Positions 1 to 64,000 of a stretch of 64,000 nt of DNA are shown piece by piece. The translations under genes and the position numbers were made by a program. The DNA comes from an uncultured Gammaproteobacteria bacterium (GTDB taxonomy: Bacteria > Patescibacteriota > Patescibacteriia > Patescibacteriales > GWC2-42-12). The notes under the pieces are model-generated. The model did not search any database and had not been told where the DNA came from. It saw only the letters and a program-made list of their open reading frames with translations. Numbering within the stretch: position 1 is the first letter of the stretch; the number at the start of each line of letters is the position of its first letter. Where the stretch lies: assembly GCA_964560005.1 (NCBI GenBank), contig CAZLKB010000002.1:128381-192380 (forward strand), written 5' to 3'.

Positions 1-684
1 TCATTTTTTAATTCATATAAAATCGGCATCATTAAAGGCGCGGAAAATTTAAACGAAAGCGCGGTCAGCGCTTTATTAAAAACCCTGGAAGAACCGAAAA
101 TAAAAGTCATCATAATTTTAACCGTAACTGCATTTGAAGTATTGCCAAAAACCATTATTTCACGCAGTCAGATTTTAAGGTTCCAGCCGGTTAAGAGCGA
201 GGCTATTTATGACGATTTAATGAAGAATCACGGAGCTTCCAGAAGCCAAGCTAAAAATTTTTCAAGATTATGCGCCGGTCGTCCGGCTCTGGCGTTAAAA
301 TTTTTGGAAGATAAAGAGTATTATAAAAATTATAAAAACCGGGCGCAGTCTTTCGTCGGCCTTTTAAGCCGGGATATTAACGAGCGCCTTAAAGCGATTG
401 AGCAAATTATCGGGACGAAATCTTCGGGTCAAGAATCAGTTAAGTCGGCTGGTGAAATTATTGACATCTGGCATGGCTTGGCCAGGGATCAGGTAATTAA
501 AGAGTTAGGTCTGGCCGATTTAGTTCAGTATCAAGCTTTTGATAAGGAACTGGCAGGCTTACAAAATGAATTGAAATTAAGATCACTTTTAAATTTAATA
601 AGCTCCTTAAAACAAGCTAAAGAATATATAAGCGTAAATGTTAATCCTAAGCTGGCGCTAGAGAATGTGGCGGTAAGCATATGA
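1..684 (+). CDS. holB: DNA polymerase III delta-prime subunit (clamp-loader AAA+), 5'-truncated by the window edge
   Basis: Frame 1 is open from base 1. The translation ...NESAVSALLKTLEEPKIKVIIILT... carries the clamp-loader LLKTLEEP box and runs into the tracked 180-aa ORF. TGA stop at 682-684. Confidence 0.75.
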   Translation, partial: SFFNSYKIGIIKGAENLNESAVSALLKTLEEPKIKVIIILTVTAFEVLPKTIISRSQILRFQPVKSEAIYDDLMKNHGASRSQAKNFSRLCAGRPALALKFLEDKEYYKNYKNRAQSFVGLLSRDINERLKAIEQIIGTKSSGQESVKSAGEIIDIWHGLARDQVIKELGLADLVQYQAFDKELAGLQNELKLRSLLNLISSLKQAKEYISVNVNPKLALENVAVSI

Positions 685-853
685 TTAAAGAATTTTTAAT
701 TTTGTAATTTTTAAATAATATCTAATTTTTAATACTTAAATTCTTAAACAAAGACGCTTTTAATTAAAAGACTTATTTAAAAATTAAATATTAATTTATT
801 GAAAATTAATTAAAAATTATAAAATTAAAAATTTAAAAATTATATCATAATTT

Positions 854-1936
854 ATGAAAAGAATTATTTTTTCAAAATTAATACTTTCAATCTTGTTGAT
901 GACTTTAACTTTGTCCGCCTGCTCTATCAATCTCGGCCCCGGTACCGGCAGTAGTTCAAGCAACGCCCTTGACGGCGGGTTATTCAGATCCATGAATAAA
1001 GGAACCAATTGGCAGCAAAAAACCGCGATTTTAACGGTCGGCGCCAAGCAAAGTTTTGCTCCGCTGGATATTATTTCGCTAGCTTCTGATCCTCAAGATA
1101 ACAAAGCAATTTACGCCGGCAGCGCGGGCAACGGCTTATTCTATAGCTATGACGGCGGAGAAAGCTGGCAATTCGCCAGGACTTTAGGAAAAGTCAGCGT
1201 CGCCAATATTGCGGTTGACCCGAACAATAAATGCATTCTCTATGCCACCGTAGCCAATAAAGTATATAAATCAATTGATTGCAGCCGTAATTGGTCGGTA
1301 ATATATTTTGACACTGCTTTAAAAGTAGCCATCACCACCTTGGCCGTTGAAAGCGGCAACAGCCATAATATTTATATCGGCACTTCCCGCGGAGAGATCA
1401 TTAAGAGTTCTGACCAGGGAGATAATTGGAAAACCTTATATCGGTTTAGCGGCCAAGTCAGCAAGATAATGATGAGTCCGGCCGATAATAAGAATATATT
1501 CGCGGCTACTGCCGGCGGTATTTTTCGTTCCGTGGATTCGGGTTTAAACTGGGTCAGCCTTGAAGATAAGTTAAAGGACCTCAAGGGCGGCAAGGCTTTC
1601 CGCGATTGGACTATGACTAAGGCGGCGCAGCCAATCATTTTTTTAGCCACTAAATATGGTTTATTGAAATCAACTGATTACGGCGACAGCTGGTCAAAAA
1701 TTGAATTAATAACCCCTACTCCGAAAACAGCGGTGATAATAAATGCCATCGCGGTCAACCCCCTTGATGCCAATGAAATTTATTATGCCACTGATACAAC
1801 TTTTTATCGCTCCTTGGACGGCGGCAAGACTTGGAATTCAATGAAATTGCCAACCAGCCGGGCGGGCTTGAAGCTGCTGATTGACCAGAAAAATCCCAGT
1901 ATTATTTATTTAACAACCAGACAATTAAAGAAATAG
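854..1936 (+). CDS. Lipoprotein with BNR/Asp-box repeats (beta-propeller, sialidase/Ycf48-like fold)
   Basis: Signal peptide plus lipobox LTLSAC. Repeated SxDxGxxW-type motifs: YDGGESW, SSDQGDNW, SVDSGLNW, STDYGDSW, SLDGGKTW. Confidence 0.7.
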   Translation: MKRIIFSKLILSILLMTLTLSACSINLGPGTGSSSSNALDGGLFRSMNKGTNWQQKTAILTVGAKQSFAPLDIISLASDPQDNKAIYAGSAGNGLFYSYDGGESWQFARTLGKVSVANIAVDPNNKCILYATVANKVYKSIDCSRNWSVIYFDTALKVAITTLAVESGNSHNIYIGTSRGEIIKSSDQGDNWKTLYRFSGQVSKIMMSPADNKNIFAATAGGIFRSVDSGLNWVSLEDKLKDLKGGKAFRDWTMTKAAQPIIFLATKYGLLKSTDYGDSWSKIELITPTPKTAVIINAIAVNPLDANEIYYATDTTFYRSLDGGKTWNSMKLPTSRAGLKLLIDQKNPSIIYLTTRQLKK

Positions 1937-1963
1937 TATTATTAACTAATCTAATGTCTATTT

Positions 1964-2518
1964 ATGAATCAATACATTCAAGCCAAGCAAAATGATTTAG
2001 CCAAAACTCTTGATTTTTTTAAGAAAGACATCTCCGGCCTAAGAACCGGGCGGGCCAATCCGTCAATTTTAGACGGGATCTTAGTTGAAGCTTACGGCAC
2101 TAAGACGCCGTTGGCGGGGCTGGCCGGCATCAGTATTCCTGAAGCGCGCAGCATCGTCATCACCCCTTGGGATAAGAGCATTATTAAAGATGTTGAAAAA
2201 GCCATTGTGGCGGCCGATTTGGGATTAAATCCGGTTAATGAAGGTGAAAAAATCAGGCTGGTGGTGCCGCAGTTAACCGAGGAAAATCGCCATGAATTGG
2301 TTAAAAAATTAAGCGAGAAAATGGAAGTTTCCAGAATTTCTTTAAGGCAGACCAGGGATGAAATTAAAGAATTGATTGAGGCGGCCTTTAAGAGCAAGGC
2401 TATGAGCGAAGACGATAAATTTCGTTTTCTTAAAGAATTAGACGAAGAAATCGCCCGTAAAAATGACGAATTGAAGAAGATTAAAGATAAGAAGGAAGAA
2501 GAGATTATGACGATATAG
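1964..2518 (+). CDS. frr: Ribosome recycling factor
   Basis: 184 aa, with the RTGRANPSILDGILVEAYG block and a charged helical C-terminus typical of RRF. Confidence 0.9.
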   Translation: MNQYIQAKQNDLAKTLDFFKKDISGLRTGRANPSILDGILVEAYGTKTPLAGLAGISIPEARSIVITPWDKSIIKDVEKAIVAADLGLNPVNEGEKIRLVVPQLTEENRHELVKKLSEKMEVSRISLRQTRDEIKELIEAAFKSKAMSEDDKFRFLKELDEEIARKNDELKKIKDKKEEEIMTI

Positions 2519-2702
2519 TATAATGACAAATTTCCAATGATAAATGTCAAATCAATGTCAAATGACTAAATGACAAATTAATTAATTTTTTGGCATTTGA
2601 AATTTGACATTTTGACTTGATTTGTCATTAGTCATTTGTCATTATTATTTAACTTAAACATTTTAATCAAATTTTAATCTACATATTGTTTAATAATATT
2701 AT

Positions 2703-3866
2703 ATGTTTTTAACTATTATCGTTTTTATTATAGTTCTTTCCGTGCTGGTCTTCGCCCACGAACTCGGCCATTTCGCCATGGCCAGAAAATTCGGCGTTAA
2801 AGCGGAAGAATTCGGTTTCGGCTTTCCGCCCCGAGCCTTTGGATTTTATAAAGATAATCTGGGCAAGTGGAAATATATTTTCGGAAGTAAAGTTGTAACC
2901 GATTGTCCAGGCACGGTGTATTCTATTAATTGGCTGCCCTTGGGCGGTTTCGTCAAAATTAAAGGTGAAAACGGCGAAGGTGAAAATGAGCCGGATAGCT
3001 TCGCTTCACGGCCGATTTGGCAACGAGCGATTATGCTTTCGGCCGGAGTGGTGATGAATGTTATTTTAGCCATGGCGTTAATTATCGCCGGTTTTATGGT
3101 CGGCTTGCCCCAGTCGCTAGATAGTAGTTTAGACGCGCGCGCCCGGATTAGCGATAGAAAAATTCAGATTGTTCAAGTTATAAAGGATTCGCCGGCCGAA
3201 TCGGCTGAACTGAAAATAGGGGATACGATTATCAGCATAGACGATAATACATTTTTAAATTTTGAGGAATTGAAGAACTATGTGGATTCTAAAATCGGGC
3301 AAGAGTTGAATTATAAAATAAAGCGCGGCCAAGAATTAACCGATAAGCTGGTTACGCCGGTGTTAATAAGCGAAACCAATAAAGGCGGAATCGGCGTAGC
3401 TTTAAGTGAAACCGGTATTGTCCGTTATCCCTGGTATTTGGCGATTTGGCAGGGTTTTATAACCACCTTTGTATTAATTTGGGCGATTATAACGGCTTTT
3501 TATGAATTGATTAAGGGTTTAATTTTCGGCCATGGCGTAACCGCCGATCTGTCCGGCCCGGTTGGTATTGCCACCCTGACCGGCCAGGTTGCGCGCATGG
3601 GTTTCATTTATCTCATGCAATTTACGGCCTTGCTTTCCATCAACTTGGCGGTAATAAACTTTTTTCCTTTTCCGGCCTTGGACGGTGGCAGAGTTTTATT
3701 TTTAATCATTGAAAAGATAAAGAGAGGGCCGGTAAGAAGAGAGCTTGAAGGCATGATCCATAATATTGGTTTTATTCTGCTGATGGTATTGGTAGTGGTA
3801 GTGACTTTCCGGGATATTTCCAGGTTTGGCAATGTGTTTAAAAATATTTGGGAGAAGATATTCTAA
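2703..3866 (+). CDS. rseP: RIP metalloprotease RseP (M50 site-2 protease)
   Basis: HELGH zinc motif in the first TM helix, a central PDZ-like segment, and the C-terminal NFFPFPALDGG motif (NxxPxxxLDG). Confidence 0.85.
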   Translation: MFLTIIVFIIVLSVLVFAHELGHFAMARKFGVKAEEFGFGFPPRAFGFYKDNLGKWKYIFGSKVVTDCPGTVYSINWLPLGGFVKIKGENGEGENEPDSFASRPIWQRAIMLSAGVVMNVILAMALIIAGFMVGLPQSLDSSLDARARISDRKIQIVQVIKDSPAESAELKIGDTIISIDDNTFLNFEELKNYVDSKIGQELNYKIKRGQELTDKLVTPVLISETNKGGIGVALSETGIVRYPWYLAIWQGFITTFVLIWAIITAFYELIKGLIFGHGVTADLSGPVGIATLTGQVARMGFIYLMQFTALLSINLAVINFFPFPALDGGRVLFLIIEKIKRGPVRRELEGMIHNIGFILLMVLVVVVTFRDISRFGNVFKNIWEKIF

Positions 3867-3989
3867 AAATGAAAAATGTAAATCTCAAAGTGTAAAATGA
3901 CAATGTAAAATTTAAAATTGTAATTTAATAAATTTTGCATTTTAAACTGTCATTTTTAACTTTGATTTTTACACTTTAAACTTATTATT

Positions 3990-4334
3990 ATGCAACTAAA
4001 CATCAAAGCCACGAATTTAGAATTAACGCCTAAATTAAAAGAATATATCCAGCTGAAAATGGATATGATGGATAAGTATTTGGGTAAATTCAAAGTTATC
4101 AGCGCGCGCCTGGAAGTTGAGAAGACCACTAACCATCATCTTAAAGGCGAGATTTACCGCGCTGAAGTCAATTTGGTCGTGGCCGGTGATTTGCTAAGAG
4201 TGGAAAAAACCGAAAAAGATGTCTTTAAGGCCATTGATAAAGTCAAAGATCATTTAGACTTAGTTATAAAAAAATATAAAGATAAAAAAATTGACAGGAA
4301 AAAGAAGAAAGTAAAATTAGGGGCGATGGTATAA
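3990..4334 (+). CDS. hpf: Ribosome hibernation promoting factor / RaiA family
   Basis: 114 aa with an N-terminus typical of the sigma-54 modulation protein/S30EA family (MQLNIKATNLELTPKLKEYI...YRAEVNL). Confidence 0.75.
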   Translation: MQLNIKATNLELTPKLKEYIQLKMDMMDKYLGKFKVISARLEVEKTTNHHLKGEIYRAEVNLVVAGDLLRVEKTEKDVFKAIDKVKDHLDLVIKKYKDKKIDRKKKKVKLGAMV

Positions 4335-4396
4335 GATTTAAGACTTGATTTTTTAGTTAATTAATTATATAATGAAACTGTTTTTATAATCATTTA

Positions 4397-4440
4397 ACAC
4401 GCTTCAGCCCGCCTGACGGTAGGCAGGCGTGTATTTTTAT
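4397..4440 (+). terminator. Hairpin downstream of hpf (possible intrinsic terminator)
   Basis: ACACGC (4397-4402) pairs with GCGTGT (4427-4432). These enclose GCCTG/CAGGC (4411-4415/4424-4428) and are followed by a T-rich run. Confidence 0.45.
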
Positions 4441-4530
4441 CTACAAATAATGTAATTCGAATACTACAAATAGCACACGAATACTACGAATTATTTTTGT
4501 AGTATTCGAATATCATTCGTAGTATATGCA
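4441..4530. repeat. AT-rich palindrome upstream of secA (CGAATACTAC word family)
   Basis: A 16-bp perfect inverted repeat: ATTCGAATACTACAAA (4455-4470) against TTTGTAGTATTCGAAT (4496-4511). Further copies of CGAATACTAC/GTAGTA words lie nearby. Confidence 0.7.
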
Positions 4531-4539
4531 TTATAATTT

Positions 4540-7533
4540 ATGTCTATTATCGATAAAATTTTCGGTGATCCTAATGAAAAGGTAATAAAATCCTTGCGCC
4601 CGGTCGTGGAGCAGATTAATGCTTTGGAAAATAAGTTTAAGGCAATGAGCGATGAAGAGTTGCGCGCGCAAACCGCGGAGTTTAGAAAAAGGTTGGGGGT
4701 GAGCAGTGAATTTAATCCCCTTAACCCCTCCGCCTCGGCAAGCCTAAGGCGAGACGGGCCTTTGGAAGTGGGGCAAGACCTGGGAAAAAAATTAAAAGAA
4801 ATTTTACCCGAAGCTTTCGCCGTGGTCAGGGAAGCGGCTAAGAGAGTCTTGGGGCAGAGGCATTATGATGTTCAGCTTATGGGCGGCATGGTATTGCATC
4901 ACGGCCAAATCGCGGAAATGAGAACCGGCGAAGGCAAGACTCTGGTAGCGACTCTGCCGGCTTATCTAAACGCTTTGCCAGGAAAAGGCGTGCATGTAAT
5001 CACAGTTAATGATTACCTGGCTAAGCGCGACGCCGAGTGGATGGGCAAGGTTTATAGTTTTCTTGGGTTAAGTGTGGGGTGCATAACGCATGAGCAGGCG
5101 TTTAAATATAATTCAGCTCAGAATGGAATAATCCCCCTAACCCCCTTTATCAAGGGGGCAGATAATGAAAGCAAATTAATTCTGGTGCCGCGTAAGGAAG
5201 CATATAACTGCGACATTCTTTATGGCACCAACAACGAATATGGCTTTGATTACTTAAGAGATAATATGGTGCCTGATTTAGCGTCAATGGTGCAGCGGGG
5301 TTTGAATTACGCGATCGTTGATGAAGTAGACTCAATTTTAATTGATGAAGCCAGAACGCCGCTGATTATCAGTTCTCCGGCCGAAGAATCAACGGATAAA
5401 TATTTTCAATTTGCCGATCTGGTGGAGAGGCTTAAGGAAAACGAAGATTATAATATTGACGAAAAAATGCGCGCCGCCACCTTAAGCGAAGCTGGCATTG
5501 CTAAAATGGAAAAATTAATGGGCGTGGAAAATATCTATACCTCCGGCGGAATTTCTGAGGTGCATCACATTGAGCAGGCTTTAAAAGCACGGGTGCTATT
5601 TAAACGAGACCGAGATTATGTGGTAAAAAACAACGAAGTGATTATTGTTGATGAATTTACCGGCAGATTGATGTATGGCCGGCGCTATAGCGAGGGACTC
5701 CACCAGGCGATTGAAGCCAAAGAAAAAGTCAAAGTCCAGCGGGAATCGCAAACTTTGGCCACGGTGACTTTTCAAAATTATTTCAGAATGTATAAAAAAT
5801 TATCCGGCATGACCGGTACGGCCTTAACTGAAGCCGAAGAGTTTTCTAAAATATACAAGCTGGAAACAGTGGTTATTCCGACTAATAAGCCGATGACCAG
5901 AAAAGATCTTAATGACTTGGTTTATCGTAGCGAACAGGGTAAATTTAAGGCCGTGGTGGAAGAAGTTAAGCGCCGCCACGCAACCGGCCAGCCGATTTTA
6001 GTCGGCACCATTTCAATTGAACGAAATGAAATTCTAGGCGAGATGCTGGAGCGGGAAGGCATCACACCCCAGGTTTTAAACGCCAAGCATCATGAAAAAG
6101 AAGCGCAGATCATCGCCCAGGCCGGCCGGCTGGGCACGGTCACCATCGCCACCAATATGGCCGGCCGCGGCGTGGACATCATGCTCGGCGGAGTACCGCC
6201 AAAGAAGTCAGAAGTCAGAAGTCAGAAGTCAGAAAGGAATGCTGATTTAGCATCAGACAATTCTGAATATGAAAAGTGGCGCGAGGAATACGACAAGGTG
6301 AAAGAACTGGGAGGGTTGCATATCATCGGTACCGAGCGGCATGAAGCCAGGCGCATTGATAATCAGTTAAGAGGCCGGGCCGGACGCCAGGGCGATCCGG
6401 GCTCCAGCCAATTTTATGTTTCCATGGAAGACGACTTAATGCGCATTTTCGGCGGCGACCGCATGAAAAATTTAATGACCACTTTAAGAGTGCCGGAAGA
6501 TATGCCGATTGAAAACGGCATGGTTTCCCGCTCCATTGAGTCGGCCCAGAGAAAAGTTGAGGGCAATAATTTTGACATCAGAAAACACTTGGTTGAGTAC
6601 GACGATGTGATTAATAAGCACAGAGAGTCAATTTATCGGAAGAGAAAAGAAATATTGGAATTGGCGGAAGGCAGCACTGTCATTCTGGAGCCGAAGGCGA
6701 TAGAATCCCATGGTTCAGAGGTTATTCAGGGAGATCCTATCGGTCGCTCCGCTCCCTCCAGGATGACAGAAATCTTTCTAGAAATGATTTTAAATGAAAT
6801 TGAACAAGCGGTGATTTTTCATACGGCGGCCGATGCTTCCAAAGACTGGAACATTAACGAAATTTCTCAAGTTATCTCAACTATTTTTACAGTTGAGCCA
6901 AAATTGAAAGATGATTTAGCCGGCTTTATTAAAGATGGAGATAAATTGGATAAAGTGAAGATTAGGACGAATATTATTGAGTATCTGGAAAAATTAACCA
7001 GGAGTAATTATGAAAAAATTACCAGACTGGCGGCCGAAGCCGGTCTAAATTGGCAGCAGGTGGAAAAAGCCGTCTTAATCAGGTCAATGGACATGCTCTG
7101 GATGGAGCACTTGGAGGCTATGGATCATATGCGCGCCGGAATCGGCCTTAGGGGCTACGGCCAAAGAGACCCTTTAATAGAATATAAAAAAGAAGCTTAC
7201 ATTTTATATAATGAATTGAATAATTTAATTCAGAAGCAAGTGGCGTATTCCATCTTTAAAGTGGCTGACTTGGGGAATTTCGCCGTGCCAACCCTTAAAA
7301 CGCGGCCGCAAAATTATATCGCTCCGGCTAAGACCATGGATAAAAATACCGGTTCGTTTTCAGCTTTTAAGAAGGGTGATGACCCTTCGGCTGGCTCAGG
7401 GCGGGATAAAAAAAATCAAATCGTTGATCTGGTTCATGAAAAAGTAAAAGATGCTTTGGGCGAAAAGATCGGCCGTAACGACCCCTGCCCTTGCGGTAGC
7501 GGGAAAAAGTTTAAAAAGTGCTGCGGGAAATAA
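4540..7533 (+). CDS. secA: Preprotein translocase ATPase SecA (with four in-frame palindromic insertions)
   Basis: Motor motifs MRTGEGKTL, DEVDSILIDEARTPLIIS, TNMAGRGVDI and GRAGRQGDPG, plus the C-terminal zinc motif CPCGSGKKFKKCCG. Confidence 0.95.
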   Translation: MSIIDKIFGDPNEKVIKSLRPVVEQINALENKFKAMSDEELRAQTAEFRKRLGVSSEFNPLNPSASASLRRDGPLEVGQDLGKKLKEILPEAFAVVREAAKRVLGQRHYDVQLMGGMVLHHGQIAEMRTGEGKTLVATLPAYLNALPGKGVHVITVNDYLAKRDAEWMGKVYSFLGLSVGCITHEQAFKYNSAQNGIIPLTPFIKGADNESKLILVPRKEAYNCDILYGTNNEYGFDYLRDNMVPDLASMVQRGLNYAIVDEVDSILIDEARTPLIISSPAEESTDKYFQFADLVERLKENEDYNIDEKMRAATLSEAGIAKMEKLMGVENIYTSGGISEVHHIEQALKARVLFKRDRDYVVKNNEVIIVDEFTGRLMYGRRYSEGLHQAIEAKEKVKVQRESQTLATVTFQNYFRMYKKLSGMTGTALTEAEEFSKIYKLETVVIPTNKPMTRKDLNDLVYRSEQGKFKAVVEEVKRRHATGQPILVGTISIERNEILGEMLEREGITPQVLNAKHHEKEAQIIAQAGRLGTVTIATNMAGRGVDIMLGGVPPKKSEVRSQKSERNADLASDNSEYEKWREEYDKVKELGGLHIIGTERHEARRIDNQLRGRAGRQGDPGSSQFYVSMEDDLMRIFGGDRMKNLMTTLRVPEDMPIENGMVSRSIESAQRKVEGNNFDIRKHLVEYDDVINKHRESIYRKRKEILELAEGSTVILEPKAIESHGSEVIQGDPIGRSAPSRMTEIFLEMILNEIEQAVIFHTAADASKDWNINEISQVISTIFTVEPKLKDDLAGFIKDGDKLDKVKIRTNIIEYLEKLTRSNYEKITRLAAEAGLNWQQVEKAVLIRSMDMLWMEHLEAMDHMRAGIGLRGYGQRDPLIEYKKEAYILYNELNNLIQKQVAYSIFKVADLGNFAVPTLKTRPQNYIAPAKTMDKNTGSFSAFKKGDDPSAGSGRDKKNQIVDLVHEKVKDALGEKIGRNDPCPCGSGKKFKKCCGK
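4714..4773. repeat. CCCCTAACCCC-family palindromic element, in frame inside secA
   Basis: AATCCCCTTAACCCC...GTGGGG, 60 bp (20 codons), translated FNPLNPSASASLRRDGPLEVG. The 5' end matches the elements at 5130 and 55435. Confidence 0.6.
5130..5158. repeat. CCCCTAACCCC-family hairpin element inside secA
   Basis: AATCCCCCTAACCCCCTTTATCAAGGGGG, with a CCCCC/GGGGG stem. Translated as IIPLTPFIKG in a variable SecA loop. Confidence 0.6.
6204..6265. repeat. Tandem 7-mer plus small hairpin inside secA
   Basis: GAAGTCA x4 (6204-6231), followed by a CTGAT-TTAGC-ATCAG hairpin. Translated KKSEVRSQKSERNADLASD after the DIMLGG block. Confidence 0.55.
6677..6769. repeat. 93-bp palindromic element, in frame inside secA
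   Basis: CTGTCATTCTGGAG (6677-6690) pairs with CTCCAGGATGACAG (6756-6769). The inner pair is CGATAGAATCCC / GGGAGATCCTATCG. 93 bp is exactly 31 codons. Confidence 0.75.
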
Positions 7534-7565
7534 GGAAGAACACCTTAAATTATGAAAAATTTAAT

Positions 7566-7904
7566 ATGTCAGAATATATCGATTTCAAACCAAAATTTGA
7601 GTCAGACGAAAAAATTAAGGGAGAATTTGAAAGACTATTGAAAATTCATGCAATTTTAAAAGAAATGGGATTTAAAATTTGGGAGTACGCTTCAACGTTT
7701 GAAAATTTTAAGGAAGAGTGGGATAAAAGGACGGCGTTTCCTTTAGTTTGGGAAGGGGGAAACGGAATTCGCGTATCACCTGATAGATGGAAAGGATTGG
7801 TTGTTTGGTTCACAAACTCTTTTGAAGATCCGGAAAATCCAGTTCGTCTAAAAGTGAAAGAAAGGTTAACAGTAGAAGGTTTATGGAATAGAGAGGGAAA
7901 TTAA
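7566..7904 (+). CDS. Hypothetical protein
   Basis: The tracked ORF starts at a GTG overlapping the secA end. The ATG at 7566 is the more plausible start. No motif recognised. Confidence 0.4.
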   Translation: MSEYIDFKPKFESDEKIKGEFERLLKIHAILKEMGFKIWEYASTFENFKEEWDKRTAFPLVWEGGNGIRVSPDRWKGLVVWFTNSFEDPENPVRLKVKERLTVEGLWNREGN

Positions 7905-8105
7905 GCGCCAATCAAATTAAAAACATAAAACTGGACAGGAAAGAAATCCTTGAATACCAGTTTATGCGAATTGACCAGGCTTTACCGTTATTAAGCGAAA
8001 AGTTAAAATTGAGATTGCCTCAATGTTTAGCCGCGCTACAAAAAAACACTGCGGTTTATTTGGAAGACGGTAAATAATTATTTAATATTAGCCTTTTATT
8101 TACTC

Positions 8106-8134
8106 TTGATTTTATCTCGGAATTGAATTAGAAT
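8106..8134 (+). promoter_or_regulatory. Candidate sigma-70-type promoter for secD
   Basis: TTGATT (8106-8111), 17-nt spacer, TAGAAT (8129-8134). Confidence 0.4.
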
Positions 8135-8189
8135 TTAATATAAGAGAATGTCTTTATTTATTTGCACCCTTCGCGGGTGTTCTTAATTT

Positions 8190-10385
8190 ATGTCCGATAA
8201 TATTTTACAGAAATTACTTAAGCCGAGCCAGCGAGGTAAAATTTGGTGGGTGTTTGTCTCAATAATTGTTTTGGCTCTAGTTGCCTCGCTAATTGATTTC
8301 GGCAATTATTATAATAAAGCGGTAGATAAATTTCATATTCCTTTTCCTAAAGTTCAGGAAGTTCCATTTAGGCTAGGGCTTGATTTGCAAGGCGGAACCC
8401 AGTTGACTTATCAGGCCGATGTTTCTGCAATCGCGGCCGCGGATAAAGGCACTGCCGTTGAAGGAGTTAGGGATGTGATTGAAAGAAGAGTTAATGTGTT
8501 TGGCGTTTCTGAACCCAATGTGCAGATTAATCGGACTACCGGCGGCGACTATCGGATCATCGTAGAACTGGCCGGAGTTAAAGATATCAAGCAGGCCATT
8601 AAGATGATCGGCGAAACTCCGCTCTTAGAATTCAAAGAGCAGAATACTGAAATTAGAGAAATGACCGCCGAAGAGACTAAGCAACTAAACGATTATAATA
8701 AAGCGGCTGAAGCTCGCGCTACAGAAGTATTGGGCAAAGTTATCTCCGGCGGAGATTTTAACGCCCTGGCCAATACCTACAGCGAAGACGCCGCCACTAA
8801 AGCTAACGGCGGCGATTTAGGTTGGATTACGGAGCAGACCAATGCCGATATCTATAATTTAGCCGGCAAAATTGCCTTAGGAAAAACCTCGACCGACTTA
8901 GGTAAGACGGCCGCCGGTTATGAAATAATTAAAGTTGAAGACAAAAGAGTTAAAACCGACCCTTTCACCAATACCGCGGAACAGCAGGTTAAGGCCTCGC
9001 ATTTATTAATTTGTTTTAAAGATATCACCGGCTGTGAAAGCGGCTTTACTAAAGAACAGGCTCTGGAAAAAATTAATCGGCTGAAGGAACAGGCCACGCC
9101 GGCTAATTTTAAAGACTTGGTCAAGCAAAATTCCACCGAGCCGGGCGCGCGCGATACGGGCGGCGATTTAGGCTGGTTCGGTTTGGGCCAGATGGTTGAG
9201 CCGTTTGAAAAAGCGGTTTTCGCCCAGGCGGTGGGCACGATTTCCTCGCCGGTTTTAACCGATTTCGGCTACCACTTGATTTATAAGCAGGAAGAAAAAA
9301 AGGTGGAAGAATTTAGCGTGCGCCATATTTTTATAAAACTCAAGACCGAAGTAGATATTATCGGCCAGCAGAATGAATGGAAGAATACCGAATTGACCGG
9401 AAAAAATTTAAAATCATCGGCCGTGGAATTTAATCCCAACGACGGCTCGCCCGAAGTCGCCTTAGCCTTTGACGATGAGGGCGCTAAAATGTTCGCCGCC
9501 ATTACGGAGCGCAATGTGGGCAAACCGGTGGCGATTTACTTAGACGGTTACGCCATCAGCATACCCACGGTCAATGAAAAAATTCCCGACGGCAAGGCGG
9601 TGATTTCGGGTAAATTCAATATTACCGAGGCCAAGCTCTTAGTGCAAAGGTTGAACGCCGGAGCTCTGCCGGTGCCGATCAGCATAGTTAACCAGCAAAC
9701 CGTTGGCCCTTCCTTGGGCCAAAAATCTGTTTCTGACAGCCTGACTGCCGGCATAATCGGGTTAATTTTAGTTGCTTTATTTATGATAATTTTTTACCGG
9801 CTGCCCGGTTTAATGGCCGTTTTGGCCTTAGTGGTCTATAGCCTATTAGTTTTCGCTTTATTTAAAATCGGCTTTTCCATGGCCGCCCTGGTGCTGGTCG
9901 GTACTTTTTTAATCATTGGCATAACAGTTAACGGCTGGTTTATTCTCTTGGCTTTTTTAAGCTACATTATTCTGTATTTCATCGGTGGTTTGGCGCCGGT
10001 AACTTTAACCTTAGCCGGGTTAGCCGGAGCCATCGTTTCTATAGGCATGGCCGTGGACGCCAATGTTTTGATTTTTGCCAGGCTTAGAGAAGAAATTATC
10101 AACGGTAAGCCATTATCGTCGGCTTTAGACGACGCTTTTAAGCGCGCTTGGCCGTCTATTAGAGATAGTAATTTTAACACCCTGATTATTTGCTTGATCT
10201 TAATTATGTTCACCACCAGCGCGGTTAAGGGCTTCGCCGTTACCCTGGGCTTGGGCGTTATTATTTCCATGTTCACCGCCATCTTCATCACCAGAAATTT
10301 CTTAAGCCTGATCCCGGCGGGTTGGCTGGAAAAAAGGCATGGACTGATTACATCGGTTAAAAAAGTTGATAATACTAATAATTAA
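8190..10385 (+). CDS. secD: Protein translocase subunit SecD with inserted parvulin-type PPIase region
   Basis: SecD blocks LGLDLQGGT, VSEPNVQ, LLEFKE, and the C-terminal 6-TM bundle (VDANVLIFARLREE). Residues ~175-370 carry PpiC/parvulin motifs GGDLGWF...FGYHLIYK. Confidence 0.85.
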   Translation: MSDNILQKLLKPSQRGKIWWVFVSIIVLALVASLIDFGNYYNKAVDKFHIPFPKVQEVPFRLGLDLQGGTQLTYQADVSAIAAADKGTAVEGVRDVIERRVNVFGVSEPNVQINRTTGGDYRIIVELAGVKDIKQAIKMIGETPLLEFKEQNTEIREMTAEETKQLNDYNKAAEARATEVLGKVISGGDFNALANTYSEDAATKANGGDLGWITEQTNADIYNLAGKIALGKTSTDLGKTAAGYEIIKVEDKRVKTDPFTNTAEQQVKASHLLICFKDITGCESGFTKEQALEKINRLKEQATPANFKDLVKQNSTEPGARDTGGDLGWFGLGQMVEPFEKAVFAQAVGTISSPVLTDFGYHLIYKQEEKKVEEFSVRHIFIKLKTEVDIIGQQNEWKNTELTGKNLKSSAVEFNPNDGSPEVALAFDDEGAKMFAAITERNVGKPVAIYLDGYAISIPTVNEKIPDGKAVISGKFNITEAKLLVQRLNAGALPVPISIVNQQTVGPSLGQKSVSDSLTAGIIGLILVALFMIIFYRLPGLMAVLALVVYSLLVFALFKIGFSMAALVLVGTFLIIGITVNGWFILLAFLSYIILYFIGGLAPVTLTLAGLAGAIVSIGMAVDANVLIFARLREEIINGKPLSSALDDAFKRAWPSIRDSNFNTLIICLILIMFTTSAVKGFAVTLGLGVIISMFTAIFITRNFLSLIPAGWLEKRHGLITSVKKVDNTNN

Positions 10386-10396
10386 CCAATAAAATT

Positions 10397-10642
10397 ATGA
10401 AAACGCCAGATATGGGCACAGATAAAACAACAAGCAGACCTTCCGAAGAAGATTTTAAAGCTAAAATTATAGATTTTACTAAACTACAAGAGGACGCACC
10501 CGCGAGATATTATGAAGTCGTTAATGAATTACAAGAATTTGCAAAGGGAGCAGGCGAGCAGGAAGTACGCGATCAATATTATAAAGGATGGATAGACGAA
10601 GATTTCAAACAAGTCTTAAAAAGATTAGGGGAAGAAGAATAA
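10397..10642 (+). CDS. Small acidic hypothetical protein between secD and secF
   Basis: 81-aa ORF with an ATG start, tightly packed between secD and secF. No motif recognised. Confidence 0.4.
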   Translation: MKTPDMGTDKTTSRPSEEDFKAKIIDFTKLQEDAPARYYEVVNELQEFAKGAGEQEVRDQYYKGWIDEDFKQVLKRLGEEE

Positions 10643-10658
10643 AGTGTCGAGATAATTT

Positions 10659-11567
10659 ATGACTAATTTTAAAATAATTCAAAAAAGAAATATTTGGCTG
10701 TCTATTTCCGGAGCCTTATTTGTGGTGTTCGTGGTTGCCCTGTTTATGTGGGGCTTTAAGTATGGCATTGATTTCACGGGCGGCAGTTTATTGGAAGTCA
10801 CATATACCGGTTCAAGACCGACGGTTAGCCGGGTTGAAAGCGGGCTAGCTGATTTAAAATTAAGCAGTTTGATTATCCAGCCGGTGGGCGACCGGGATAT
10901 GCTCTTGAGGTTTCAAGAAACTTCCGAAGAAACCCACCAGGCCGTTATAGGCAAATTAACCGATTTGGCGAAAACAGATGATCAGAACAATTCTATTGAA
11001 GAACAGCGATTTGAATCGGTCGGACCCACGGTCGGCGCCGAGCTCAAAGCCAAATCGCTTTGGGCGATATTTTTCGCGCTGGTCGCCATGCTTTGCTATA
11101 TCACCTACGCTTTTAGAAAGGTTTCCAAGCCGATTGCTTCCTGGAAATACGGTTCAGCCGCCATTATCGCCATGTTCCATGACGCAGTTATTACCATGGG
11201 CGTGTTCGCTTTCCTGGGCCACTACTACGCGGTGGAAATTAACACGGCTTTCGTGGCCGCGCTATTAACGGTCATCGGCTACTCGGTTCATGACACCATC
11301 GTGGTGTTTGACCGTATCAGAGAGAATCTGCCTAAGAGTAATCTTGATTTTGAAGGCACGGTTAATACCAGTTTAAATCAAACCTTGGTTCGTTCGGTTA
11401 ATACCACGATAACTACTTTGCTAGTGTTGCTAGCCATAGTTATTTTCGGCGGCGCTAGCATCAGGCCATTTGTTTTAGCCTTGGCTATCGGCATTTTTAT
11501 CGGCGCCTACTCTTCTATTTTCGTGGCTCCGCCGCTACTGGTGATTTGGGAAAAATTTAAGAAGTAA
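10659..11567 (+). CDS. secF: Protein translocase subunit SecF
   Basis: GIDFTGGS block, a 6-TM bundle, and HDTIVVFDRIREN. Confidence 0.9.
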   Translation: MTNFKIIQKRNIWLSISGALFVVFVVALFMWGFKYGIDFTGGSLLEVTYTGSRPTVSRVESGLADLKLSSLIIQPVGDRDMLLRFQETSEETHQAVIGKLTDLAKTDDQNNSIEEQRFESVGPTVGAELKAKSLWAIFFALVAMLCYITYAFRKVSKPIASWKYGSAAIIAMFHDAVITMGVFAFLGHYYAVEINTAFVAALLTVIGYSVHDTIVVFDRIRENLPKSNLDFEGTVNTSLNQTLVRSVNTTITTLLVLLAIVIFGGASIRPFVLALAIGIFIGAYSSIFVAPPLLVIWEKFKK

Positions 11568-11592
11568 GGATTCTCCAGCACAAAAAATATTT

Positions 11593-11626
11593 AAAACGGT
11601 TGCATTTTCTAGGCGGCCGTTTTTTT
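11593..11626 (+). terminator. Possible intrinsic terminator after secF
   Basis: AAAACGG (11593-11599) pairs with CCGTTTT (11617-11623), followed by a T7 run. The loop is long, so this is weak. Confidence 0.4.
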
Positions 11627-11660
11627 GACAAAGAAGCTGATTTTAAGGTAAACTAAATAT

Positions 11661-11800
11661 GAATAAGTAATTTTCAATTTTCAATTTTCAATGAATTTTC
11701 AATTATTAAATTTTCAAATACTAAAGCAGCGTTTTGTTTGAAAATTTAATCATTAATTCATTGGTCATTAATTGAAAATTAAAAATTAGTAAATTGTAAA
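11661..11800. repeat. AT-rich composite palindrome (AATTTTC word family) upstream of mreB
   Basis: AATTTTC x3 tandem at 11669-11689. The left arm ...TTTTCAATTATTAAATTTTCAAA mirrors the right arm TTTGAAAATTTAATCATTAATTC...AATTGAAAATT. Confidence 0.65.
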
Positions 11801-11809
11801 TTATTTCTA

Positions 11810-12853
11810 ATGTTTAATAAAATTTTTGGAAAATTTTCTAAGGATCTGGGCATTGATCTGGGGACGACCAACACGCTGGTCTATACTCCGGAAAAGGGGA
11901 TCGTTATCAACGAACCGTCGGTGGTGGCGGTAAATTTGCGTACCGATGAAATTTTGTGCGTGGGCGCGGAAGCCAAAAAAATGCTGGGTAAGACGCCACC
12001 TCATATCCAGGCGATTAAGCCGCTGGTTGACGGCGTGATTTCCGATTTTGAAGTAACGGAAAAAATGCTTAAATATTTTATTGATAAAGTTCATTCCGAG
12101 TATTTTACCTTGGTGCCTCGACCCAGAGTGATTATCGGCATCCCTCTGGATATTACCGAAGTGGAAAAAAAGGCGGTTGAAGACGCGGCCAAATCGGCTG
12201 GCGCGCGCGAGGTTTTTTTAATTGAGCAGTCTATGGCCGCGGCCATCGGCACGCGGCAGGATGTTACCGGACCCCAGGCTACCATGATAGTGGATATTGG
12301 CGGCGGCACCACGGAAATCGCGGTTATTTCTTTAAGCGGCGTGGTAACTTGGAAAACTTTGCGCTTAGCCGGCAATGCCCTGGATAATGATATTATTCAG
12401 TATGTGCGCGAGGAGTTTAATATCTTGATCGGCGAGCAAGTGGCGGAAAATATTAAAATAAAAATCGGTTCGGCCACGCCGCTTAAGGAATCAATGGAAA
12501 TGCCTTTGCGCGGGCGAGATTTAATCAACGGCTTGCCCAAGGAGGTTATGATCAACGATGCTCAAGTCAGGGAAGCCATGCAGCGTGTTATCCGCCAAAT
12601 CGTTGAAAATATAAAAATTACCCTGGAGACTACGCCGCCGGAGCTGGTATCCGATATTTACGAGCATGGCATAGTATTGACCGGCGGAGGCGCGCTTTTA
12701 CGCGGCTTGGATAAAGAAATCGCCCAAGCAACCAAGATTCCGGTCAGAGTGGCCGAAGACCCGCTGACCTGCGTCGTTAGGGGCACGGGTATCTTATTGA
12801 GCGATAAAGAGTTGTTAGCCAAGGTTTTATCGCCGGTGACGGAAGAATACTAA
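11810..12853 (+). CDS. mreB: Rod shape-determining protein MreB
   Basis: Actin-fold motifs DLGTTNT, DIGGGTTE, GIVLTGGGALL. Confidence 0.95.
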   Translation: MFNKIFGKFSKDLGIDLGTTNTLVYTPEKGIVINEPSVVAVNLRTDEILCVGAEAKKMLGKTPPHIQAIKPLVDGVISDFEVTEKMLKYFIDKVHSEYFTLVPRPRVIIGIPLDITEVEKKAVEDAAKSAGAREVFLIEQSMAAAIGTRQDVTGPQATMIVDIGGGTTEIAVISLSGVVTWKTLRLAGNALDNDIIQYVREEFNILIGEQVAENIKIKIGSATPLKESMEMPLRGRDLINGLPKEVMINDAQVREAMQRVIRQIVENIKITLETTPPELVSDIYEHGIVLTGGGALLRGLDKEIAQATKIPVRVAEDPLTCVVRGTGILLSDKELLAKVLSPVTEEY

Positions 12854-12953
12854 TTTAATTTTCAATTTTCAATTTTCAATTTTCAATGAATTTTTAATTT
12901 ATTAATTATTAAATTGAAAATTTAATCATTGTTTGAAAATTGGAAATTGATCA
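12854..12953. repeat. AT-rich composite palindrome (AATTTTC word family) between mreB and mreC
   Basis: AATTTTC x4 tandem at 12857-12884, mirrored by ...ATTGAAAATTTAATCATTGTTTGAAAATTGGAAATTG. Confidence 0.65.
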
Positions 12954-12989
12954 TTGAAAATTAGGAATAAATTAATACGGGAAATTGGT

Positions 12990-13820
12990 ATGGTAAGATT
13001 AAATGTTAAAAAATATATAGCAGTTACCGCAGTCATCGTGCTGCTTATTTTTTTTCATTATTCCAGGCTGTTAAATCCAATTGAATCTTTTTTAAGCGAC
13101 AAGCTGAATCCCGTGTTCAAGCTATTTTATTCTTTTAGCTCCGGTTTAAACCAAATCTATTCTAAGCAAACCGCGCAAACCGACATAGCGGCGGAATTAA
13201 AAACCGCCAATGAAACCATTAACCGGCTAACAGCGGAAAATGTTGAAGCAAAATTTTTAAAAGAAGAAAACGCGGCCTTGCGCCAGCAATTGAATTTTCT
13301 GGCCAAAAGCGGCCGGCACTACTTAGTTTCCAATATAATATCAAGGGGTAAGCCGGAAAACGACGCTAAAGACAGCCGTTCGGTGTTGATTGATAAGGGT
13401 TCAAGGGATGGTTTATCCGCCGGCTTAGCGGTCATAAGCGCTATTAGCACGGCCAGTTCCAGCCAAGGAGTGATTATTGGAAAAATTGTCAATGTTCAGG
13501 ATAATTTTTCTGAAGTCTATCTGGTTACTGATAAAAACTGCAAGTTAGCCGCTGCGATTTTGGGTGAAAATAAAACCGTCGGCATCGTCAGCGGAGAATT
13601 GGGGCTGACTATAAAAATGGAATTTATTCCCCAAACCGAAAATATCAAAGCCGGCGACCTGGTGGCTACTTCTGGTCTGGAGCAGAACATACCGCGAGGT
13701 TTATTAATCGGCCGCGTGGCCAGGGTTACTAAAGCTAATAACGAAGTCTGGCAAACCGCGTCCATTGAACCACAAATTAATTTAGATGCTTTATCAATTA
13801 TTTCAGTTTTATTGCCATAG
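12990..13820 (+). CDS. mreC: Rod shape-determining protein MreC
   Basis: Follows mreB. Has an N-terminal TM helix, a coiled coil (LTAENVEAKFLKEENAALRQQL) and a beta-rich C-terminus. The ATG at 12990 is preferred over the tracked TTG at 12954. Confidence 0.75.
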   Translation: MVRLNVKKYIAVTAVIVLLIFFHYSRLLNPIESFLSDKLNPVFKLFYSFSSGLNQIYSKQTAQTDIAAELKTANETINRLTAENVEAKFLKEENAALRQQLNFLAKSGRHYLVSNIISRGKPENDAKDSRSVLIDKGSRDGLSAGLAVISAISTASSSQGVIIGKIVNVQDNFSEVYLVTDKNCKLAAAILGENKTVGIVSGELGLTIKMEFIPQTENIKAGDLVATSGLEQNIPRGLLIGRVARVTKANNEVWQTASIEPQINLDALSIISVLLP

Positions 13821-13877
13821 CTTTTAAAACCTTTTTTAGAAAAAGGTTTTAATATTTCCAAAAAATATAAGGTATTA

Positions 13878-13934
13878 AATAAAAATTTTATAGCGCCCCG
13901 CAGTTTGCGGGGCTACGGCCATAAAATTTTTATT
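13878..13934. repeat. GC hairpin flanked by an AT inverted repeat
   Basis: AATAAAAATTTTAT (13878-13891) pairs with ATAAAATTTTTATT (13921-13934). These enclose the GCCCCGCAGTTTGCGGGGC hairpin (13895-13913). Confidence 0.7.
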
Positions 13935-13966
13935 TGATAGTAAAAAAGAAGATTAGTTTTTGTCAT

Positions 13967-14911
13967 ATGACCATAGAAGAAAAAATCAAAAAAAATTATG
14001 ACCTGGCTGATTTAACTACTTTTCGCATCGGCGGCAAGGCGCAGTATTTCCTTTCGGTAAAAAATACCAAGGAATTGATTGAGGCGGCCAATTGGGCTAA
14101 AATTAAAAAACTGTCCTTATCATTTTTGGCCGGCGGCAGCAATATTTTAATTGCTAATAAGATGGTTCGCGGCTTGGTAATTAAAATTTCAGGTGAACAG
14201 TATTCAATTAAGAAAAATATGATATCAAGCTGGGCCGGCACCGGTTTAACCAAGCTGTCGCGAGCCGCGTCTAATCACCGCTTGTCCGGCCTGGAGTGGG
14301 CGCTGGGTGTCCCGGGCAGCCTTGGCGGAGCCGTCCGAGGCAATGCCGGAGCTTACGGCAGCGATATATCCGGTCAGGTAGCCGAAGTGGAAGCTTTTAA
14401 TATTATTGAATCTAAATTAAAAAAATTTGATAATCTGGACTGCGGCTTTAGCTACCGCCATTCTATTTTTAAGCAAAATAATAATTTAATCATAATCAAT
14501 GTCAAATTAAAATTAAGCCAAGGCCGGTCGGCGGATATAACTAATTTGGCCGAACGGAATTTTAAAAAGCGGCTGGAAAAAAACCCTAAGGAGCCCAGCG
14601 CCGGCAGCATATTTAAAAATTTGGAATTTAAGAAATTAATCAAGCAAAATAGCGAATTAGCTAAAGAGTTGGAGGCTAAGGGATTGGTTAGGGGAGGCAA
14701 AATCGCGGTTGCTTATCTAATTGATCAGCTCGGGCTTAAGGGTAAAATAAGGGGAGGAGCGAAGATAAGCGAAAAACACGCTAATTTTATTGTAAATACG
14801 GGCACAGCGACAGCAAAGGATGTTGTTGGTTTAATAAATTTAATTAAGAAAAAAGTTAAAACTCAATATAAAATCAAATTAGAAGAGGAAATTCAGTATT
14901 TTGGAAGTTAA
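13967..14911 (+). CDS. murB: UDP-N-acetylenolpyruvoylglucosamine reductase
   Basis: FAD-binding PCMH blocks (TFRIGG, GGGSNIL) and C-terminal blocks SAGSIFKN and GAKISEKHANFIVN. The ATG at 13967 is preferred over the tracked TTG. Confidence 0.85.
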   Translation: MTIEEKIKKNYDLADLTTFRIGGKAQYFLSVKNTKELIEAANWAKIKKLSLSFLAGGSNILIANKMVRGLVIKISGEQYSIKKNMISSWAGTGLTKLSRAASNHRLSGLEWALGVPGSLGGAVRGNAGAYGSDISGQVAEVEAFNIIESKLKKFDNLDCGFSYRHSIFKQNNNLIIINVKLKLSQGRSADITNLAERNFKKRLEKNPKEPSAGSIFKNLEFKKLIKQNSELAKELEAKGLVRGGKIAVAYLIDQLGLKGKIRGGAKISEKHANFIVNTGTATAKDVVGLINLIKKKVKTQYKIKLEEEIQYFGS

Positions 14912-14912
14912 A

Positions 14913-15043
14913 GGTGCTGTACTAGGATTTTGTTCTTTCCACCCGCTTTCGCGAGTGCTAAAGACCGACGAAATTTGTGCGATTTTTTTAAAAAAATCGT
15001 TACAATTTCTCATGCGCTCAAGAACAAAATCCTTGTCCAGCAC
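14913..15043. repeat. Nested palindrome immediately after murB
   Basis: GGTGCTGTACTAGGATTTTGTTCTT (14913-14937) pairs with AAGAACAAAATCCTTGTCCAGCAC (15020-15043). Inside lies the CGATTTTTTTAAAAAAATCG palindrome (14980-14999). Confidence 0.7.
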
Positions 15044-15078
15044 TCCCATCAATTTTATAAAATTCTATTAATAAAAAA

Positions 15079-15109
15079 GAGCGCCGGCTTGAAGCTGGCG
15101 CTTTGTGTT
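15079..15109 (+). terminator. Intrinsic terminator after murB
   Basis: AGCGCCGGC (15080-15088) pairs with GCTGGCGCT (15094-15102), followed by TTGTGTT. Confidence 0.6.
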
Positions 15110-15200
15110 GAAAGAACGAGTTGCCGAAGAACAACTGAATTATTAATATTAATTAATTTATCTAATTTTAGCTATTATTTAACTAAATAAATATTTTTCC

Positions 15201-15229
15201 TTGACTTATAAAAAAAATTATGTTAATAT
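15201..15229 (+). promoter_or_regulatory. Candidate sigma-70-type promoter
   Basis: TTGACT (15201-15206), 17-nt spacer, TAATAT (15224-15229), upstream of the 15298 gene. Confidence 0.5.
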
Positions 15230-15297
15230 TTTGCAATAAAATGTGTAGACAAAAATTCAATAGTCTTGTTTAATATGTTTTGACATTTTTTAAATCT

Positions 15298-16524
15298 ATG
15301 GAAAATAAATCAATTTTAGACCAAATTATAAACAATCACCAAGCCGAAGAAGTCGCCAAGCTTGATGCTATTGAAATTATCAATAACTTATTCAGCGAGC
15401 TTAACGAAAGAGAGCGGGATGTTTTAGCCAGACGGTTTGGTTTGCACGGGGAGGGCAAAGAAACATTGGAACAAATCGGCAAAATTCATAATTTAACCAG
15501 AGAACGGATCAGGCAAATAGAAACCTCAAGTATTAAAAGACTAAGACAGCTGGAAAATTTAGAAAGTTATTTAAGCGGTCTTAAGAAAGTCATTATTCAA
15601 TTACTGGAAGAGCACGGAGGCTTAATGGAAAAAGAGTATTTATTTAATAATTTAGTTAATTTTTCCATCGGCTCGGGCAAAAAAAATGATAACGAAATCA
15701 AGCATAAACGGCATTTCAATTTTTTAATTTCAAAATTATTGCATGACGAATTTGAAGAAATCAATAACTCCGATGTTTTTAAGGAGTCATTTAAGTTAAA
15801 ATATAATTCGCTGGAGCACTTGGAAGCTTTAACTGTTGAGCTCTTGGCTAAGATCAAAGAAGCAAAAAAAATATTCATGACTGAAGACTTGATTAATTTA
15901 TCAAAAGAATTAAGCGCTTACAAAGCCAATGCCGATAAATTTAATCAGGCCAACAGTTTGGATATCTCCGGCATTTTAATGAGCGATTTTTTTCAAGAGC
16001 CGGTAGAGGCGATAAATAAAAATAAAGCCATCTATTCAATTTTTCAAGCCGCCAAAAAAATTGAACAGAATAAATTCGGTCATTGGGGCATTGACGAATG
16101 GCGGGAAATCAAACCCAAGACAATTAACGATAAGATTTATTTGATTTTAAAAAATAACGGTAAGCCGATGCATTTCGCCGAGATAGCGAATAAAATCAAT
16201 CAGATTAGTTTTGATAAAAAGAAAGCTAATGCCGCCACGGTTCACAATGAACTCATTTTGGATGATAAGTATATTTTAGTCGGCCGCGGCCTCTACGGCT
16301 TGAAGGAATGGGGTTATAAAAAGGGCACTGTGGCCGAAGTGATAAAAGGCGTGATGAATGAGTCGGACGCGCCGTTAAGCCGCGAAGAGTTAGTGGATAG
16401 AGTTTTAAAGCAAAGGATAGTTAAGAAGGCTACGATAAACTTAGCCTTAATGAATAGAGATAAATTTGAGGTTAATCAAGACGGTAAATACAGTATAAAA
16501 AAGAGCAGTAGCGCGGTTTTATAA
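15298..16524 (+). CDS. Sigma-70 region-4-like HTH protein with C-terminal HARE-HTH-like domain
   Basis: The N-terminal ERDVLARRFGL...TLEQIGKIHNLTRERIRQIETSSIKRLR resembles sigma region 4.2. No region 2 is seen. The C-terminal DKIYLILKNNGKPMHFAEIANKI is HARE-HTH-like. Confidence 0.6.
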   Translation: MENKSILDQIINNHQAEEVAKLDAIEIINNLFSELNERERDVLARRFGLHGEGKETLEQIGKIHNLTRERIRQIETSSIKRLRQLENLESYLSGLKKVIIQLLEEHGGLMEKEYLFNNLVNFSIGSGKKNDNEIKHKRHFNFLISKLLHDEFEEINNSDVFKESFKLKYNSLEHLEALTVELLAKIKEAKKIFMTEDLINLSKELSAYKANADKFNQANSLDISGILMSDFFQEPVEAINKNKAIYSIFQAAKKIEQNKFGHWGIDEWREIKPKTINDKIYLILKNNGKPMHFAEIANKINQISFDKKKANAATVHNELILDDKYILVGRGLYGLKEWGYKKGTVAEVIKGVMNESDAPLSREELVDRVLKQRIVKKATINLALMNRDKFEVNQDGKYSIKKSSSAVL

Positions 16525-16536
16525 ATTTAGATTGCA

Positions 16537-16568
16537 TAAAAAGCCACCGAACAACAGGGTGGTTTTTT
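16537..16568 (+). terminator. Possible intrinsic terminator
   Basis: CCACC (16544-16548) pairs with GGTGG (16558-16562), followed by T6. Confidence 0.5.
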
Positions 16569-16716
16569 AATTTGGCAAGATAGGGTAAAATATGGTAGAA
16601 TAGTAAGGGTTAATCGGTTAATCAAATAAGCGGTTTTTATTTGTATAAGAATAAAATTAATTGTGCCAAAACTTAACGACTTTAATTGGCGAAATATATA
16701 AGAATTATATATATTT

Positions 16717-18195
16717 ATGGATTTTGAGGTTAATTTACAACCCATCAATGACCTGGTCAATCTACCATCAGATCAGCTGATGTTTGTTTTATTATATTAT
16801 GTGGGTTGGATTCCGATTGCTCTTACCTTCCTTTGGGGAGTAATCCAGGTTTGGCTTAGATATATCAGATTGGCTTACGGAGCTAGTGAAAAAACCGTTT
16901 TGTTGGCTATTGATATTCCCCGAGGCAATGTTCAGACTCCAATGGCGGTAGAAAATATATTTTCTTATTTGGCCGGCGCCCATAGTACCCAGGATCTGTA
17001 TGAAAAATGGTGGCTGGGCCAATGGCAATTATATTTTAGTTTTGAAATCGTTAGCATTGAGGGCTATATTCAATTTTTAATTTGGACACCGGAAAAATAC
17101 CGCTACCTGGTTGATGCCGCGATTTATTCCCAATATCCCGACGCGGAAATCACCGAAGTCAACGATTATACCGAAGGCACCCCTAATCATTTTCCCGATG
17201 AACAGTATGATATTTTCGGCGGCGAATTCGTTTTAACTAAGAATTCGGTTTATCCGATAAAGACCTATAAGCATTTTGAACATATGATGGGAGAGCCGGA
17301 AACCCAGTTTAAGGATCCGATGGCGGCGTTAATGGATTTAATGAGCAACCTGAAAAAGGGAGAGCAACTATGGTATCACATTTTAGTCATCCCGATCAGC
17401 GATAAATGGAACCAGATAGGCGATCAAGAAATCATGAAAATAATCGGAGAAAAGAGCAGTAGAAATAACTTTGTTGACAAAATAACCGATTGGATTATTA
17501 AGGCTATGACCGAGCTTAGCGAGATAGTTTTTGAACTTTGGGGCGATATTGAAGATGAAAAAAAACCCGAGGAGAAAGAAGCGCAATTTAAAATGATGAA
17601 TTTAAAGCCTAGGCAGAAAAAACAAGTCGAGGAAATTCAGGAGAAAGTGAGCAAATTGGGTTTTGAAGTTAAAATCAGGTATGTTTATATAGCCAGGAAA
17701 GAAGCCATGAACAAAAATAAAGTTACTTACGGCATAACCGGTTATATGAAACAATTTAATTTTAATGATTTAAATTCATATAAGCCCGATGTCGGCGACG
17801 GCGGCACCATAACCAAGCTAAAATATGAAAAATTATTCGGAAAATACCGCTTGAATTATAGAAAAAATAAATTGATATTAGCCTATAAATATAGAAGCGA
17901 TGTCAGGGGGCGCCTGCCCCATATTCTTAATACTGAAGAGTTAGCCACGATTTGGCACTTTCCTACTGAACTTTCAGTGAAAGCGCCCCTGATCCAAAAA
18001 ACATCCGGGAAAAAAGCTGAGCCGCCTTCCAGCCTGCCCGTTATAAAGGAAAGTTCGGTCAGGGAATTATCGGTAGACGGCAGAGTAAATTTTGATTTAT
18101 TTGATTTAGAAAATGATTCAGGCGGCAAAAAACTTAATGCCCGGATCAGGCCCGAGGTTAAATCCCAGCCGCCCAGTAATTTACCGGTGGTATAA
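16717..18195 (+). CDS. Membrane-anchored hypothetical protein (partner of the downstream ATPase)
   Basis: 492 aa with an N-terminal TM hairpin, then a soluble domain. The C-terminal tail has repeated PPSSLPV / PPSNLPV. Confidence 0.6.
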   Translation: MDFEVNLQPINDLVNLPSDQLMFVLLYYVGWIPIALTFLWGVIQVWLRYIRLAYGASEKTVLLAIDIPRGNVQTPMAVENIFSYLAGAHSTQDLYEKWWLGQWQLYFSFEIVSIEGYIQFLIWTPEKYRYLVDAAIYSQYPDAEITEVNDYTEGTPNHFPDEQYDIFGGEFVLTKNSVYPIKTYKHFEHMMGEPETQFKDPMAALMDLMSNLKKGEQLWYHILVIPISDKWNQIGDQEIMKIIGEKSSRNNFVDKITDWIIKAMTELSEIVFELWGDIEDEKKPEEKEAQFKMMNLKPRQKKQVEEIQEKVSKLGFEVKIRYVYIARKEAMNKNKVTYGITGYMKQFNFNDLNSYKPDVGDGGTITKLKYEKLFGKYRLNYRKNKLILAYKYRSDVRGRLPHILNTEELATIWHFPTELSVKAPLIQKTSGKKAEPPSSLPVIKESSVRELSVDGRVNFDLFDLENDSGGKKLNARIRPEVKSQPPSNLPVV

Positions 18196-18325
18196 TACAA
18201 GTGTAAAATGAAAATCTGAAAATGCAAAATGACAATGCAAAAAGTAAAATACAAATTTCTAATTTTCCTATTTCTAATTATTGACAAATTTTTATTGTCT
18301 AATAGTCAATAATTAGAAATTAGTT

Positions 18326-18382
18326 ATTGGGATTTGACCCGCCTCGCGTCGACGAGCGACAGCGAGTCGAGGCGGGTTAGGT
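18326..18382. repeat. 57-bp GC-rich hairpin repeat, copy 1
   Basis: ATTGGGATTTGACCCGCCTCGCGTCGACGAGCGACAGCGAGTCGAGGCGGGTTAGGT is identical to 46897-46953. Stem: ACCCGCCTCG/CGAGGCGGGT. Confidence 0.85.
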
Positions 18383-18424
18383 TAATTAGGAATTAGAGTA
18401 ATTAGATATTTTGCATTTTTAACT

Positions 18425-18474
18425 GTCATTGCTCTGCAATGACCCCGCATCTGCGGGGTGCTAGCGGAGCTAGC
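18425..18474. repeat. Three-hairpin module, copy A
   Basis: GTCATTGCTCTGCAATGAC / CCCCGCATCTGCGGGG / GCTAGCGGAGCTAGC. The exact reverse complement occurs at 43299-43348. Confidence 0.85.
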
Positions 18475-18511
18475 ATTTTTAACTTTGATTTTTCAACTTT
18501 TAATTATTATT

Positions 18512-20221
18512 ATGTCAGAAGAAATCGCGGTTTTTGCGGAAACCAATTTTCGCAACCAATTTAGAAAATTCGGCATTAAACTGGACGATCGGCGCCGGCA
18601 TATGTATTTAGTGGGTAAAACCGGCATGGGTAAGTCCACGGTTTTGGAAAATTTAATTATTGACGATATCAGGCAGGGTAAGGGAGTCATGGTGGTGGAT
18701 CCTCATGGCGATTTGGCCGAAAAAATTATTGAGTATATTCCTACCAGCCGGATTAACGATGTAATTTATTTTAATCCGGCTGACATTGAATTCCCGATCG
18801 CCTTTAATGTAGTAGAGCAGGTAGAACCTCATTTAAGGCACTTGGTAGCCTCGGGCTTAATCGGAGTTTTTAAAAAGCTTTGGGCGGATTCCTGGGGACC
18901 CAGGCTTGAGTATATTTTACGCAATGCGATTTTGGCGATTTTGGATTATCCGGGATCCACTCTGCTGGCGATTACCAGAATGCTGGCGGATAAAAATTTT
19001 AGAAAAAAAGTTATTGAAAAAATTCAGGATCCGGTGGTTAAGTCTTTTTGGGTCAATGAATTCTCCAGCTACGCTAATAATTTCGCTTCCGAGGCGGTCT
19101 CGCCGATTCAAAATAAGGTTGGCCAGTTTTTATCCAGCTCGCTGATTAGAAACATTGTCGGCCAAGTAAAATCATCTATTGATTTAAGAGAGGTGATGGA
19201 TGGTGGAAAAATTTTAATTATGAACTTAAGCAAGGGTAGAATCGGCGAAGATAACTCCGCGCTATTAGGCGCGATGATGATAACCAAGACCCAATTGTCG
19301 GTTATGAGCCGGGTTGATATTTTAGAAAAAGATCGAAGAGATTTTTATCTTTATATTGATGAATTTCAAAATTTTACGACTGAAAGTTTCGCCAACATCC
19401 TTTCCGAAGCCAGAAAATACAGATTAAATTTGATTATGGCTCATCAATATATTGAACAGCTTGGCGAAATCGTCAAGCCGGCGGTTTTCGGCAATGTCGG
19501 CACCTTGATTGTTTTTAGGGTTGGCGCAACCGATGCTGAAGAATTGGTGAAAGAGTTTACCCCGGTATTTTTGGAGGAGGATTTGGTGAATTTATCAAAA
19601 TATGAATTTTACATTAAATTAATGATTGACGGCGTTTCGTCGGATCCTTTTTCCGCTCGCGGACTGCCCCCTTTGAACGAAGAAGAGAAAACCGATAACA
19701 AAGAAAAAGTTATTAAAGTCTCGCGCGAAAGATACGCCAAGCAGAGGGCAACGGTGGAAGATAAAATCATCCGCTGGCATACGAACAATGAAGAAATTGA
19801 AGATAATCATGATAAGACAACCGGAAAGCACGATCCCAGAGAGCAGTCCTGGAGAGCGGGCGAAAGGCGCAAGGATTCAATAAACGCGTCCTCGGCTTTA
19901 GCCGAAGCGGATGAGATTAAACCTCAATTGCGGCCGCGAAGGGATAATCAGCCTGATAAGCAGAAACACGAAGCTGTCTGCAGCCGTTGCGGCAGGTCAA
20001 CCCAAGTGTCATTTCTGCCGGACGGGATTAGGCCGATTTTTTGCAAAGACTGCCTGGTTCTGATTAAGGATGAAAAGAAGAAGGAAATTGAACTTAGATT
20101 AAGAGCTAAACAGCAAGAACTATCCGAAATAGGCTTAATTTCCGGCGGGAAAAGCGGCGAAAAAAATTCTACCGGGCGAAGCCGGCCTCTTGGCCGCGAT
20201 ATGAGCGGCGGGGTAGCTTAA
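18512..20221 (+). CDS. VirD4/TraD/HerA-like P-loop ATPase with C-terminal zinc-ribbon tail
   Basis: Walker A GKTGMGKST and Walker B LYIDEFQNF. The charged tail ends in CSRCGRSTQVSFLPDGIRPIFCKDC. The ATG at 18512 is preferred, because the tracked GTG start lies inside the repeat. Confidence 0.75.
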   Translation: MSEEIAVFAETNFRNQFRKFGIKLDDRRRHMYLVGKTGMGKSTVLENLIIDDIRQGKGVMVVDPHGDLAEKIIEYIPTSRINDVIYFNPADIEFPIAFNVVEQVEPHLRHLVASGLIGVFKKLWADSWGPRLEYILRNAILAILDYPGSTLLAITRMLADKNFRKKVIEKIQDPVVKSFWVNEFSSYANNFASEAVSPIQNKVGQFLSSSLIRNIVGQVKSSIDLREVMDGGKILIMNLSKGRIGEDNSALLGAMMITKTQLSVMSRVDILEKDRRDFYLYIDEFQNFTTESFANILSEARKYRLNLIMAHQYIEQLGEIVKPAVFGNVGTLIVFRVGATDAEELVKEFTPVFLEEDLVNLSKYEFYIKLMIDGVSSDPFSARGLPPLNEEEKTDNKEKVIKVSRERYAKQRATVEDKIIRWHTNNEEIEDNHDKTTGKHDPREQSWRAGERRKDSINASSALAEADEIKPQLRPRRDNQPDKQKHEAVCSRCGRSTQVSFLPDGIRPIFCKDCLVLIKDEKKKEIELRLRAKQQELSEIGLISGGKSGEKNSTGRSRPLGRDMSGGVA

Positions 20222-20277
20222 TTAACTGATTAAATAGCCGGAATTAAATAAAAAAATAACTTTTTCATTAATTTTAT

Positions 20278-21036
20278 ATGACGATAAAAACCAGTTTGCA
20301 TATTCATACCTTTGAAGACCAGGTGGAAGGCTATATGATTAAATATAATATTTATCAGCTTATAGACTGGGCGGAACAATTAAATTTTAAGGTTTTAGGG
20401 TTAACCTGCCATAAAAAATTCGTTTATCAAGAAGATTATGTTCAATATGCCGCGAAAAAAGGAATCCTGCTTTTATTAGGCGTAGAACTGCAGATGAAAA
20501 AAAAGGTTAAACGCAATGATTTGATAATTTTAAATATAGATCCCAAGGAAGCGGCCGAAGTAGAAAAAATAAACAGTTTTGAAAAGCTAGCGGACTATAA
20601 GAAAAAACACCAAGAAATTTTTATTTTAGCGCCGCACCCTTTGGCCACCAGGCTTATTTCCATGGGTAAAAAGAAATTAGTTAAGCATATTGAATTATTT
20701 GATGGCGTAGAGCATTGCTGGTGCTATTCGCGGCATTTGTTAAATTCTAATAAAAAAACCAAGAAAATAATTGAAAAATTCAACAAGCCTTTTTTGGCGA
20801 CTTCAGATGCCCATGTCTTGAAGTATTTTAACACCGATTATATTCTGATTGAATCAGACAGACTTGATCCGGGAAGTATTTTCTCTGCCATTAAGCGAGG
20901 TGATTTTACCAATGTCACCAAGCCTAAAAAGCTGTATCAGTTGTTTTGGTGCCTGGCTAGCCAGCAGATCAAGAAATATATTTTTTCTATCATTAAATAT
21001 AAACAAAATCAAAAAAAGCAGTTACGACTGGCCTAA
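20278..21036 (+). CDS. PHP-domain metal-dependent phosphoesterase
   Basis: N-terminal LHIHT motif, with later His/Asp ligands (APHP, SDAH) typical of the PHP fold. Confidence 0.6.
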   Translation: MTIKTSLHIHTFEDQVEGYMIKYNIYQLIDWAEQLNFKVLGLTCHKKFVYQEDYVQYAAKKGILLLLGVELQMKKKVKRNDLIILNIDPKEAAEVEKINSFEKLADYKKKHQEIFILAPHPLATRLISMGKKKLVKHIELFDGVEHCWCYSRHLLNSNKKTKKIIEKFNKPFLATSDAHVLKYFNTDYILIESDRLDPGSIFSAIKRGDFTNVTKPKKLYQLFWCLASQQIKKYIFSIIKYKQNQKKQLRLA

Positions 21037-21069
21037 ACTCTGGATTCCCATAATTTGCGCTCGATTAAT

Positions 21070-22617
21070 ATGGACTATTTAAAAATCAGCAAAGCTTCTG
21101 ACTTGACCGGTTCCAAGGATAGGAAGCTTTTTCGTATCCTGGAAATTTTGCCGGGTTTCTTATCTTGGGCGACGCTTATAATTTTACTCATACTTTCCTG
21201 GCTTAAACCCGCCTGGGTGGCTTATTTTATTATTGCTTTTGATGTCTATTGGCTGCTCTTGGTAATTTATTTGGGTATCAACCTTTTTGCCGCCAGCGTT
21301 AAGATGAAGCGAAATATGAAAATCGATTGGCGCCAAAGATGCGAGAAATTATCTGCCGGCGCCGGAATTAATTTTAATTGGTCAGAGGTGATTCATTTGA
21401 TTATTTTTCCAACTTATAACGAAAGTTTGGAGGTAATCAGACCCAGTTTCCAGGCGCTGATAAAAGACGGTTATCCGACCGATAAAATGATCGTGGTATT
21501 AGCTATAGAAGAGCGGGCGGGAGAAGAAGCTAAGGCCAGGGCTCGCATAATAGAGCAAGAATTTGGCGGTAAGTTCAAGCATTTTTTAATTTCCGTCCAT
21601 CCCGAGAACATCCCCGGCGAGTTAAAAGGCAAGGGAGCCAACCAGGCCTGGGCGGCCCAGCAGGCCAAGCTGAAAATTATAGATAAATTTAAATATGAAT
21701 ACGATAAGATATTAATCAGTGTTTTTGATATGGACACGGTCGTGATTCCGGGGTATTTCCATTGCTTAACTTATAAATTTTTAACGGTTGAAAATCCCTA
21801 TCGGGCAAGCTATCAGCCGATTCCAATTTATCATAATAATATCTGGCAAGCGCCTTTTTTTTCCAGAGTAGCCGCTTCATCCAACACCTTTTGGCAGATG
21901 ATGCAGCAGATCAGACAGGAAAAACTAGCAACTTATTCCTCGCATTCCATGACCTGGCGGGCCTTAGTTGATATTGATTACTGGTCAACTAATATGGTAA
22001 GCGAGGATTCGCGTATTTTTTGGCATTGCTATTGCTATTACCGAGGCGATTATAGGGTTGAACCTTTATATTTTCCGGTTTCCATGGATGTCTGCATGGA
22101 TTTGACCACCTGGCAAACCATGAGGAATTTATATAAGCAGCAAAGGCGCTGGGGCTGGGGGGTGGAAAATCTGCCGTACCTGATGTTTAACGCGATCAAG
22201 GAAAGAAAAATTTTACCGATGGGAAAGATGATCAATAAAATATTAGTCCAGCTTTACGGCTTTCATTCCTGGACTACCAACGCCTTAATTATCGGCGTTA
22301 TCGGCTGGATGCCGATGATTTTGGGCGGAGATAATTTTAACATTACCGTTTTATCCAGCAATTTACCGGTAGTATCGCGAACCCTGATGGTTGTCGCCAT
22401 GATCGGCATGGTCTTTTCGGCGATTATTTCAACCCTGCTCCTGCCCAAGCGTCCGGCGCGATATAGTATTATTAAAAGCGTTGTCATGGTATTGCAATGG
22501 CTTATTTTGCCGGTAAGTATCATTATTTTCGGGTCAATCCCGGCCCTGGAAGCGCAGACCAGATTAATGCTAGGCAAATACATGGGTTTTTGGGTAACGC
22601 CGAAAATAAGAAAATAA
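21070..22617 (+). CDS. Membrane-embedded processive family-2 glycosyltransferase (cellulose/chitin-synthase-like)
   Basis: N- and C-terminal TM bundles around a GT2 core. Has FDMD and the QQRRWGWG (QxxRW) motif. The ATG at 21070 is preferred. Confidence 0.75.
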   Translation: MDYLKISKASDLTGSKDRKLFRILEILPGFLSWATLIILLILSWLKPAWVAYFIIAFDVYWLLLVIYLGINLFAASVKMKRNMKIDWRQRCEKLSAGAGINFNWSEVIHLIIFPTYNESLEVIRPSFQALIKDGYPTDKMIVVLAIEERAGEEAKARARIIEQEFGGKFKHFLISVHPENIPGELKGKGANQAWAAQQAKLKIIDKFKYEYDKILISVFDMDTVVIPGYFHCLTYKFLTVENPYRASYQPIPIYHNNIWQAPFFSRVAASSNTFWQMMQQIRQEKLATYSSHSMTWRALVDIDYWSTNMVSEDSRIFWHCYCYYRGDYRVEPLYFPVSMDVCMDLTTWQTMRNLYKQQRRWGWGVENLPYLMFNAIKERKILPMGKMINKILVQLYGFHSWTTNALIIGVIGWMPMILGGDNFNITVLSSNLPVVSRTLMVVAMIGMVFSAIISTLLLPKRPARYSIIKSVVMVLQWLILPVSIIIFGSIPALEAQTRLMLGKYMGFWVTPKIRK

Positions 22618-22755
22618 ATTTTTAATTTTTAATTTTGTAATTTTATAAATAATTTTTAATGTCTAATTTTTAAATATTAAAAATTTAAACATTATTTAAA
22701 AATTATAAAATTATAAAATTAAAAATTGTTAAAGTATGATATAATATAACTAAAT
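22618..22755. repeat. AT-rich palindrome (AATTTTTAATTTTGTAATTTT word family)
   Basis: The left arm AATTTTTAATTTTGTAATTTTATA is mirrored by TATAAAATTATAAAATTAAAAATT. The left arm is nearly identical to that at 693-720. Confidence 0.65.
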
Positions 22756-23208
22756 ATGATCAAAGGCGTAATAATAAAAAAAATTTTTAAAAACGAAGAC
22801 GACCGAGGTTGGTTAGCGGAAATTTACCGCTGTGATGAGATTAGTTTTCAACCAGCCATGAGCTATGTTAGCGCCACTAAACCGGGAGTGATTCGCGGGC
22901 CGCACGAGCATAAATTCCAAAGCGATTGCTTTATATTTATTGGACCGGGAAATTTTGAGTTGCATCTTTGGGATGGTCGTAAAACCGGTGTAACCGATAG
23001 TGAACATATTAAAATATCAGTAGGAGAAAATAACCCGACGCTGGTAATTGTTCCTCCCGGAGTGGTGCACGGTTATAAATGCGTCGGGGAGCAAGACGGC
23101 TGGTGCTTGAATTTTCCGGACAAATTATATAGAGGCGAAGGCAAAAATAAAGAGCTGGACGAAATCAGGTGGGAAAACGACCCGGAGTCGCCGTATAAGA
23201 TAGGGTAG
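22756..23208 (+). CDS. rfbC: dTDP-4-dehydrorhamnose 3,5-epimerase-like cupin
   Basis: 150-aa cupin with DDRGWLAE, IRGPHEHK, VVHGY. Other rml genes lie in the same cluster. Confidence 0.6.
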   Translation: MIKGVIIKKIFKNEDDRGWLAEIYRCDEISFQPAMSYVSATKPGVIRGPHEHKFQSDCFIFIGPGNFELHLWDGRKTGVTDSEHIKISVGENNPTLVIVPPGVVHGYKCVGEQDGWCLNFPDKLYRGEGKNKELDEIRWENDPESPYKIG

Positions 23209-23347
23209 CAATTTTTAAATTTTATAATTTTCCCCCATCCGGAGGCAAGTAATTTTTAAATAATGCTTAAATTTTTAATATTTTAATATTAGGTAATTAA
23301 TAATTATTTATAAAATTACAAAATTAAAAAATTAAAAATTTTATTTT
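23209..23347. repeat. AT-rich palindrome of the same word family, with a small GC insert
   Basis: AATTTTTAAATTTTATAATTTT ... ATAAAATTACAAAATTAAAAAATTAAAAATT. The GC insert is CCCCCATCCGGAGGCAAG. Confidence 0.6.
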
Positions 23348-23749
23348 ATGTCTTGTATCTTTTGTAAAATTATCAATGGCGAAATCCCAAGCTATAAAGT
23401 ATATGAAGATGAATATACCCTAGCTTTTTTAGATATTGGCCCGGTTAATCCGGGACATACTTTAGTGATACCTAAAAAACATTTTGCCAATATTGAAGCA
23501 GCCGATGAAAAAACCCTGTGCCGGGTTATCAATACCGTGAAAAAAGTCGGTTTGAGCTTAAAGAAGAATTTGGGAGTGGCGGGATATAATATTTTGGAGG
23601 CTAATGATCCGGTCGCAGGCCAAAGCGTACCGCATCTGCATTTTCATCTAGTGCCAAGATCGGAAAATGACGGGTTAAACTTATGGCCGCAGAAAAAAAA
23701 TAAGGCAGGTGAAGCAGAAGAAATTTTAAAGAAAATTAAAATTATATAA
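23348..23749 (+). CDS. HIT family nucleotide hydrolase/transferase
   Basis: Histidine triad HLHFHLVP, and an N-terminal CIFCKI motif. Confidence 0.85.
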   Translation: MSCIFCKIINGEIPSYKVYEDEYTLAFLDIGPVNPGHTLVIPKKHFANIEAADEKTLCRVINTVKKVGLSLKKNLGVAGYNILEANDPVAGQSVPHLHFHLVPRSENDGLNLWPQKKNKAGEAEEILKKIKII

Positions 23750-24360
23750 TGACAGCCGCTACCTTTTCTACAATTTTGTCATGGGTTATAGCCAGCGGTT
23801 ATACAATGATTTTTGCCGCTATTATTGTCGGCGGCCCGGTGTTTATTTCCGCCGCCGCTTTTGCCGCGGCCTTGGGTTATTTTAATGTTTATATAATTTT
23901 TTCTCTGGCTTTTTTCGGAGAAATGGCGGTTGATATCCTGTTATTTTTAATCGGAGATTTTAGCCGCGCTCCGCTGGTGGAAAGGTTCGGCCATTGGTTC
24001 GGCTTAACCAAGAAAAGGATTTTAAAGCTGGAAAAATTATTAATTAAACATAGCTGGAAAACCCTGTTAATCATTAAATATTCTCCCATTATACCGATGC
24101 CAGGCTTTGTCATCGCCGGCGCCGCCAAACTGCCGTTTAAAAGATTCTTTTATATTTTATTGGTTCTGAGCCTGCCTAAGGCCGTTTTTTTTACTCTGAT
24201 CGGCTATTATTTCGGCATGGCTTATCAGACCTATGCCAAATATTTTTATTATAGCGAATATTTTATTGTCATTATAATCATTATTTTTATAGCGATTAAT
24301 TATTTATTCAGCCGTCTTTCAAAAAAAATCGCTGAATCCGCTGAAGAAATTGAATCATAA
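23749..24360 (+). CDS. DedA/VTT-domain membrane protein
   Basis: 203-aa polytopic membrane protein with DedA-like layout. Its start overlaps the HIT gene stop (ATAATG). Confidence 0.6.
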   Translation: MTAATFSTILSWVIASGYTMIFAAIIVGGPVFISAAAFAAALGYFNVYIIFSLAFFGEMAVDILLFLIGDFSRAPLVERFGHWFGLTKKRILKLEKLLIKHSWKTLLIIKYSPIIPMPGFVIAGAAKLPFKRFFYILLVLSLPKAVFFTLIGYYFGMAYQTYAKYFYYSEYFIVIIIIIFIAINYLFSRLSKKIAESAEEIES

Positions 24361-24363
24361 TTT

Positions 24364-25551
24364 ATGAAGATAGCGATATTTTCCGACAATTTTTATCCGG
24401 AATTAAGCGGTATTTCCGATTCTATCTTATTATTGGCGGAAGAGTTGGCTAAATTAGGCCATGAAGTGGGGTTTTTTACGCCGAAATACAGCGAGAAAAA
24501 TTATCAAGCGATAAATCTGCCGGTAGGGGAATTGTCGCTTGGCAACAATATTAAAATATATCGTTTATCCGCTTTGCCGGCGCCGTTCGCCGGCATTCAA
24601 GCTAGGCTGGTGATGCCTTTTTTCTCAGGGGCAATCTTTAAAAAGTTTAAACCTGATCTTATCCATTCCCAGCTTTTTTTTGGCGCCGGCTTAGAGGCGA
24701 TGAGGCGAGCCAATCTGGGAAAACTGCCTTTTTTAGGAACAAATCATACGGCGATTACCGAATTTATAAAATCCGCTCCTTGCTGTTTGGCCTTTTTTAA
24801 AAAAATAAGTTTAAAATATTCAATCTGGTACTATAATCATTGTGATTTTGTGACCGCCCCCTCGGAGTCGGTGTTTAAGGAAATGAATCAATATGGTTTT
24901 AAGCGGCCGCATCAGGTTATTTCCAATCCGATTGACATAAAAACTTTTGGCTTGGCTGAAAATAAGCCGGAGCTAAAACGACGATTTAAGCTTTCTGCCA
25001 AGACGATTGTCTATGCCGGCAGGCTGTCTTCGGAAAAAAATATTGAGGTGGTAATCAGAGCGGTCGCTCTAGCCAAAAAAAGAGTTGATAATATAAATTT
25101 AGCCATTGCCGGCGCGGGTAAGTCTGAGGGCGAGCTTAGGCGGCTGGTAAAAGATTTGAGCCTAGAGAATGAAGTTAAATTTTTCGGCGCTTTAAGCAAA
25201 GAAAATTTAGCCGAACTGTATCAAGCCTCGGAAGTTTTTTCCATCGCCTCAACTTCAGATACTCAAAGCCTGACCTTAATGCAAGCCATGGCTTGCGGTT
25301 TGCCGGCGGTAGTAGTGGACTCTAGAGCCTTGCCGGAATATGTCAACAGTCAAAATGGTTATGTGGTGCCGGTAGGCGACTACGAGGCCATGGCGGAAAA
25401 ATTCATTCTACTTTTAGAAAATCAAGAATTGCGCTTTAAGCTAAGCCAAGGCGCTTATAATTTCGTCCAGCGGTTTTCTGCCGCCAACATTGCCAAAGAA
25501 TGGGAAAAGCTGTATAAAAGAGTTATTAATAATTATCGTATAAAATTATGA
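24364..25551 (+). CDS. Family-4 (GT-B) glycosyltransferase
   Basis: N-terminal FYPELSGISD, and C-terminal EVFSIASTSDTQSLTLMQAMACGLPAVV (EX7E-type region). Confidence 0.8.
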   Translation: MKIAIFSDNFYPELSGISDSILLLAEELAKLGHEVGFFTPKYSEKNYQAINLPVGELSLGNNIKIYRLSALPAPFAGIQARLVMPFFSGAIFKKFKPDLIHSQLFFGAGLEAMRRANLGKLPFLGTNHTAITEFIKSAPCCLAFFKKISLKYSIWYYNHCDFVTAPSESVFKEMNQYGFKRPHQVISNPIDIKTFGLAENKPELKRRFKLSAKTIVYAGRLSSEKNIEVVIRAVALAKKRVDNINLAIAGAGKSEGELRRLVKDLSLENEVKFFGALSKENLAELYQASEVFSIASTSDTQSLTLMQAMACGLPAVVVDSRALPEYVNSQNGYVVPVGDYEAMAEKFILLLENQELRFKLSQGAYNFVQRFSAANIAKEWEKLYKRVINNYRIKL

Positions 25552-26318
25552 AATTAAGCATCGTTATACCCGCCTACAACGAAGATAAGTATATAGGGAA
25601 ATGCATAGAATCAATCTTCAGCGCCATGGCGGGCAGCCGCTATGAGGTTGAAGTGATTGTGATTAATAATGCCAGCACGGACAAAACCAGAGAGGTGGCT
25701 TTGAGCTATAGCCGGGTTAAAGTTTTTGATGAACTGAAAAAGGGGACTAATCAAGCCCGCCAGCTGGGGTTAATTAAATCCACCGGAGATTTAATAGCCA
25801 ACATTGACGCCGATAACATGATTAGCCGAGATTGGCTAAATACTGTTTTTAAAGAATTTAGTAATAATCCCAAGCTCGTTGCCCTAAGCGGTCCGTACAT
25901 ATTCTATGATGTTTCCCCGATACAACGGTTCACCGCTAAGTTGTATTACTGGCTGGCTTATCCGGTCTATGTTATAAATAACAGATTGTTTAAAAAGGGC
26001 GGGGCAGTCATGGGCGGAAATGTGGTAATAAAAAAATCCGCTTTGGAACAGATTGGCGGCTACAACACGGCTTTAACATTTTATGGCGACGATACGGATA
26101 CGGCTATCCGTTTAAGCAAGGTTGGATTGGTAAAATTTAATTACAAATTTTTAGTTCAATCTTCCGGGCGCAGGCTGAAAGATGAAGGCATAATCAGCGC
26201 CGGCTGGCGTTATTTAATAAATCACCTTTCCATGTCGTTTTTTAAAAAGCCATATTATAACGCGAAAGAGGATCTCCGCTATAAATACAAAAAAACTATT
26301 GCGAAAATTAAACAGTAA
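25548..26318 (+). CDS. Family-2 glycosyltransferase
   Basis: LSIVIPAYNE start and a DAD (DxD) motif. Confidence 0.8.
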   Translation: MKLSIVIPAYNEDKYIGKCIESIFSAMAGSRYEVEVIVINNASTDKTREVALSYSRVKVFDELKKGTNQARQLGLIKSTGDLIANIDADNMISRDWLNTVFKEFSNNPKLVALSGPYIFYDVSPIQRFTAKLYYWLAYPVYVINNRLFKKGGAVMGGNVVIKKSALEQIGGYNTALTFYGDDTDTAIRLSKVGLVKFNYKFLVQSSGRRLKDEGIISAGWRYLINHLSMSFFKKPYYNAKEDLRYKYKKTIAKIKQ

Positions 26319-26319
26319 A

Positions 26320-26504
26320 GTTTGCCGGCCTTAAGTATTTATTTATCGCTTCGGATGAAATTTAAGTATTTTTTCTTAAAATTATAATAAACTGGGTCTG
26401 GATAATTTTAAGAAAAAATAATACAATTTCACCACCGCTCTTTTTTTTAGCTCAGAGGAAGGCACCGAGGAGCCGCTCTAAATAAATACCTAAGGCCGGC
26501 AAAG
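26320..26504. repeat. Long-range inverted repeat with nested palindrome, upstream of rfbB
   Basis: GTTTGCCGGCCTTAAGTATTTATTTA (26320-26345) pairs with TAAATAAATACCTAAGGCCGGCAAAG (26479-26504). Inner pair: CTTAAAATTAT/ATAATTTTAAG. Confidence 0.7.
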
Positions 26505-26537
26505 AATAGCGCAAATTTTATAATTAAGCATATTTTT

Positions 26538-35569: not shown

Positions 35570-36085
35570 TTATTGACTTTTGTTTATCTTCTTTAAAATT
35601 ATTTTTATGGCGTCATCTGGATTTCTAGATGAATTATCTATTTTGAATTCGTTTTTTATCGAGTCTCTTTTAATAAGTTGCTTATTCCAATTTAATGCTT
35701 CGCTAGCATTTCTAAAACCAGAATCTCGCGTATCATCCAAAACTCGATTAGACAATTCATTGTCATCATTAACCACTAAACTGAAAATTAAATAGTTTGT
35801 CGGATCAAAAATTTTTGGAATTTCTATAATTCGCCTGTCCAGAAGGTCGTTAACAATCACATAAGGGTATTTATTCTTAATATAGTTTTTGAGAATGAAT
35901 ACAAGATTTTCAAATGACATCTGCTCTTCTTTGTCGCTCTTATTGCTCCAAGATTTATTTAAGTGAAATTCCCTAATCCATCCGAAATCTATTAAAACAG
36001 AATTGTCCAATTTAATTTTCAGCTGATTTGAAATAGTAGTTTTCCCACTGCCAGGTGCTCCAGCTATAAAAATAATTTTTGTCAT
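35570..36085 (-). CDS. P-loop NTPase / small-molecule or nucleotide kinase-like protein (array gene)
   Basis: Walker A IAGAPGSGKTT at the N-terminus. 171 aa, of AAA_33/kinase-like size. Confidence 0.6.
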   Translation of the reverse strand: MTKIIFIAGAPGSGKTTISNQLKIKLDNSVLIDFGWIREFHLNKSWSNKSDKEEQMSFENLVFILKNYIKNKYPYVIVNDLLDRRIIEIPKIFDPTNYLIFSLVVNDDNELSNRVLDDTRDSGFRNASEALNWNKQLIKRDSIKNEFKIDNSSRNPDDAIKIILKKINKSQ

Positions 36086-36163
36086 ATTTATTGAAATTTT
36101 TAGTTTAGAACTACAGAGCTCATTTTTATTTCCGATAACGTATCCGAATATCGGAAGTTTGAC

Positions 36164-36391
36164 TTATTTTTTATCGTTCTCAAAAAATTCACTTTCTTTT
36201 AATCCGGATTGGAGCAAAATTGATTGAAATGTGCCATAAGGAATTTCTTTTTTACTCATTTTGATAGTGACATTTTTCGTCGGGCTGCCAGTTTTGCGAA
36301 AACGCGCATGTGACCCCTTTTGACGGACAAAAAAGAAGCCCTTTTGGCGAAGGACTCTTAATATCAAACTTAGTACAACCGGTTTAGGCAT
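36164..36391 (-). CDS. hicA: HicA-family mRNA interferase toxin
   Basis: 75 aa. LRQKGFFFVRQKGSHARFRK is the YcfA/HicA signature. It overlaps hicB by 8 nt. Confidence 0.8.
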   Translation of the reverse strand: MPKPVVLSLILRVLRQKGFFFVRQKGSHARFRKTGSPTKNVTIKMSKKEIPYGTFQSILLQSGLKESEFFENDKK

Positions 36392-36602
36392 ATTTAAAAG
36401 TAAGCGGTATTAGATCTGGTCGCTCCACTTTATTAATTTTAGAGGCAGGTATATCTTCTAAATGAAGTTCTAAGGCTTCTTGCAAGCATTCCAGGGCTTC
36501 TTTTTTGGTATCGCCGAAGCTGGAAACCGCGGTGTTGAGGTTCCAGGCTACATAGTATTTACCCTCTTTCCAAACTACATTTTTTAAGTCAATTTTGCGC
36601 AT
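36384..36602 (-). CDS. hicB: HicB-family antitoxin
   Basis: 72 aa. YYVAWNLNTAVSSFGDTKEALECLQEALELHLE-like UPF0150/HicB N-domain pattern. It sits upstream of, and overlaps, hicA. Confidence 0.75.
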   Translation of the reverse strand: MRKIDLKNVVWKEGKYYVAWNLNTAVSSFGDTKKEALECLQEALELHLEDIPASKINKVERPDLIPLTFKYA

Positions 36603-36791
36603 ATTGTTATATAATTATGCTTTTATCATACTAAAAGAGAAAAAATAAGTCAAATTTGGATGAGGGGCGAGCCGAGCTCCGAACCCGATATTCGGTGTTA
36701 GGCGAGGGTTCTTTTGCCCTTCCTTAATGCAATTATATCAAATAAAAGAGCAAAAGAAAGCGCAGCGTCCCCTTGAGTTGCCAGCCCGCTG

Positions 36792-37220
36792 TTACCTTTC
36801 TTCAACAGAAACACATTTATTTGATATACATTTTGCGTCGGGGCCAGAACCACAATCATTAATAGAAAGAGAACATTTCTGGTTATATATATCCATTTTT
36901 TTATAAAATTGTTCTTTGTCGATTTGTTTATTGATATAGTGATAACATCCAAATTCTATATAAGTCCCTCCTAGCATAATTACATCACAGTCTGAATCAG
37001 TTTGGCAATAGTTTGTTTTTTCTAAATCATTTTCAATCTCGTTATGTAAATCCTCGCAAACAAACTCACCCGATGGTTGATTGATAATAGGCAATTTAAT
37101 AGATGTTTTTTCAATTAATTCATTAGATTGTGGTTCAGTAAATTTATTTATTAACAGAAATGTGGCTGCAGAAATTAAAATTACTAAAGTAATTATCAAA
37201 TAAATGTGTTTTGTGCTCAT
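36792..37220 (-). CDS. Membrane-anchored Cys-rich exported protein (array gene)
   Basis: N-terminal TM anchor, then 9 Cys in about 90 residues (CEDL, YCQTDSDCD, FGCYHY, KCSLSINDCGSGPDAKCISNKC). Confidence 0.5.
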   Translation of the reverse strand: MSTKHIYLIITLVILISAATFLLINKFTEPQSNELIEKTSIKLPIINQPSGEFVCEDLHNEIENDLEKTNYCQTDSDCDVIMLGGTYIEFGCYHYINKQIDKEQFYKKMDIYNQKCSLSINDCGSGPDAKCISNKCVSVEER

Positions 37221-37354
37221 ATTGATAGAATTAATTATATTAGAATATTTAATAATTTCGACCTGAAAGGCGGGCTGGCAATTTCGTCCTAACGTTTCGG
37301 CGTATCTGAAGTTTCCGTTTTTGTGATATTTGATTAATAAAAAATGACAAATCT

Positions 37355-37876
37355 TTATTTTTTGCTCAAAGACGAGTTCATTATTTCTATGGTCAGCTTG
37401 ATCTGTCCTTTTGGGTCATTTAACATATAACCGCCATATTTTAATTCATCAAATCTACCATGAGCAACGTGGTTTCTGAGATCGTTAATTTTCCAAAGCA
37501 TTGTAATATAATTTTTATCCTTGGGCATAGTGGCATAATGTTTTTCAATTAATGATATTTTTGACCCAAAAGGTAATTTGTCAAGCATCCCGTTAATCAT
37601 AGGATTTTCAATTCCAAACATTTTATTCTTCTCAACAAAACTAATAATGTCGTTAATTTCACGTTCCATAAAATAGGTAATCCAAAAGACAAATTCTACT
37701 GCTTCAAATTGATCGTCTGTTATATTAAAACGTTTTTGAGCAAAAAGTTTGCCCATTTTTAATTCTTTTAGACCATTAAAATCAACCCCATGTTTTTCAA
37801 AAGTCTCAATGGCTTTATCTGGGTCAGAACTTAGAAATGCCATTATTTTATCGTCTAAAGATTTGTCATTTCCCAT
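37355..37876 (-). CDS. HEPN-motif protein (Abi-like candidate RNase)
   Basis: 173 aa, all-helical character. INDLRNHVAHGRF contains the Rx4H HEPN motif in its RNxxAH form. Confidence 0.5.
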   Translation of the reverse strand: MGNDKSLDDKIMAFLSSDPDKAIETFEKHGVDFNGLKELKMGKLFAQKRFNITDDQFEAVEFVFWITYFMEREINDIISFVEKNKMFGIENPMINGMLDKLPFGSKISLIEKHYATMPKDKNYITMLWKINDLRNHVAHGRFDELKYGGYMLNDPKGQIKLTIEIMNSSLSKK

Positions 37877-37933
37877 ATTTTAAATCACAAAAAAAGGAAA
37901 TTTGCGTGAGCAAGCGTTAAGAATAAAATTATC

Positions 37934-38308
37934 TTAATTATTTTTAAACTTTTTCATTTTACTCCGCATAACGAATATAAGAACAATCCATAAAAGTGCA
38001 AGGCTGAATATAGTATCAAAAACAACCATCATCAAAGCCGCAAAACTGTCCCCAAAAACTGAAAAAATTGCCCCTAAAAGAAGTGATATATAACCGGTAG
38101 TTACTCCTTGGGCTGACATAAATTCTCTTGTCATCATATCTATTATGCTTAATATGGTAAGGGCAATAAATATTCTAAAAAATATACGATATTTTTTATA
38201 TTTATCTGTGTCAGAAATTTTTTCAGTTTTTGCTTCCACAATTTTTTGTTTTTCAGCCGCTTTTTCATTTTCCTCTTTGTATAAATCCTTCATTTTTACT
38301 TCGCTCAT
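37934..38308 (-). CDS. Small membrane protein (charged N-terminus plus about 3 TM helices), upstream partner of the HEPN gene
   Basis: 124 aa. It lies 57 nt upstream of the HEPN ORF on the same strand. Confidence 0.5.
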   Translation of the reverse strand: MSEVKMKDLYKEENEKAAEKQKIVEAKTEKISDTDKYKKYRIFFRIFIALTILSIIDMMTREFMSAQGVTTGYISLLLGAIFSVFGDSFAALMMVVFDTIFSLALLWIVLIFVMRSKMKKFKNN

Positions 38309-38403
38309 ACTTTTTTATTTAAAAATAATTAAGATAATTTTATTTAGCTTGCGAACCAGATACGCCGTGTTAGGCGATGTATTTGTAAAAAATTATTTTA
38401 TTC

Positions 38404-38877
38404 TTATTTCGCTTGCTTACTTTTTAGGTCATATAAGGTCGCAATGACTATAAAATGAAATAGAAAAATTATAAGAGGAATTTGAAAATTTTGATAAATT
38501 AAAAAGATTACGGCATAAATAACAAAAGCTTGAATTAAAAAATAAATATTGTTTGAACCGTCTATTAACGTAAAATACCATTGCTTTTTTTCTTTCCCAA
38601 TATTTTGAACAGCAGCTTTTTGAAGCGAATTTATACCATCATTTATTTTAAGTATATAATCGGCAAGCATAATAGGTATTAAAGACAATAAAAAAGTTAT
38701 CAAAATTTTCAAATTCCCTATGTTTGATTTAGGTATAATTTCTTCACTAAATGTAGCTATAACTAACAGGGCTATCATTAGTTCCATAACATAAATTATA
38801 GTTCTAAACCTTTCGCCAATTAAATCATAGCATTTACCACCGAAGAATTTTAATTTTTCTATTTTATCGTTATCCAT
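38404..38877 (-). CDS. Polytopic membrane protein, unknown function (array gene)
   Basis: 157 aa with about 4 TM helices. Confidence 0.5.
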   Translation of the reverse strand: MDNDKIEKLKFFGGKCYDLIGERFRTIIYVMELMIALLVIATFSEEIIPKSNIGNLKILITFLLSLIPIMLADYILKINDGINSLQKAAVQNIGKEKKQWYFTLIDGSNNIYFLIQAFVIYAVIFLIYQNFQIPLIIFLFHFIVIATLYDLKSKQAK

Positions 38878-38904
38878 AATTAATAATTTTTTACAAATAT
38901 TTCG

Positions 38905-39037
38905 TCCTAACGTTTAGGCATATCTGAAGTTTGCCGAAATGAAATGAAGGCAAATTTGGGTGAAAGAATTTTTTACTCCTTATTAAAATACTATTGATGA
39001 AAAATTCTTGAACCAGATATGCCTTGTTATGTGATGT
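38905..39037. repeat. attC-like paired site, unit 5 (133 bp, compact)
   Basis: TCCTAAC-GTTT-AGGCATATCTG-AAGTTT (38905-38932) pairs with GAAC-CAGATATGCCT-T-GTTATGTGATGT (39010-39037). Internal hairpins: TTTGCC/GGCAAA and AGAATTTTT/AAAAATTCT. Confidence 0.65.
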
Positions 39038-39096
39038 AAATTTTTTTATCTCGTTTTTATAAATCAACTATGTCTTTTTGAAAGAAAATTTGATTT

Positions 39097-39930
39097 TTAA
39101 TTTGGCGAAGGGCAGAGGGGTTGGGGGTGAATGCCCTGAGCCAAATTACTTTGTTTTTGTTCTTGCTGTTGAAATAAAGTAGGACAACTATTATATTTTT
39201 TGATTCGATTTATTATTAGCTTGTGGTAATCTTTGTTTATTTCAAAACCGACATACTGTCTATCATTTGCCAAGCATGCAATAGCCGTTGTTCCCGTTCC
39301 CATAAATGGATCAAAAACAATTCCATTTTTTGGACAACTTGCTTTTACCATTCTTTCTATTATTTCTAATGGTTTTTGTGTTGGATGGTTTTCTCTTTCA
39401 GGGTCTTGAGCATGTATTCTTGATGTACTCCATAAATCTTTTGGATTGTAGCCCATTTCTAACCATTTTTTCCCAACAAATATAGACCTAGTTCGTGCTT
39501 TTTTTGTTTTCTCGTCATAAGGAATTCTTATACTGTCTAAATCAAAATAATAATCATTATCTTTAACAAAAAAACCTATATTATCATGAACGGAAGAAAA
39601 TTTTCGCGTTGAACCACCCATGCTTGGCACACGTCTGTCCCAAATTATTTCATTAACCATTCGTAATTTCTTTTTTAAATATACAAAAATTTCTGGAGAA
39701 TATTGCCAGCTTAAAAAAATGTAAAAACTGCCGGTCTTTTTTAGTTTAGGTAAAACTGCATCAATCCATTGATAAGTCCAATTCAGATAATCTTCAGCTG
39801 ATTTTTGATCTGAATCATTGCCATAATCTTTACCTAAACAATAAGGAGGATCAGTCAATATCAAATCAATAGAATTATCTTCTATTTTATCAATTCCCAA
39901 TAAAATATCTTCATTAAAAATTTTATTCAT
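39097..39930 (-). CDS. DNA methyltransferase, beta-class N6-adenine or N4-cytosine
   Basis: Motif IV LILTDPPY lies near the N-terminus. HPTQKP is present. Motif I FDPFMGTGTT lies near the C-terminus. Confidence 0.9.
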   Translation of the reverse strand: MNKIFNEDILLGIDKIEDNSIDLILTDPPYCLGKDYGNDSDQKSAEDYLNWTYQWIDAVLPKLKKTGSFYIFLSWQYSPEIFVYLKKKLRMVNEIIWDRRVPSMGGSTRKFSSVHDNIGFFVKDNDYYFDLDSIRIPYDEKTKKARTRSIFVGKKWLEMGYNPKDLWSTSRIHAQDPERENHPTQKPLEIIERMVKASCPKNGIVFDPFMGTGTTAIACLANDRQYVGFEINKDYHKLIINRIKKYNSCPTLFQQQEQKQSNLAQGIHPQPLCPSPN

Positions 39931-39932
39931 AC

Positions 39933-40532
39933 CTATTTCAAAATTATACTTTTTGATTTTTCTTTTAACATTTTTAAAAATTCATCTCGTGTCCTATATA
40001 CTTTATCGTGTCTATATGTGGCTTGTATTTTATCATTTCTTGGATTTACATATATTGGCAAAAATTGTGGTGAGAAAACCTCTAAATAATCTTTAACAAA
40101 ACTTATTTTTATATTTTCAAATTTAATACCAAAACAAGCATATATTAAAGTGTAATTTTTATTAACACTGTATTGAAAATAAAGTTTTTCTACCGCAGAA
40201 ATATCATTTTTATTTTCTTTACCTTCGATATTGTGAATTTTTACATTTATAAAATAGCTTTTGCCTTTATAAATAATTTCGCAATCGTGTAGCGAGGTAT
40301 CTGGAAAATCAAAATTAACTTCATCTAAGCCAAGTTTTTTAGCGTTAAATTTAGTTTGTTGTGTAATAACCTGCTCAACTAGCCAACTTACCGATCTAGT
40401 GTGTGCTTTAAGTCCGTAAGGTAAAATTTTGCTATCTGTAATATCAAAACTAGGCAGTATCGTTAGAAGTTTTATGTAAATATTTTTTACAAATTCTAAA
40501 TCTTTTTCTATTTCTTTTATTTCGTTTTTCAT
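39933..40532 (-). CDS. Candidate type II restriction endonuclease (partner of the methyltransferase)
   Basis: 199 aa, ending 2 nt before the MTase start. It has a possible PD...(D/E)xK-like stretch (FPDTSLHDCEI...INVK). The assignment rests on context. Confidence 0.5.
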   Translation of the reverse strand: MKNEIKEIEKDLEFVKNIYIKLLTILPSFDITDSKILPYGLKAHTRSVSWLVEQVITQQTKFNAKKLGLDEVNFDFPDTSLHDCEIIYKGKSYFINVKIHNIEGKENKNDISAVEKLYFQYSVNKNYTLIYACFGIKFENIKISFVKDYLEVFSPQFLPIYVNPRNDKIQATYRHDKVYRTRDEFLKMLKEKSKSIILK

Positions 40533-40570
40533 AATAAAGTTTGGTAAAATTAGCGATTTGTTATAATTCT

Positions 40571-40579
40571 ATTATAGCA
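40571..40579 (-). promoter_or_regulatory. Extended -10 element (TGCTATAAT on the minus strand) upstream of the R-M pair
   Basis: Plus-strand ATTATAGCA reads as TGCTATAAT on the minus strand, about 35 nt upstream of the REase ATG. Confidence 0.4.
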
Positions 40580-40767
40580 AAATTTTTTATAATAATCCAT
40601 TTTCGTAGCGAAGCGGAGAAAATACCTTATACCCCCCTCTTTAAAAAATAAAAATCAAATTTTCGTCGTATTTTAAAGCACAAAACTTGAAAATACCACT
40701 AAGATAAAAAAATTTATTTCATATAACTCCTCTTTATACGAATAAAATATATAAAATTCGCAGTAAT

Positions 40768-40795
40768 TTGTATATTATGCGAAATATGGTATAAT
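40768..40795 (+). promoter_or_regulatory. Candidate promoter of the recombinase gene
   Basis: TTGTAT (40768-40773), 16-nt spacer, TGGTATAAT extended -10 (40787-40795). Confidence 0.45.
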
Positions 40796-40839
40796 TTTTA
40801 GTAAGTAAAGTTTTCTAATAATATTATAGCTTAATATAT

Positions 40840-41660
40840 ATGCAATTAAAAGAGTTGTTAGAGAGAATTGAAAACGAGCTTAAGCTTAGGAATTACAGCC
40901 GTAAAACCATTAAGAGCTACTTGATTTGTTTGACTGATTATTTCCGCTATATTAAAAATGTGGTGAAAAATCCTGATATCGGCCTGATTAAAAATTATCT
41001 TTTGGAAAAGCAGGGTCGGGGGCAGTCTTCGCAGACGATTAACCTTCATCTTAATGCCATAAAGTATTTTTATCGGGAAGTTTTTAAAAATAATATCCCA
41101 ATAGAAATTAAATTCGCTAAAGTATCAAATAAACTGCCGATCGTTTTGTCCAGAAATGAAATAGAAAAAATAATCGGTTCAATCGGCAACCGTAAGCATA
41201 AACTGCTGATCGCCCTAGCCTATGGAGCCGGCCTGAGGGTGAGCGAGTCCATAAATTTAAAAATTAAAGATGTGGATTTATCGGAATTAGTGATCCATCT
41301 TAAGGACGCTAAGGGCGGCAAAGACCGGCTAACCATAATTCCCGAAAGCCTAAAATCAGGGCTGAATGAAATTATGGCCCTGCGCGACAAAAATGATTAT
41401 GTCTTCGCCAGCGAGCGCGGCGGCCGGTTAACCGATCGGTCGGCGCAAAAAGTATTTGAAAATGCTTTAAAAAATGTCATATTAATAAGGAGGCCACTTT
41501 CCATTCCCTAAGGCACAGCTTCGCCACTCATCTATTGGAGAACGGCGTTGATGTGCGCTACATACAGGAACTCTTAGGTCACGCCAATATCAGGACTACG
41601 CAAATTTACACTAAAGTGACTAATCCAAGCTTAAAGAAAATAAAAAGCCCGCTGGACTGA
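40840..41660 (+). CDS. IntI/XerCD-like tyrosine recombinase, interrupted by a -1 frameshift at an A6 tract
   Basis: Frame 1 (40840-41511) gives [51 protein letters not shown]. The -1 frame (41460-41660) gives [15 protein letters not shown]...[16 protein letters not shown], carrying the HxxR, H and Y catalytic residues. The switch must occur at 41469-41475. Confidence 0.8.
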
Positions 41661-41693
41661 CCGGATCGGCGCGGGCGCAAAATAATTTTTTGG

Positions 41694-42101
41694 TTATGAG
41701 TTTTTGTTGAATATATATTTTTGCCAAAAATAAAAAACCAGCAAAACGGCAAAAGCTTGGAGTACATCCGTAAGATCGGGTAGGCCGGATAAGAAAGCTA
41801 TTAAAAGTATAAATATCGGAGTCAGGAATAAGACAGCGTCGGCTATGATTTTATCAAAAAAAGAAAGATAAATTACAATATCCAGATTATCATCTTTAAT
41901 CCTTTTTTTGAATTCCCGCTTATTGATATTAAATTTTATTGAGATTAAAACTAAAATAACCAGAAAAGGCAATAAGAATTTGACCATCTCGCCGAGACTT
42001 AGGATGTTGATGTATCTGATTATAAAAATAAGGCAAAAGCAAAGAAATAATATATACAGTATAAAATCAATAAAATCAACCAGCATGTCTTTTGCGTTCA
42101 T
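41694..42101 (-). CDS. Small polytopic membrane protein, unknown function
   Basis: 135 aa, about 4 TM helices, very AT-rich. Confidence 0.45.
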   Translation of the reverse strand: MNAKDMLVDFIDFILYILFLCFCLIFIIRYINILSLGEMVKFLLPFLVILVLISIKFNINKREFKKRIKDDNLDIVIYLSFFDKIIADAVLFLTPIFILLIAFLSGLPDLTDVLQAFAVLLVFYFWQKYIFNKNS

Positions 42102-42194
42102 ATTTTATATTTAATTCAATAAATTTTGATAAATAAACCGTCTTTATTGCTATCGCCGTTTATTTAATTATAGCAAAATTGACCGGAGGATACA

Positions 42195-43262
42195 ATGTTA
42201 AAAAGAATTGCCGTCATTTTGATAAATTATAAAAACTACGCCGAAGAATTCCTGCCGACTTGCTGGGCCGGCCTGATTAAGCAGGATTATGCCGGCGAGA
42301 AAAAAGTTTTTATTGTTGACAATGAAAGTTCGGCGGAAAGCCTGGCTCTGCTTAAGCGCGTCGCGCCAAGCGCGGAAATAGTAATAAATAAAGACAACGA
42401 TGGGTTTGCTAAAGGCAATAATGACGCTATCAAGCTGGCTTGCCGGCAGAAATTTGACTATATAATTCTATTTAACATGGACGCGGAAGCGGCCGGCGAT
42501 TGCTTCAGCAAATTGGTGGCTGCGGCCGAAAGCGAAAAGGAAATCGGCGCGGCGCAGGCCAGGCTGATGATGTTTAGCGATAAAAATAAAATCAACAGCC
42601 TGGGTAATGTGACGCATTTTTTAGGATTTGGCTATTCCGAAGGAAACGGCCAGGCCTATCGGGAGACGGCGGGCGGCAGCGAGCCCCTGGCGACGAAAGC
42701 AATTTGCTACCCTAGCGGAGCCGCGGTTTTATTTAAGGCCGAAGTTCTGGAAAAAGCCGGTTTGTTTGATGAAAAGTTTTGGATGTATAATGAAGACCAG
42801 GATTTAGGCTGGCGGATTTGGCTGGCGGGCTATAAATGCGTTTTAGCTCCGGACGCCTTGGCTTACCATAAATATGAGTTTAAACGCAGTATCAAGAAAT
42901 ATTATTATCTGGATAGAAATCGGATCATGGCTATGCTTAATAATTATCATTGGGCAACATTAATTTTAATTTTTCCGGCTTTTCTCGCCATGGAAATCGG
43001 CTTGATATTTTTTTCAATTAAAGGCGGCTGGTTTAAGGAAAAATTAAAGGTCTATGCCTATTTTTTAAGCTTAAAGAATTGGCTCGGAATTTTCGCCTCA
43101 AGGCGCCGGGCGCAAGATTTAAGAAAAATTAAAGATAAAGAAATTATTAAATTCTTCAGCGGCCGAATCTGGTATCAGGAGATCGGGGAGTGGCGCTTAA
43201 GAATTGCCAATTTGTTTTTTAACGCTTATTGGCGGATAATCAAGGTTTTTATTTGGTGGTAG
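42195..43262 (+). CDS. Family-2 glycosyltransferase
   Basis: IAVILINYKN, VDNES, FAKGNN, NEDQDLGWR. A GGAGGA sequence lies 4 nt upstream of the ATG. Confidence 0.8.
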   Translation: MLKRIAVILINYKNYAEEFLPTCWAGLIKQDYAGEKKVFIVDNESSAESLALLKRVAPSAEIVINKDNDGFAKGNNDAIKLACRQKFDYIILFNMDAEAAGDCFSKLVAAAESEKEIGAAQARLMMFSDKNKINSLGNVTHFLGFGYSEGNGQAYRETAGGSEPLATKAICYPSGAAVLFKAEVLEKAGLFDEKFWMYNEDQDLGWRIWLAGYKCVLAPDALAYHKYEFKRSIKKYYYLDRNRIMAMLNNYHWATLILIFPAFLAMEIGLIFFSIKGGWFKEKLKVYAYFLSLKNWLGIFASRRRAQDLRKIKDKEIIKFFSGRIWYQEIGEWRLRIANLFFNAYWRIIKVFIWW

Positions 43263-43441
43263 CGAATAATGTAAAATGTAAATTTTAAAATAAAAAATGC
43301 TAGCTCCGCTAGCACCCCGCAGATGCGGGGTCATTGCAGAGCAATGACAATGCAAAATTTAAAATTTAGAATTTAGAATTGTTAATTTTACATTTTTAAC
43401 TGTCATTTTTCATTTTGATTTTTTAATTTTTCATTTTTATT
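43263..43441. repeat. Composite AT-rich palindrome with embedded three-hairpin module
   Basis: TGTAAAATGTAAATTTTAAAA words are mirrored by TTTTACATTTTTAAC... The module at 43299-43348 is inserted. Confidence 0.65.
43299..43348. repeat. Three-hairpin module, copy A in inverted orientation
   Basis: GCTAGCTCCGCTAGCACCCCGCAGATGCGGGGTCATTGCAGAGCAATGAC is the exact reverse complement of 18425-18474. Confidence 0.85.
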
Positions 43442-44230
43442 ATGGACATCAGCATCGTTATAGTAAATTATAAAAGCAAGGCTTTAACTTTGAATTGCCT
43501 GCGGTCAATAAAAAATGCAGATTGGCCTGGTTTGGATTATGAAATAATCGTGCTGGATAATTATTCCGCCGACCTTTCTTCCGCCGACCTTAAACAATTC
43601 GGCGGCATTAAGTATATTATGAATGGCCGGAATGTCGGTTTTAGCGCGGCCAACAATCAGGGCATCAAGCTGGCGCAGGGAAAATATATTGTCATTATGA
43701 ATCCCGACACGCAAGCGCAAAATAATGTTTTTAGCAAATTATATGATTTTATGGAAAATAATCCTAAAGTTGGCGTAGTCGGGCCAAAGCAGTTTAATCC
43801 GGATCAGACTGTGCAGGAGACTTGTTTCCGCTGGCCGGGTCTTTTCACCCCCTTGTATCGCCGCACGCCCTTGGCGAAAACCAGCTCAGGCCGCCGAGAT
43901 TTAGACAGATTTCTCTACAAGGATTATAATAAGAGTAGTATAAAAGAAGTAGATTGGATTTTAGGGTCATTTTTGTTTTGCCGAGCCGCAGCCTTGCGGC
44001 GGGTGGGAGTGTTTGATGAAAAATTTTTTCTTTATTTTGAAGATACGGATTTATGCCGGCGCTTTTGGCAGGCTGGCTGGAAAGTGGTATACCATCCGGA
44101 CGCTAGCATAACGCATAACCATAAGCGGCAGAGCGCCAGCGCGCCTTGGTATAATTTCTTTTCCAGTCTGGCGGCCTGGCACCATATATTTTCCTGGATT
44201 AGGTATTTAAGAAAATGGGGAGGAAAATAA
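43442..44230 (+). CDS. Family-2 glycosyltransferase
   Basis: ISIVIVNYKS, LDNYS, GFSAANNQG, MNPDT, FEDTDLCRR. Confidence 0.8.
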   Translation: MDISIVIVNYKSKALTLNCLRSIKNADWPGLDYEIIVLDNYSADLSSADLKQFGGIKYIMNGRNVGFSAANNQGIKLAQGKYIVIMNPDTQAQNNVFSKLYDFMENNPKVGVVGPKQFNPDQTVQETCFRWPGLFTPLYRRTPLAKTSSGRRDLDRFLYKDYNKSSIKEVDWILGSFLFCRAAALRRVGVFDEKFFLYFEDTDLCRRFWQAGWKVVYHPDASITHNHKRQSASAPWYNFFSSLAAWHHIFSWIRYLRKWGGK

Positions 44231-44262
44231 GAAATAAGATTAGCGTTCAATGAAAATTTATT

Positions 44263-44565
44263 ATGGCATCAGAAAAAATGGAACAAAATTTTGAAAAACC
44301 TTTAAATGAAAAGGAAGAAATTTTAAATAGAATTCGCGAATTTAGATTTGATTTTATTGATGAGTTACCGCCCGAGCTGCTATTGTCCCAGACGCCCAAT
44401 TAAAATTTATATAAGCGTAGAACAAATTTTTTTACAACATTTCAAATAAAATTTAGACTTAAACAGCTAGGATTATTAAAAAGCGAGGAAGTAATCCATG
44501 AATGTGAAGATTATTTAAAATTTTGTGAAACCTTACCAAGAACCAAAAGATTTTATCAGCAATAA
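44263..44565 (+). pseudogene. 101-codon reading frame (303 nt) interrupted by one in-frame TAA (nonsense-disrupted small gene, or two fragments)
   Basis: ATG at 44263, in-frame TAA at 44401-44403. The same frame then stays open for 53 more codons with no Met, up to the TAA at 44563-44565. This was checked codon by codon. Confidence 0.3.
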
Positions 44566-44648
44566 GACATTGATAAAGCGAATAGAGTTTTAGATTGTTT
44601 AATCAAAGAATCGTCATAATTATAAAAGTTATAAATATTTAAAAAATT

Positions 44649-45515
44649 ATGAAAAAAATAACTAAAGCGGTAGTGGCCGTTGCCGGCTCGGGCACTAGAT
44701 TTTTGCCGGTAACCAAATCAATGCCCAAAGAAATGCTACCGATCGTTGATAAGCCGATTATCCAGCTGGTGGTTGAAGAATTGGTGGCGGCCGGCATTGA
44801 AGACATAATCTTGGTGACCAAGTGGGATAAAAAGCCGCTGGAAGATCATTTTGACCAAAATTGGGCATTGGTGGGTGAGTTGAAGAAAGCCGGTAAAGAA
44901 AAGCTTTTGGAAGAGGTTAAGAGAATTTCTGAACTGGCTAATTTTATTTATATCAGGCAAAAAGGGCCATACGGCAACGGAACCCCGGTGTTATCCGCCG
45001 CCAGTATTATAAAAAATGAACCATTTATTTTTGTTTGGGGCGACGATTTGGTTAAAGCGGAAGTTCCTTTCGCCAAACAGATGGTTCTAGATTATGAAAA
45101 AAACGGCAATTTAATGATCGGGGTGCAGGAGGTGCCGCTAGATCAGGTCAGCCGTTACGGTATTGTTAAATTAAAGCCGGGAACCATGCAAATTCAAGAT
45201 ATAATAGAAAAACCAACAACCGATGAGACTCCTTCTTGTTTGGCCGATTTCGGACGCATGATATTAAATCAAGATATTATTGATATTTTAACGAAGACGG
45301 CTTTAGGCAAAGACAATGAGCTTTATTTGGTTGACGCGATTAGAACTTATGTGAAAAATGGCGGAAAATTTATGGCGAAGAAAATAAAAAACGGCGAATG
45401 GCTGACTACGGGAGATCCGTTGAATTATTTAAAAACCATGCTGAAATACGCTTTTGACAGGGCGGACATCGGACCGGAGATAAAGAAATTTACCAAAGAA
45501 TTATTAAAAAAATAG
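44649..45515 (+). CDS. galU: UTP-glucose-1-phosphate uridylyltransferase
   Basis: AVVAVAGSGTRFLPVTKSMPKEMLPIVDKP and VEKP-type blocks. Confidence 0.88.
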   Translation: MKKITKAVVAVAGSGTRFLPVTKSMPKEMLPIVDKPIIQLVVEELVAAGIEDIILVTKWDKKPLEDHFDQNWALVGELKKAGKEKLLEEVKRISELANFIYIRQKGPYGNGTPVLSAASIIKNEPFIFVWGDDLVKAEVPFAKQMVLDYEKNGNLMIGVQEVPLDQVSRYGIVKLKPGTMQIQDIIEKPTTDETPSCLADFGRMILNQDIIDILTKTALGKDNELYLVDAIRTYVKNGGKFMAKKIKNGEWLTTGDPLNYLKTMLKYAFDRADIGPEIKKFTKELLKK

Positions 45516-45564
45516 CCATCAGATAATAATAAAATTAGATGGCTTGTGCTTGTTGGTCAGTTAA

Positions 45565-45688
45565 GTCTTGGCTAAATTTATTTATTTTTTCGCTGCGGAT
45601 CAAATTCTTTATGTGCCGGCCGGTCAGTCCGTTCGGCTGAGCTCACGACGAAGCCTCTCTTCAAAAATAAATAAATTTAGCCAAGACT
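45565..45688. repeat. Conserved-core / variable-stem element, copy 1
   Basis: Stem: AGTCTTGGCTAAATTTATTTATTTTT (45565-45590) pairs with AAAAATAAATAAATTTAGCCAAGACT (45663-45688). The core CGCTGCGGATCAAATTCTTTATGTGCCGGCCGGTCAGTCCGTTCGGCTGAGCTCACGACGAAGCCTC is shared with 53438-53509. Confidence 0.8.
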
Positions 45689-45719
45689 AGAAAAATAACT
45701 AGCATAACTTATAAACTTT

Positions 45720-46700
45720 ATGAATTATGATTTTTTAACTATCGGCGGAGCGACCGAAGATATAACTTTTTATACCGACGAAGGCGTCTTGATTGATAAC
45801 AAAAGTAATTTAACCAAGCAAAAATTATTGGCTTTTGAATATGGGGCTAAAATAAAAGTTAATAAATCTTTTTCCGGTTTTGGCGGTGGTGCGGCGAACG
45901 CGGCAGTCTGCTTCGCCCGCCTGGGCTTTAAATCAGCCTGCCTGGCCGCTATCGGCGAAGATCCGCGCGCGCGGAGAATTTTAGATAATTTTCGCAATCA
46001 AGGAGTAAACATATCTTTAATACAAAAGATTAAAAAATTTGAAACCGGATTTTCTTTTTTAGTAGTCGGTTCGGGGAGCGAACATATCTGTTTTTCCAAC
46101 CGAGCGGCCAACGACCAATTGTCAATTACGAATAACGAATTGCGAATCATGAAACAAGCGAAGTGGATCTACATAACATCGCTATCTGGACAGTGGCGGA
46201 CGAATTTGGATAAAGTTTTCTCGGTCGCGGGTTCGAAAATTTCCTGGAATCCCGGACGAAGTCAAATTTTAGCCGGGATTAAAGCGCTAAAGAAATATTT
46301 TACGCGCGTTGATTGCTTAATAGTCAATAAAGATGAAGCTATTGAACTGGTTATGTCGGATAAACTATATAAAAATCGGGGAGCTGGTTTTTTAAATAAA
46401 TCCGGCAGTTTATTATCAGCCTTAGCCTCTTATGGTCCTAAAATCGTGTTGGTAACCAACGGCCCTTTCGGCGCCGACGCCATTTTCTGCGGAAAGATTT
46501 ATCATCAGCCGATAGTAAGAGCAGCCAGGCGCGTTGACACTACCGGAGTAGGCGATGCTTTTGGCTCGTCTTTTATCGCCGGCTTGGAATTATATAATCA
46601 AGATATCAAGCGGGCGCTAGTCTTAGCAGCCAGAAATTCAGCGGCGGAAATCAGCCATCAGGGCGCGCAGAATGGATTAATGCGGAAGAAAGATATCTAG
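45720..46700 (+). CDS. PfkB-family carbohydrate kinase
   Basis: GGGAANAAV and the C-terminal DTTGVGDAFGSSF signature. Confidence 0.8.
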   Translation: MNYDFLTIGGATEDITFYTDEGVLIDNKSNLTKQKLLAFEYGAKIKVNKSFSGFGGGAANAAVCFARLGFKSACLAAIGEDPRARRILDNFRNQGVNISLIQKIKKFETGFSFLVVGSGSEHICFSNRAANDQLSITNNELRIMKQAKWIYITSLSGQWRTNLDKVFSVAGSKISWNPGRSQILAGIKALKKYFTRVDCLIVNKDEAIELVMSDKLYKNRGAGFLNKSGSLLSALASYGPKIVLVTNGPFGADAIFCGKIYHQPIVRAARRVDTTGVGDAFGSSFIAGLELYNQDIKRALVLAARNSAAEISHQGAQNGLMRKKDI

Positions 46701-47036
46701 GTGGAAAATGCACAATGTAAATTTTAAAATGAAAAATTAACCCAGTGAAATAATTGCAAAGCGAATTTTACTGGGCGGGACAATTTAAAATTAAAAATTA
46801 ATTTCTAATATCTAATTAATCTAATTTTTGATCAATGGCCAATTCCTAACCTGCCTACCGGCATTCAGGCGATTAAAGAAAATTTATAAATTAGAAATTG
46901 GGATTTGACCCGCCTCGCGTCGACGAGCGACAGCGAGTCGAGGCGGGTTAGGTCAATTAGGAATTAGAATAATTAGACATTTTCAATTTTCAACTATAAT
47001 TTTTCATTTTGATATTTACATTTTTAACTTATCATT
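46701..47036. repeat. Composite AT-rich palindrome with embedded GC modules
   Basis: AATGTAAATTTTAAAATG/CTAATT words are mirrored by AATTAG/TTTTCA words. GC modules lie at 46850-46870 and 46897-46953. Confidence 0.65.
46897..46953. repeat. 57-bp GC-rich hairpin repeat, copy 2
   Basis: Identical to 18326-18382. The flanking AATTAGGAATTAGA words are also shared. Confidence 0.85.
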
Positions 47037-47609
47037 ATGCAAGTACCCATAGAAGTCTCGGCCAGGCATGTTCATTTGTCAAAAGCCGATTTGGAAAAAT
47101 TATTCGGTTCGGGTTATGTTTTATCCAAACTCAAAGATTTATCTCAGACCGGGCAATTCGCGGCCAAAGAAACCGTTAAATTGGCCGGCCCGTTAGCCAT
47201 TATGGATAGAGTCAGAGTTTTAGGCCCTTGCCGAAAAGAAACCCAGATTGAAGTGTCGGCGACGGACGCGAAATTCCTCGGCCTTGAACCGCCGGTTAGG
47301 GATTCGGGGGAATTAGAGGGAACGCCAGGCATAAAAATTATCGGTCCGATCGGCGAATTGCAGGTTAAGCGGGGCGTAATTGTAGCTTTAAGGCATATCC
47401 ATATGGAACCGGAAGTAGCCAAAAATTTAGGATTAAAAGACAGCGACCGGGTTAAGGTTGATGTCAGCGGCGCGCGCGATTTATTATTTGAAAATATTTT
47501 AGTCAGAGTTGACCCGAGCTTTAAACTGGCTATGCACATTGACACGGACGAAGCCAACGCGGCCGGCATAGGCAAGGACAATAGGGTGGGTGAGATAATA
47601 GTTAGTTAA
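47037..47609 (+). CDS. pduL: Phosphate propanoyl/acetyl-transferase PduL
   Basis: Two PduL repeats with VSARHVHLS and ALRHIHM histidine motifs. 190 aa. Confidence 0.8.
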   Translation: MQVPIEVSARHVHLSKADLEKLFGSGYVLSKLKDLSQTGQFAAKETVKLAGPLAIMDRVRVLGPCRKETQIEVSATDAKFLGLEPPVRDSGELEGTPGIKIIGPIGELQVKRGVIVALRHIHMEPEVAKNLGLKDSDRVKVDVSGARDLLFENILVRVDPSFKLAMHIDTDEANAAGIGKDNRVGEIIVS

Positions 47610-47719
47610 AAATGTAAAAATCAAAATGTAAAATTATTGTATAATTATTTCATGAAAAATTTATTAAATTTTTCACTCCATAATTTTAAATTTTAAGATT
47701 TAAAATTTACATTTTTTAT
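47610..47719. repeat. AT-rich palindrome (TGTAAAA word family)
   Basis: AAAATGTAAAAATCAAAATGTAAAATT is mirrored by AATTTTAAGATTTAAAATTTACATTTTTT. The centre is TGAAAAATTT...AAATTTTTCA. Confidence 0.65.
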
Positions 47720-48574
47720 ATGCCCGAACTGCCGGAAGTGGAAACTATTGTTAGGGATTTAGAGAAAAAATTAAGGCATAAGAAAATTACCGGCCTGGAA
47801 TCTTTGGACATAAAAGTTTTCCAGCTGACTCCCGGGCAGGTTAAAAAAATAATCGGCAAAAAAATTAAAGAAGTCAGACGGCGGGCTAAAATGATAATCA
47901 TTGACTTGGGCGATGATTTTTTAGTAATTCATTTAAAAATGACCGGCCAGCTGGTCTTAAAGACGAGGAGCGGCCTGATTGCCGGCGGCCATCCGATCAT
48001 CAATGCGGGAAATGAGCTGCCCAATAAATTTACCAGGGTGATTTTTAAATTTAGCGGCGCCAACGCCCTTTTTTTTAACGATGTCAGGCGGTTCGGCTGG
48101 ATTAGATTAATATCTAAAGATGATTTTTTAAAGCTGGATAAAAGTTTCGGGGCCGAGCCTTTGGCTCCGGGCTTCACTTTAGAATATTTTAAAAGGGCGT
48201 TATCGGGCAAGAAAAAAACTTCTATTAAGCAAGCTTTATTGGAGCAAGGGCTGATCGCTGGAATCGGCAATATCTACGCCGATGAAGCCTTGTTTCTGGC
48301 CGGCCTAAGGCCGTTCAGGCGGGTTAAATCGTTAAAATCAAAAGAGATGGAGAAGCTCTGGCGGGTTATTCCCGGCCTTTTAAAAAAAGCCATAAAATAC
48401 CGCGGCACTTCTTTCAGCGATTATGTGGACGCGCTGGGACGGCGGGGCAATTTCATAAAATTCCTGCGCGTTTACGGCCGGGCGGGGGAGAAATGCTTCC
48501 GTTGCGGCGGCGCGGTGGAAAAGATGAAACTGGGCGGCCGGAGCACGCATTGGTGCGGCCGGTGCCAAAAATAA
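47720..48574 (+). CDS. mutM: Formamidopyrimidine-DNA glycosylase
   Basis: N-terminal MPELPEVE, the H2TH region, and a C-terminal CxxC...CxxC zinc finger (CFRCGG...HWCGRCQ). Confidence 0.92.
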   Translation: MPELPEVETIVRDLEKKLRHKKITGLESLDIKVFQLTPGQVKKIIGKKIKEVRRRAKMIIIDLGDDFLVIHLKMTGQLVLKTRSGLIAGGHPIINAGNELPNKFTRVIFKFSGANALFFNDVRRFGWIRLISKDDFLKLDKSFGAEPLAPGFTLEYFKRALSGKKKTSIKQALLEQGLIAGIGNIYADEALFLAGLRPFRRVKSLKSKEMEKLWRVIPGLLKKAIKYRGTSFSDYVDALGRRGNFIKFLRVYGRAGEKCFRCGGAVEKMKLGGRSTHWCGRCQK

Positions 48575-48683
48575 AAATAATTTAAAATTGGCGATGCTTT
48601 AGCAGTCGGACGGGTATTCATAAAGGCTATTTTTAAATTCAGGAAAAGTATGGTATAATATAACCATCTAATATTCTCTAAAT

Positions 48684-51113
48684 ATGAAATCAGCCCCATA
48701 TTTAAATTTTTCAGTCAAATTAATTATAATTTTGGCTCTGCTTTTTTTAATCTCTCAAGCGAAATCTCAAGCCGCCACCAGCCCCGACGCCGTGGCCTTC
48801 CGGGTTATACCCAACCCGGAGTATCTCTCGCCCCTGCGCTGGTACCGAGAAAATATCAAGGTTAAAGGCTCGCCCCAGTCCTTGACTGTTGACGGCTACC
48901 AGGCGGTGCGCGACGGCAGAACGGTTTATGTCAATGCGGCTAATGTAGATCCGGCTAACCCGAATTTTTATACAAATATTTACATCATTTCCTACAATCA
49001 GGAGGCGGAAGATTCCACGATAGATATTTTCGGCCAAATTCTAAAAAAATGGGTTTTTAATTCCAATATAAGCGGAAGCGTTTGTAGCTTTGATAATGAA
49101 AAATGTTCATCATCTACTAAAGACTGTAAAGACGCAGGCGATTGCGTCAGCGTAAAAGGCCAGATTGTGCGCGACACTAAGCGCCTGGCTGATCTGGCCG
49201 ATATAAAATCAGCTTTAAAAAATTATCAGGCCGAGCATAGCGGAACTTATCCCGAACTGGCCGCCGGTTCATACCTTACGGGCAAGTCTATTTCGGTTTG
49301 GCCCAGCTGGCGCGCTACCTTGGGAGCCGCTCTTGGCATCACCATACCGATTGATCCGCTGAATAAATTAGGCGCCTGCACGACTCCTACGGGCTTTAAT
49401 CCTGTAACCTGCTGGAATCAGGCGACTAAAACTTTTGCCGATCCTCCTCCGCCCGATGAGTTTAATCTGCCAGCCAACAGCCACGCTTATGTCTATACGA
49501 TTGACGCTCAAGGCCGGTATGATCTTTGCGCCTTAATGGAATCGGAATACACGATTGATTTGGACGGCGCCTGCCCCGATTCAGGCAAGGGCTATGAAGG
49601 CGAGGGAGGAGCGGCCTTGCCTACCATTAATTGCGGCACAATCGTGGCGGCTCAATTAGCGCCCTTTTCCGGCTTTATCAGTTTGTCCGGAACTTACGCG
49701 GATAGGTACGACTGGACAATAGAGCCTGTTACGCCAACTTCTTGGGATACATGGGAAGATCAAGGCTGGGGGTGGGACAATGGCTCTAGTATGCTCAAAA
49801 TAAGTAGTTTTATAAATACGGGTAACTTTGTTACTAAACAGCTGACCGCGCAATTAACCCCGGACTCGGGCAAAGGTCCTTATAGTTATAAAGTTAGAGT
49901 TAGATATGGCGAAAAAACAGTTGAAGAAACCTGTAATATCACGATTAACTGCGTGCCGCAATGTCCGGCGGCCAGTGATGTTAATGCAGGCTATACTTAT
50001 AAAGGAAGCGACGGTTGTTGCGGCTCTTGCTGGGTGGAAGGGACCAAGTGCGTAGTTGATCCATCTTCCTGGGAGCCACTCTCAAGCACGAAATGTCCGA
50101 ATGAGACGGTCACTCAAACCAGTAATTGCGGCACCACTCAAAATGTTTCCGGTACTAAGTGCTGTTCAAAGCCAGGCTGTAGTTCGAGTCAGCCGGCTTA
50201 TCCAACGGCGGCAGTTACCGGCAGTACTTGTCCGGCGGGTGAAACATGCTATCAGTGTGCAGAAGGATATAGCTGGCATAGCGCTACTTTAAAATGCGTT
50301 AAATGCGGAGACGGTGTTGTGGAGGGCGATGAGCAATGTGATACAAATTCTGGAGATTGCACGGATATCAATTCGGGGTACAAAGGAACTAGAACTTGTA
50401 ATTCAAATTGTCGATGGAATGACTGCGTAACAACGGAATATTGCGGCGATGGTATTATAAATGGCAACCCCGGCCTAGAAAAGTGCGACGAAACATCATC
50501 CAGAGTTTGTTACGGGCAGGGGGGGGCTGCACTACCAAACTATTGTGTTGCTGGTTCATTGGTCGCAGGAACTCAAAATTGTATACATTGTAAATGGGGT
50601 GATTGTAGCCTAAATCCACCCATTGAAAATACTTCTACAACTTGTGATTCTAGCAATGTTGCGATTACTTCTCCTTGCTGTGAATTAGTAAAGTGCACTC
50701 AAGATGGTTGCGGTTGTTGCGGCCACACTACTACACCGGCGGAAGTTACAGATGGCTATGAAACTGTAACTGATCTGGCCGGCGAAAAAATGGAAAAGAC
50801 TGCGGTATGGGACCCGGCTAGAAGAATTACATTTTATTATAATAACAATACTCCAAACGATCCAAGTGATGATAAATTTTGCCCCGGAGGATATTATGAT
50901 AATACGAATAATATATATAAACCCGCACCACCAAATGAAATCCCATATTTATGCACTTCTTGTGATGATAAATACTCTATTTGCCCCGATTGTTGGGGAG
51001 AAAATAATTATACATGCAAGTTAAATCGAATTCCTAATACTAATAACTGGGAAATAACCACCAATCATTCGGCGGCATATTATCGTTGCTGGCAAGGAAT
51101 ACCACAACCATAA
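48684..51113 (+). CDS. Large secreted Cys-rich protein with pilin-like domain and CGDG Cys-rich repeats
   Basis: Signal peptide. RDTKRLADLADIKSALKNYQ resembles the RDxxRxxDLxxIxxAL pilin-like block. CGDGVVEGDEQCD and YCGDGIINGNPGLEKCDE repeats are present, along with many Cys. Confidence 0.6.
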   Translation: MKSAPYLNFSVKLIIILALLFLISQAKSQAATSPDAVAFRVIPNPEYLSPLRWYRENIKVKGSPQSLTVDGYQAVRDGRTVYVNAANVDPANPNFYTNIYIISYNQEAEDSTIDIFGQILKKWVFNSNISGSVCSFDNEKCSSSTKDCKDAGDCVSVKGQIVRDTKRLADLADIKSALKNYQAEHSGTYPELAAGSYLTGKSISVWPSWRATLGAALGITIPIDPLNKLGACTTPTGFNPVTCWNQATKTFADPPPPDEFNLPANSHAYVYTIDAQGRYDLCALMESEYTIDLDGACPDSGKGYEGEGGAALPTINCGTIVAAQLAPFSGFISLSGTYADRYDWTIEPVTPTSWDTWEDQGWGWDNGSSMLKISSFINTGNFVTKQLTAQLTPDSGKGPYSYKVRVRYGEKTVEETCNITINCVPQCPAASDVNAGYTYKGSDGCCGSCWVEGTKCVVDPSSWEPLSSTKCPNETVTQTSNCGTTQNVSGTKCCSKPGCSSSQPAYPTAAVTGSTCPAGETCYQCAEGYSWHSATLKCVKCGDGVVEGDEQCDTNSGDCTDINSGYKGTRTCNSNCRWNDCVTTEYCGDGIINGNPGLEKCDETSSRVCYGQGGAALPNYCVAGSLVAGTQNCIHCKWGDCSLNPPIENTSTTCDSSNVAITSPCCELVKCTQDGCGCCGHTTTPAEVTDGYETVTDLAGEKMEKTAVWDPARRITFYYNNNTPNDPSDDKFCPGGYYDNTNNIYKPAPPNEIPYLCTSCDDKYSICPDCWGENNYTCKLNRIPNTNNWEITTNHSAAYYRCWQGIPQP

Positions 51114-51117
51114 AAAT

Positions 51118-51870
51118 ATGGCCAATAAAAAAATAATCACAATTTTTATTATCGCCGTTGTATTATTTAGCTTATCCGGAGCTTTGGTTTTTTTTCTAAT
51201 TAAACGAACCGGCAATAGCAATCAAATTATAGCGAACGGCTCTAAAGCCGACGTTATAAATGAATTAAAAAATCATTATCCGGCTATCAACGATGAACAG
51301 GCCAGCCTTTACGTAAATATAGCCGCCGCCGGCGGGGCTACATCCTGCCAGGGCAGATCCGACGCCAGCGTTTGCGCTTCTTCCATCGGCTATATTAAGG
51401 GTAAAGAAGATTTTTGCCACGATCTAGACCATGCTGACGAATTATTATACCGTGAATGCGTCGGCGGCGTTCTTAAAAAAAGCGCGAAAGCCAGGCTTAG
51501 CCAATGCCAGGCCTTGAGCGGCGATGACTATTATAATTGCCTGTGGGCGATTTTAGACGCTTATACAGGATTAAAAGATTGCGGCGATCTGCCGGACGCG
51601 GAAACGCGGTCAGTCTGCGAAGACTTTTTTAATTACCGAACCGCCCTAATAAGCTATGACCGGGCGCTATGCGGAACGGTTAAAACCGAAAAATTAAACC
51701 AATACTGCCTTAAAGTCATTATTGATAAAAATCAGGACACGGATAAGGACGGCTTAACCGATTTGGATGAAATAAATATATATAGGACTCATCATTTGCG
51801 CGCCGATTCAGATAACGACGGCGTTAGCGACGGGGAAGCGGTCAGGCGGGGATTGATCAAAGCGAAATAA
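51118..51870 (+). CDS. Membrane-anchored Cys-containing protein with C-terminal Asp-rich calcium-binding-like repeats
   Basis: N-terminal TM helix. The C-terminal DTDKDGLTDLDE and DSDNDGVSDGE motifs are thrombospondin-type-3-like. Confidence 0.5.
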   Translation: MANKKIITIFIIAVVLFSLSGALVFFLIKRTGNSNQIIANGSKADVINELKNHYPAINDEQASLYVNIAAAGGATSCQGRSDASVCASSIGYIKGKEDFCHDLDHADELLYRECVGGVLKKSAKARLSQCQALSGDDYYNCLWAILDAYTGLKDCGDLPDAETRSVCEDFFNYRTALISYDRALCGTVKTEKLNQYCLKVIIDKNQDTDKDGLTDLDEINIYRTHHLRADSDNDGVSDGEAVRRGLIKAK

Positions 51871-51880
51871 AATAGTAAAT

Positions 51881-51917
51881 AAAAAACTGCCGCGGACGAA
51901 CCCGCGGCAGTTTTTTA
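51881..51917. terminator. Bidirectional intrinsic terminator
   Basis: CTGCCGCGG (51887-51895) pairs with CCGCGGCAG (51902-51910). It sits between an A-run and a T-run and between convergent genes. Confidence 0.8.
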
Positions 51918-51933
51918 TTCGAAAACAGGGTTA

Positions 51934-52365
51934 TTAAAAAATAAGGAAACTGAAGAGGCTGATTAGAAAGCCGATTAATGAACCGACGATAATTTGCGCC
52001 GGCGTATGGCCGATTTTTTCCAGGAGTTTGGGATAAATCTCATCCAGCATTTTGTCTTCTTTTAAATCTTTCACTAAAATATTTATAATTTCTCCGTGCT
52101 GGCCGAGATATCGCCTTAAGCCCAAAGCATCCCTGATAATTAAAAAACTAAAAATAAAACAGACGGCGAACAGGGGAGACGAAAAACCTTGGCTTAAGCC
52201 GACGATAGCGGTCAGGGAAACAACGAAGGCGGCATGGCTGGAAGGCATGCCCGAATAAGACGATAGGGAACGCCAATTGAATTTTAAATTGTTTGACTTA
52301 ATGAGCGGCTTGCTTAGTTGGGTGATTATGCCGGCCGCTAAAGCGGTAATTAAAATTTGAGGCAT
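51934..52365 (-). CDS. Divergent PAP2 (acid phosphatase-like) membrane protein
   Basis: 143 aa with SGMPSSHAA and a later IGHTP motif. Confidence 0.7.
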   Translation of the reverse strand: MPQILITALAAGIITQLSKPLIKSNNLKFNWRSLSSYSGMPSSHAAFVVSLTAIVGLSQGFSSPLFAVCFIFSFLIIRDALGLRRYLGQHGEIINILVKDLKEDKMLDEIYPKLLEKIGHTPAQIIVGSLIGFLISLFSFLIF

Positions 52366-52381
52366 AGTTGAAATATTATAA

Positions 52382-53263
52382 TTAAGCGGAGCTGAGTTTA
52401 TTAATTTTCAGGAAATAATGGGTCAACAAGAAAATTAAAGAGTAGGCCGTTAGCAGAGATAAGAAAACGATAAAAAAATTATTGGAAAAACCTTGGTAAT
52501 CCGGCTGTGCAATAAATGTGTTCACCCGGCTGGCGCCGTAAATATCAGCCGGTAAAGTTATTTTATCATTGGCAGGCGGCAATACCTCTTGGCTGATAAT
52601 CGCGCGGGTCAACAGGTTTTCCGCGCCGGTCAATCGCGGATCAAATAATTTTACCTCTTCGGGGATCAGGCTTGAATTTAAATGCCAGGATTCGGAATCG
52701 CCGGTAAGAGGCGCGGCCGAACCGACTGCCGGAGCGCCGAATATCTGCACCACCACCGTAGTATCTTGCCCCTGAAATTTCCCCGGCATGGCGGCGATGC
52801 CGGTTTCCTGATAATAGGGGCTTAGAAGATTTTTTTTGTGCAGCGGCGAATTATTCCAAGCCTCCATCACGCCTTCGCTGGTCATAAAATCAATCGCCAG
52901 GTTTTCACCGACATAAGAATAATTATAACCGGTATCTTTGACCCAGCTGGAAAAGGTTTTATCATTAATGGTGTGTTTAAAGGTATTGGCGGCTAAGATT
53001 GATTGGCCCTTTTGAATCGCCGCTTGCGTTAATAGTTGATTGACGGTCAAAGAGTTTAAGCCTTGAGACTGCCTTTCTTGGTTGGTTAATTCAATCAGTT
53101 TTTCCGGCGTGATTGTGGATAAATAAGCCAAACCGGGCAATAAAAAAATCCCTATCAGTGCGCCCAATAGAGACAGCTTTAAATTCGCTTTAATTAATCT
53201 GTTATATTCCTTTTTAGGACCGCCATAAGTAAATATCAGCCGTCCGTTTATTCTTTGAATCAT
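52382..53263 (-). CDS. CAP/SCP-domain secreted protein with membrane anchors
   Basis: LTNQERQSQGL...GENLA...AWNNSPLHKKNLL are CAP-domain blocks. TM segments occur at both the N- and C-termini. Confidence 0.7.
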   Translation of the reverse strand: MIQRINGRLIFTYGGPKKEYNRLIKANLKLSLLGALIGIFLLPGLAYLSTITPEKLIELTNQERQSQGLNSLTVNQLLTQAAIQKGQSILAANTFKHTINDKTFSSWVKDTGYNYSYVGENLAIDFMTSEGVMEAWNNSPLHKKNLLSPYYQETGIAAMPGKFQGQDTTVVVQIFGAPAVGSAAPLTGDSESWHLNSSLIPEEVKLFDPRLTGAENLLTRAIISQEVLPPANDKITLPADIYGASRVNTFIAQPDYQGFSNNFFIVFLSLLTAYSLIFLLTHYFLKINKLSSA

Positions 53264-53412
53264 TTTTATTTTTATCTTTATTTTTGTTTTTTGTCAACTT
53301 TTTTGACTATGATATAATTATAGCACATTATTTTAAAAAAAGCAAGGTTGCTTGATTAATGTCATTCTGGTAAGATAAAAGCAAATGGATTGCCCTAGTT
53401 ACGGTCATAAAG

Positions 53413-53533
53413 TTTTAGCTGGATTAATTTATTTTTTCGTTGCGGATCAAATTCATTATGTGCCGGCCGGTCATTCCGTTCGGCTGAGCTCACGACGAAG
53501 CCTCGTTTCAAAAATAAATTAATCCAGCTAAAA
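53413..53533. repeat. Conserved-core / variable-stem element, copy 2
   Basis: Stem: TTTTAGCTGGATTAATTTATTTTTT (53413-53437) pairs with AAAAATAAATTAATCCAGCTAAAA (53510-53533). The core at 53438-53509 is nearly identical to 45591-45660. Confidence 0.8.
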
Positions 53534-53569
53534 CTAAAATTATTAACTAGCACCATCCATATCAACCAT

Positions 53570-53995
53570 ATGAGAAAAAAAATCATTGTTGCCGTGAGCG
53601 GCTATTTCAACCCCTTGCATGTCGGCCACTTAGAGATGATGGAAAAGGCGAAAGAGCTGGGCGATTACTTGGTGGTTATTGTAAATAACGACCACCAAGT
53701 AAAACTAAAAGGCAGTGTGCCGTTTTTAAATCAGGAGGACAGAATTAAAATCATTTCCGCAATCAGGTGGGTGGATAAGGTTTTTTTATCAATTGATAAA
53801 GACAAAACGGTTTGCCGTTCTTTAGCCAGGGTTAAACCGAATATTTTCGCTCAAGGCGGCGACAGGAACACTGGCAATATTCCCGAAGCCGGTATCTGCC
53901 GGCGGCTGGGCATTAAAATGGTAGACGGGTTGGGCGGGAAGATCAGGTCAAGCTCAACTTTAATCGCGCAGGCCGCGGCTGTTAAAAATAAATAA
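53570..53995 (+). CDS. Cytidylyl/adenylyltransferase-family protein (TagD/RfaE domain II-like)
   Basis: SGYFNPLHVGHLEMM (HxGH motif) and the small nucleotidyltransferase fold. Confidence 0.72.
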   Translation: MRKKIIVAVSGYFNPLHVGHLEMMEKAKELGDYLVVIVNNDHQVKLKGSVPFLNQEDRIKIISAIRWVDKVFLSIDKDKTVCRSLARVKPNIFAQGGDRNTGNIPEAGICRRLGIKMVDGLGGKIRSSSTLIAQAAAVKNK

Positions 53996-54070
53996 TATTA
54001 ATTTTTAAGAGAACTCCAGGCGTATAAAAGATTGGTACAGTTGCTTATAGAGAATAGCTTTAGTGAAATT

Positions 54071-54216
54071 GGGCGGATAAAGATATTTATTTTTTACTCG
54101 AGACGAAATCTGGGTATTTATTCTTAAAATTATTTTATAATAATATAAATTGAATAATTTTAAGAATAAATTACTACGATTTCGTATTCGTTCAAAATAA
54201 ATATCTTTATCCGCCC
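54071..54216. repeat. Nested palindrome upstream of mltG
   Basis: A 23-bp perfect inverted repeat: GGGCGGATAAAGATATTTATTTT (54071-54093) pairs with 54194-54216. It encloses CGAAATC/GATTTCG and TATTTATTCTTAAAATTATT/AATAATTTTAAGAATAAATTA. Confidence 0.85.
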
Positions 54217-54231
54217 ACCAATATAAACTAT

Positions 54232-55242
54232 ATGTTTAAAAAAATAATAATCTTAATAGTTTTAATATTTACAGCAAGTTTTTTTTATTGGCATAGCCTT
54301 AATTCTCCGGTTGATAAAAACGCCGGTGAGCAGATCTTCTTAGTGAACAGCGGCGAAACCATAGAACAGACAGCGGATGATTTAAAAAAAGATAATTTAA
54401 TAAAATCGGTATTTTATTTTAAATATATTATTGACCGCGGCCATCTTAATATTAAGGCCGGCGAATATTTAATCAGCTCTAAATTAAGCACCAAGGAAAT
54501 TATTAAAATTTTAACATCCGGAGAAGCTTTAAGCCAAGAAACAACCATTAGAATAATTGAGGGCTGGAATTTAAAAGACATCGGCGGTTATCTGGAAAAG
54601 AATAATATTGTTTCGCTTAAAGATTTTTTCGGCCTTAGCGGCGCCCGCTTAGACTCCTGGAAATTTAATTTTTCCAAACCGGATTTTTTAAGCGACGCCC
54701 CCGATTCCGCCAATCTGGAGGGTTATTTATTTCCTGATACTTATAAAATTTTTAAAAATGCCGCGGCGGGCGAGATTGTTTTAAAAATGCTGTCTAATTT
54801 TGGAAAGAAACTAACCGCTGAAATGAGGCAGGAAATAAAACGGCAGAACAAGACGATTTATGAAATTATTACCATGGCATCGCTCGTAGAAAAGGAAGTC
54901 AGAACTGTTGATGACATGAAAATCGTTTCCGGAATTTTTTGGAGCAGGATAAAATACGGCACCGCCCTGCAAGCCGACGCTAGCCTGTCCTATATATTAG
55001 ACGATAAAATCGGGGCGCATTCGCTAGAAGATTTAAAAACCGATTCTCCTTATAACACTTATAAATACCGCGGCTTGCCTCCGGGGCCGATTGCCAACCC
55101 CGGGCTTAACGCGATTAAGGCCGCTATCTATCCGGCCGATACCGAATATTATTATTTTCTAAGCGATCCGGCCACGGGGAAAACGATATATAGCAAAACT
55201 TTGGCTGAGCATAATATGAATAAGGCTAAATATTTGAAATAA
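54232..55242 (+). CDS. mltG: Endolytic murein transglycosylase MltG (YceG-like)
   Basis: N-terminal TM helix, LASLVEKE (catalytic Glu region), YNTYKYRGLPPGPIANPG. Confidence 0.88.
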   Translation: MFKKIIILIVLIFTASFFYWHSLNSPVDKNAGEQIFLVNSGETIEQTADDLKKDNLIKSVFYFKYIIDRGHLNIKAGEYLISSKLSTKEIIKILTSGEALSQETTIRIIEGWNLKDIGGYLEKNNIVSLKDFFGLSGARLDSWKFNFSKPDFLSDAPDSANLEGYLFPDTYKIFKNAAAGEIVLKMLSNFGKKLTAEMRQEIKRQNKTIYEIITMASLVEKEVRTVDDMKIVSGIFWSRIKYGTALQADASLSYILDDKIGAHSLEDLKTDSPYNTYKYRGLPPGPIANPGLNAIKAAIYPADTEYYYFLSDPATGKTIYSKTLAEHNMNKAKYLK

Positions 55243-55254
55243 AAATACACCGGC

Positions 55255-55282
55255 TTGACATTATATAGGCTTATGTTAATAT
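55255..55282 (+). promoter_or_regulatory. Candidate promoter of rplJ-rplL
   Basis: TTGACA (55255-55260), 16-nt spacer, TGTTAATAT extended -10 (55274-55282). Confidence 0.55.
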
Positions 55283-55289
55283 GAAATTA

Positions 55290-55390
55290 ATAGTCGCAGA
55301 CAGCAGGTTCCCGCCAAGCGGGATTAAACTCCTGCCGAGACAAAGCTAATTTTAGCTAATCTTATAGTCTGCGTAAAGCAGATTTTTTTG
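55290..55390 (+). promoter_or_regulatory. Structured rplJ leader with terminator/antiterminator alternative (L10-leader-like)
   Basis: CGCAGAC (55295-55301) can pair with GTCTGCG (55367-55373). That segment otherwise forms the TCTGC-GTAAA-GCAGA hairpin followed by T7 (55368-55389). Inner hairpins: CCCGCCAAGCGGG and AGCTAATTTTAGCT. Confidence 0.45.
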
Positions 55391-55434
55391 TATCTGCGAA
55401 TCAACTAACGAATAACGAATAATCTAAAATATTA

Positions 55435-55491
55435 AATCCCCCTAACCCCAGTTTCCGCCCGAGGCGGATCGGCCTTGGGCCGAAAAGGGGG
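55435..55491. repeat. CCCCTAACCCC-family element in the rplJ leader
   Basis: AATCCCCCTAACCCC...AAAAGGGGG encloses the hairpins CCGCCCGAGGCGG and CGGCCTTGGGCCG. Same 5' end as the secA insertions. Confidence 0.7.
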
Positions 55492-55505
55492 TAAAATTCA
55501 ATAGT

Positions 55506-56030
55506 ATGCCAAAGACTAAAGAGCAAAAAAGAACGATTCTAAAAGAATTAACCGAGAAAATCGGTAAAGCCAAGTCAATAGTTTTTGCAAAATACAGCGG
55601 CTTGGGCGTTAAGGATAATGAAGATTTAAGATCAAGGCTGCGCCAAGAAAATAACGAGTATTATGTCGCTAAAAAGACACTGTTTGATTTAAGTTTAAAA
55701 GATAAGGGCATAGCCGGCTTGGAGGTAAAGAAATTTGAAGGCCAGGTGGCGGCAATTTTCGGCTATAGCGACGAAGTTTCTCCGGCTAAAATAGTCGGCC
55801 AGTTTAAGAAAGAAAAAGAAGGCAAGATAGAATTTATCGGCGGCATTTTGGAGAATAAGTATATTAACGCGCAGGAAGTTACTAACTTGTCCAAACTGCC
55901 TTCGCGGAAAGAGCTTTACGCCCAAATCGTCGGCTCTATCAACGCGCCGGTGGCTAATTTCGTCAACGCTTTGGCCGGGAATATCAGGAACTTAGTTCAA
56001 GTCTTAAAAGCGGTCAGCGAGAAAAAATAA
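55506..56030 (+). CDS. rplJ: 50S ribosomal protein L10
   Basis: 174 aa with an L10-typical N-terminus. It is followed by rplL. Confidence 0.92.
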   Translation: MPKTKEQKRTILKELTEKIGKAKSIVFAKYSGLGVKDNEDLRSRLRQENNEYYVAKKTLFDLSLKDKGIAGLEVKKFEGQVAAIFGYSDEVSPAKIVGQFKKEKEGKIEFIGGILENKYINAQEVTNLSKLPSRKELYAQIVGSINAPVANFVNALAGNIRNLVQVLKAVSEKK

Positions 56031-56039
56031 TCAGTTTTA

Positions 56040-56137
56040 ATATAATAATTAATAATTTTAAAATTTTAATTTTTAACGGCCAATCAGCGGAATTATTTTA
56101 AAAATTAAAAATTATAAAATTAAAAATTTATAAACTT
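56040..56137. repeat. AT-rich palindrome between rplJ and rplL
   Basis: AATTTTAAAATTTTAATTTTTAA is mirrored by TTAAAAATTAAAAATTATAAAATTAAAAATT. The centre is CGGCCAATCAGCGG. Confidence 0.6.
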
Positions 56138-56548
56138 ATGCCAGAAGAAAAAAAACAAGAGGAACCAATCGTTGTTCCCGAAAAATTCAAGTCTATCGTT
56201 GAGGTTATTGAGAAAATGTCGGTTTTAGATTTAGCCGAATTGGTCAAAATTTTAGAAAAGAAATTCGGCGTCTCTTCGGCTGCTCCGGCTATGATGATGG
56301 CGGGTCCGGCCGCGGCGGCCGCTCCGGTTGAAGAGAAATCCAGCTTTAATGTTGAATTGACCGAAGCCGGTGCCAACAAAATCGCTGTCATTAAAGCGGT
56401 TCGCGCTTTAACTGAAATCGGCTTAAAAGATGCCAAAGATTTGGTTGATGCCGCTCCCAAGATGTTAAAAGAAGGCGTGAAGAAAGCCGATGCCGAAGCC
56501 ATGAAGAAAGCTTTGGAAGAGGCCGGCGCCAAAGTCACTCTGAAATAA
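56138..56548 (+). CDS. rplL: 50S ribosomal protein L7/L12
   Basis: Ala-rich hinge [16 protein letters not shown] and C-terminal domain [24 protein letters not shown]. Confidence 0.95.
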
Positions 56549-56565
56549 ATCGGTTGTTACAAAAA

Positions 56566-56598
56566 AGACGCCTCATTCATCGGGGTGTCTTTTTTTTA
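56566..56598 (+). terminator. Intrinsic terminator after rplL
   Basis: AGACGCC (56566-56572) pairs with GGTGTCT (56584-56590), with one G-T pair. It is followed by T8. Confidence 0.65.
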
Positions 56599-56642
56599 GC
56601 CAAGGCTACTTCGACTAGCCGCCCTGATTTATGTTATATCGG

Positions 56643-58931
56643 TTATTTCAGATGAGACATATCGGCCGCGTAGACAGCGGCGTTATTTAAGAAGTAGATT
56701 TTTTTATTGGCTTCGTCAATTTGAAAATCTTTTAGGTTGTCTAATTTATCGCCGGTATATTGGCAGTTGAATTTTCCTTCTTTGTCAAAAACGACCAGCC
56801 GTTTATTCGCCGGATCTAAAATGTAGATGTAATTTTCTTCCGGTGAAACTATGATTCTTGAGGCTTGATCTAAGATTGGCTCAACGGCGGTTAAAGCCAG
56901 ATCCAGCCTCTCGCCCTTGCCGTATTTTAAGACTTCGCCGCTACTCTTTGATAAGTAAATATTACCGTCGATATCTATGCCGACGGCGTTATTTAAATCT
57001 TCTTTATTATTAAACCAGGCCGTTGGGCTGGCTAATTTATTGCCATTTCTGGTAAAACGATAAATTTGCCCGGCGTCGGCGTCGGCTAAATAAAATCTGT
57101 TGTTATATTGCTTTAAATCAATGGCATTTTTCAGGTCTCCGCTAAAGCCGATTTCCAGGCTGGATAGTTTTAAAGATTTTAAATCCAAAATTTCAACGGT
57201 GTTTGTACCGAGGTAATAAATATTATTATTTTTATCAAGGCTGGGAAAATCCAGGCGGCTTAATCCCGGCTTGCCGGTATTTATCGCGGTGGTGATTTTA
57301 TTTGCCAAATCAACGCTATAGATTGACGACTGGGCTATGTCGGCGGCGTATATTTTTTCTTTGGCCAGAATAATATTTTTAGGATTGGCGCTAGGATTAA
57401 GATTTAAGAAATTAGCTAATTCTACCGGGTTGAGGCGGATAACCTTGCTTATTTTTTCAATTTGCACTTGATGCTTGGCCGCCAAGGCTGAATATTGGTC
57501 TATTTGAGTTTGGTTGTTTTTGGGCAGCTGTTTCAACAGCTCCTTAACTTCAGTTAGCAGTTTACTGGCGCCGGTTTCGTTATTATATAACAGGCTGGCA
57601 TCAATTTGGTTTTGTTTTTGCTCAATCGCGGTAATCAAGCCGGCAAGAATTTCCCGCTCTGCCAGGCTCTTATTTTTCATGCCTTGCCAGCTTAAACTAA
57701 AGGAAAAAATTATAATACAAATAACTAAGGCAGAAAATAAAATTTTATTTATTCTACTCAGCCGTTTATACCAAAATAATGATTTTAAGCCAAGTGTTTT
57801 GGCTTTAAATATGGCATTTTTTATTTTTAGAATTAAATTACGCCAAAATTCCGCCAAGGCTTTTTTGTCGGTGATAATTTTAAAGAAATAAAAAGCTAAG
57901 CCGATTAAATAAATAAATAAATTTTTTAAAGCCTTAAAAATTTTATTAAACGACAACCAAGCCGGCTTCTTTTTCGTAAAAATTTTATCTTTTAATAAAA
58001 AAGCGGTTCGGCTTGTCTTGCCGTCCGGTTTTAAAGTTAAACGGCCCAATAAATTATCAAACCAGGAGGTCCATTTTTTAGCATTGATTAAGCCCGAAGG
58101 AGTTAGCAATTTTTCGGTTTTTTCTTCGGTAACTACCAAATTGTCAATAGAGGCTTTAGTCGAGGCGGCCGGTTGGCTGATGGCCGCGTCCAGGACTTCA
58201 AGGCCGGTGTTATTTTTTATAATAATACCTAAAAACGGCACAAAAGCGTTGATTTTACCGAGCGTATTTTTTATATGTTCGGCCGCGCCCGCCGGAGGCA
58301 GAGTGGTGGTGATATCAATAATTTGCTTGGCCGAAAGGTATTCGGAGAAGGTCTCGCTGGCAAAGATAAAATAGCCGCCACGGGGCAGAGCGCCGCCGAT
58401 GACATTGGAAAAAAGCTTAACGGAACTCGATGATTTTTTAGCCTCGGCCGCGCCGGTTTGTTCGGTGATATCAGCCAATCTGTATTTAGCCGTTTCTCCG
58501 ATCTTGTTTTTATAAATAAGCAAAGCCTTATTTTTTCCTAAATTGGCAAAATTCAAGCCATCATTATGAATAACGCCGATAGTAAGGTTCAGGGTATTGA
58601 GGTTTAGCTTAATTTTTTCAGCCTGTAAAAATTCGGCTAGTTTTTTATTGGTTTTAGCCAAGGCCGATTCAAAGATATGCTCAATTTTAACCGTGCTGAC
58701 CCTTTCTCTTAAAATCATTTTCTCATTCTGGTAATAGTGGTAATTCAGGGTGTTAATTAAAAAGTTAATTAATTTAAGGCAAGCCGCTTTGTTTGATTCA
58801 ATCTCTATTAAAGCGAACAGCTTTCCGGCCAAGGCTTCTTTAACCGCATCGGGCTGGGCAACATAAATCTCCAGCGTAGATTGGCCGCGCTGGGGCGGGG
58901 TCAGAATGAATTGGGCTATTTTATAGTTCAT
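56643..58931 (-). CDS. Large membrane protein with C-terminal NHL/beta-propeller-like repeats
   Basis: 762 aa with central TM helices. The C-terminal repeated IY..D..N.R pattern (IYILDPANKRLVVFDKEGKF) is NHL-like. The N-terminal domain may have a PP2C-like fold; this is tentative. Confidence 0.55.
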   Translation of the reverse strand: MNYKIAQFILTPPQRGQSTLEIYVAQPDAVKEALAGKLFALIEIESNKAACLKLINFLINTLNYHYYQNEKMILRERVSTVKIEHIFESALAKTNKKLAEFLQAEKIKLNLNTLNLTIGVIHNDGLNFANLGKNKALLIYKNKIGETAKYRLADITEQTGAAEAKKSSSSVKLFSNVIGGALPRGGYFIFASETFSEYLSAKQIIDITTTLPPAGAAEHIKNTLGKINAFVPFLGIIIKNNTGLEVLDAAISQPAASTKASIDNLVVTEEKTEKLLTPSGLINAKKWTSWFDNLLGRLTLKPDGKTSRTAFLLKDKIFTKKKPAWLSFNKIFKALKNLFIYLIGLAFYFFKIITDKKALAEFWRNLILKIKNAIFKAKTLGLKSLFWYKRLSRINKILFSALVICIIIFSFSLSWQGMKNKSLAEREILAGLITAIEQKQNQIDASLLYNNETGASKLLTEVKELLKQLPKNNQTQIDQYSALAAKHQVQIEKISKVIRLNPVELANFLNLNPSANPKNIILAKEKIYAADIAQSSIYSVDLANKITTAINTGKPGLSRLDFPSLDKNNNIYYLGTNTVEILDLKSLKLSSLEIGFSGDLKNAIDLKQYNNRFYLADADAGQIYRFTRNGNKLASPTAWFNNKEDLNNAVGIDIDGNIYLSKSSGEVLKYGKGERLDLALTAVEPILDQASRIIVSPEENYIYILDPANKRLVVFDKEGKFNCQYTGDKLDNLKDFQIDEANKKIYFLNNAAVYAADMSHLK

Positions 58932-59070
58932 ATTTTAACTATGGATTATGCCGTTTAACCTACTTTGACTTAATCATACTTCTATTATACAATAAATGCA
59001 TAAATAAGTTAAGCGGTTTTATAGTTAATTGAAAAATTAATATAATCGATTAGCTGTTTAACTAAAATTC

Positions 59071-59682
59071 ATGCTAGAAAAATTATTCGGGTCTAAAGCC
59101 AGGGTAAAAATTTTAAAATTATTTCTGATCCATCCTTTGGAGAAATACTATATTAGGCAATTATCCCGCGATTTAAAATTACAGCTGAATTCAGTGCGCC
59201 GGGAGTTGGAAAATTTGGAAAATTTTGGTATTTTGACTTCCGATGTAAAAGCTGTCAGCCCGGAGGCGCCCGCGGGCGAAGCGGAACCGGCCGCCGGCCA
59301 GGAAAAAAAATATTATCGCGCCAATCCTAACTTTGTCTTATTTGATGAAATTAAAGCCTTAATCGTTAAGGCGCAGATTTTATACGAAAAAGATTTCGTC
59401 AGAAAACTTCAAGCTATCGGCAAGGTAAAACTGCTGGTCTTAACCGGGATCTTCGTTAATAATCCCAGTACCATGATTGATATATTACTGGTCGGTAAAA
59501 TCAATAAAATTAAATTAGTAAAATTGATTAAAGAGCTGGAAATAGAACTTGGCAAAGAAATAAATTTTACCGTCTTTAACCCACAGGAATTCAAATACCG
59601 TCGCGATATTACCGACATTTTTTTATATGGCATTTTAGAGGGCAGGAAGCTTGTGGTGATTGACGAACTAGGGCTAAGCTAA
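59071..59682 (+). CDS. Winged-helix (ArsR-like) DNA-binding protein
   Basis: LFGSKARVKILKLFL...YIRQLSRDLKLQLNSVRRELENLENFGIL is the HTH pattern. Confidence 0.55.
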   Translation: MLEKLFGSKARVKILKLFLIHPLEKYYIRQLSRDLKLQLNSVRRELENLENFGILTSDVKAVSPEAPAGEAEPAAGQEKKYYRANPNFVLFDEIKALIVKAQILYEKDFVRKLQAIGKVKLLVLTGIFVNNPSTMIDILLVGKINKIKLVKLIKELEIELGKEINFTVFNPQEFKYRRDITDIFLYGILEGRKLVVIDELGLS

Positions 59683-59716
59683 GTTGATTAATTAAAGTTA
59701 ATATTCTCTAATATTA

Positions 59717-59742
59717 CACTCTTATAAAGAGTGATTTTTTTT
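59717..59742 (+). terminator. Intrinsic terminator
   Basis: CACTCTT (59717-59723) pairs with AAGAGTG (59727-59733), followed by T8. Confidence 0.7.
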
Positions 59743-59746
59743 ATTC

Positions 59747-59775
59747 TTGACAAGAATTTATTAGTATGATATATT
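59747..59775 (+). promoter_or_regulatory. Candidate promoter of the surface-protein gene
   Basis: TTGACA (59747-59752), 17-nt spacer, TGATATATT extended -10 (59767-59775). Confidence 0.55.
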
Positions 59776-59912
59776 AATAAGTTAAATTAATAATTTTTAA
59801 TTAATTATAATAAAAATGGCTAATATTAATGAAAAAAAATAACAATTTTAATTTACAAAAACAGTTTTTAATTGTCTAATATAATTTGGTGATATAATCA
59901 CCAGTAAAATTT

Positions 59913-64000: not shown

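Follow-up and report, generated by a model that had tools for sequence, protein, structure and literature searches.

Short repeat elements probably inserted in frame at four loops of secA in a Patescibacteria genome

The secA gene analyzed here has very probably been colonized by short non-autonomous repeat DNA elements, whose families also occur in spacers of this genome and of its relatives. At least three families appear to be involved: family A, a CCCCC-loop-GGGGG mini-hairpin with a AATCCCCYTAACCCC head (segments 1 and 2); family B, a heptanucleotide array (segment 3); and family C, a double hairpin of ~90 bp bounded by TGTCAT...ATGACA (segment 4). A sequence-only reading of the window, i.e., the whole 64-kb stretch of DNA under study, had described four extra segments within secA, and both their positions and their translations were found to be correct. 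The features are as follows:

4540-7533, forward strand: secA, 997 aa, an intact ORF with the full set of SecA Pfam domains, in which the insertions lie
4714-4773, forward strand: segment 1, a 60-bp GC-rich repeat in NBD1, between N-terminal helices
5127-5161, forward strand: segment 2, a mini-hairpin element, AATCCCCCTAACCCCC-TTTATCA-AGGGGG, encoding IIPLTPFIKGA
6203-6234, forward strand: segment 3, a perfect heptanucleotide tandem array, AGAAGTC x4.6, encoding KKSEVRSQKSE, in the NBD2 variable loop
6677-6769, forward strand: segment 4, a 93-bp TGTCAT...ATGACA element, encoding (T)VILEPKAIESHGSEVIQGDPIGRSAPSRMT(E)
7383-7409, forward strand: DPSAGSGR, tentatively a fifth small insert, in the disordered C-terminal linker of SecA
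55435-55492, forward strand: noncoding relative of segments 1 and 2, upstream of rplJ, with an exact motif match

The secA product has the same sequence as database protein P0001, an entry with the domains PF07517, PF01043, PF21090, PF07516 and PF02810, and it matches solved SecA structures with E ~1e-233. The complete domain set (DEAD motor, preprotein cross-linking domain, wing/scaffold and C-terminal zinc finger) is present together with the ATPase motifs, and the catalytic motifs, including GEGKT and DEVD, are invariant across an alignment of 111 SecA orthologues sharing 61–82% identity. Length variation in this alignment falls at four sites, which hold 5–43, 15–70, 3–70 and 2–76 residues at sites 1 to 4, respectively, while the rest of the protein is gap-free. 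Close orthologues either lack the four segments of the window or have other repeats in their place, and at least seven peptide classes re-use these loops across the orthologues. Some orthologues have short, repeat-free loops there, e.g., P0007, P0014, P0018 and P0022; in P0007, site 1 (without segment 1) and site 2 are empty, and sites 3 and 4 are short. Orthologue alignment had been set beforehand as the refuting test, and the outcome favored the sequence-only reading: the segments are not conserved SecA loops, and the same DNA occurs elsewhere. Across four genomes compared, no internal indels were found in the neighboring SecD, BNR-repeat, MreC and MurB genes, and the two in the neighboring M50 peptidase gene were not repeat-like. 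Since the neighboring genes are stable, the secA loops represent specific hot spots.

The positions of the segments in the protein are consistent with a tolerance for extra residues. Segment 1 lies near E. coli SecA residues 55/56, segment 2 in an NBD1 loop near residues 157–165, and segment 4 where the long scaffold helix ends, ahead of the helical wing domain; HMMER aligns residues 550–590, the region of segment 3, with the variable loop of E. coli SecA. The AF2 model contains six stretches with pLDDT < 50, four of which are the four segments (residues 61–74, 196–209, 557–566 and 713–737), the others being residues 872–875 and the C-terminal linker (915–966). Thus, outside the C-terminal region and besides residues 872–875, the low-confidence stretches fall at the segments, which are predicted to form unstructured loops. 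The earlier suggestion that the segments occupy places tolerant of length agrees with these predicted loops and with the range of 2–76 residues at the four sites.

The motif AATCCCCYTAACCCC has three exact matches in the window (4714, 5130 and 55435), with 0.25 matches expected in a search allowing up to 2 mismatches; segments 1 and 2 do share their 5' end with the noncoding copy, as had been proposed. The third copy lies 15–70 nt upstream of rplJ, the downstream ORF at 55506-56030 matching PF00466 (ribosomal protein L10). It has a AATCCCCCTAACCCC head and a GGGGG tail, as in segments 1 and 2, and a core composed of a double mini-hairpin (CCGCC-CGA-GGCGG and CGGCC-TTG-GGCCG). The predicted fold of this copy, at -34.3 kcal/mol, far surpasses that of shuffled sequence (z -4.3; 0/200 shuffles as good). 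Its core is 88.6% identical to a coding insert at site 3 of P0004 secA (L082 11756-11790). The rplJ leader copy is the single noncoding relative of segments 1 and 2 in the 64-kb window, which contains none of segment 4.

Segment 1 has a GC content of 63% vs 45% for secA; it has AATCCCCTTAACCCC as its head, TCCGCCTCGGCAAGCCTAAGGCGAGACGGGCC as its core and a tail that ends in GGGG, the whole encoding NPLNPSASASLRRDGPLEVG. Site 2 of P0004 secA (L082 10627-10672, E 2e-16) holds a copy sharing 95.7% identity with this 46-nt core. The segment folds no better than shuffled sequence (z +0.8), and it is not convincingly a palindrome; the description of all segments as palindromic or repeat elements is accurate for their repeat nature, but segment 1 is hardly palindromic and segment 3 is a tandem array. 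Segment 2 is 96.8% identical over 31 nt to a copy at site 1 of P0004 secA, with further relatives at site 2 of P0004, at sites 1, 2 and 4 of P0002 and upstream of rplJ in the window. Noncoding copies were found on unrelated contigs (L155 8036-8067, 96.9%; L142 628-654), and a coding copy lies in a glycosyltransferase gene (L099 1792-1810). The segment 2 site is empty in P0007 and P0003. The segment is present as reported, but its initial limits, 5130-5158, give 29 bp, not a multiple of three; measured against the empty-site orthologue P0007, the true insertion comprises ~12–14 codons.

Segment 3 is a heptanucleotide tandem array and not a palindromic element. Tandem Repeats Finder identified AGAAGTC x4.6 with 100% matches as the sole tandem repeat in secA. 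The description as GAAGTCA x4 plus a hairpin was right about the 7-nt array; the hairpin, however, is weak (z -1.8), and its region, 6235-6265, aligns with ordinary loop residues of the orthologues. A TTAGAAG-type array occupies the same place in P0002, the closest orthologue, and P0013, P0043 and P0101 have other 7-nt-periodic peptides there, with none in P0003 and P0007. No second copy of segment 3 was found in the window or in 2.3 Mb of retrieved loci; period-7 arrays are otherwise typical of spacers in this genome. The proposed membership of a dispersed family can be extended to segments 1, 2 and 4, whose copies lie variously elsewhere in secA genes, between genes or within genes for other proteins, but not to segment 3.

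The arms of segment 4 (6677-6690 and 6756-6769) are complementary at 13 of 14 positions, with 65 nt between them. They are not exceptional by themselves: secA contains 11 inverted repeats of ≥10 nt, two of them longer than these arms, and folding of the 107-nt stretch gives no more than z -1.7. Segment 4 is regarded as a real element because copies exist elsewhere. The search recovered 49 family copies at 39 loci, most of them noncoding and ~10 in long ORFs, with a size of ~60–135 nt (61–135 nt) and 12–14-nt termini TGTCATNCTGGAG / CTCCAGNATGACA. Hosts of in-frame copies confirmed by Pfam are topoisomerase I, UvrD, a P-type ATPase, TatD, a TilS-like protein and a GT4 glycosyltransferase; the in-frame insertion phenomenon is not special to this gene or genome. 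Noncoding copies of segment 4 lie at L081 18043-18139 and 21439-21527, the latter within a stretch (L081 21414-21555) where one element is nested inside another, and the 3' half of the segment matches site 1 of P0003 and two L081 spacers.

Segment 4 consists of two hairpin units placed head to head, ATTCT...AGAAT and ATCCT...AGGAT. Of 44 family copies, 39 keep the 5' stem (H1) paired, using 5 pair types, and all 44 keep the 3' stem (H2) paired, using 3; the same local-stem covariation is seen in noncoding copies. A single long hairpin was considered and rejected, as the terminal long-range pair is complementary at variable positions in only 3/44 copies. The covariation shows segment 4 as a predicted head-to-head pair of hairpins. 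The inverted arms of the originally described 93-bp palindrome remain, whereas its interior is better read as a dimer of two hairpin units.

P0005 carries one element at both sites 3 and 4 (37 nt, 100%) together with a spacer copy, in P0013 a single element occupies both site 2 and site 4, and the inner hairpin at site 2 of P0003 has three spacer copies. By sequence identity, these are DNA families present in both noncoding and coding places, the same four secA loops hold different families in different lineages, and two loops of one gene can hold one family. The 3' half of segment 4 reads DPIGRSAPSRMT in the window frame and RSYRSLRSLQDD in frame +2, and the latter closely matches the site 1 peptide of P0003, P0010, P0017 and P0019 (RSYRSADASLQDD or a near variant). 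An identical 21-mer likewise encodes IPLTPFV in P0004 and SPLPPLL in P0002. Since the frame in which this DNA is read changes from site to site, the DNA, and not the peptide, is the conserved unit. Coding copies are open in the frame used, and the L081 noncoding copies have stops in 5 or 6 of 6 frames.

An orthologous copy of segment 4 was found in P0003, with 94.6% nucleotide identity against a gene mean of 78%. In this comparison, no other stretch of 31 codons in secA is as conserved as segment 4, whose third-position identity is 93.5% (58% for the gene), with 28/28 identical codons (61% for the gene), and whose arms are 100% identical, synonymous sites included. P0003 is not a sister of the window gene: it grouped with P0002, P0005, P0007 and P0008 in 200/200 bootstraps, and simple vertical inheritance of the segment was accordingly rejected. 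Simple neutral tolerance does not explain the 100% arm identity between these two non-sister genes. One explanation, which we consider rather unlikely, is a site-preferential active re-insertion or exchange among the same loops of essential genes in diverged CPR lineages, through a hairpin-recognizing enzyme or gene conversion from spacer copies. Such a process would keep near-identical DNA in genes ~22% diverged, and the loops would then act as rapidly evolving cassettes or provide a function at the nucleic-acid level within the coding sequence; the elements would in that case be more than tolerated passengers. The related possibility that the elements are kept for a function at the nucleic-acid level, as mRNA hairpins pausing ribosomes or stabilizing the message or as DNA sites for a recombinase, is compatible with repeat colonization and appears quite unlikely. 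The exceptional conservation of segment 4 against P0003 and the compensatory changes that keep its family's stems paired would fit such a role. However, the covariation extends to noncoding copies, so that the structure belongs to the element itself and not to secA; at these sites, orthologues fare well with unrelated inserts or none at all; the inserts occur in many unrelated genes; and recent insertion or gene conversion equally predicts high identity.

The segments could instead be ordinary lineage-specific SecA loops, grown by slippage and point mutation under protein-level selection, with an incidental likeness to repeats. SecA does vary in length at the four sites in bacteria generally, HMMER leaving them unaligned against E. 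coli SecA or in the variable NBD2 loop, and the segment 3 array, having no other copy, could arise by slippage alone. We nevertheless find this very improbable, given that segments 1, 2 and 4 have copies, 90–97% identical in DNA, at secA sites that are not orthologous as well as in spacers and unrelated genes; the copies elsewhere are in other frames, which protein-level selection cannot produce, so the explanation is refuted for these three segments. It is extremely improbable that the segments are present in the DNA and missing from the mature protein through RNA processing, ribosomal bypassing or excision from the protein. Nothing direct speaks for such removal, and the likeness is that the elements form hairpins, as do bypassed elements; the byp elements of yeast mitochondria are skipped by ribosomal bypassing. 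Full-length ORFs of 868–1051 aa occur in 120/120 orthologues among the matches listed, despite very different inserts, neither an intein or intron signature nor an Rfam family was found, and coding copies are stop-free in their frame while noncoding ones are not, a constraint to be expected only of inserts that undergo translation. Repeats classically cause misassembly, and the sequence evidently comes from a metagenome-assembled genome, yet the chance that repeats were misjoined into secA is next to negligible: independent NCBI, JGI and ENA assemblies carry the same kind of insert at the same sites, all in frame, and share the orthologous segment 4 copy and the segment 2 and 3 states.

For repeat colonization, we hypothesize that the elements would be copied at the DNA level, either by transposition with an enzyme acting in trans or by recombination or template-switching copying, and that the copies would land widely. 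In an essential gene, selection would then retain only the frame-keeping, stop-free copies in permissive surface loops. The retained copies would presumably be translated as extra disordered loop residues, tolerated rather than needed; AIESHGSEVIQGDPIGR is an example of a predicted peptide across an insert junction in SecA. A Pfam scan of 30 ORFs, roughly half of those in the window, detected no Y1 (HUH) transposase, RAYT or other mobilizing enzyme, and no direct repeats indicative of target-site duplication flank the window copy, its P0003 counterpart or two L081 spacer copies. An exhaustive HMMER search of 1.84 billion cluster representatives with the 33-aa segment 4 peptide returned no true relatives, only two spurious repetitive proteins, and a word-indexed search with the peptides of segments 4 and 1 joined into one 57-aa query gave no candidates. 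Among viral contigs, a 17-mer of the segment 4 family had two exact matches, neither with the element's 5' arm, and there is no evidence in these contigs for a phage vector.

The Rickettsia palindromic elements (RPE), named as the precedent in the sequence-only reading, are an apt one as a mode of behavior. RPE inserts are thought to be compatible with protein folding through their surface position (PMC10969869, PMC3184786). As in RPE, several short palindromic repeat families coexist, in noncoding DNA and in frame in unrelated housekeeping genes (PMC10969869, PMC3184786); segment 4, at 93 bp, is near the RPE size, and its family lies in spacers and six other protein families, that of segment 2 in spacers and a glycosyltransferase. 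The host phylum differs, being Patescibacteria here to judge from the closest SecA relatives, and the elements are classed as RPE-like in behavior and not as RPE, with no evidence of a sequence relationship. RPE measure ~100–150 bp with overall palindromy, whereas segments 1–3 span 29–60 bp, mostly much shorter, and segments 1 and 3 are not palindromic; segment 4 is palindromic at its ends, and covariation favors two local hairpins. Here, in addition, one class is a tandem heptamer array, and four elements share one gene.

Intragenic REPs (GTAG-/CGTC-tagged) are described by Di Nocera et al. 2013 as small GC-rich stem-loops, mostly extragenic, often downstream of genes and often head-to-head dimers (PMC3733652). 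The same article reports some REPs wholly within ORFs of known proteins, sometimes twice per gene, and different REPs at about the same site of Xanthomonas recB in two species; the inserts are argued there to occupy flexible loops, and secA goes unmentioned in the main text (PMC3733652). The elements described here share this profile, being small, GC-rich stem-loops that lie mainly between genes, commonly downstream of them and as head-to-head dimers, with some inside ORFs. Unlike REPs, segments 1, 2 and 4 and the rplJ copy have no GTAG/CGTC end tag, with only a GACG internal to segment 1; the shared terminus of the segment 4 family is TGTCAT; and no RAYT (IS200/IS605-type Y1) gene is among the 30 ORFs scanned. 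REPIN doublets are reportedly mobilized by RAYT transposases, an account attributed to Bertels and Rainey (2011). The role of RAYT in REP mobilization is summarized in PMC3733652. With its two related, inverted hairpin units, the segment 4 family has the architecture proposed as the REP mobile unit; in contrast, it has no GTAG head and no associated transposase in the ORFs scanned, and its mobility is putative.

Bacterial MITEs with in-frame ORF fusions include Nezha, ERIC, BOX and the Betaproteobacterial repeat element (PMC3184786, PMC10969869). MITEs are noncoding elements of ~70–300 bp with terminal inverted repeats. Of the families here, only that of segment 4 resembles them, in having terminal inverted repeats, ~60–135 bp and no coding capacity of its own, as well as nested copies and in-frame fusion with host ORFs; it differs in that no target-site duplication is visible at the junctions examined. 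To our knowledge, no parent insertion sequence with the ends of this family is known. E. coli SecA has a VAR loop in NBD2 that some bacteria lack. By HMMER (residues 550–590), segment 3 lies exactly within this loop; the difference is that part of the loop here is a perfect 7-nt tandem DNA repeat. In relatives, e.g., P0005 and P0004, this loop also hosts palindromic elements.

Together, the phenomenon is that of RPE and intragenic REPs, with new families in a new host clade. In the searchable literature, in-frame repeat colonization of housekeeping genes was not found described for the Candidate Phyla Radiation; best known from Rickettsia and scattered REP cases, it now extends to CPR. Length or low-complexity 'insertions' in CPR proteins such as SecA, TopA and UvrD may be repeat DNA and not lineage-specific adaptations, and the loops need masking in marker-protein alignments built from such proteins. 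Repeat-derived peptides (...PLTPF.KG..., VIARS...ARND, VILE...SRMT) will seed false homology among unrelated proteins. With thousands of related metagenome genomes and loops repeatedly hit by different families, this is a good natural system for RPE-like elements, in which one can address their mode and rate of movement and ask if the loops they encode ever become functional.

A regex scan of all window ORFs for element-type peptides was convincing only for secA; the stretch 'ANDQLSITNNELRI' in a pfkB-like gene was rejected, as it looks like normal family sequence. A GC-peak scan for inserts in other genes (30 nt, ≥70% GC) returned 114 regions, mostly ordinary coding sequence, and was set aside as too noisy. 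Rfam reported no family at gathering score across the whole window. The only weak Rfam hits near secA, to a plant microRNA family, fall on an upstream inverted repeat that is AT-rich, and they carry no meaning. In the C-terminal linker of SecA, the DPSAGSGR residues are missing from most orthologues, and P0008 and P0019 carry longer 'NPSAG...SGQAG' inserts at the same spot; this short stretch may tentatively be counted as a fifth small insert.

The gene under study encodes a SecA identical to the database protein P0001, on which all SecA Pfam domains are present, and it matched solved SecA structures at an E-value of about 1e-233. Among the matches listed, full-length SecA was found in 120 of 120 orthologues, and the closest relatives (61–82% identity) were named by their sources as Patescibacteria, Parcubacteria or Falkowbacteria metagenome-assembled genomes. 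The window is AT-rich (39% GC), and secA has a GC content of 45%. Its four extra in-frame stretches (segments 1–4) occupy four sites, which were placed on E. coli SecA by HMMER alignment, with residue numbers counted by ourselves:

4540-7533, plus strand: secA, an ORF for a 997-aa SecA
4714-4773, within secA: segment 1, at site 1, near E. coli SecA residues 55/56
about 5127-5161, within secA: segment 2, at site 2, the E. coli SecA 157-165 loop of NBD1
6203-6234, within secA: segment 3, at site 3, the variable loop of NBD2
6677-6769, within secA: segment 4, at site 4, the end of the scaffold helix

The sequence-only reading had described these segments as palindromic or repeat elements. Their repeat nature was upheld, with copies elsewhere for segments 1, 2 and 4 and a tandem array for segment 3. 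Folded alone, segments 1, 2, 3 and 4 were not or only weakly better than shuffled sequences (z of +0.8, -0.9, -1.8 and -1.7, respectively). The arms of segment 4 (6677-6690 and 6756-6769) are complementary at 13 of 14 positions, and secA holds further inverted repeats of comparable quality. The case was therefore built on comparison rather than on palindromy.

Close SecA sequences were aligned, 60 at first and later 111. Across the 111 orthologues, the protein is nearly gap-free except at the four sites and the C-terminal linker, with 5–43 residues at site 1, 15–70 at site 2, 3–70 at site 3 and 2–76 at site 4. Some orthologues, such as P0007, P0014, P0018 and P0022, have short, plain loops at these sites; in others, the site peptides fall into recurrent, recognisable classes (e.g., KSPQPPLLKGE / IPLTPFIKG; RSYRSADASLQDD; VIARSDSDEAIS...EIASLPPVARNDK; VIPG...AGMT; NDQ/FQFPISNFQTN; PPKADPPLAE; KFKVQSSKFKV), and one site carries different classes in different lineages. 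A codon alignment of the window secA with four orthologous, syntenic loci set the insert limits at the DNA level and revealed sites 1 and 2 of P0007 to be empty. The widely varying lengths and these empty sites mark the segments as inserts rather than conserved loops, as had been proposed.

The window holds exactly three occurrences of the 15-mer AATCCCCYTAACCCC, at 4714, 5130 and 55435, the chance expectation being about 0.25 matches with two mismatches allowed. This bears out the earlier claim that segments 1 and 2 share their head with a noncoding copy upstream of rplJ; that copy lies directly upstream of an ORF matching ribosomal protein L10 and folds far better than shuffles (z -4.3). Segment 1 has a 46-nt core with 95.7% identity to the site 2 copy in the P0004 gene, and segment 2 is 96.8% identical to the site 1 copy in P0004. 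Further relatives of segment 2 sit at other P0004 and P0002 sites; the unrelated metagenome contigs L155 and L142 hold noncoding copies, and a glycosyltransferase gene (L099) holds a coding one. The orthologue P0005 carries one element at both site 3 and site 4 (37 nt identical) as well as a spacer copy, P0013 has one AT-rich element at both site 2 and site 4, and the hairpins at site 2 of P0003 and P0010 have several spacer copies. An identical 21-mer yields IPLTPFV in one secA gene and SPLPPLL in another; likewise, the 3' half of segment 4 encodes DPIGRSAPSRMT in the window frame and RSYRSLRSLQDD in frame +2, the latter closely resembling what several orthologues encode at site 1. Since the same DNA is translated in differing frames, the conserved unit is the DNA, not the peptide.

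The P0003 gene holds an orthologous copy of segment 4, and full copies occupy two spacers of the same genome; the 3' half of the segment recurs at site 1 of P0003, P0010 and P0002. Scanning metagenome contigs for GCTCCCTCCAGRATGAC, pooled with the loci already fetched, gave at least 49 distinct full elements of 61–135 nt in at least 39 loci, these counts being lower bounds. About ten of them lie within long stop-free frames, and Pfam confirmed in-frame inserts in at least six protein families besides SecA, namely a heavy-metal P-type ATPase, TatD, UvrD helicase, a TilS-like PP-loop ATPase, a GT4 glycosyltransferase and topoisomerase I. The secA pattern is repeated in a pair of orthologous GT4 genes from two metagenome contigs, whose shared inter-domain site is occupied by different elements, KIPLTPFAKGGL in L099 (1792-1810) and VILEGAQRPIES...SRMT in L181 (6531-6619). 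Peptides from additional palindrome families (SFPRRRES; VIPNSFRDL...MLKQVQHD) are present in the L181 protein and the L196 topoisomerase I as well.

Segment 4 had been read as one 93-bp palindrome, a view that covariation analysis overturned. The two halves of the element fold separately, each closed by ATNCT/AGN'AT, with pairing of the 5' stem (H1) in 39 of 44 copies (five pair types) and of the 3' stem (H2) in all 44 (three pair types). Long-range pairing of the termini was rejected, as they are complementary at variable positions in just 3 of 44 copies. Two related hairpin units, joined head to head, therefore make up the element. In the P0003 genome, the spacer that follows murB (L081 21414-21555) contains a GTCATGCTGGAG...CTCCAGAATGAC element nested in a different, TGTCAT...ATGACA-type element, GTCATTGCGAG...CTCGCAATGAC.

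Between the window and P0003, the whole secA gene is 78% identical and segment 4 is 94.6% identical (arms 100%), a level of conservation that no other 31-codon stretch of secA reaches. Third positions agree at 93.5% in segment 4 versus 58% in the whole gene, and codons of shared residues are identical in 28 of 28 cases versus 61% for the gene. P0003 clusters with P0002, P0005, P0007 and P0008 in 200/200 NJ bootstraps and with the window gene in none, and site 4 of those four orthologues lacks the element. The near-identity of segment 4 may reflect a recent insertion with site preference, gene conversion or exchange, or constraint at the nucleotide level.

Segment 3 consists of AGAAGTC x4.6 without mismatch, the sole tandem repeat of secA, and lies in the known variable loop of SecA. 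Among the matches listed, site 3 of the closest orthologue holds a related array, of TTAGAAG, and three further orthologues have other 7-nt-periodic peptides there. No second AGAAGTC array was found in the window or the fetched loci (2.3 Mb). The segment stands as a perfect repeat rather than the palindromic element it had been taken for, and we regard it as an inserted repeat of another class, one that is not palindromic. Period-7 tandem arrays are a hallmark of the spacers of this genome, occurring in many window spacers, often as arms of long AT-rich inverted repeats (e.g., 777-842, 2522-2578, 11669-11717, 12857-12887, 22617-22673, 29116-29195, 43354-43438, 47682-47715 and 56098-56128). AT-rich heptamers such as AATGACA (2522-2578) match coding 'NDQ'-type secA inserts of relatives. 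The array at 12857-12887 is AATTTTC x4.4, within an inverted repeat at 12856-12963.

An AlphaFold2 model of the window SecA, built from the 111-sequence alignment (mean pLDDT 75), predicted residues 61-74, 196-209, 557-566 and 713-737, i.e., segments 1, 2, 3 and 4, with pLDDT below 50, flanked by confidently predicted helices and strands; the remaining such stretches are residues 872-875 and the C-terminal linker. Together with the length variation in the 111 orthologues, this supports the earlier suggestion that the segments fall where SecA tolerates length variation. In L081, stop codons interrupt five or six of the six frames of each noncoding copy of the segment 4 family; coding copies are free of stops in the frame that is read. 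Across four genomes, SecD, a BNR-repeat gene, MreC and MurB showed no internal indels, and an M50 peptidase showed two (45 aa in L082, 5 aa in L081), neither evidently a repeat element. Other window genes gave no convincing case of element-type peptides; hence the loops of secA are permissive or targeted to an unusual degree. Junction-spanning tryptic peptides predicted from the window SecA include AIESHGSEVIQGDPIGR, LGVSSEFNPLNPSASASLR and YNSAQNGIIPLTPFIK.

In-frame intragenic repeats are an established phenomenon, known from the RPEs of Rickettsia, from GTAG- and CGTC-tagged REPs of several phyla, with double and same-site insertions in Xanthomonas recB, and from pneumococcal and betaproteobacterial repeats (PMC3184786, PMC3733652 and PMC10969869 jointly). 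The secA elements behave alike, in agreement with the Rickettsia precedent invoked earlier. Unlike REPs, they carry no GTAG or CGTC tags; no target-site duplication was seen at them, no transposase was identified among the 30 window ORFs scanned with Pfam, and no report of such repeats in Patescibacteria/CPR was found in the searchable literature. We therefore file them within the established phenomenon as a new case, with practical consequences for the annotation and alignment of CPR proteins.

A possible fifth small insert lies in the SecA C-terminal linker (7383-7409, peptide DPSAGSGR), where P0008 and P0019 have longer 'NPSAG...SGQAG' inserts. A long and imperfect inverted repeat, AT-rich and built of TACGAATA-type units (4440-4528), directly precedes the start of secA; its only Rfam match, to a plant microRNA family, was below threshold and meaningless. 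Elsewhere in the window, an element of about 125 nt is present in two copies, 91% identical, each directly upstream of a gene (pfkB-like; cytidylyltransferase). Its ends pair without mismatch in a 26-bp stem that encloses a conserved GC-rich core (GTGCCGGCCGGTCA.TCCGTTCGGCTGAGCTCACGACGAAGCC), and the stems of the copies differ at five positions, each compensated in the opposite arm. The element, which had no Rfam match, may be a structured RNA or a MITE. Another repeat, about 100 nt long and nearly unchanged between its two spacer copies, holds a 16-bp GC-rich hairpin (GACCCGCCTCG...CGAGGCGGGT), and a double-hairpin terminator-like unit (CCCCGCATCTGCGGGG + GCTAGCGGAGCTAGC + T-run) recurs where several genes end. 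A block of hypothetical genes, mostly on the minus strand, and a coupling protein gene outside it may be remnants of integrated mobile DNA.

45564-45688 and 53411-53535: copies of the 125-nt element
18315-18415 and 46886-46990: copies of the spacer repeat
18428-18480, 43290-43345 (reverse complement) and 29286-29317: double-hairpin terminator-like units
18458-20221: TraG/VirD4-like coupling protein
33000-41600: block of hypothetical genes
35570-36085: zeta-toxin-like P-loop protein, in the block
39097-39930: N6/N4 DNA methylase, in the block
40840-41511: short tyrosine recombinase, in the block

Follow-up and report, generated by a model that had tools for sequence, protein, structure and literature searches.

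The window, as we call the whole 64-kb stretch of DNA analysed here, contains a GC-rich module of three tandem hairpins whose stems change in sequence and stay paired. This raises the question whether the pairing is kept in an RNA acting on the neighbouring genes or in a repeat that spreads as DNA.

The module and its spacers in the window

Three copies of the module were found in the window, all of them intergenic. They are listed below with their spacers and with related features.

18196..18511, no strand: composite palindromic spacer with a stop-proximal arm, a nested palindrome and a start-proximal arm that holds a module
18424..18430, plus strand: target heptamer TGTCATT of the spacer arm, with the insertion directly after it
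18431..18477, plus strand: type A module, a 47-nt insertion, GCTCTGCAATGAC CCCGCATCTGCGGGG TGCTAGCGGAGCTAG CATT
29132..29449, no strand: composite palindromic rmlD-rmlA spacer with an empty arm, the type B module and GC hairpin Y
29266..29319, plus strand: type B module, ATGATTGCT-TT-AGCAATCAT / CATCCCGCA-AGA-TGCGGGATG / ATGCCAGC-CGA-GCTGGCAT
43263..43441, no strand: composite palindromic spacer, stop-proximal arm filled and start-proximal arm empty
43296..43342, minus strand: second type A module, an exact inverted copy in the stop-proximal arm
3867..3989, no strand: spacer whose two arms, of the same family, are both empty, the in-genome reference for an unoccupied site
13895..13913, no strand: solo hairpin GCCCCGCA-GTT-TGCGGGGC, resembling module hairpin 2

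Together with the preceding GTCATT, the first type A module forms hairpins at 18425-18443, 18442-18459 and 18459-18475. The first-pass annotation had described 18425-18474 as the reverse complement of 43299-43348; both sequences were found there, and the identity extends to 57 nt, from 18424-18480 to 43293-43349 (57/57). An exact inverted repeat of this length cannot have arisen by chance in 64 kb, and beyond it the arms of the two copies are only about 65% identical. The second type A module is inserted after a TGTCATT at 43343-43349 (minus strand). The type B module at 29266-29319, preceded by TTTATGATT and with GGCATT at its end, has the three-hairpin layout that had been proposed for it, with one compensated pair difference from type A in each stem (C:G to G:C in stem 1, C:G to T:A in stem 2 and T:A to C:G in stem 3). 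All copies were also said to sit in composite palindromes just upstream of genes. This is correct as to the spacers but not as to the position, since the inverted copy at 43293-43349 follows the stop codon of 42195-43262 at about 31 nt, with 93 nt separating it from the start at 43442, and the copy at 29266-29319 lies 127-130 nt from the start at 29450.

The spacer arms are AT-rich, 7-nt-periodic inverted repeats that flank operons in this uncultivated, Kuenenbacteria-like CPR bacterium and in related genomes. Spacer 18196..18511 has an empty stop-proximal TGTCATT at 18228-18234 (minus strand) and a nested palindrome of about 125 nt with a GC hairpin X (18337-18378). The empty start-proximal TGTCATT of spacer 43263..43441 is at 43401-43407 (plus strand), and in spacer 29132..29449 the empty arm site is at 29146-29152 (minus strand), with hairpin Y at 29340-29389. 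The spacer with both arms empty carries TGTCATT at 3896-3902 (minus strand) and 3948-3954 (plus strand), and the solo hairpin is located at the apex of another AT-rich palindrome. The arms behave like MITE-type insertions into otherwise short spacers: the 318-nt rmlD-rmlA spacer, for example, has orthologous counterparts of 12 nt (L055) and 33 nt (L056). Contigs of this organism assembled from short reads (Logan) end at or beside modules.

Collected copies and covariation of the stems

A total of 48 copies, representing 27 distinct variants, were gathered from Kuenenbacteria-like CPR genomes and metagenomes, namely from Candidatus Kuenenbacteria GW2011_GWA2_42_15, two other MAGs of the genome collection and 41 metagenome contigs. 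All of them are located in AT-rich spacers, and at least 10 come from a single metagenome. The search patterns fixed the cores of stems 1 and 2 and left stem 3 unconstrained, and therefore the conservation of the first two cores does not count as independent evidence. Six of the ten pattern matches in the genome collection were discarded as chance matches in GC-rich proteobacterial DNA. No module match was obtained in a pattern scan of IMG/VR or by blastn against phage and plasmid collections. When about 455 kb of related DNA were searched by cmsearch with our own model, full copies scored at least 67.8 bits, followed only by solo hairpins at no more than 27.8 bits, and no diverged or decayed full copies of the module were detected in this DNA. 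A prior description of such repeats was absent from Rfam and from the literature searched (Kuenenbacteria repeats, CPR palindromes and the TGTCATTGCGAG motif).

Each module folds into three hairpins on either strand, as DNA or RNA, with z values of -5.0 to -7.6, and both strands fold equally well. Over the 27 variants the best partition of the stems was 6 + 8 + 6 bp, with 98.1% of the cells paired; the originally proposed 8 + 6 + 6 reached 95.9% and was replaced. Neighbouring stems have 1-3 junction bases in common. With slid partners, pairing dropped to 28-41% (about 30%), and none of 500 shuffles reached the observed pairing or covariation score. There were 16 distinct pair-state haplotypes. 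The three pairs noticed at first sight turned out to be the main covarying ones among the 27 variants: pair 8:23 occurs as GC, CG, AU, UA and GU and pair 25:42 as UA, CG and UG, neither of them ever unpaired, and pair 46:58 occurs as CG, UA, AU and GC and is unpaired in two variants. Stem 3, free of any constraint by the search patterns, was 94% paired. In 13 of the 27 variants the outer pair of stem 1 (6:25) is not formed, column 25 pairing with column 42 instead, and a C:T mismatch in stem 3 occurs in the L017/L023/L039 lineage. The loops, 2-5 nt long, are the least conserved part of the module. A kissing loop or alternative pairing of loop 1 (TCY) with loop 3 (RGA) was considered and rejected, as no covariation was seen by eye on the alignment.

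Compensated double changes were found in 36 cells, versus 10 unpaired and 5 wobble cells. Stem-disrupting changes are thus not as frequent as compensatory ones, so that a structural constraint on the stems withstands this comparison and simple decay of a repeat is excluded. Module variants differ between genomes, with all three stems still paired. Compensatory stem change is, on the other hand, common in mobile REPINs (PMC3116915).

Filled and empty insertion sites

In type A, 47 nt are present or absent as one discrete indel, always at TGTCATT^TT in an AT-rich arm that recurs among the spacers. Among arms with the same flanks, 12 were filled and 14 empty, and the insert was always the same 47 nt after TGTCATT, in a fixed orientation relative to the arm. 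It consists of a 43-nt unit plus a 4-nt CATT repeat; this repeat is found at both junctions, and for this reason the junction phase is free between TGT^CATT and TGTCATT^. Across the 27 variants the module always follows T-N-ATT (TGTCATT in type A) and begins with GC, its right end is GCTRGCA(TT), and hairpins 1 and 3 are at the ends. Orthologous sites tell the same presence and absence: in the syntenic L053 the DUF8128-to-TrwB-like spacer consists of the same arm but lacks the 47 nt, a module present in L031 is missing from the orthologous window spacer (12854-12953), and the GT2-GT2 orthologous spacer in L058 is 79 nt long and without the module. In general, orthologous spacers of relatives measure 12-122 nt and are devoid of it. 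For type B and the remaining variants, no convincing empty sites turned up when these were searched for. In principle, an empty site might result from a precise deletion between the CATT repeats and need not be one that was never filled.

The 12 type A copies are identical in loops 1 and 3, which vary across the wider family. In one metagenome, loop 2 reads AAA in eight copies and TTT in two others that match them elsewhere, which looks like an in-place flip, a DNA-level event.

It might be argued that the module has no mobility of its own, either moving with the larger arm or spacer or being ancestral and often deleted, and that it is nearly invariant because it works as a DNA site, for example a cruciform or a palindrome bound by protein. 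Several observations are consistent with this. The window spacer at 43265-43435 is 86.5% identical to L028 5385-5549, a non-orthologous site in opposite orientation, and the site within the arm is fixed. In all nine hand-checked spacers only one of the two arms was filled, the partner arm being empty, and no locus with two modules was present among those examined. Moreover, the stem sequences are kept, beyond mere pairing, across lineages with differing arms, and a function could be an alternative source of this conservation. However, type A cores are 97.1% identical and the adjacent flanks only 61% and 80%, and the boundary is sharp; the identity includes the loops, which can vary freely in the family as a whole; loops of 2-5 nt shift the spacing of half-sites, which is unsuited to dimeric binding on duplex DNA; and the L017/L023/L039 lineage carries its stem-3 mismatch. 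We regard this explanation as improbable.

Orientation and transcription signals

If the module acted in cis as an RNA structure in read-through transcripts, it might protect mRNA ends, mark sites of RNase processing or, through hairpin 3 and a U-run, terminate transcription. The strong covariation of the stems would agree with such a role, as would the folding of whole spacers into long stems from which the module branches off (z -5 to -8.6) and the ability of palindromic stems to fold in either orientation. REP elements, which stabilise mRNA, offer a precedent. In addition, hairpin 3 is usually followed by ATTTT and was flagged in a scan for terminator-like patterns at 29298-29322 (plus strand) and 43318-43294 (minus strand).

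The orientation of the module with respect to transcription nevertheless varies, being on the strand opposite to the flanking genes at 15 loci and on the same strand at 9. Of the flagged sites, that at 43318-43294 lies antisense to its flanking genes, and the scan flagged nothing in 18150-18560. In modules on the same strand as the genes, the candidate terminator is about 33 nt ahead of the next start and a long way from the stop codon that precedes it; modules in the opposite orientation are not followed by a U-run. G:U and A:C mismatches are balanced (5 versus 4), without strand bias. In the window no Rfam match reached the gathering score, and in permissive mode (three loci and both spacers) there were only chance-level matches, all far below gathering scores, so the comparison with Rfam that had been suggested yielded no module family. 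Also against a cis-acting RNA are the lack of the module in orthologous spacers of relatives, the precise 47-nt presence or absence of type A in a repeated arm, and the within-genome identity of loops 1 and 3, which speaks of recent copying and not of constraint. This role is therefore unlikely in our judgement, and a simple terminator is disfavoured by orientation and position.

A free-standing small RNA gene, transcribed from a promoter of its own and terminated by hairpin 3 and the U-run, would account for an intergenic, compact and stable structure, for the T-run after many copies and for the occurrence of either orientation relative to neighbouring genes. There is, however, no promoter-like site directly upstream, the loops are what is least conserved, the T-run is missing in several lineages (L013, L015, L017 and L026), and the 47-nt indel at a fixed site of a repeat and the absence of an Rfam match also speak against it. 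Rejected on the module's orientation and position, it is the explanation to which we give hardly any credence. The initial proposal of selection on structure in RNA or single-stranded DNA thus survives in the covariation of the stems and not in the idea of an RNA or cis-regulatory element upstream of genes.

Proposed origin and comparison with known systems

The covariation of the stems is real, yet the evidence points to a repeat spread by copying as DNA over a regulatory RNA. We consider the module to be, with a probability of roughly 0.6, a new miniature, non-coding, GC-rich DNA hairpin repeat that is gained and lost as a discrete unit within MITE-like spacers. Its copies would be spread by a copying process acting on DNA. 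A candidate route is a trans-acting transposition enzyme that would recognise folded single-stranded hairpins, as in REP/RAYT or IS200/IS605-type systems; short-patch conversion between arms may be another. The pairing of the stems might be kept because the folded DNA is the substrate of this process, and/or template switching inside quasi-palindromes might restore complementarity. Template-switch correction of quasi-palindromes can give compensatory change without selection. Effects on transcripts, for example of hairpins in UTRs, would be secondary.

No transposase was present among the 30 window proteins scanned, and Pfam gave no Y1 transposase. A tblastn search of 455 kb found no IS200 or RAYT-like match, which is a weak negative because the queries were approximate. 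Both module orientations are present in one region of constant GC skew, which does not fit a strict lagging-strand insertion of the IS200/IS605 type.

Like REP and REPIN elements (RAYT / TnpA-REP), the module is a short extragenic palindromic sequence present in many copies that form genome-specific populations within a genome, and as in these elements its hairpins can form in single-stranded DNA or mRNA and compensatory stem changes are common (PMC3116915). REP palindromes have a conserved GTAG or CGTC tetranucleotide at one end (PMC3733652), whereas this tag is absent from both ends of the module in the 27 variants. The module also comprises three different tandem hairpins instead of one palindrome, and it lacks the inverted doublets that form the replicative unit in REPINs, with one filled arm per spacer in the 9 checked. 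Furthermore, its host is a CPR bacterium, it occupies one fixed site inside another repeat, and no RAYT, which REP genomes carry as a cognate single-copy gene flanked by REPs, was found in the DNA sampled.

A similar behaviour is known from the GC-rich hairpin elements of yeast mitochondria, which are 42 bp long, have a 2-nt target and lie in AT-rich spacers (PMC4478555). Mitochondrial GC clusters (GC42) and the double-hairpin or repetitive hairpin elements of fungi and sponges resemble the module in several ways: they are GC-rich, about 40-50 bp long and surrounded by intergenic DNA of very high AT content, they have a short target or a short repeat beside them, homologous sites are polymorphic for their presence, their loops change more than their stems, and several families live side by side and merge into clusters of multiple hairpins (PMC4478555; PMC2800124). 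The module differs from the mitochondrial clusters in being bacterial and not of an organelle, in its unrelated sequence and in its 7-nt target inside a repeated arm.

Resemblance to the PATEs derived from IS200/IS605 lies in the lack of terminal inverted repeats, in hairpins at or near both ends and in insertion directly 3' of a short conserved sequence with a fixed orientation to the target. The module is, unlike PATEs, 43-47 nt long instead of 100-400 nt, has a 4-nt direct repeat and shows no evident replication-strand bias, and we know of no related full-length IS for it; no full-length element encoding TnpA or TnpB is present in the loci examined. In IS608 a guide sequence pairs with the target. 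The terminal hairpins of the module recall this, since in any junction phase they include pairs to bases of the target (GT or CATT of TGTCATT), and the base beside ATT co-varies across lineages with its partner base in the element (TC/GA, TG/CA, TA/TA, TT/AA). That a 43-nt element of single-stranded DNA would pick its target by base pairing, with an IS608-like guide logic and a putative enzyme, is a speculation to which we assign little weight.

Classical MITEs (Correia, RPE, BOX and similar) are, like the module, non-coding, dispersed and intergenic, and can provide promoter, terminator or stop-codon sequence. Type A resembles a MITE in the CATT repeat at both junctions, the 14 empty arms and the orthologous empty site in L053. 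It is much smaller, however, and has no terminal inverted repeats, since its two ends, (C)ATTGC... and ...GCTAG(CATT), do not mirror each other as inverted copies. A better fit to this class is given by the arms around the module and by the E2/E3 doublets of related loci.

Implications

The small genomes of CPR/Patescibacteria are generally seen as streamlined. The operon spacers studied here are layered in a nested fashion, with genome-specific AT-rich palindromic arms, MITE-like inverted doublets inside these and 47-nt GC-rich mini-hairpin insertions. More speculatively, and with little weight, genome-specific heptamer arms with nested GC hairpins could be a lineage-specific system that punctuates operons, and not just junk DNA. 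In practical terms, module-type repeats break short-read assemblies of such genomes. The covariation also calls for caution, as covariation in a repeat, even when convincing, is not by itself a sign of a functional RNA. With their filled and empty sites, orthologous ones included, these spacers amount to a clean natural experiment on how hairpin DNA of so short a length can spread and retain its structure.

Palindromic spacers and the modules they carry

The window is bacterial, with genes mostly on the plus strand. Its housekeeping genes include those for ribosome recycling factor, L10, L7/L12, RmlA, RmlD, GT2 glycosyltransferases and a TrwB-like ATPase, and the nearest protein relatives are labelled Patescibacteria or Falkowbacteria. 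Genes abut or overlap within operons, and operon boundaries consist of AT-rich spacers of 100-340 nt (6-36% G+C) with 7-nt-periodic repeats, in which the sequences after a stop codon and before the next start codon are reverse complements of each other. Operons are bracketed in this way by genome-specific arms, the stop-proximal arm being the reverse complement of the start-proximal one, with heptamer families AAAATGN in the window, AAAGTTA in the related locus L058 and AATGACN in L020 and L027. The stop codon can come from the arm (29129-29131), and right arms carry TTGATT or TTGAGA, then, after 17-18 nt, TATTAT overlapping the annotated ATG. The bracketing arms may be MITEs, or they may act as functional boundary elements.

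Arm-family spacers and GC-rich modules
685-853, 3867-3989, 11668-11809, 12854-12953, 22618-22755: arm-family spacers, window
23209-23347, 46701-47036, 47610-47719, 56031-56137: arm-family spacers, window
L058 1970-4354: arm-bracketed region
18424-18480: type A module
43293-43349: type A module, inverted
29266-29319: type B module

Sequence comparison bore out the first-pass annotation: the segments 18425-18474 and 43299-43348 are exact reverse complements. Identity of the type A pair extends over 57 nt (18424-18480 and 43293-43349) and then falls to about 65% in the AT-rich surroundings. Type B likewise shares the three-hairpin layout, with one paired difference in each stem. Three adjacent hairpins were predicted for every module on either strand, as DNA or RNA (z -5.0 to -7.6 against dinucleotide shuffles), and whole module-bearing spacers were predicted to fold into one long stem with the GC-rich hairpins as side branches (z -5 to -8.6). 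The Rfam comparison proposed earlier matched no family to the module, either at the gathering score or in permissive mode.

Covariation in a larger collection of copies

A first pattern, which placed no constraint on the left arm of stem 1 or on most of stem 3, was searched against a species-representative genome collection and gave four true copies. Candidatus Kuenenbacteria GW2011_GWA2_42_15 holds two of these, and the other two are in other MAGs; six further matches were discarded as GC-rich chance matches. A second pattern, unconstrained in stem 3 and in the outer pairs of stems 1 and 2, recovered 41 metagenome contigs, all with the module in an AT-rich spacer, while IMG/VR and the phage and plasmid collections yielded no module. 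The 48 copies collected represent 27 distinct variants, which were aligned (alignment A1).

With stems of 6, 8 and 6 bp, 98.1% of cells were paired in the 27 variants versus 28-41% with slid 3' partners, and none of 500 shuffles matched the observed pairing or covariation score. The three hairpins originally proposed stand, in a different partition: 8 + 6 + 6 bp is the poorer fit, since 13 of the 27 variants leave pair 6:25 unpaired. The three paired differences first noticed turned out to be the main covarying pairs.

States of the main covarying pairs in 27 variants
8:23: GC 12, CG 7, AU 6, GU 1, UA 1; unpaired 0
25:42: UA 17, CG 8, UG 2; unpaired 0
46:58: CG 15, UA 7, AU 2, GC 1; unpaired 2

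Changes from GC or CG to AU were also seen at pairs 44:60 and 45:59, and the pair states combine into 16 haplotypes, indicating several independent events. Since the search patterns fixed five inner pairs of stem 1 and six of stem 2, those pairs are uninformative; stem 3, free of such constraint, is paired in 94%. Disruptive changes as frequent as compensatory ones in a larger set would have counted against the proposal; 36 compensated cells were found versus 10 disrupted and 5 wobble cells.

Stem disruptions among related loci
L017/L023/L039 lineage: C:T mismatch
L007: two mismatches
L044: hybrid arm
L006, L014, L028, L049: one mismatch each

Orientation argues against an RNA upstream of genes

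In 15 of 32 distinct genomic contexts the module is on the opposite strand from both flanking genes, and in 9 it shares the strand of both. What stays constant is how the module sits in the arm, with its 3' end towards the nearest gene boundary, start or stop codon alike, at a median distance of 35 nt. Non-canonical cells (5 G:U, 4 A:C or C:A, 4 C:U, 1 A:A and 1 G:G) show no strand bias, and loops are more variable than free stem columns (mean entropy 0.95 versus 0.63 bits). The variable orientation to genes, the unbiased mismatches and the loop variability argue against a strand-specific RNA. Of the proposed selection on structure, the conserved stems remain; the idea that the module acts as a regulatory RNA ahead of genes finds no support.

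The module as a discrete insertion in an arm

In the window and the related metagenome population Ga0172379, the arm consensus reads AATTTTRCATTTT..A. TGTCATT TT.AC.TTTGAGATTTACATTTTACATTAT, followed by the gene boundary. Fourteen arms were empty of the module and 12 were filled with type A; in the latter, the same 47-nt unit (GC-TCT-GCAATGAC CCCGCA..TGCGGGG TGCTAGCGGAGCTAG CATT) directly follows TGTCATT, with CATT repeated at both junctions. Mean pairwise identity was 97.1% in this core; in the adjoining 30 nt it was 61% on the left side and 80% on the right side. Empty arms resembled filled ones as closely as filled arms resembled each other. The 12 type A copies do not differ in loop 1 or loop 3, although both loops vary across the family. 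Loop 2 is source-specific: the window copies have TC, whereas metagenome contigs have AA or TT (read as CAAAT and CATTT). The TTT form, carried by two copies that otherwise match, suggests that the hairpin flipped in place. Together with this apparent flip, the sharp contrast between core and flanks and the invariant loops indicate recent DNA-level copying or conversion rather than constraint. The CATT repeat means that target bases necessarily take part in some pairs of hairpin 1 or hairpin 3, and the base adjoining ATT co-varies with its partner across lineages; this combination is intriguing but ambiguous.

Four syntenic loci (L053-L056) were reached through homologues of the TrwB-like protein (78-82% identity). 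The DUF8128-to-TrwB spacer of L053 has the same arms as the window and otherwise well-conserved flanks, differing by exactly two indels: neither the 47-nt module nor a nested palindrome of about 125 nt that carries GC hairpin X is present. The same position holds a different palindrome family in L054, a MITE-like doublet with termini TGTCATTGCGAG...CTCGCAATGACA in L055 and a plain 87-nt spacer in L056. Similarly, the rmlD-rmlA spacer, which holds the type B module in the window, is 318 nt long there but 12 nt in L055 and 33 nt in L056. In syntenic L058 the GT2-GT2 spacer, a 79-nt palindrome, belongs to another heptamer family and lacks the module. L031, syntenic to window 12235-17295 (69-80% identity), carries a type A module in a spacer empty of it in the window. 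A covariance model found no module over 75 kb of L053-L056, and no intermediate-scoring or decayed copies over all loci.

Other repeats in the same spacers

The palindrome around GC hairpin X (GACCCGCCTCG...CGAGGCGGGT) has AATTAG-type arms and occurs twice in the window with 89% identity; the orthologous L053 spacer lacks it. Comparable spacers in related genomes hold MITE-like inverted doublets, which do not occur in the window. Their termini are TGTCATTGCGAG...GAAGCAATCTCACG and CGTGAGATTGC...CTCGCAATGACA, and the TG...CA ends have TGTCATTGC and GCAATGAC in common with module hairpin 1. Another tandem GC module joins TCCGCC-NNN-GGCGGA and TCGGCC-NNN-GGCCGA mini-hairpins in either order; its window copy, enclosed by CCCCC/GGGGG, lies upstream of rplJ (55506), and the Rfam L10 leader model gave no match there (55454-55483). 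Two repeat pairs form long AT-rich palindromes with GC-rich centres. Solo CCCCGCA-loop-TGCGGGG hairpins, with the stem of hairpin 2, sit at the apex of other AT-rich palindromes, so that the module's single hairpins may also circulate separately; some look like bidirectional terminators.

Further repeats
18308-18430, 46879-47001: palindromes with GC hairpin X
L030 7029-7180, 9593-10010; L047 4147-4290; L031 4280-4460: MITE-like doublets
L055 882-992, 9884-10000; L053 9059-9171; L013 3804-3950: MITE-like doublets
Window 55454-55483; L051 3001-3097; L054 8131-8423: TCCGCC/TCGGCC tandem mini-hairpins
45563-45692, 53410-53539: repeat pair, 88% identical, upstream of genes at 45720 and 53570
26314-26385, 54062-54133: repeat pair, 71% identical, upstream of genes at 26538 and 54232
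Window 13895-13913; L048 5351-5415; L039 3723-3785; L041 578-665; L017 10475-10557: solo hairpins

The region 33036-41700 has low GC (26-36% G+C) and small minus-strand ORFs with unknown functions; it also encodes a DNA methylase and a zeta-toxin-like NTPase, and its spacers hold recurring imperfect repeats (e.g., 35067, 37281, 38899). A frameshifted, divergently oriented tyrosine recombinase with Phage_integrase and Phage_int_SAM_4 domains adjoins (40840-41511 and 41535-41660) and is intact (252 aa) in L058. Together, the layout is integron-like. Short-read (Logan) contigs of the same organism end at or inside modules and GC hairpins (L001, 29402-33405; L057, to about 43322), consistent with multi-copy repeats that break assemblies.

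What is maintained

Template-switch correction of quasi-palindromes can yield paired changes without selection. Across the collected copies, the stems are confirmed to be truly maintained. The composite palindromes are best read as having inserted into spacers that would otherwise be short, and the three-hairpin module as a smaller insertion in turn, nested in one arm family; it is present in both orientations inside one window region of constant GC skew. The module lacks terminal inverted repeats as well as a GTAG or CGTC tag, and no transposase was found in the sampled DNA (window proteins and related loci, with approximate IS200/RAYT tblastn queries). Compensatory stem change is shared with REPINs, in which it is commonly reported (PMC3116915). 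A close analogue is the yeast mitochondrial GC42 element, a 42-bp repeat with GC-rich hairpins that lies in AT-rich spacers, has a 2-nt target, changes more in loops than in stems and forms clusters that merge (PMC4478555). Most simply, what maintains the stems is a DNA repeat that relies on folding to propagate or to stay stable. The module is a miniature hairpin repeat, unusual in its host and in its nested setting.

Follow-up and report, generated by a model that had tools for sequence, protein, structure and literature searches.

A palindromic repeat with a very small repeat nested in its loop: probable non-autonomous mobile DNA in a Patescibacteria lineage

Introduction

A 64,000-nt stretch of Patescibacteria DNA (hereafter the window) carries the same core sequence twice, each copy enclosed by a long perfect inverted repeat. 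Does this arrangement represent a structured RNA, or a mobile element bounded by a hairpin? The preliminary description of the locus had offered both. The analysis favours the mobile element: it is absent from the syntenic sites of relatives, more elements of the same build occur in the window, and a 25-nt unit of the core acts like an insertion in many phyla. We consider it probable that the locus holds nested, non-autonomous dispersed DNA, a very small mobile repeat within a palindromic carrier.

Results

Two homologous hairpins share stem and loop

The two copies are 125-nt hairpins, 45564-45688 and 53411-53535, both on the + strand, with the following parts:

45564-45589, + strand: 5′ arm of copy 1, 26-bp perfect inverted repeat, AGTCTTGGCTAAATTTATTTATTTTT
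45590-45662, + strand: loop of copy 1, 73 nt, asymmetric, the "core" of the preliminary description
45629-45655, + strand: 27-mer of copy 1, CCGTTCGGCTGAGCTCACGACGAAGCC, the 25-nt insertion unit with the adjoining CC
45663-45688, + strand: 3′ arm of copy 1
45696-45704, + strand: TAACTAGCA motif 3′ of the copy 1 hairpin, common to both copies
53411-53436, + strand: 5′ arm of copy 2, AGTTTTAGCTGGATTAATTTATTTTT
53437-53509, + strand: loop of copy 2, 73 nt
53476-53502, + strand: 27-mer of copy 2, the 25-nt unit with CC
53510-53535, + strand: 3′ arm of copy 2
53544-53552, + strand: TAACTAGCA motif 3′ of the copy 2 hairpin, common to both copies

The presence of two cores in the same orientation was confirmed, each core sub-pattern having exactly 2 matches in the window versus 0 expected (100 shuffles). 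The loops, first described as about 70 nt long with about 3 differences, measure 73 nt and differ at 5 positions (copy 1/copy 2: 45593 C/T, 45608 T/A, 45627 G/T, 45658-59 TC/GT). The enclosing repeats are indeed perfect in both copies, with 26 bp instead of about 25 and 100% Watson-Crick pairing in each. The two stems had been regarded as different in sequence; on alignment, 21/26 arm positions are identical, and all 5 differences are mirrored on the opposite arm, with no one-sided change and no wobble pair. The similarity also reaches past the hairpin, with GGTCA upstream and TAACTAGCA downstream. The stems of the two copies are homologous, hence stem and loop were copied together, and the idea of a stem built from local sequence finds no support.

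The core is composite, with about 48 nt of lineage-specific sequence and a nested 25-nt unit; conservation is highest in the 27-mer. The loop of copy 1 has a GC content of 58%, versus 39% for the window; its 5′ end, TCGCTGCGGATCAAATT, is a module in common with an element at 26346.

Position relative to genes and the case for an RNA

The gene context is as originally reported. Copy 1 is flanked by a galU-type gene and, in the same direction, a pfkB-family kinase gene (ATG at 45720). On the two sides of copy 2 are a CAP-domain gene, which is divergent, and a cytidylyltransferase-like gene (ATG at 53570) whose product is an rfaE-domain-II-like nucleotidyltransferase. Both copies have the same orientation and stand 31-34 nt upstream of the start codon of sugar-nucleotide-type genes. 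The kinase belongs to the ribokinase family; its scores (94 bits for ribokinase, 33 bits for rfaE_dom_I) rule out a specific HldE domain I. One feature upstream of copy 2 bears on transcription:

53291-53318, + strand: promoter-like site, TTGTCA-16-TG-TATAAT, 11/12, a consensus match only

The intergenic part that contains this site is kept in the closest relative. With this site, copy 2 would fall within the 5′ leader of the cytidylyltransferase-like gene; inside copy 1, no promoter-like site was detected. Both copies are probably inside mRNAs. Each would then form a 26-bp double-stranded RNA stem just ahead of the start codon, a plausible target of RNase III, and an effect on expression could be a side effect.

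An alternative reading is a structured RNA that would co-regulate envelope or sugar-nucleotide genes, acting in cis as a leader or set free as a small RNA by processing of the long stem, with a functional conserved loop and stems free to co-vary. The RNA folds are very strong (copy 1, -49.2 kcal/mol, z = -6.3; copy 2, -50.2 kcal/mol, z = -7.7), and the 26 pairs show five double changes and none broken; RNA selection also predicts perfectly compensated stems. The sense-strand location of both copies, the TAACTAGCA motif in common, the strong promoter-like site ahead of copy 2, the co-directional genes around copy 1 and the nature of the downstream genes, with related elements before rmlB and mltG, agree with this view, although the kinase is not specifically HldE domain I. 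The five double changes of the outer stem come from just two sequences and include no G-U. Compared with Rfam 15 at the gathering score, neither the window nor 18 loci gave a match, and at E<=10 the only matches were sub-threshold, chance-level ones to long hairpins (plant microRNA precursor).

The carrier is absent from the corresponding sites of relatives

The galU-kinase junction of three relatives, whose kinases are 67-75% identical to that of the window, is 13 nt, 82 nt or overlapping, with the motif in none. In the closest relative (86% amino acid identity), the first ~140 nt of the CAP-cytidylyltransferase intergenic region are in common with the window, and the hairpin is absent. Overall, the element is missing upstream of the orthologous genes of four relatives and at both syntenic sites; since the relatives are only 67-86% identical in flanking proteins, these empty sites are not base-exact. 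Absence of the carrier at the same intergenic sites of the closest relatives indicates a lineage-specific gain. No comparably long perfect inverted repeats were found in the relatives, nor was the 27-mer found in close relatives of the window genome.

This pattern differs from that of a riboswitch-like leader, which the carrier also fails to resemble in matching no curated RNA family. Orientation with respect to the downstream gene is consistent in 2/2 window copies, whereas elsewhere the 27-mer takes all orientations to genes at random (20/17/16/14 over four arrangements; about 110 other copies, about 74 genomes, among the matches listed). It also occurs within a transposase open reading frame (see below). 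We regard a structured RNA as unlikely.

More hairpins of the same build in the window

Two additional elements were identified:

26321-26503, + strand: third, related hairpin element, 25-bp arms, 96% complementary
54070-54217, + strand: fourth hairpin element of the same build, 24-bp perfect arms, inner ends ATTTATTTT

The interior of the third opens with TCGCTTCGGATGAAATT, as do the two cores, and has a nested AT-rich palindrome in place of the 25-mer; it sits 35 nt upstream of an rmlB-type gene (26538). The fourth sits 14 nt upstream of an mltG/yceG gene and has a nested palindromic module in common with the third. More generally, AT-rich arms occur together with nested palindromes and with several GC-rich mini-hairpins in the intergenic regions of the window. 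Five window elements have 24-27-bp arms, all 100% Watson-Crick, with 0 G-U pairs in ~130 bp of stems, a further point against a structured RNA. Arm sequences vary among the cassettes save for an AT-rich inner end; the other window elements have only the inner ATTTATTTT in common. One window inverted repeat encloses promoter-like sites of its own and so cannot be a processing stem. The census of the carrier in the 64 kb gives just two copies and the two related elements.

Perfect inverted repeats immediately before cell-envelope genes, and several other cassettes in the window with 24-27-bp perfect repeats at their borders, could also suggest an inverton. Recombination would then take place at the 26-bp repeats, and inversion of the 73-bp segment would turn the downstream gene on or off; recombination between arms would keep them identical. 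To our knowledge, however, 73 bp is far below known invertible segments and too short for easy looping. Moreover, the two copies are oriented alike, the arms vary from cassette to cassette save for the inner end, no recombinase domain was detected among 13 neighbouring genes scanned, and copy 1 has no internal promoter-like site. An inverton is therefore highly improbable.

The 25-nt unit is nearly invariant across phyla

The core as present in the window was found nowhere beyond it. The 25-nt unit is CCGTTCGGCTGAGCTCACGACGAAG, always followed by CC and a pyrimidine. An exact 20-mer of this block was matched in at least 115 loci from about 74 species genomes and 13 labelled phyla, and also in a phage contig, and the unit spans at least 14 phylum-level lineages and phages. 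Among the copies listed, 95/122 are the exact 27-mer, and the seven 27-mer positions beyond the searched 20-mer are 91-98% conserved among the matches listed. Conservation breaks off abruptly at both ends, and the flanks are unrelated between genomes. Within one genome, by contrast, copies have long genome-specific flanks in common, with point differences, which shows that the 27-mer is nested in other repeats. Among the matches listed, there are several copies per genome, groundwater, sediment and cyanobacterial lineages form the centre of a patchy distribution, and neither a recurrent neighbour gene nor a linked mobility gene was found beside the 27-mer. Copies lacking the closing stem, which the preliminary description had counted against its own reading, do occur for the 27-mer in other genomes, where a perfect flanking inverted repeat of at least 8 nt is found in only 31%. 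A literature search for the 27-mer sequence string gave no match.

All of the at least 115 genome loci matched are in metagenome-assembled genomes, and the block is invariant and sharply bounded, as would be seen if a synthetic oligonucleotide or an assembly error had put it there. Such an artefact is barely credible: the flanks are ordinary genes in very different genomes from many laboratories, the copies lie within repeats that are particular to their genome and show point differences, and the block is interior to contigs and not at chimeric ends. In addition, related variants are present in cultured cyanobacteria with complete sequence records (Kovacikia, Brasilonema, Synechocystis) and in the isolated cyanophage MaMV-DC of Microcystis.

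The same invariance and sharp edges could reflect binding constraint, the 27-mer being a DNA or RNA recognition site for a factor common to many phyla (e.g. in replication, repair, segregation or defence) that hairpins merely present. The canonical 27-mer has little self-structure (as DNA, -2.2 kcal/mol, z = +0.7, no better than shuffles), suggesting recognition of primary sequence, and its centre is an 8-bp palindrome, TGAGCTCA; several copies per genome with no linked mobility gene also fit. Variants of the 27-mer retain an 8-bp mini-helix with G-U at one pair, a point in favour of a structured RNA; pairing is 91.5%, the 8 variants include 1 double change, and 56/500 shuffles reach the same level. 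Against a host-function signal, the 27-mer interrupts a gene and shifts its reading frame, lies within selfish-looking repeats particular to their genome and is patchily distributed. It is also absent from the close relatives of the window genome and from all 2-kb neighbourhoods examined around loci of RAYT, the REP-associated Y1 transposase, and there is no known candidate factor. We consider this interpretation unlikely.

The 25-mer is a discrete insertion

When the 25 nt were deleted in silico from locus L032, the reading frame of a transposase was restored (...RPHQSLGYRTPHQYL...), and its rve_3 match, which had covered profile positions 2-62 (39.8 bits), then covered 2-67 of 67 (53.9 bits). 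In Kuenenia (L018) and a member of the Planctomycetota (L022), some GGGTTCARG-loop-CYTGAACC hairpins are empty and others hold exactly the 25-mer; in anammox genomes, the same short hairpins are seen with and without it. After deletion of the unit, 35% of the junctions lie in a perfect hairpin, versus 11% of control CCY sites. The 25-mer is hence a discrete insertion that prefers the loops of short hairpins, or positions beside loops. No presence/absence polymorphism of the 25-mer was found at an orthologous site.

The unit is found inside GTAG-type REP (repetitive extragenic palindrome) hairpins, and at two loci (L087, L114) its distance from Y1_Tnp genes is 260-290 nt. The RAYT clade adjoining the unit in L087 was considered as its mobiliser and rejected: its homologues carry other REPs, of the CCACCAGTCTTGCTGGTGG type, in their flanks, and the unit was not found within 2 kb of 3 close homologues or of 8 loci of a homologue from the candidate phyla radiation.

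Discussion

A proposed DNA-level mechanism for both layers

We propose that both layers are non-autonomous mobile DNA and work as DNA. An enzyme provided in trans may paste the 25-mer beside a CC where the DNA of a hairpin loop is single-stranded. An HUH/Y1-type nuclease would be the best guess for this enzyme, the one clade tested not being it; the poor self-folding of the 27-mer weakens the analogy with hairpin-recognising HUH enzymes. Ordinary transposon decay does not readily account for a unit that is nearly identical across phyla. The carrier could be copied via a fold-back intermediate, or its arms corrected against each other. Either process would keep the arms perfectly complementary, so that every arm mutation looks "compensated". 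Perfect Watson-Crick compensation without G-U is fitted by DNA-level copying at least as well as by RNA selection.

Comparison with known systems

Our best reading of the carrier is a palindromic, non-coding dispersed repeat of ~125 bp that is restricted to this Patescibacteria lineage and resembles a MITE, an ERIC or a Correia element. Like a classical MITE, it is present or absent at orthologous sites (relatives 67-86% identical, not base-exact), but it has no direct target-site duplication: no consistent direct repeat was found in the flanks of copy 1 (CAGTTA / AGAAAA) or copy 2 (TCATAA / AAAATT). As terminal inverted repeats, its arms are perfect within a copy and 21/26 identical between copies, and no parent IS or transposase for it was found in the window. 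Correia elements (CREE/NEMIS) of Neisseria and ERIC/IRU of enterobacteria are ~100-150-bp intergenic palindromic elements with ~26-bp terminal inverted repeats, close to gene starts. The carrier is like them in its size (125 bp), its proximity to gene starts, its probable co-transcription and the long double-stranded RNA stem that it would form. It differs in lacking a TA or any target duplication, in arms that vary between copies yet are perfect within each, in the handful of copies seen and in that its conserved part is the loop and not the arms. The mosaic of nested small modules in the intergenic DNA of the window also resembles that of bacterial interspersed mosaic elements (BIMEs), with other modules, hosts and sequences, and no IHF-type module identified in the window.

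REP/REPIN sequences (RAYT, Y1 HUH) are, like the 25-nt unit, short (20-40 nt), extragenic, palindrome-associated, non-coding and present in many copies, and the unit sits in GTAG-type REP hairpins, and near Y1_Tnp genes at the two loci above. However, the 27-mer lacks a 5′ GTAG (GTRG), and the canonical unit folds poorly into a hairpin. Each REP family is confined to a species, whereas the unit is the same across phyla, and homologues of the adjacent RAYT have other REPs beside them and lack the unit.

The small dispersed repeats of Nostocaceae (SDR4/5/6), reportedly "very small mobile repeated elements", are said to form eight published families, to measure 21-27 nt and to nest in other repeats. 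In three papers (PMC3116915, PMC5861425, PMC4390886), SDR5 is a "repeat module" inserted precisely inside HIP1. The target of the 25-mer is instead CC at hairpin loops, the SDR families being compared here by description, and its range of at least 14 phylum-level lineages and phages sets it apart. In other respects the likeness is close: the unit is in the size class reported for SDRs, its dispersed copies are near-identical, its insertion is precise and modular (filled versus empty, as in the restored rve reading frame and the hairpin paralogues), no gene is linked to it, and nesting in other repeats, shown for the 25-mer, is also reported for SDRs. The 25-nt unit is best read as a very small dispersed repeat, nearly invariant over many bacterial phyla and phages.

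Two hairpin repeats in the window

Two 125-nt hairpin repeats, hereafter named carriers, lie on the same strand of the window.

45564-45688, + strand: copy 1 hairpin, 125 nt, with 26-bp arms and a 73-nt loop
53411-53535, + strand: copy 2 hairpin, 125 nt, with 26-bp arms and a 73-nt loop
53291-53318: promoter-like site, a strong consensus match only

The preliminary description holds for both copies: two sub-patterns of the loop core each match exactly twice in the 64 kb, on the + strand, where none was expected, and each core is closed by a perfect inverted repeat, with 26-bp arms that are 100% Watson-Crick in both copies. RNA folding energies are -49.2 kcal/mol for copy 1 (z = -6.3) and -50.2 kcal/mol for copy 2 (z = -7.7). 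GC content is 39% in the window, 55-58% in the carrier loops and 19% in the carrier arms. The two loops differ at five positions rather than at the three or so first counted. The closing stems, described as being of different sequence, do differ at five positions, all of them changed on both arms with no one-sided change and no G-U pair, but the arms are homologous (21/26 identical). The likeness of the copies runs past the hairpin, with GGTCA upstream and TAACTAGCA downstream.

The genomic settings were also described correctly. Copy 1 sits after galU, with the galU-type gene at 44649-45515 and a pfkB-family kinase gene on the other side at 45720-46700, probably inside a galU-kinase transcript; consensus matching found no promoter-like site around it. 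The organism belongs to the Patescibacteria (candidate phyla radiation). Homologues of this kinase carry the source labels Falkowbacteria, Parcubacteria or Patescibacteria. Copy 2 has a CAP-domain gene on the minus strand (52382-53263) on one side and a cytidylyltransferase-like gene (53570-53995) on the other. Because this intergenic region is divergent, copy 2 cannot be a terminator; given the promoter-like site at 53291-53318, it would fall in the leader of the cytidylyltransferase-like gene.

The cytidylyltransferase is rfaE_dom_II-like (80.8 bits; cut-off, 181.5). We considered and rejected a regulon made up of both HldE halves, as the kinase scores 94 bits to ribokinase and a weak 33 bits to rfaE_dom_I; relatives without the hairpin element further undercut the idea.

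The carrier is absent from relatives

At the galU-kinase junction, the motif is absent in three relatives, whose kinases are 75%, 70% and 67% identical to that of the window and whose junctions are 13 nt long, 82 nt long and overlapping. The closest relative (cytidylyltransferase 86% identical) keeps the synteny DUF212-CAP-cytidylyltransferase-YceG, and the first ~140 nt of its divergent intergenic region align, promoter-like part included. The hairpin element is missing from its CAP-cytidylyltransferase intergenic region, where other GC-rich sequence is found instead. From this absence, the carrier is a lineage-specific gain, which argues against a dedicated leader RNA for the kinase and cytidylyltransferase genes. 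The window-type core had no match in the viral collection, nor in the metagenome scan with the junction pattern.

In the locus of the closest relative (L123), the place of copy 2 (2380-2470) is occupied by different GC-rich modules, CACGGGGCGGGATCAGCCTGAACCCCGGCA and GCTCTAAGCGATCTTAGCCTGGC. The leader region holding copy 2 seems to be a hot spot for GC-rich inserts.

A 27-nt block of the loop recurs across phyla

A 22-mer of the core matched one phage contig, in an unrelated, GC-rich context. In a scan of GTDB in which each species was represented by a single genome, the 20-mer GGCTGAGCTCACGACGAAGC occurred at no fewer than 115 loci, from at least about 74 MAGs. The matches listed are labeled Chloroflexota, Planctomycetota (Kuenenia, Brocadia, Wunengus), Thermodesulfobacteriota and "Deltaproteobacteria", Calditrichota, Dadabacteria, Methylomirabilota, Verrucomicrobiota, Binatia, Bacteroidota, Cyanobacteriota, Pseudomonadota, Sumerlaeota and Schekmanbacteria, and several single genomes contributed multiple loci. 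Among these listed matches, the conserved block (27-mer) reads CCGTTCGGCTGAGCTCACGACGAAGCC, and the next base is a pyrimidine in 91% of copies; the seven block positions outside the 20-mer query are 91-98% conserved, conservation drops to background just beyond the block, and 95/122 copies have the block exactly. Most of the listed copies are intergenic, with random orientation relative to the neighbouring genes (same/same 20, opposite/opposite 17, same/opposite 16, opposite/same 14), and no gene family recurs beside them, the neighbours being ordinary housekeeping genes.

Copies within one genome have long flanks in common. Hence, the 27-mer is embedded in genome-specific repeat families, as it is in the 125-nt carrier. 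Variants of the block were found in cultured cyanobacteria with finished records (Kovacikia, Brasilonema, Synechocystis PCC 7338) and in the Microcystis phage MaMV-DC; the block is therefore not a MAG artefact.

Two possible identities of the block were rejected. Rfam at gathering score gave no hit to a known RNA family on the window and 18 loci, and its E-value mode returned plant microRNA-precursor-like hairpins only, far below threshold. An origin in 23S rRNA comes down to a 9-nt match, CGUCGUGAG, seen by eye and taken to be at chance level. Literature searches found no paper matching sequence or peptide strings, and nothing relevant on Patescibacteria with inverted repeats or MITEs.

The block contains a discrete 25-nt insertion

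The limits of the insertion are visible in a DDE transposase gene (IS481/IS3-like) of the Chloroflexota MAG B27T3L8 (locus L032, minus strand ~5220). Here the unit frameshifts the transposase at its conserved RPHQS|LGYRTP motif, and removal of exactly 25 nt restores ...RIYNTVRPHQSLGYRTPHQYLREL..., extending the Pfam rve_3 match, which covers profile positions 2-62 (39.8 bits) in the interrupted gene, over all of 2-67 in the 67-position profile (53.9 bits). The same gene has a further frame change between its N-terminal HTH part and its catalytic domain.

In two planctomycete loci, L018 (Kuenenia) and L022, short hairpins of one family occur both empty, as GGGTTCAGG-TTTGCAA-CCTGAACC, and filled, as GGGTTCAGG-TTTGTAA-[25 nt]-CCTGAACC, within the same locus. 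The 27-mer is therefore a 25-nt unit plus a CC from the target. These empty hairpins were found via family-specific patterns only: a BLAST search with joined flanks returned no empty paralogue in 900 kb of loci, and a second metagenome scan had neither filled nor empty forms of the Kuenenia site.

When the unit was removed in silico, 35% of the junctions fell in a perfect hairpin (stem of at least 6 bp), mostly at the loop edge, as compared to 11% of control CCY sites. A universal closing stem was considered and rejected: a perfect flanking inverted repeat of at least 8 nt accompanies 31% of the 27-mer copies, against 8% of controls, so that it is common and not universal.

We also considered that the unit might be the fused ends of a longer IS. 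This was ruled out by the absence of solo half-sites in 900 kb. One cyanobacterial MAG locus (L111, ~7058, minus strand) is unlike other copies: the 22-nt centre of the unit, GTTCGGCTGAGCTCACGACGAA, lies between 10-nt direct repeats, GCCTTTAACC, which may come from duplication of the target or from a tandem event at this locus.

Conservation of the unit and the case for an RNA

Variants of the unit keep an 8-bp mini-helix (TTCGGCTG / CNNCCGAA), with 91.5% of positions paired, whereas slid registers give 41-54%; in one pair C-G is replaced by U-A, and another is G-C, G-U or G-A. The variants of MaMV-DC and of locus L051 fold well. The canonical, widespread unit has two mismatches; by itself, as DNA, it reaches -2.2 kcal/mol (z = +0.7), a value that shuffled sequences match. 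It is therefore mainly in primary sequence that this form is invariant. No strand-specific wobble bias was seen in the flanking helices (G-U 319 forward vs 331 reverse), in a test that is noisy, since controls with mismatched partners fold nearly as well.

Copies 1 and 2 may have a functional RNA role, both being sense-oriented, at a fixed distance to the ATG and closed by compensated stems, but neither conservation nor the orientation statistics nor a known family supports it. Annotation of the apparent "conserved RNA core" as riboswitch-like should wait for expression data.

Further hairpin-bounded cassettes in the window

The carrier belongs to a family of such cassettes: four other inverted repeats with large loops were found.

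54070-54093 / 54194-54217: 24 bp, perfect, 14 nt upstream of mltG/yceG
26321-26345 / 26479-26503: 25 bp, 96% complementary, 35 nt upstream of an rmlB-type gene
35157-35182 / 35500-35525: GCAGATGAGAATAAATTTATAATTTT, 26 bp, perfect, enclosing 317 nt
37922-37948 / 38318-38344: AATAAAATTATCTTAATTATTTTTAAA, 27 bp, perfect

Their arms have an AT-rich ATTTAT(T)TTT in common at the inner ends, the outer ends being unique. The interior of the 26321 element opens with TCGCTTCGGATGAAATT, the same module as at the start of both cores, and elements 26321-26503 and 54070-54217 have in common a nested AT-rich palindromic module (…TATTTTTTCTTAAAATTAT…ATAATTTTAAGAA…). The 35157 pair brackets promoter-like sequences, as read in the sequence, and the 37922 pair brackets exactly a 124-aa minus-strand ORF (37934-38308) with its stop codon inside one arm; this ORF looks like a small membrane protein. 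Since promoter-like sites and a whole ORF are enclosed, not all of these repeats are RNA processing stems. Over five window elements, ~130 bp of arms contain no mismatch and no wobble, which suggests that the arms are held identical by a process at the DNA level, perhaps fold-back copying or correction of one arm against the other. No comparable long perfect inverted repeat was found in three relatives.

Other features of these regions were recorded. The TCGCTNCGGATNAAATT module of element 26321-26503 is also in the two cores. Three features lie inside 35157-35525: a promoter-like site (TTGACA-17-TATACT), a short RNA-like stretch that ends in a hairpin (~35258-35330), and a tRNA-like sequence of 70-72 nt in which G3 pairs with U70. 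ARAGORN annotates the last of these as tRNA-Ser(tga) at 35359-35428, where Rfam returns no tRNA and only a sub-threshold tmRNA (30.2 bits vs 47, E 1.6e-10). Three long intergenic spacers (29116-29449, 43263-43441, 46701-47036) start with AT-rich repeats of the AATGTAAA type and include GC-rich mini-hairpins, of which ATCCCGCAAGATGCGGGAT (29284-29302) and CCCCGCAGATGCGGGG (43315-43330) are clearly related; CGCTTCGCCATAGCTTAGCGAGGCGAG (~29356-29382) is similar to the reverse complement of the 27-mer.

A candidate mobiliser

A Y1_Tnp gene (IS200/RAYT-type; RAYT, REP-associated tyrosine transposase) lies 260-290 nt upstream of the unit in a Dadabacteria locus (L087) and a Bacteroidota locus (L114), that is, in 2/115 of the loci among the matches listed. 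In L087, the unit is in the loop of one GTAG-type repetitive extragenic palindrome (REP). No unit was found within 2 kb of three close homologues of the L087 protein or of a candidate-phyla-radiation homologue examined at eight loci; the flanks of these homologues have classical GTAG-type REPs of other sequence. The L087 RAYT clade was thus rejected as mobiliser, and insertion of the unit into REP clusters is the best account of the adjacency. For the spread of the unit, whose mechanism we infer, an HUH-type single-strand reaction is only an analogy, drawn because insertion is beside a fixed dinucleotide, with no target duplication and a preference for loops. Elements that move by single-strand "peel-and-paste" favour the lagging strand.

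Two RAYT groups were seen along the way. Loci L087 (5780-6800) and L125-L127 represent a Dadabacteria/Thermodesulfobacteriota RAYT clade with GTAG-type REPs on both sides (GGGTAGNCCACCAGTCTTGCTGGTGG, GGTCACGAGCAAGACTCGTGACCTACC), a clean REP-RAYT system in uncultivated lineages. Loci L128-L135, Buchananbacteria-type contigs from many samples, have a gene for a 187-aa Y1_Tnp/RAYT-like protein in the fixed context dprA, Mur ligase, RAYT, topA, which points to a RAYT that is single-copy and domesticated in the candidate phyla radiation.

Nested repeats and comparison with known systems

Overall, the "conserved loop, free stems" pattern is best explained by nested non-autonomous DNA repeats, a 25-nt insertion unit within a lineage-specific palindromic carrier. 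The distribution of this unit is unusually broad, and its sequence near-invariant. A bolder proposal, which we hold to be rather unlikely, is that the unit is a pan-bacterial "nano-element", letter-perfect across phyla and pasted by CC in hairpin loops via unlinked machinery. The unit is preserved to the letter in Patescibacteria, Chloroflexota, anammox Planctomycetota, Desulfobacterota, Calditrichota, Cyanobacteriota and phages; the machinery of such an element might be a frequently transferred enzyme, for example phage-borne, or a universal host replication/repair activity, and the carrier hairpins would be a by-product able to rewire the leaders of adjacent genes. If this is true, no smaller mobile DNA would be known, and no other with a cross-phylum distribution.

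If the 25-mer moves, "very small mobile repeats" would no longer be confined to a single cyanobacterial family but would span much of the bacterial tree, and one would have to ask what copies 25 bases that have no terminal repeats, target duplication or linked gene and yet are identical across phyla. In practice, the unit and its carriers place long hairpins before genes and cause frameshifts and spurious ORFs in MAG annotation (e.g. ...RSAELTTKP...), and the 25-mer is a handy marker of horizontal exchange between uncultivated lineages of groundwater and sediment, and with their phages.

The nearest precedent for the 25-nt unit is the small dispersed repeats (SDRs) of Nostoc and relatives, 21-27 nt long, to which it is likened by description only. 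One of them, SDR5, is described as a "repeat module" set precisely within HIP1, and the literature cited here reports no SDR outside Nostocaceae (PMC3116915, PMC5861425, PMC4390886). Unlike REPs, the 25-nt unit lacks GTAG, and it does not flank the RAYT clade that was examined. In size, arm length and nearness to gene starts, the 125-nt carrier is like the palindromic intergenic elements of the Correia and ERIC type, but it differs from them in having no target duplication and in its arms, which vary between copies and are perfect within each.
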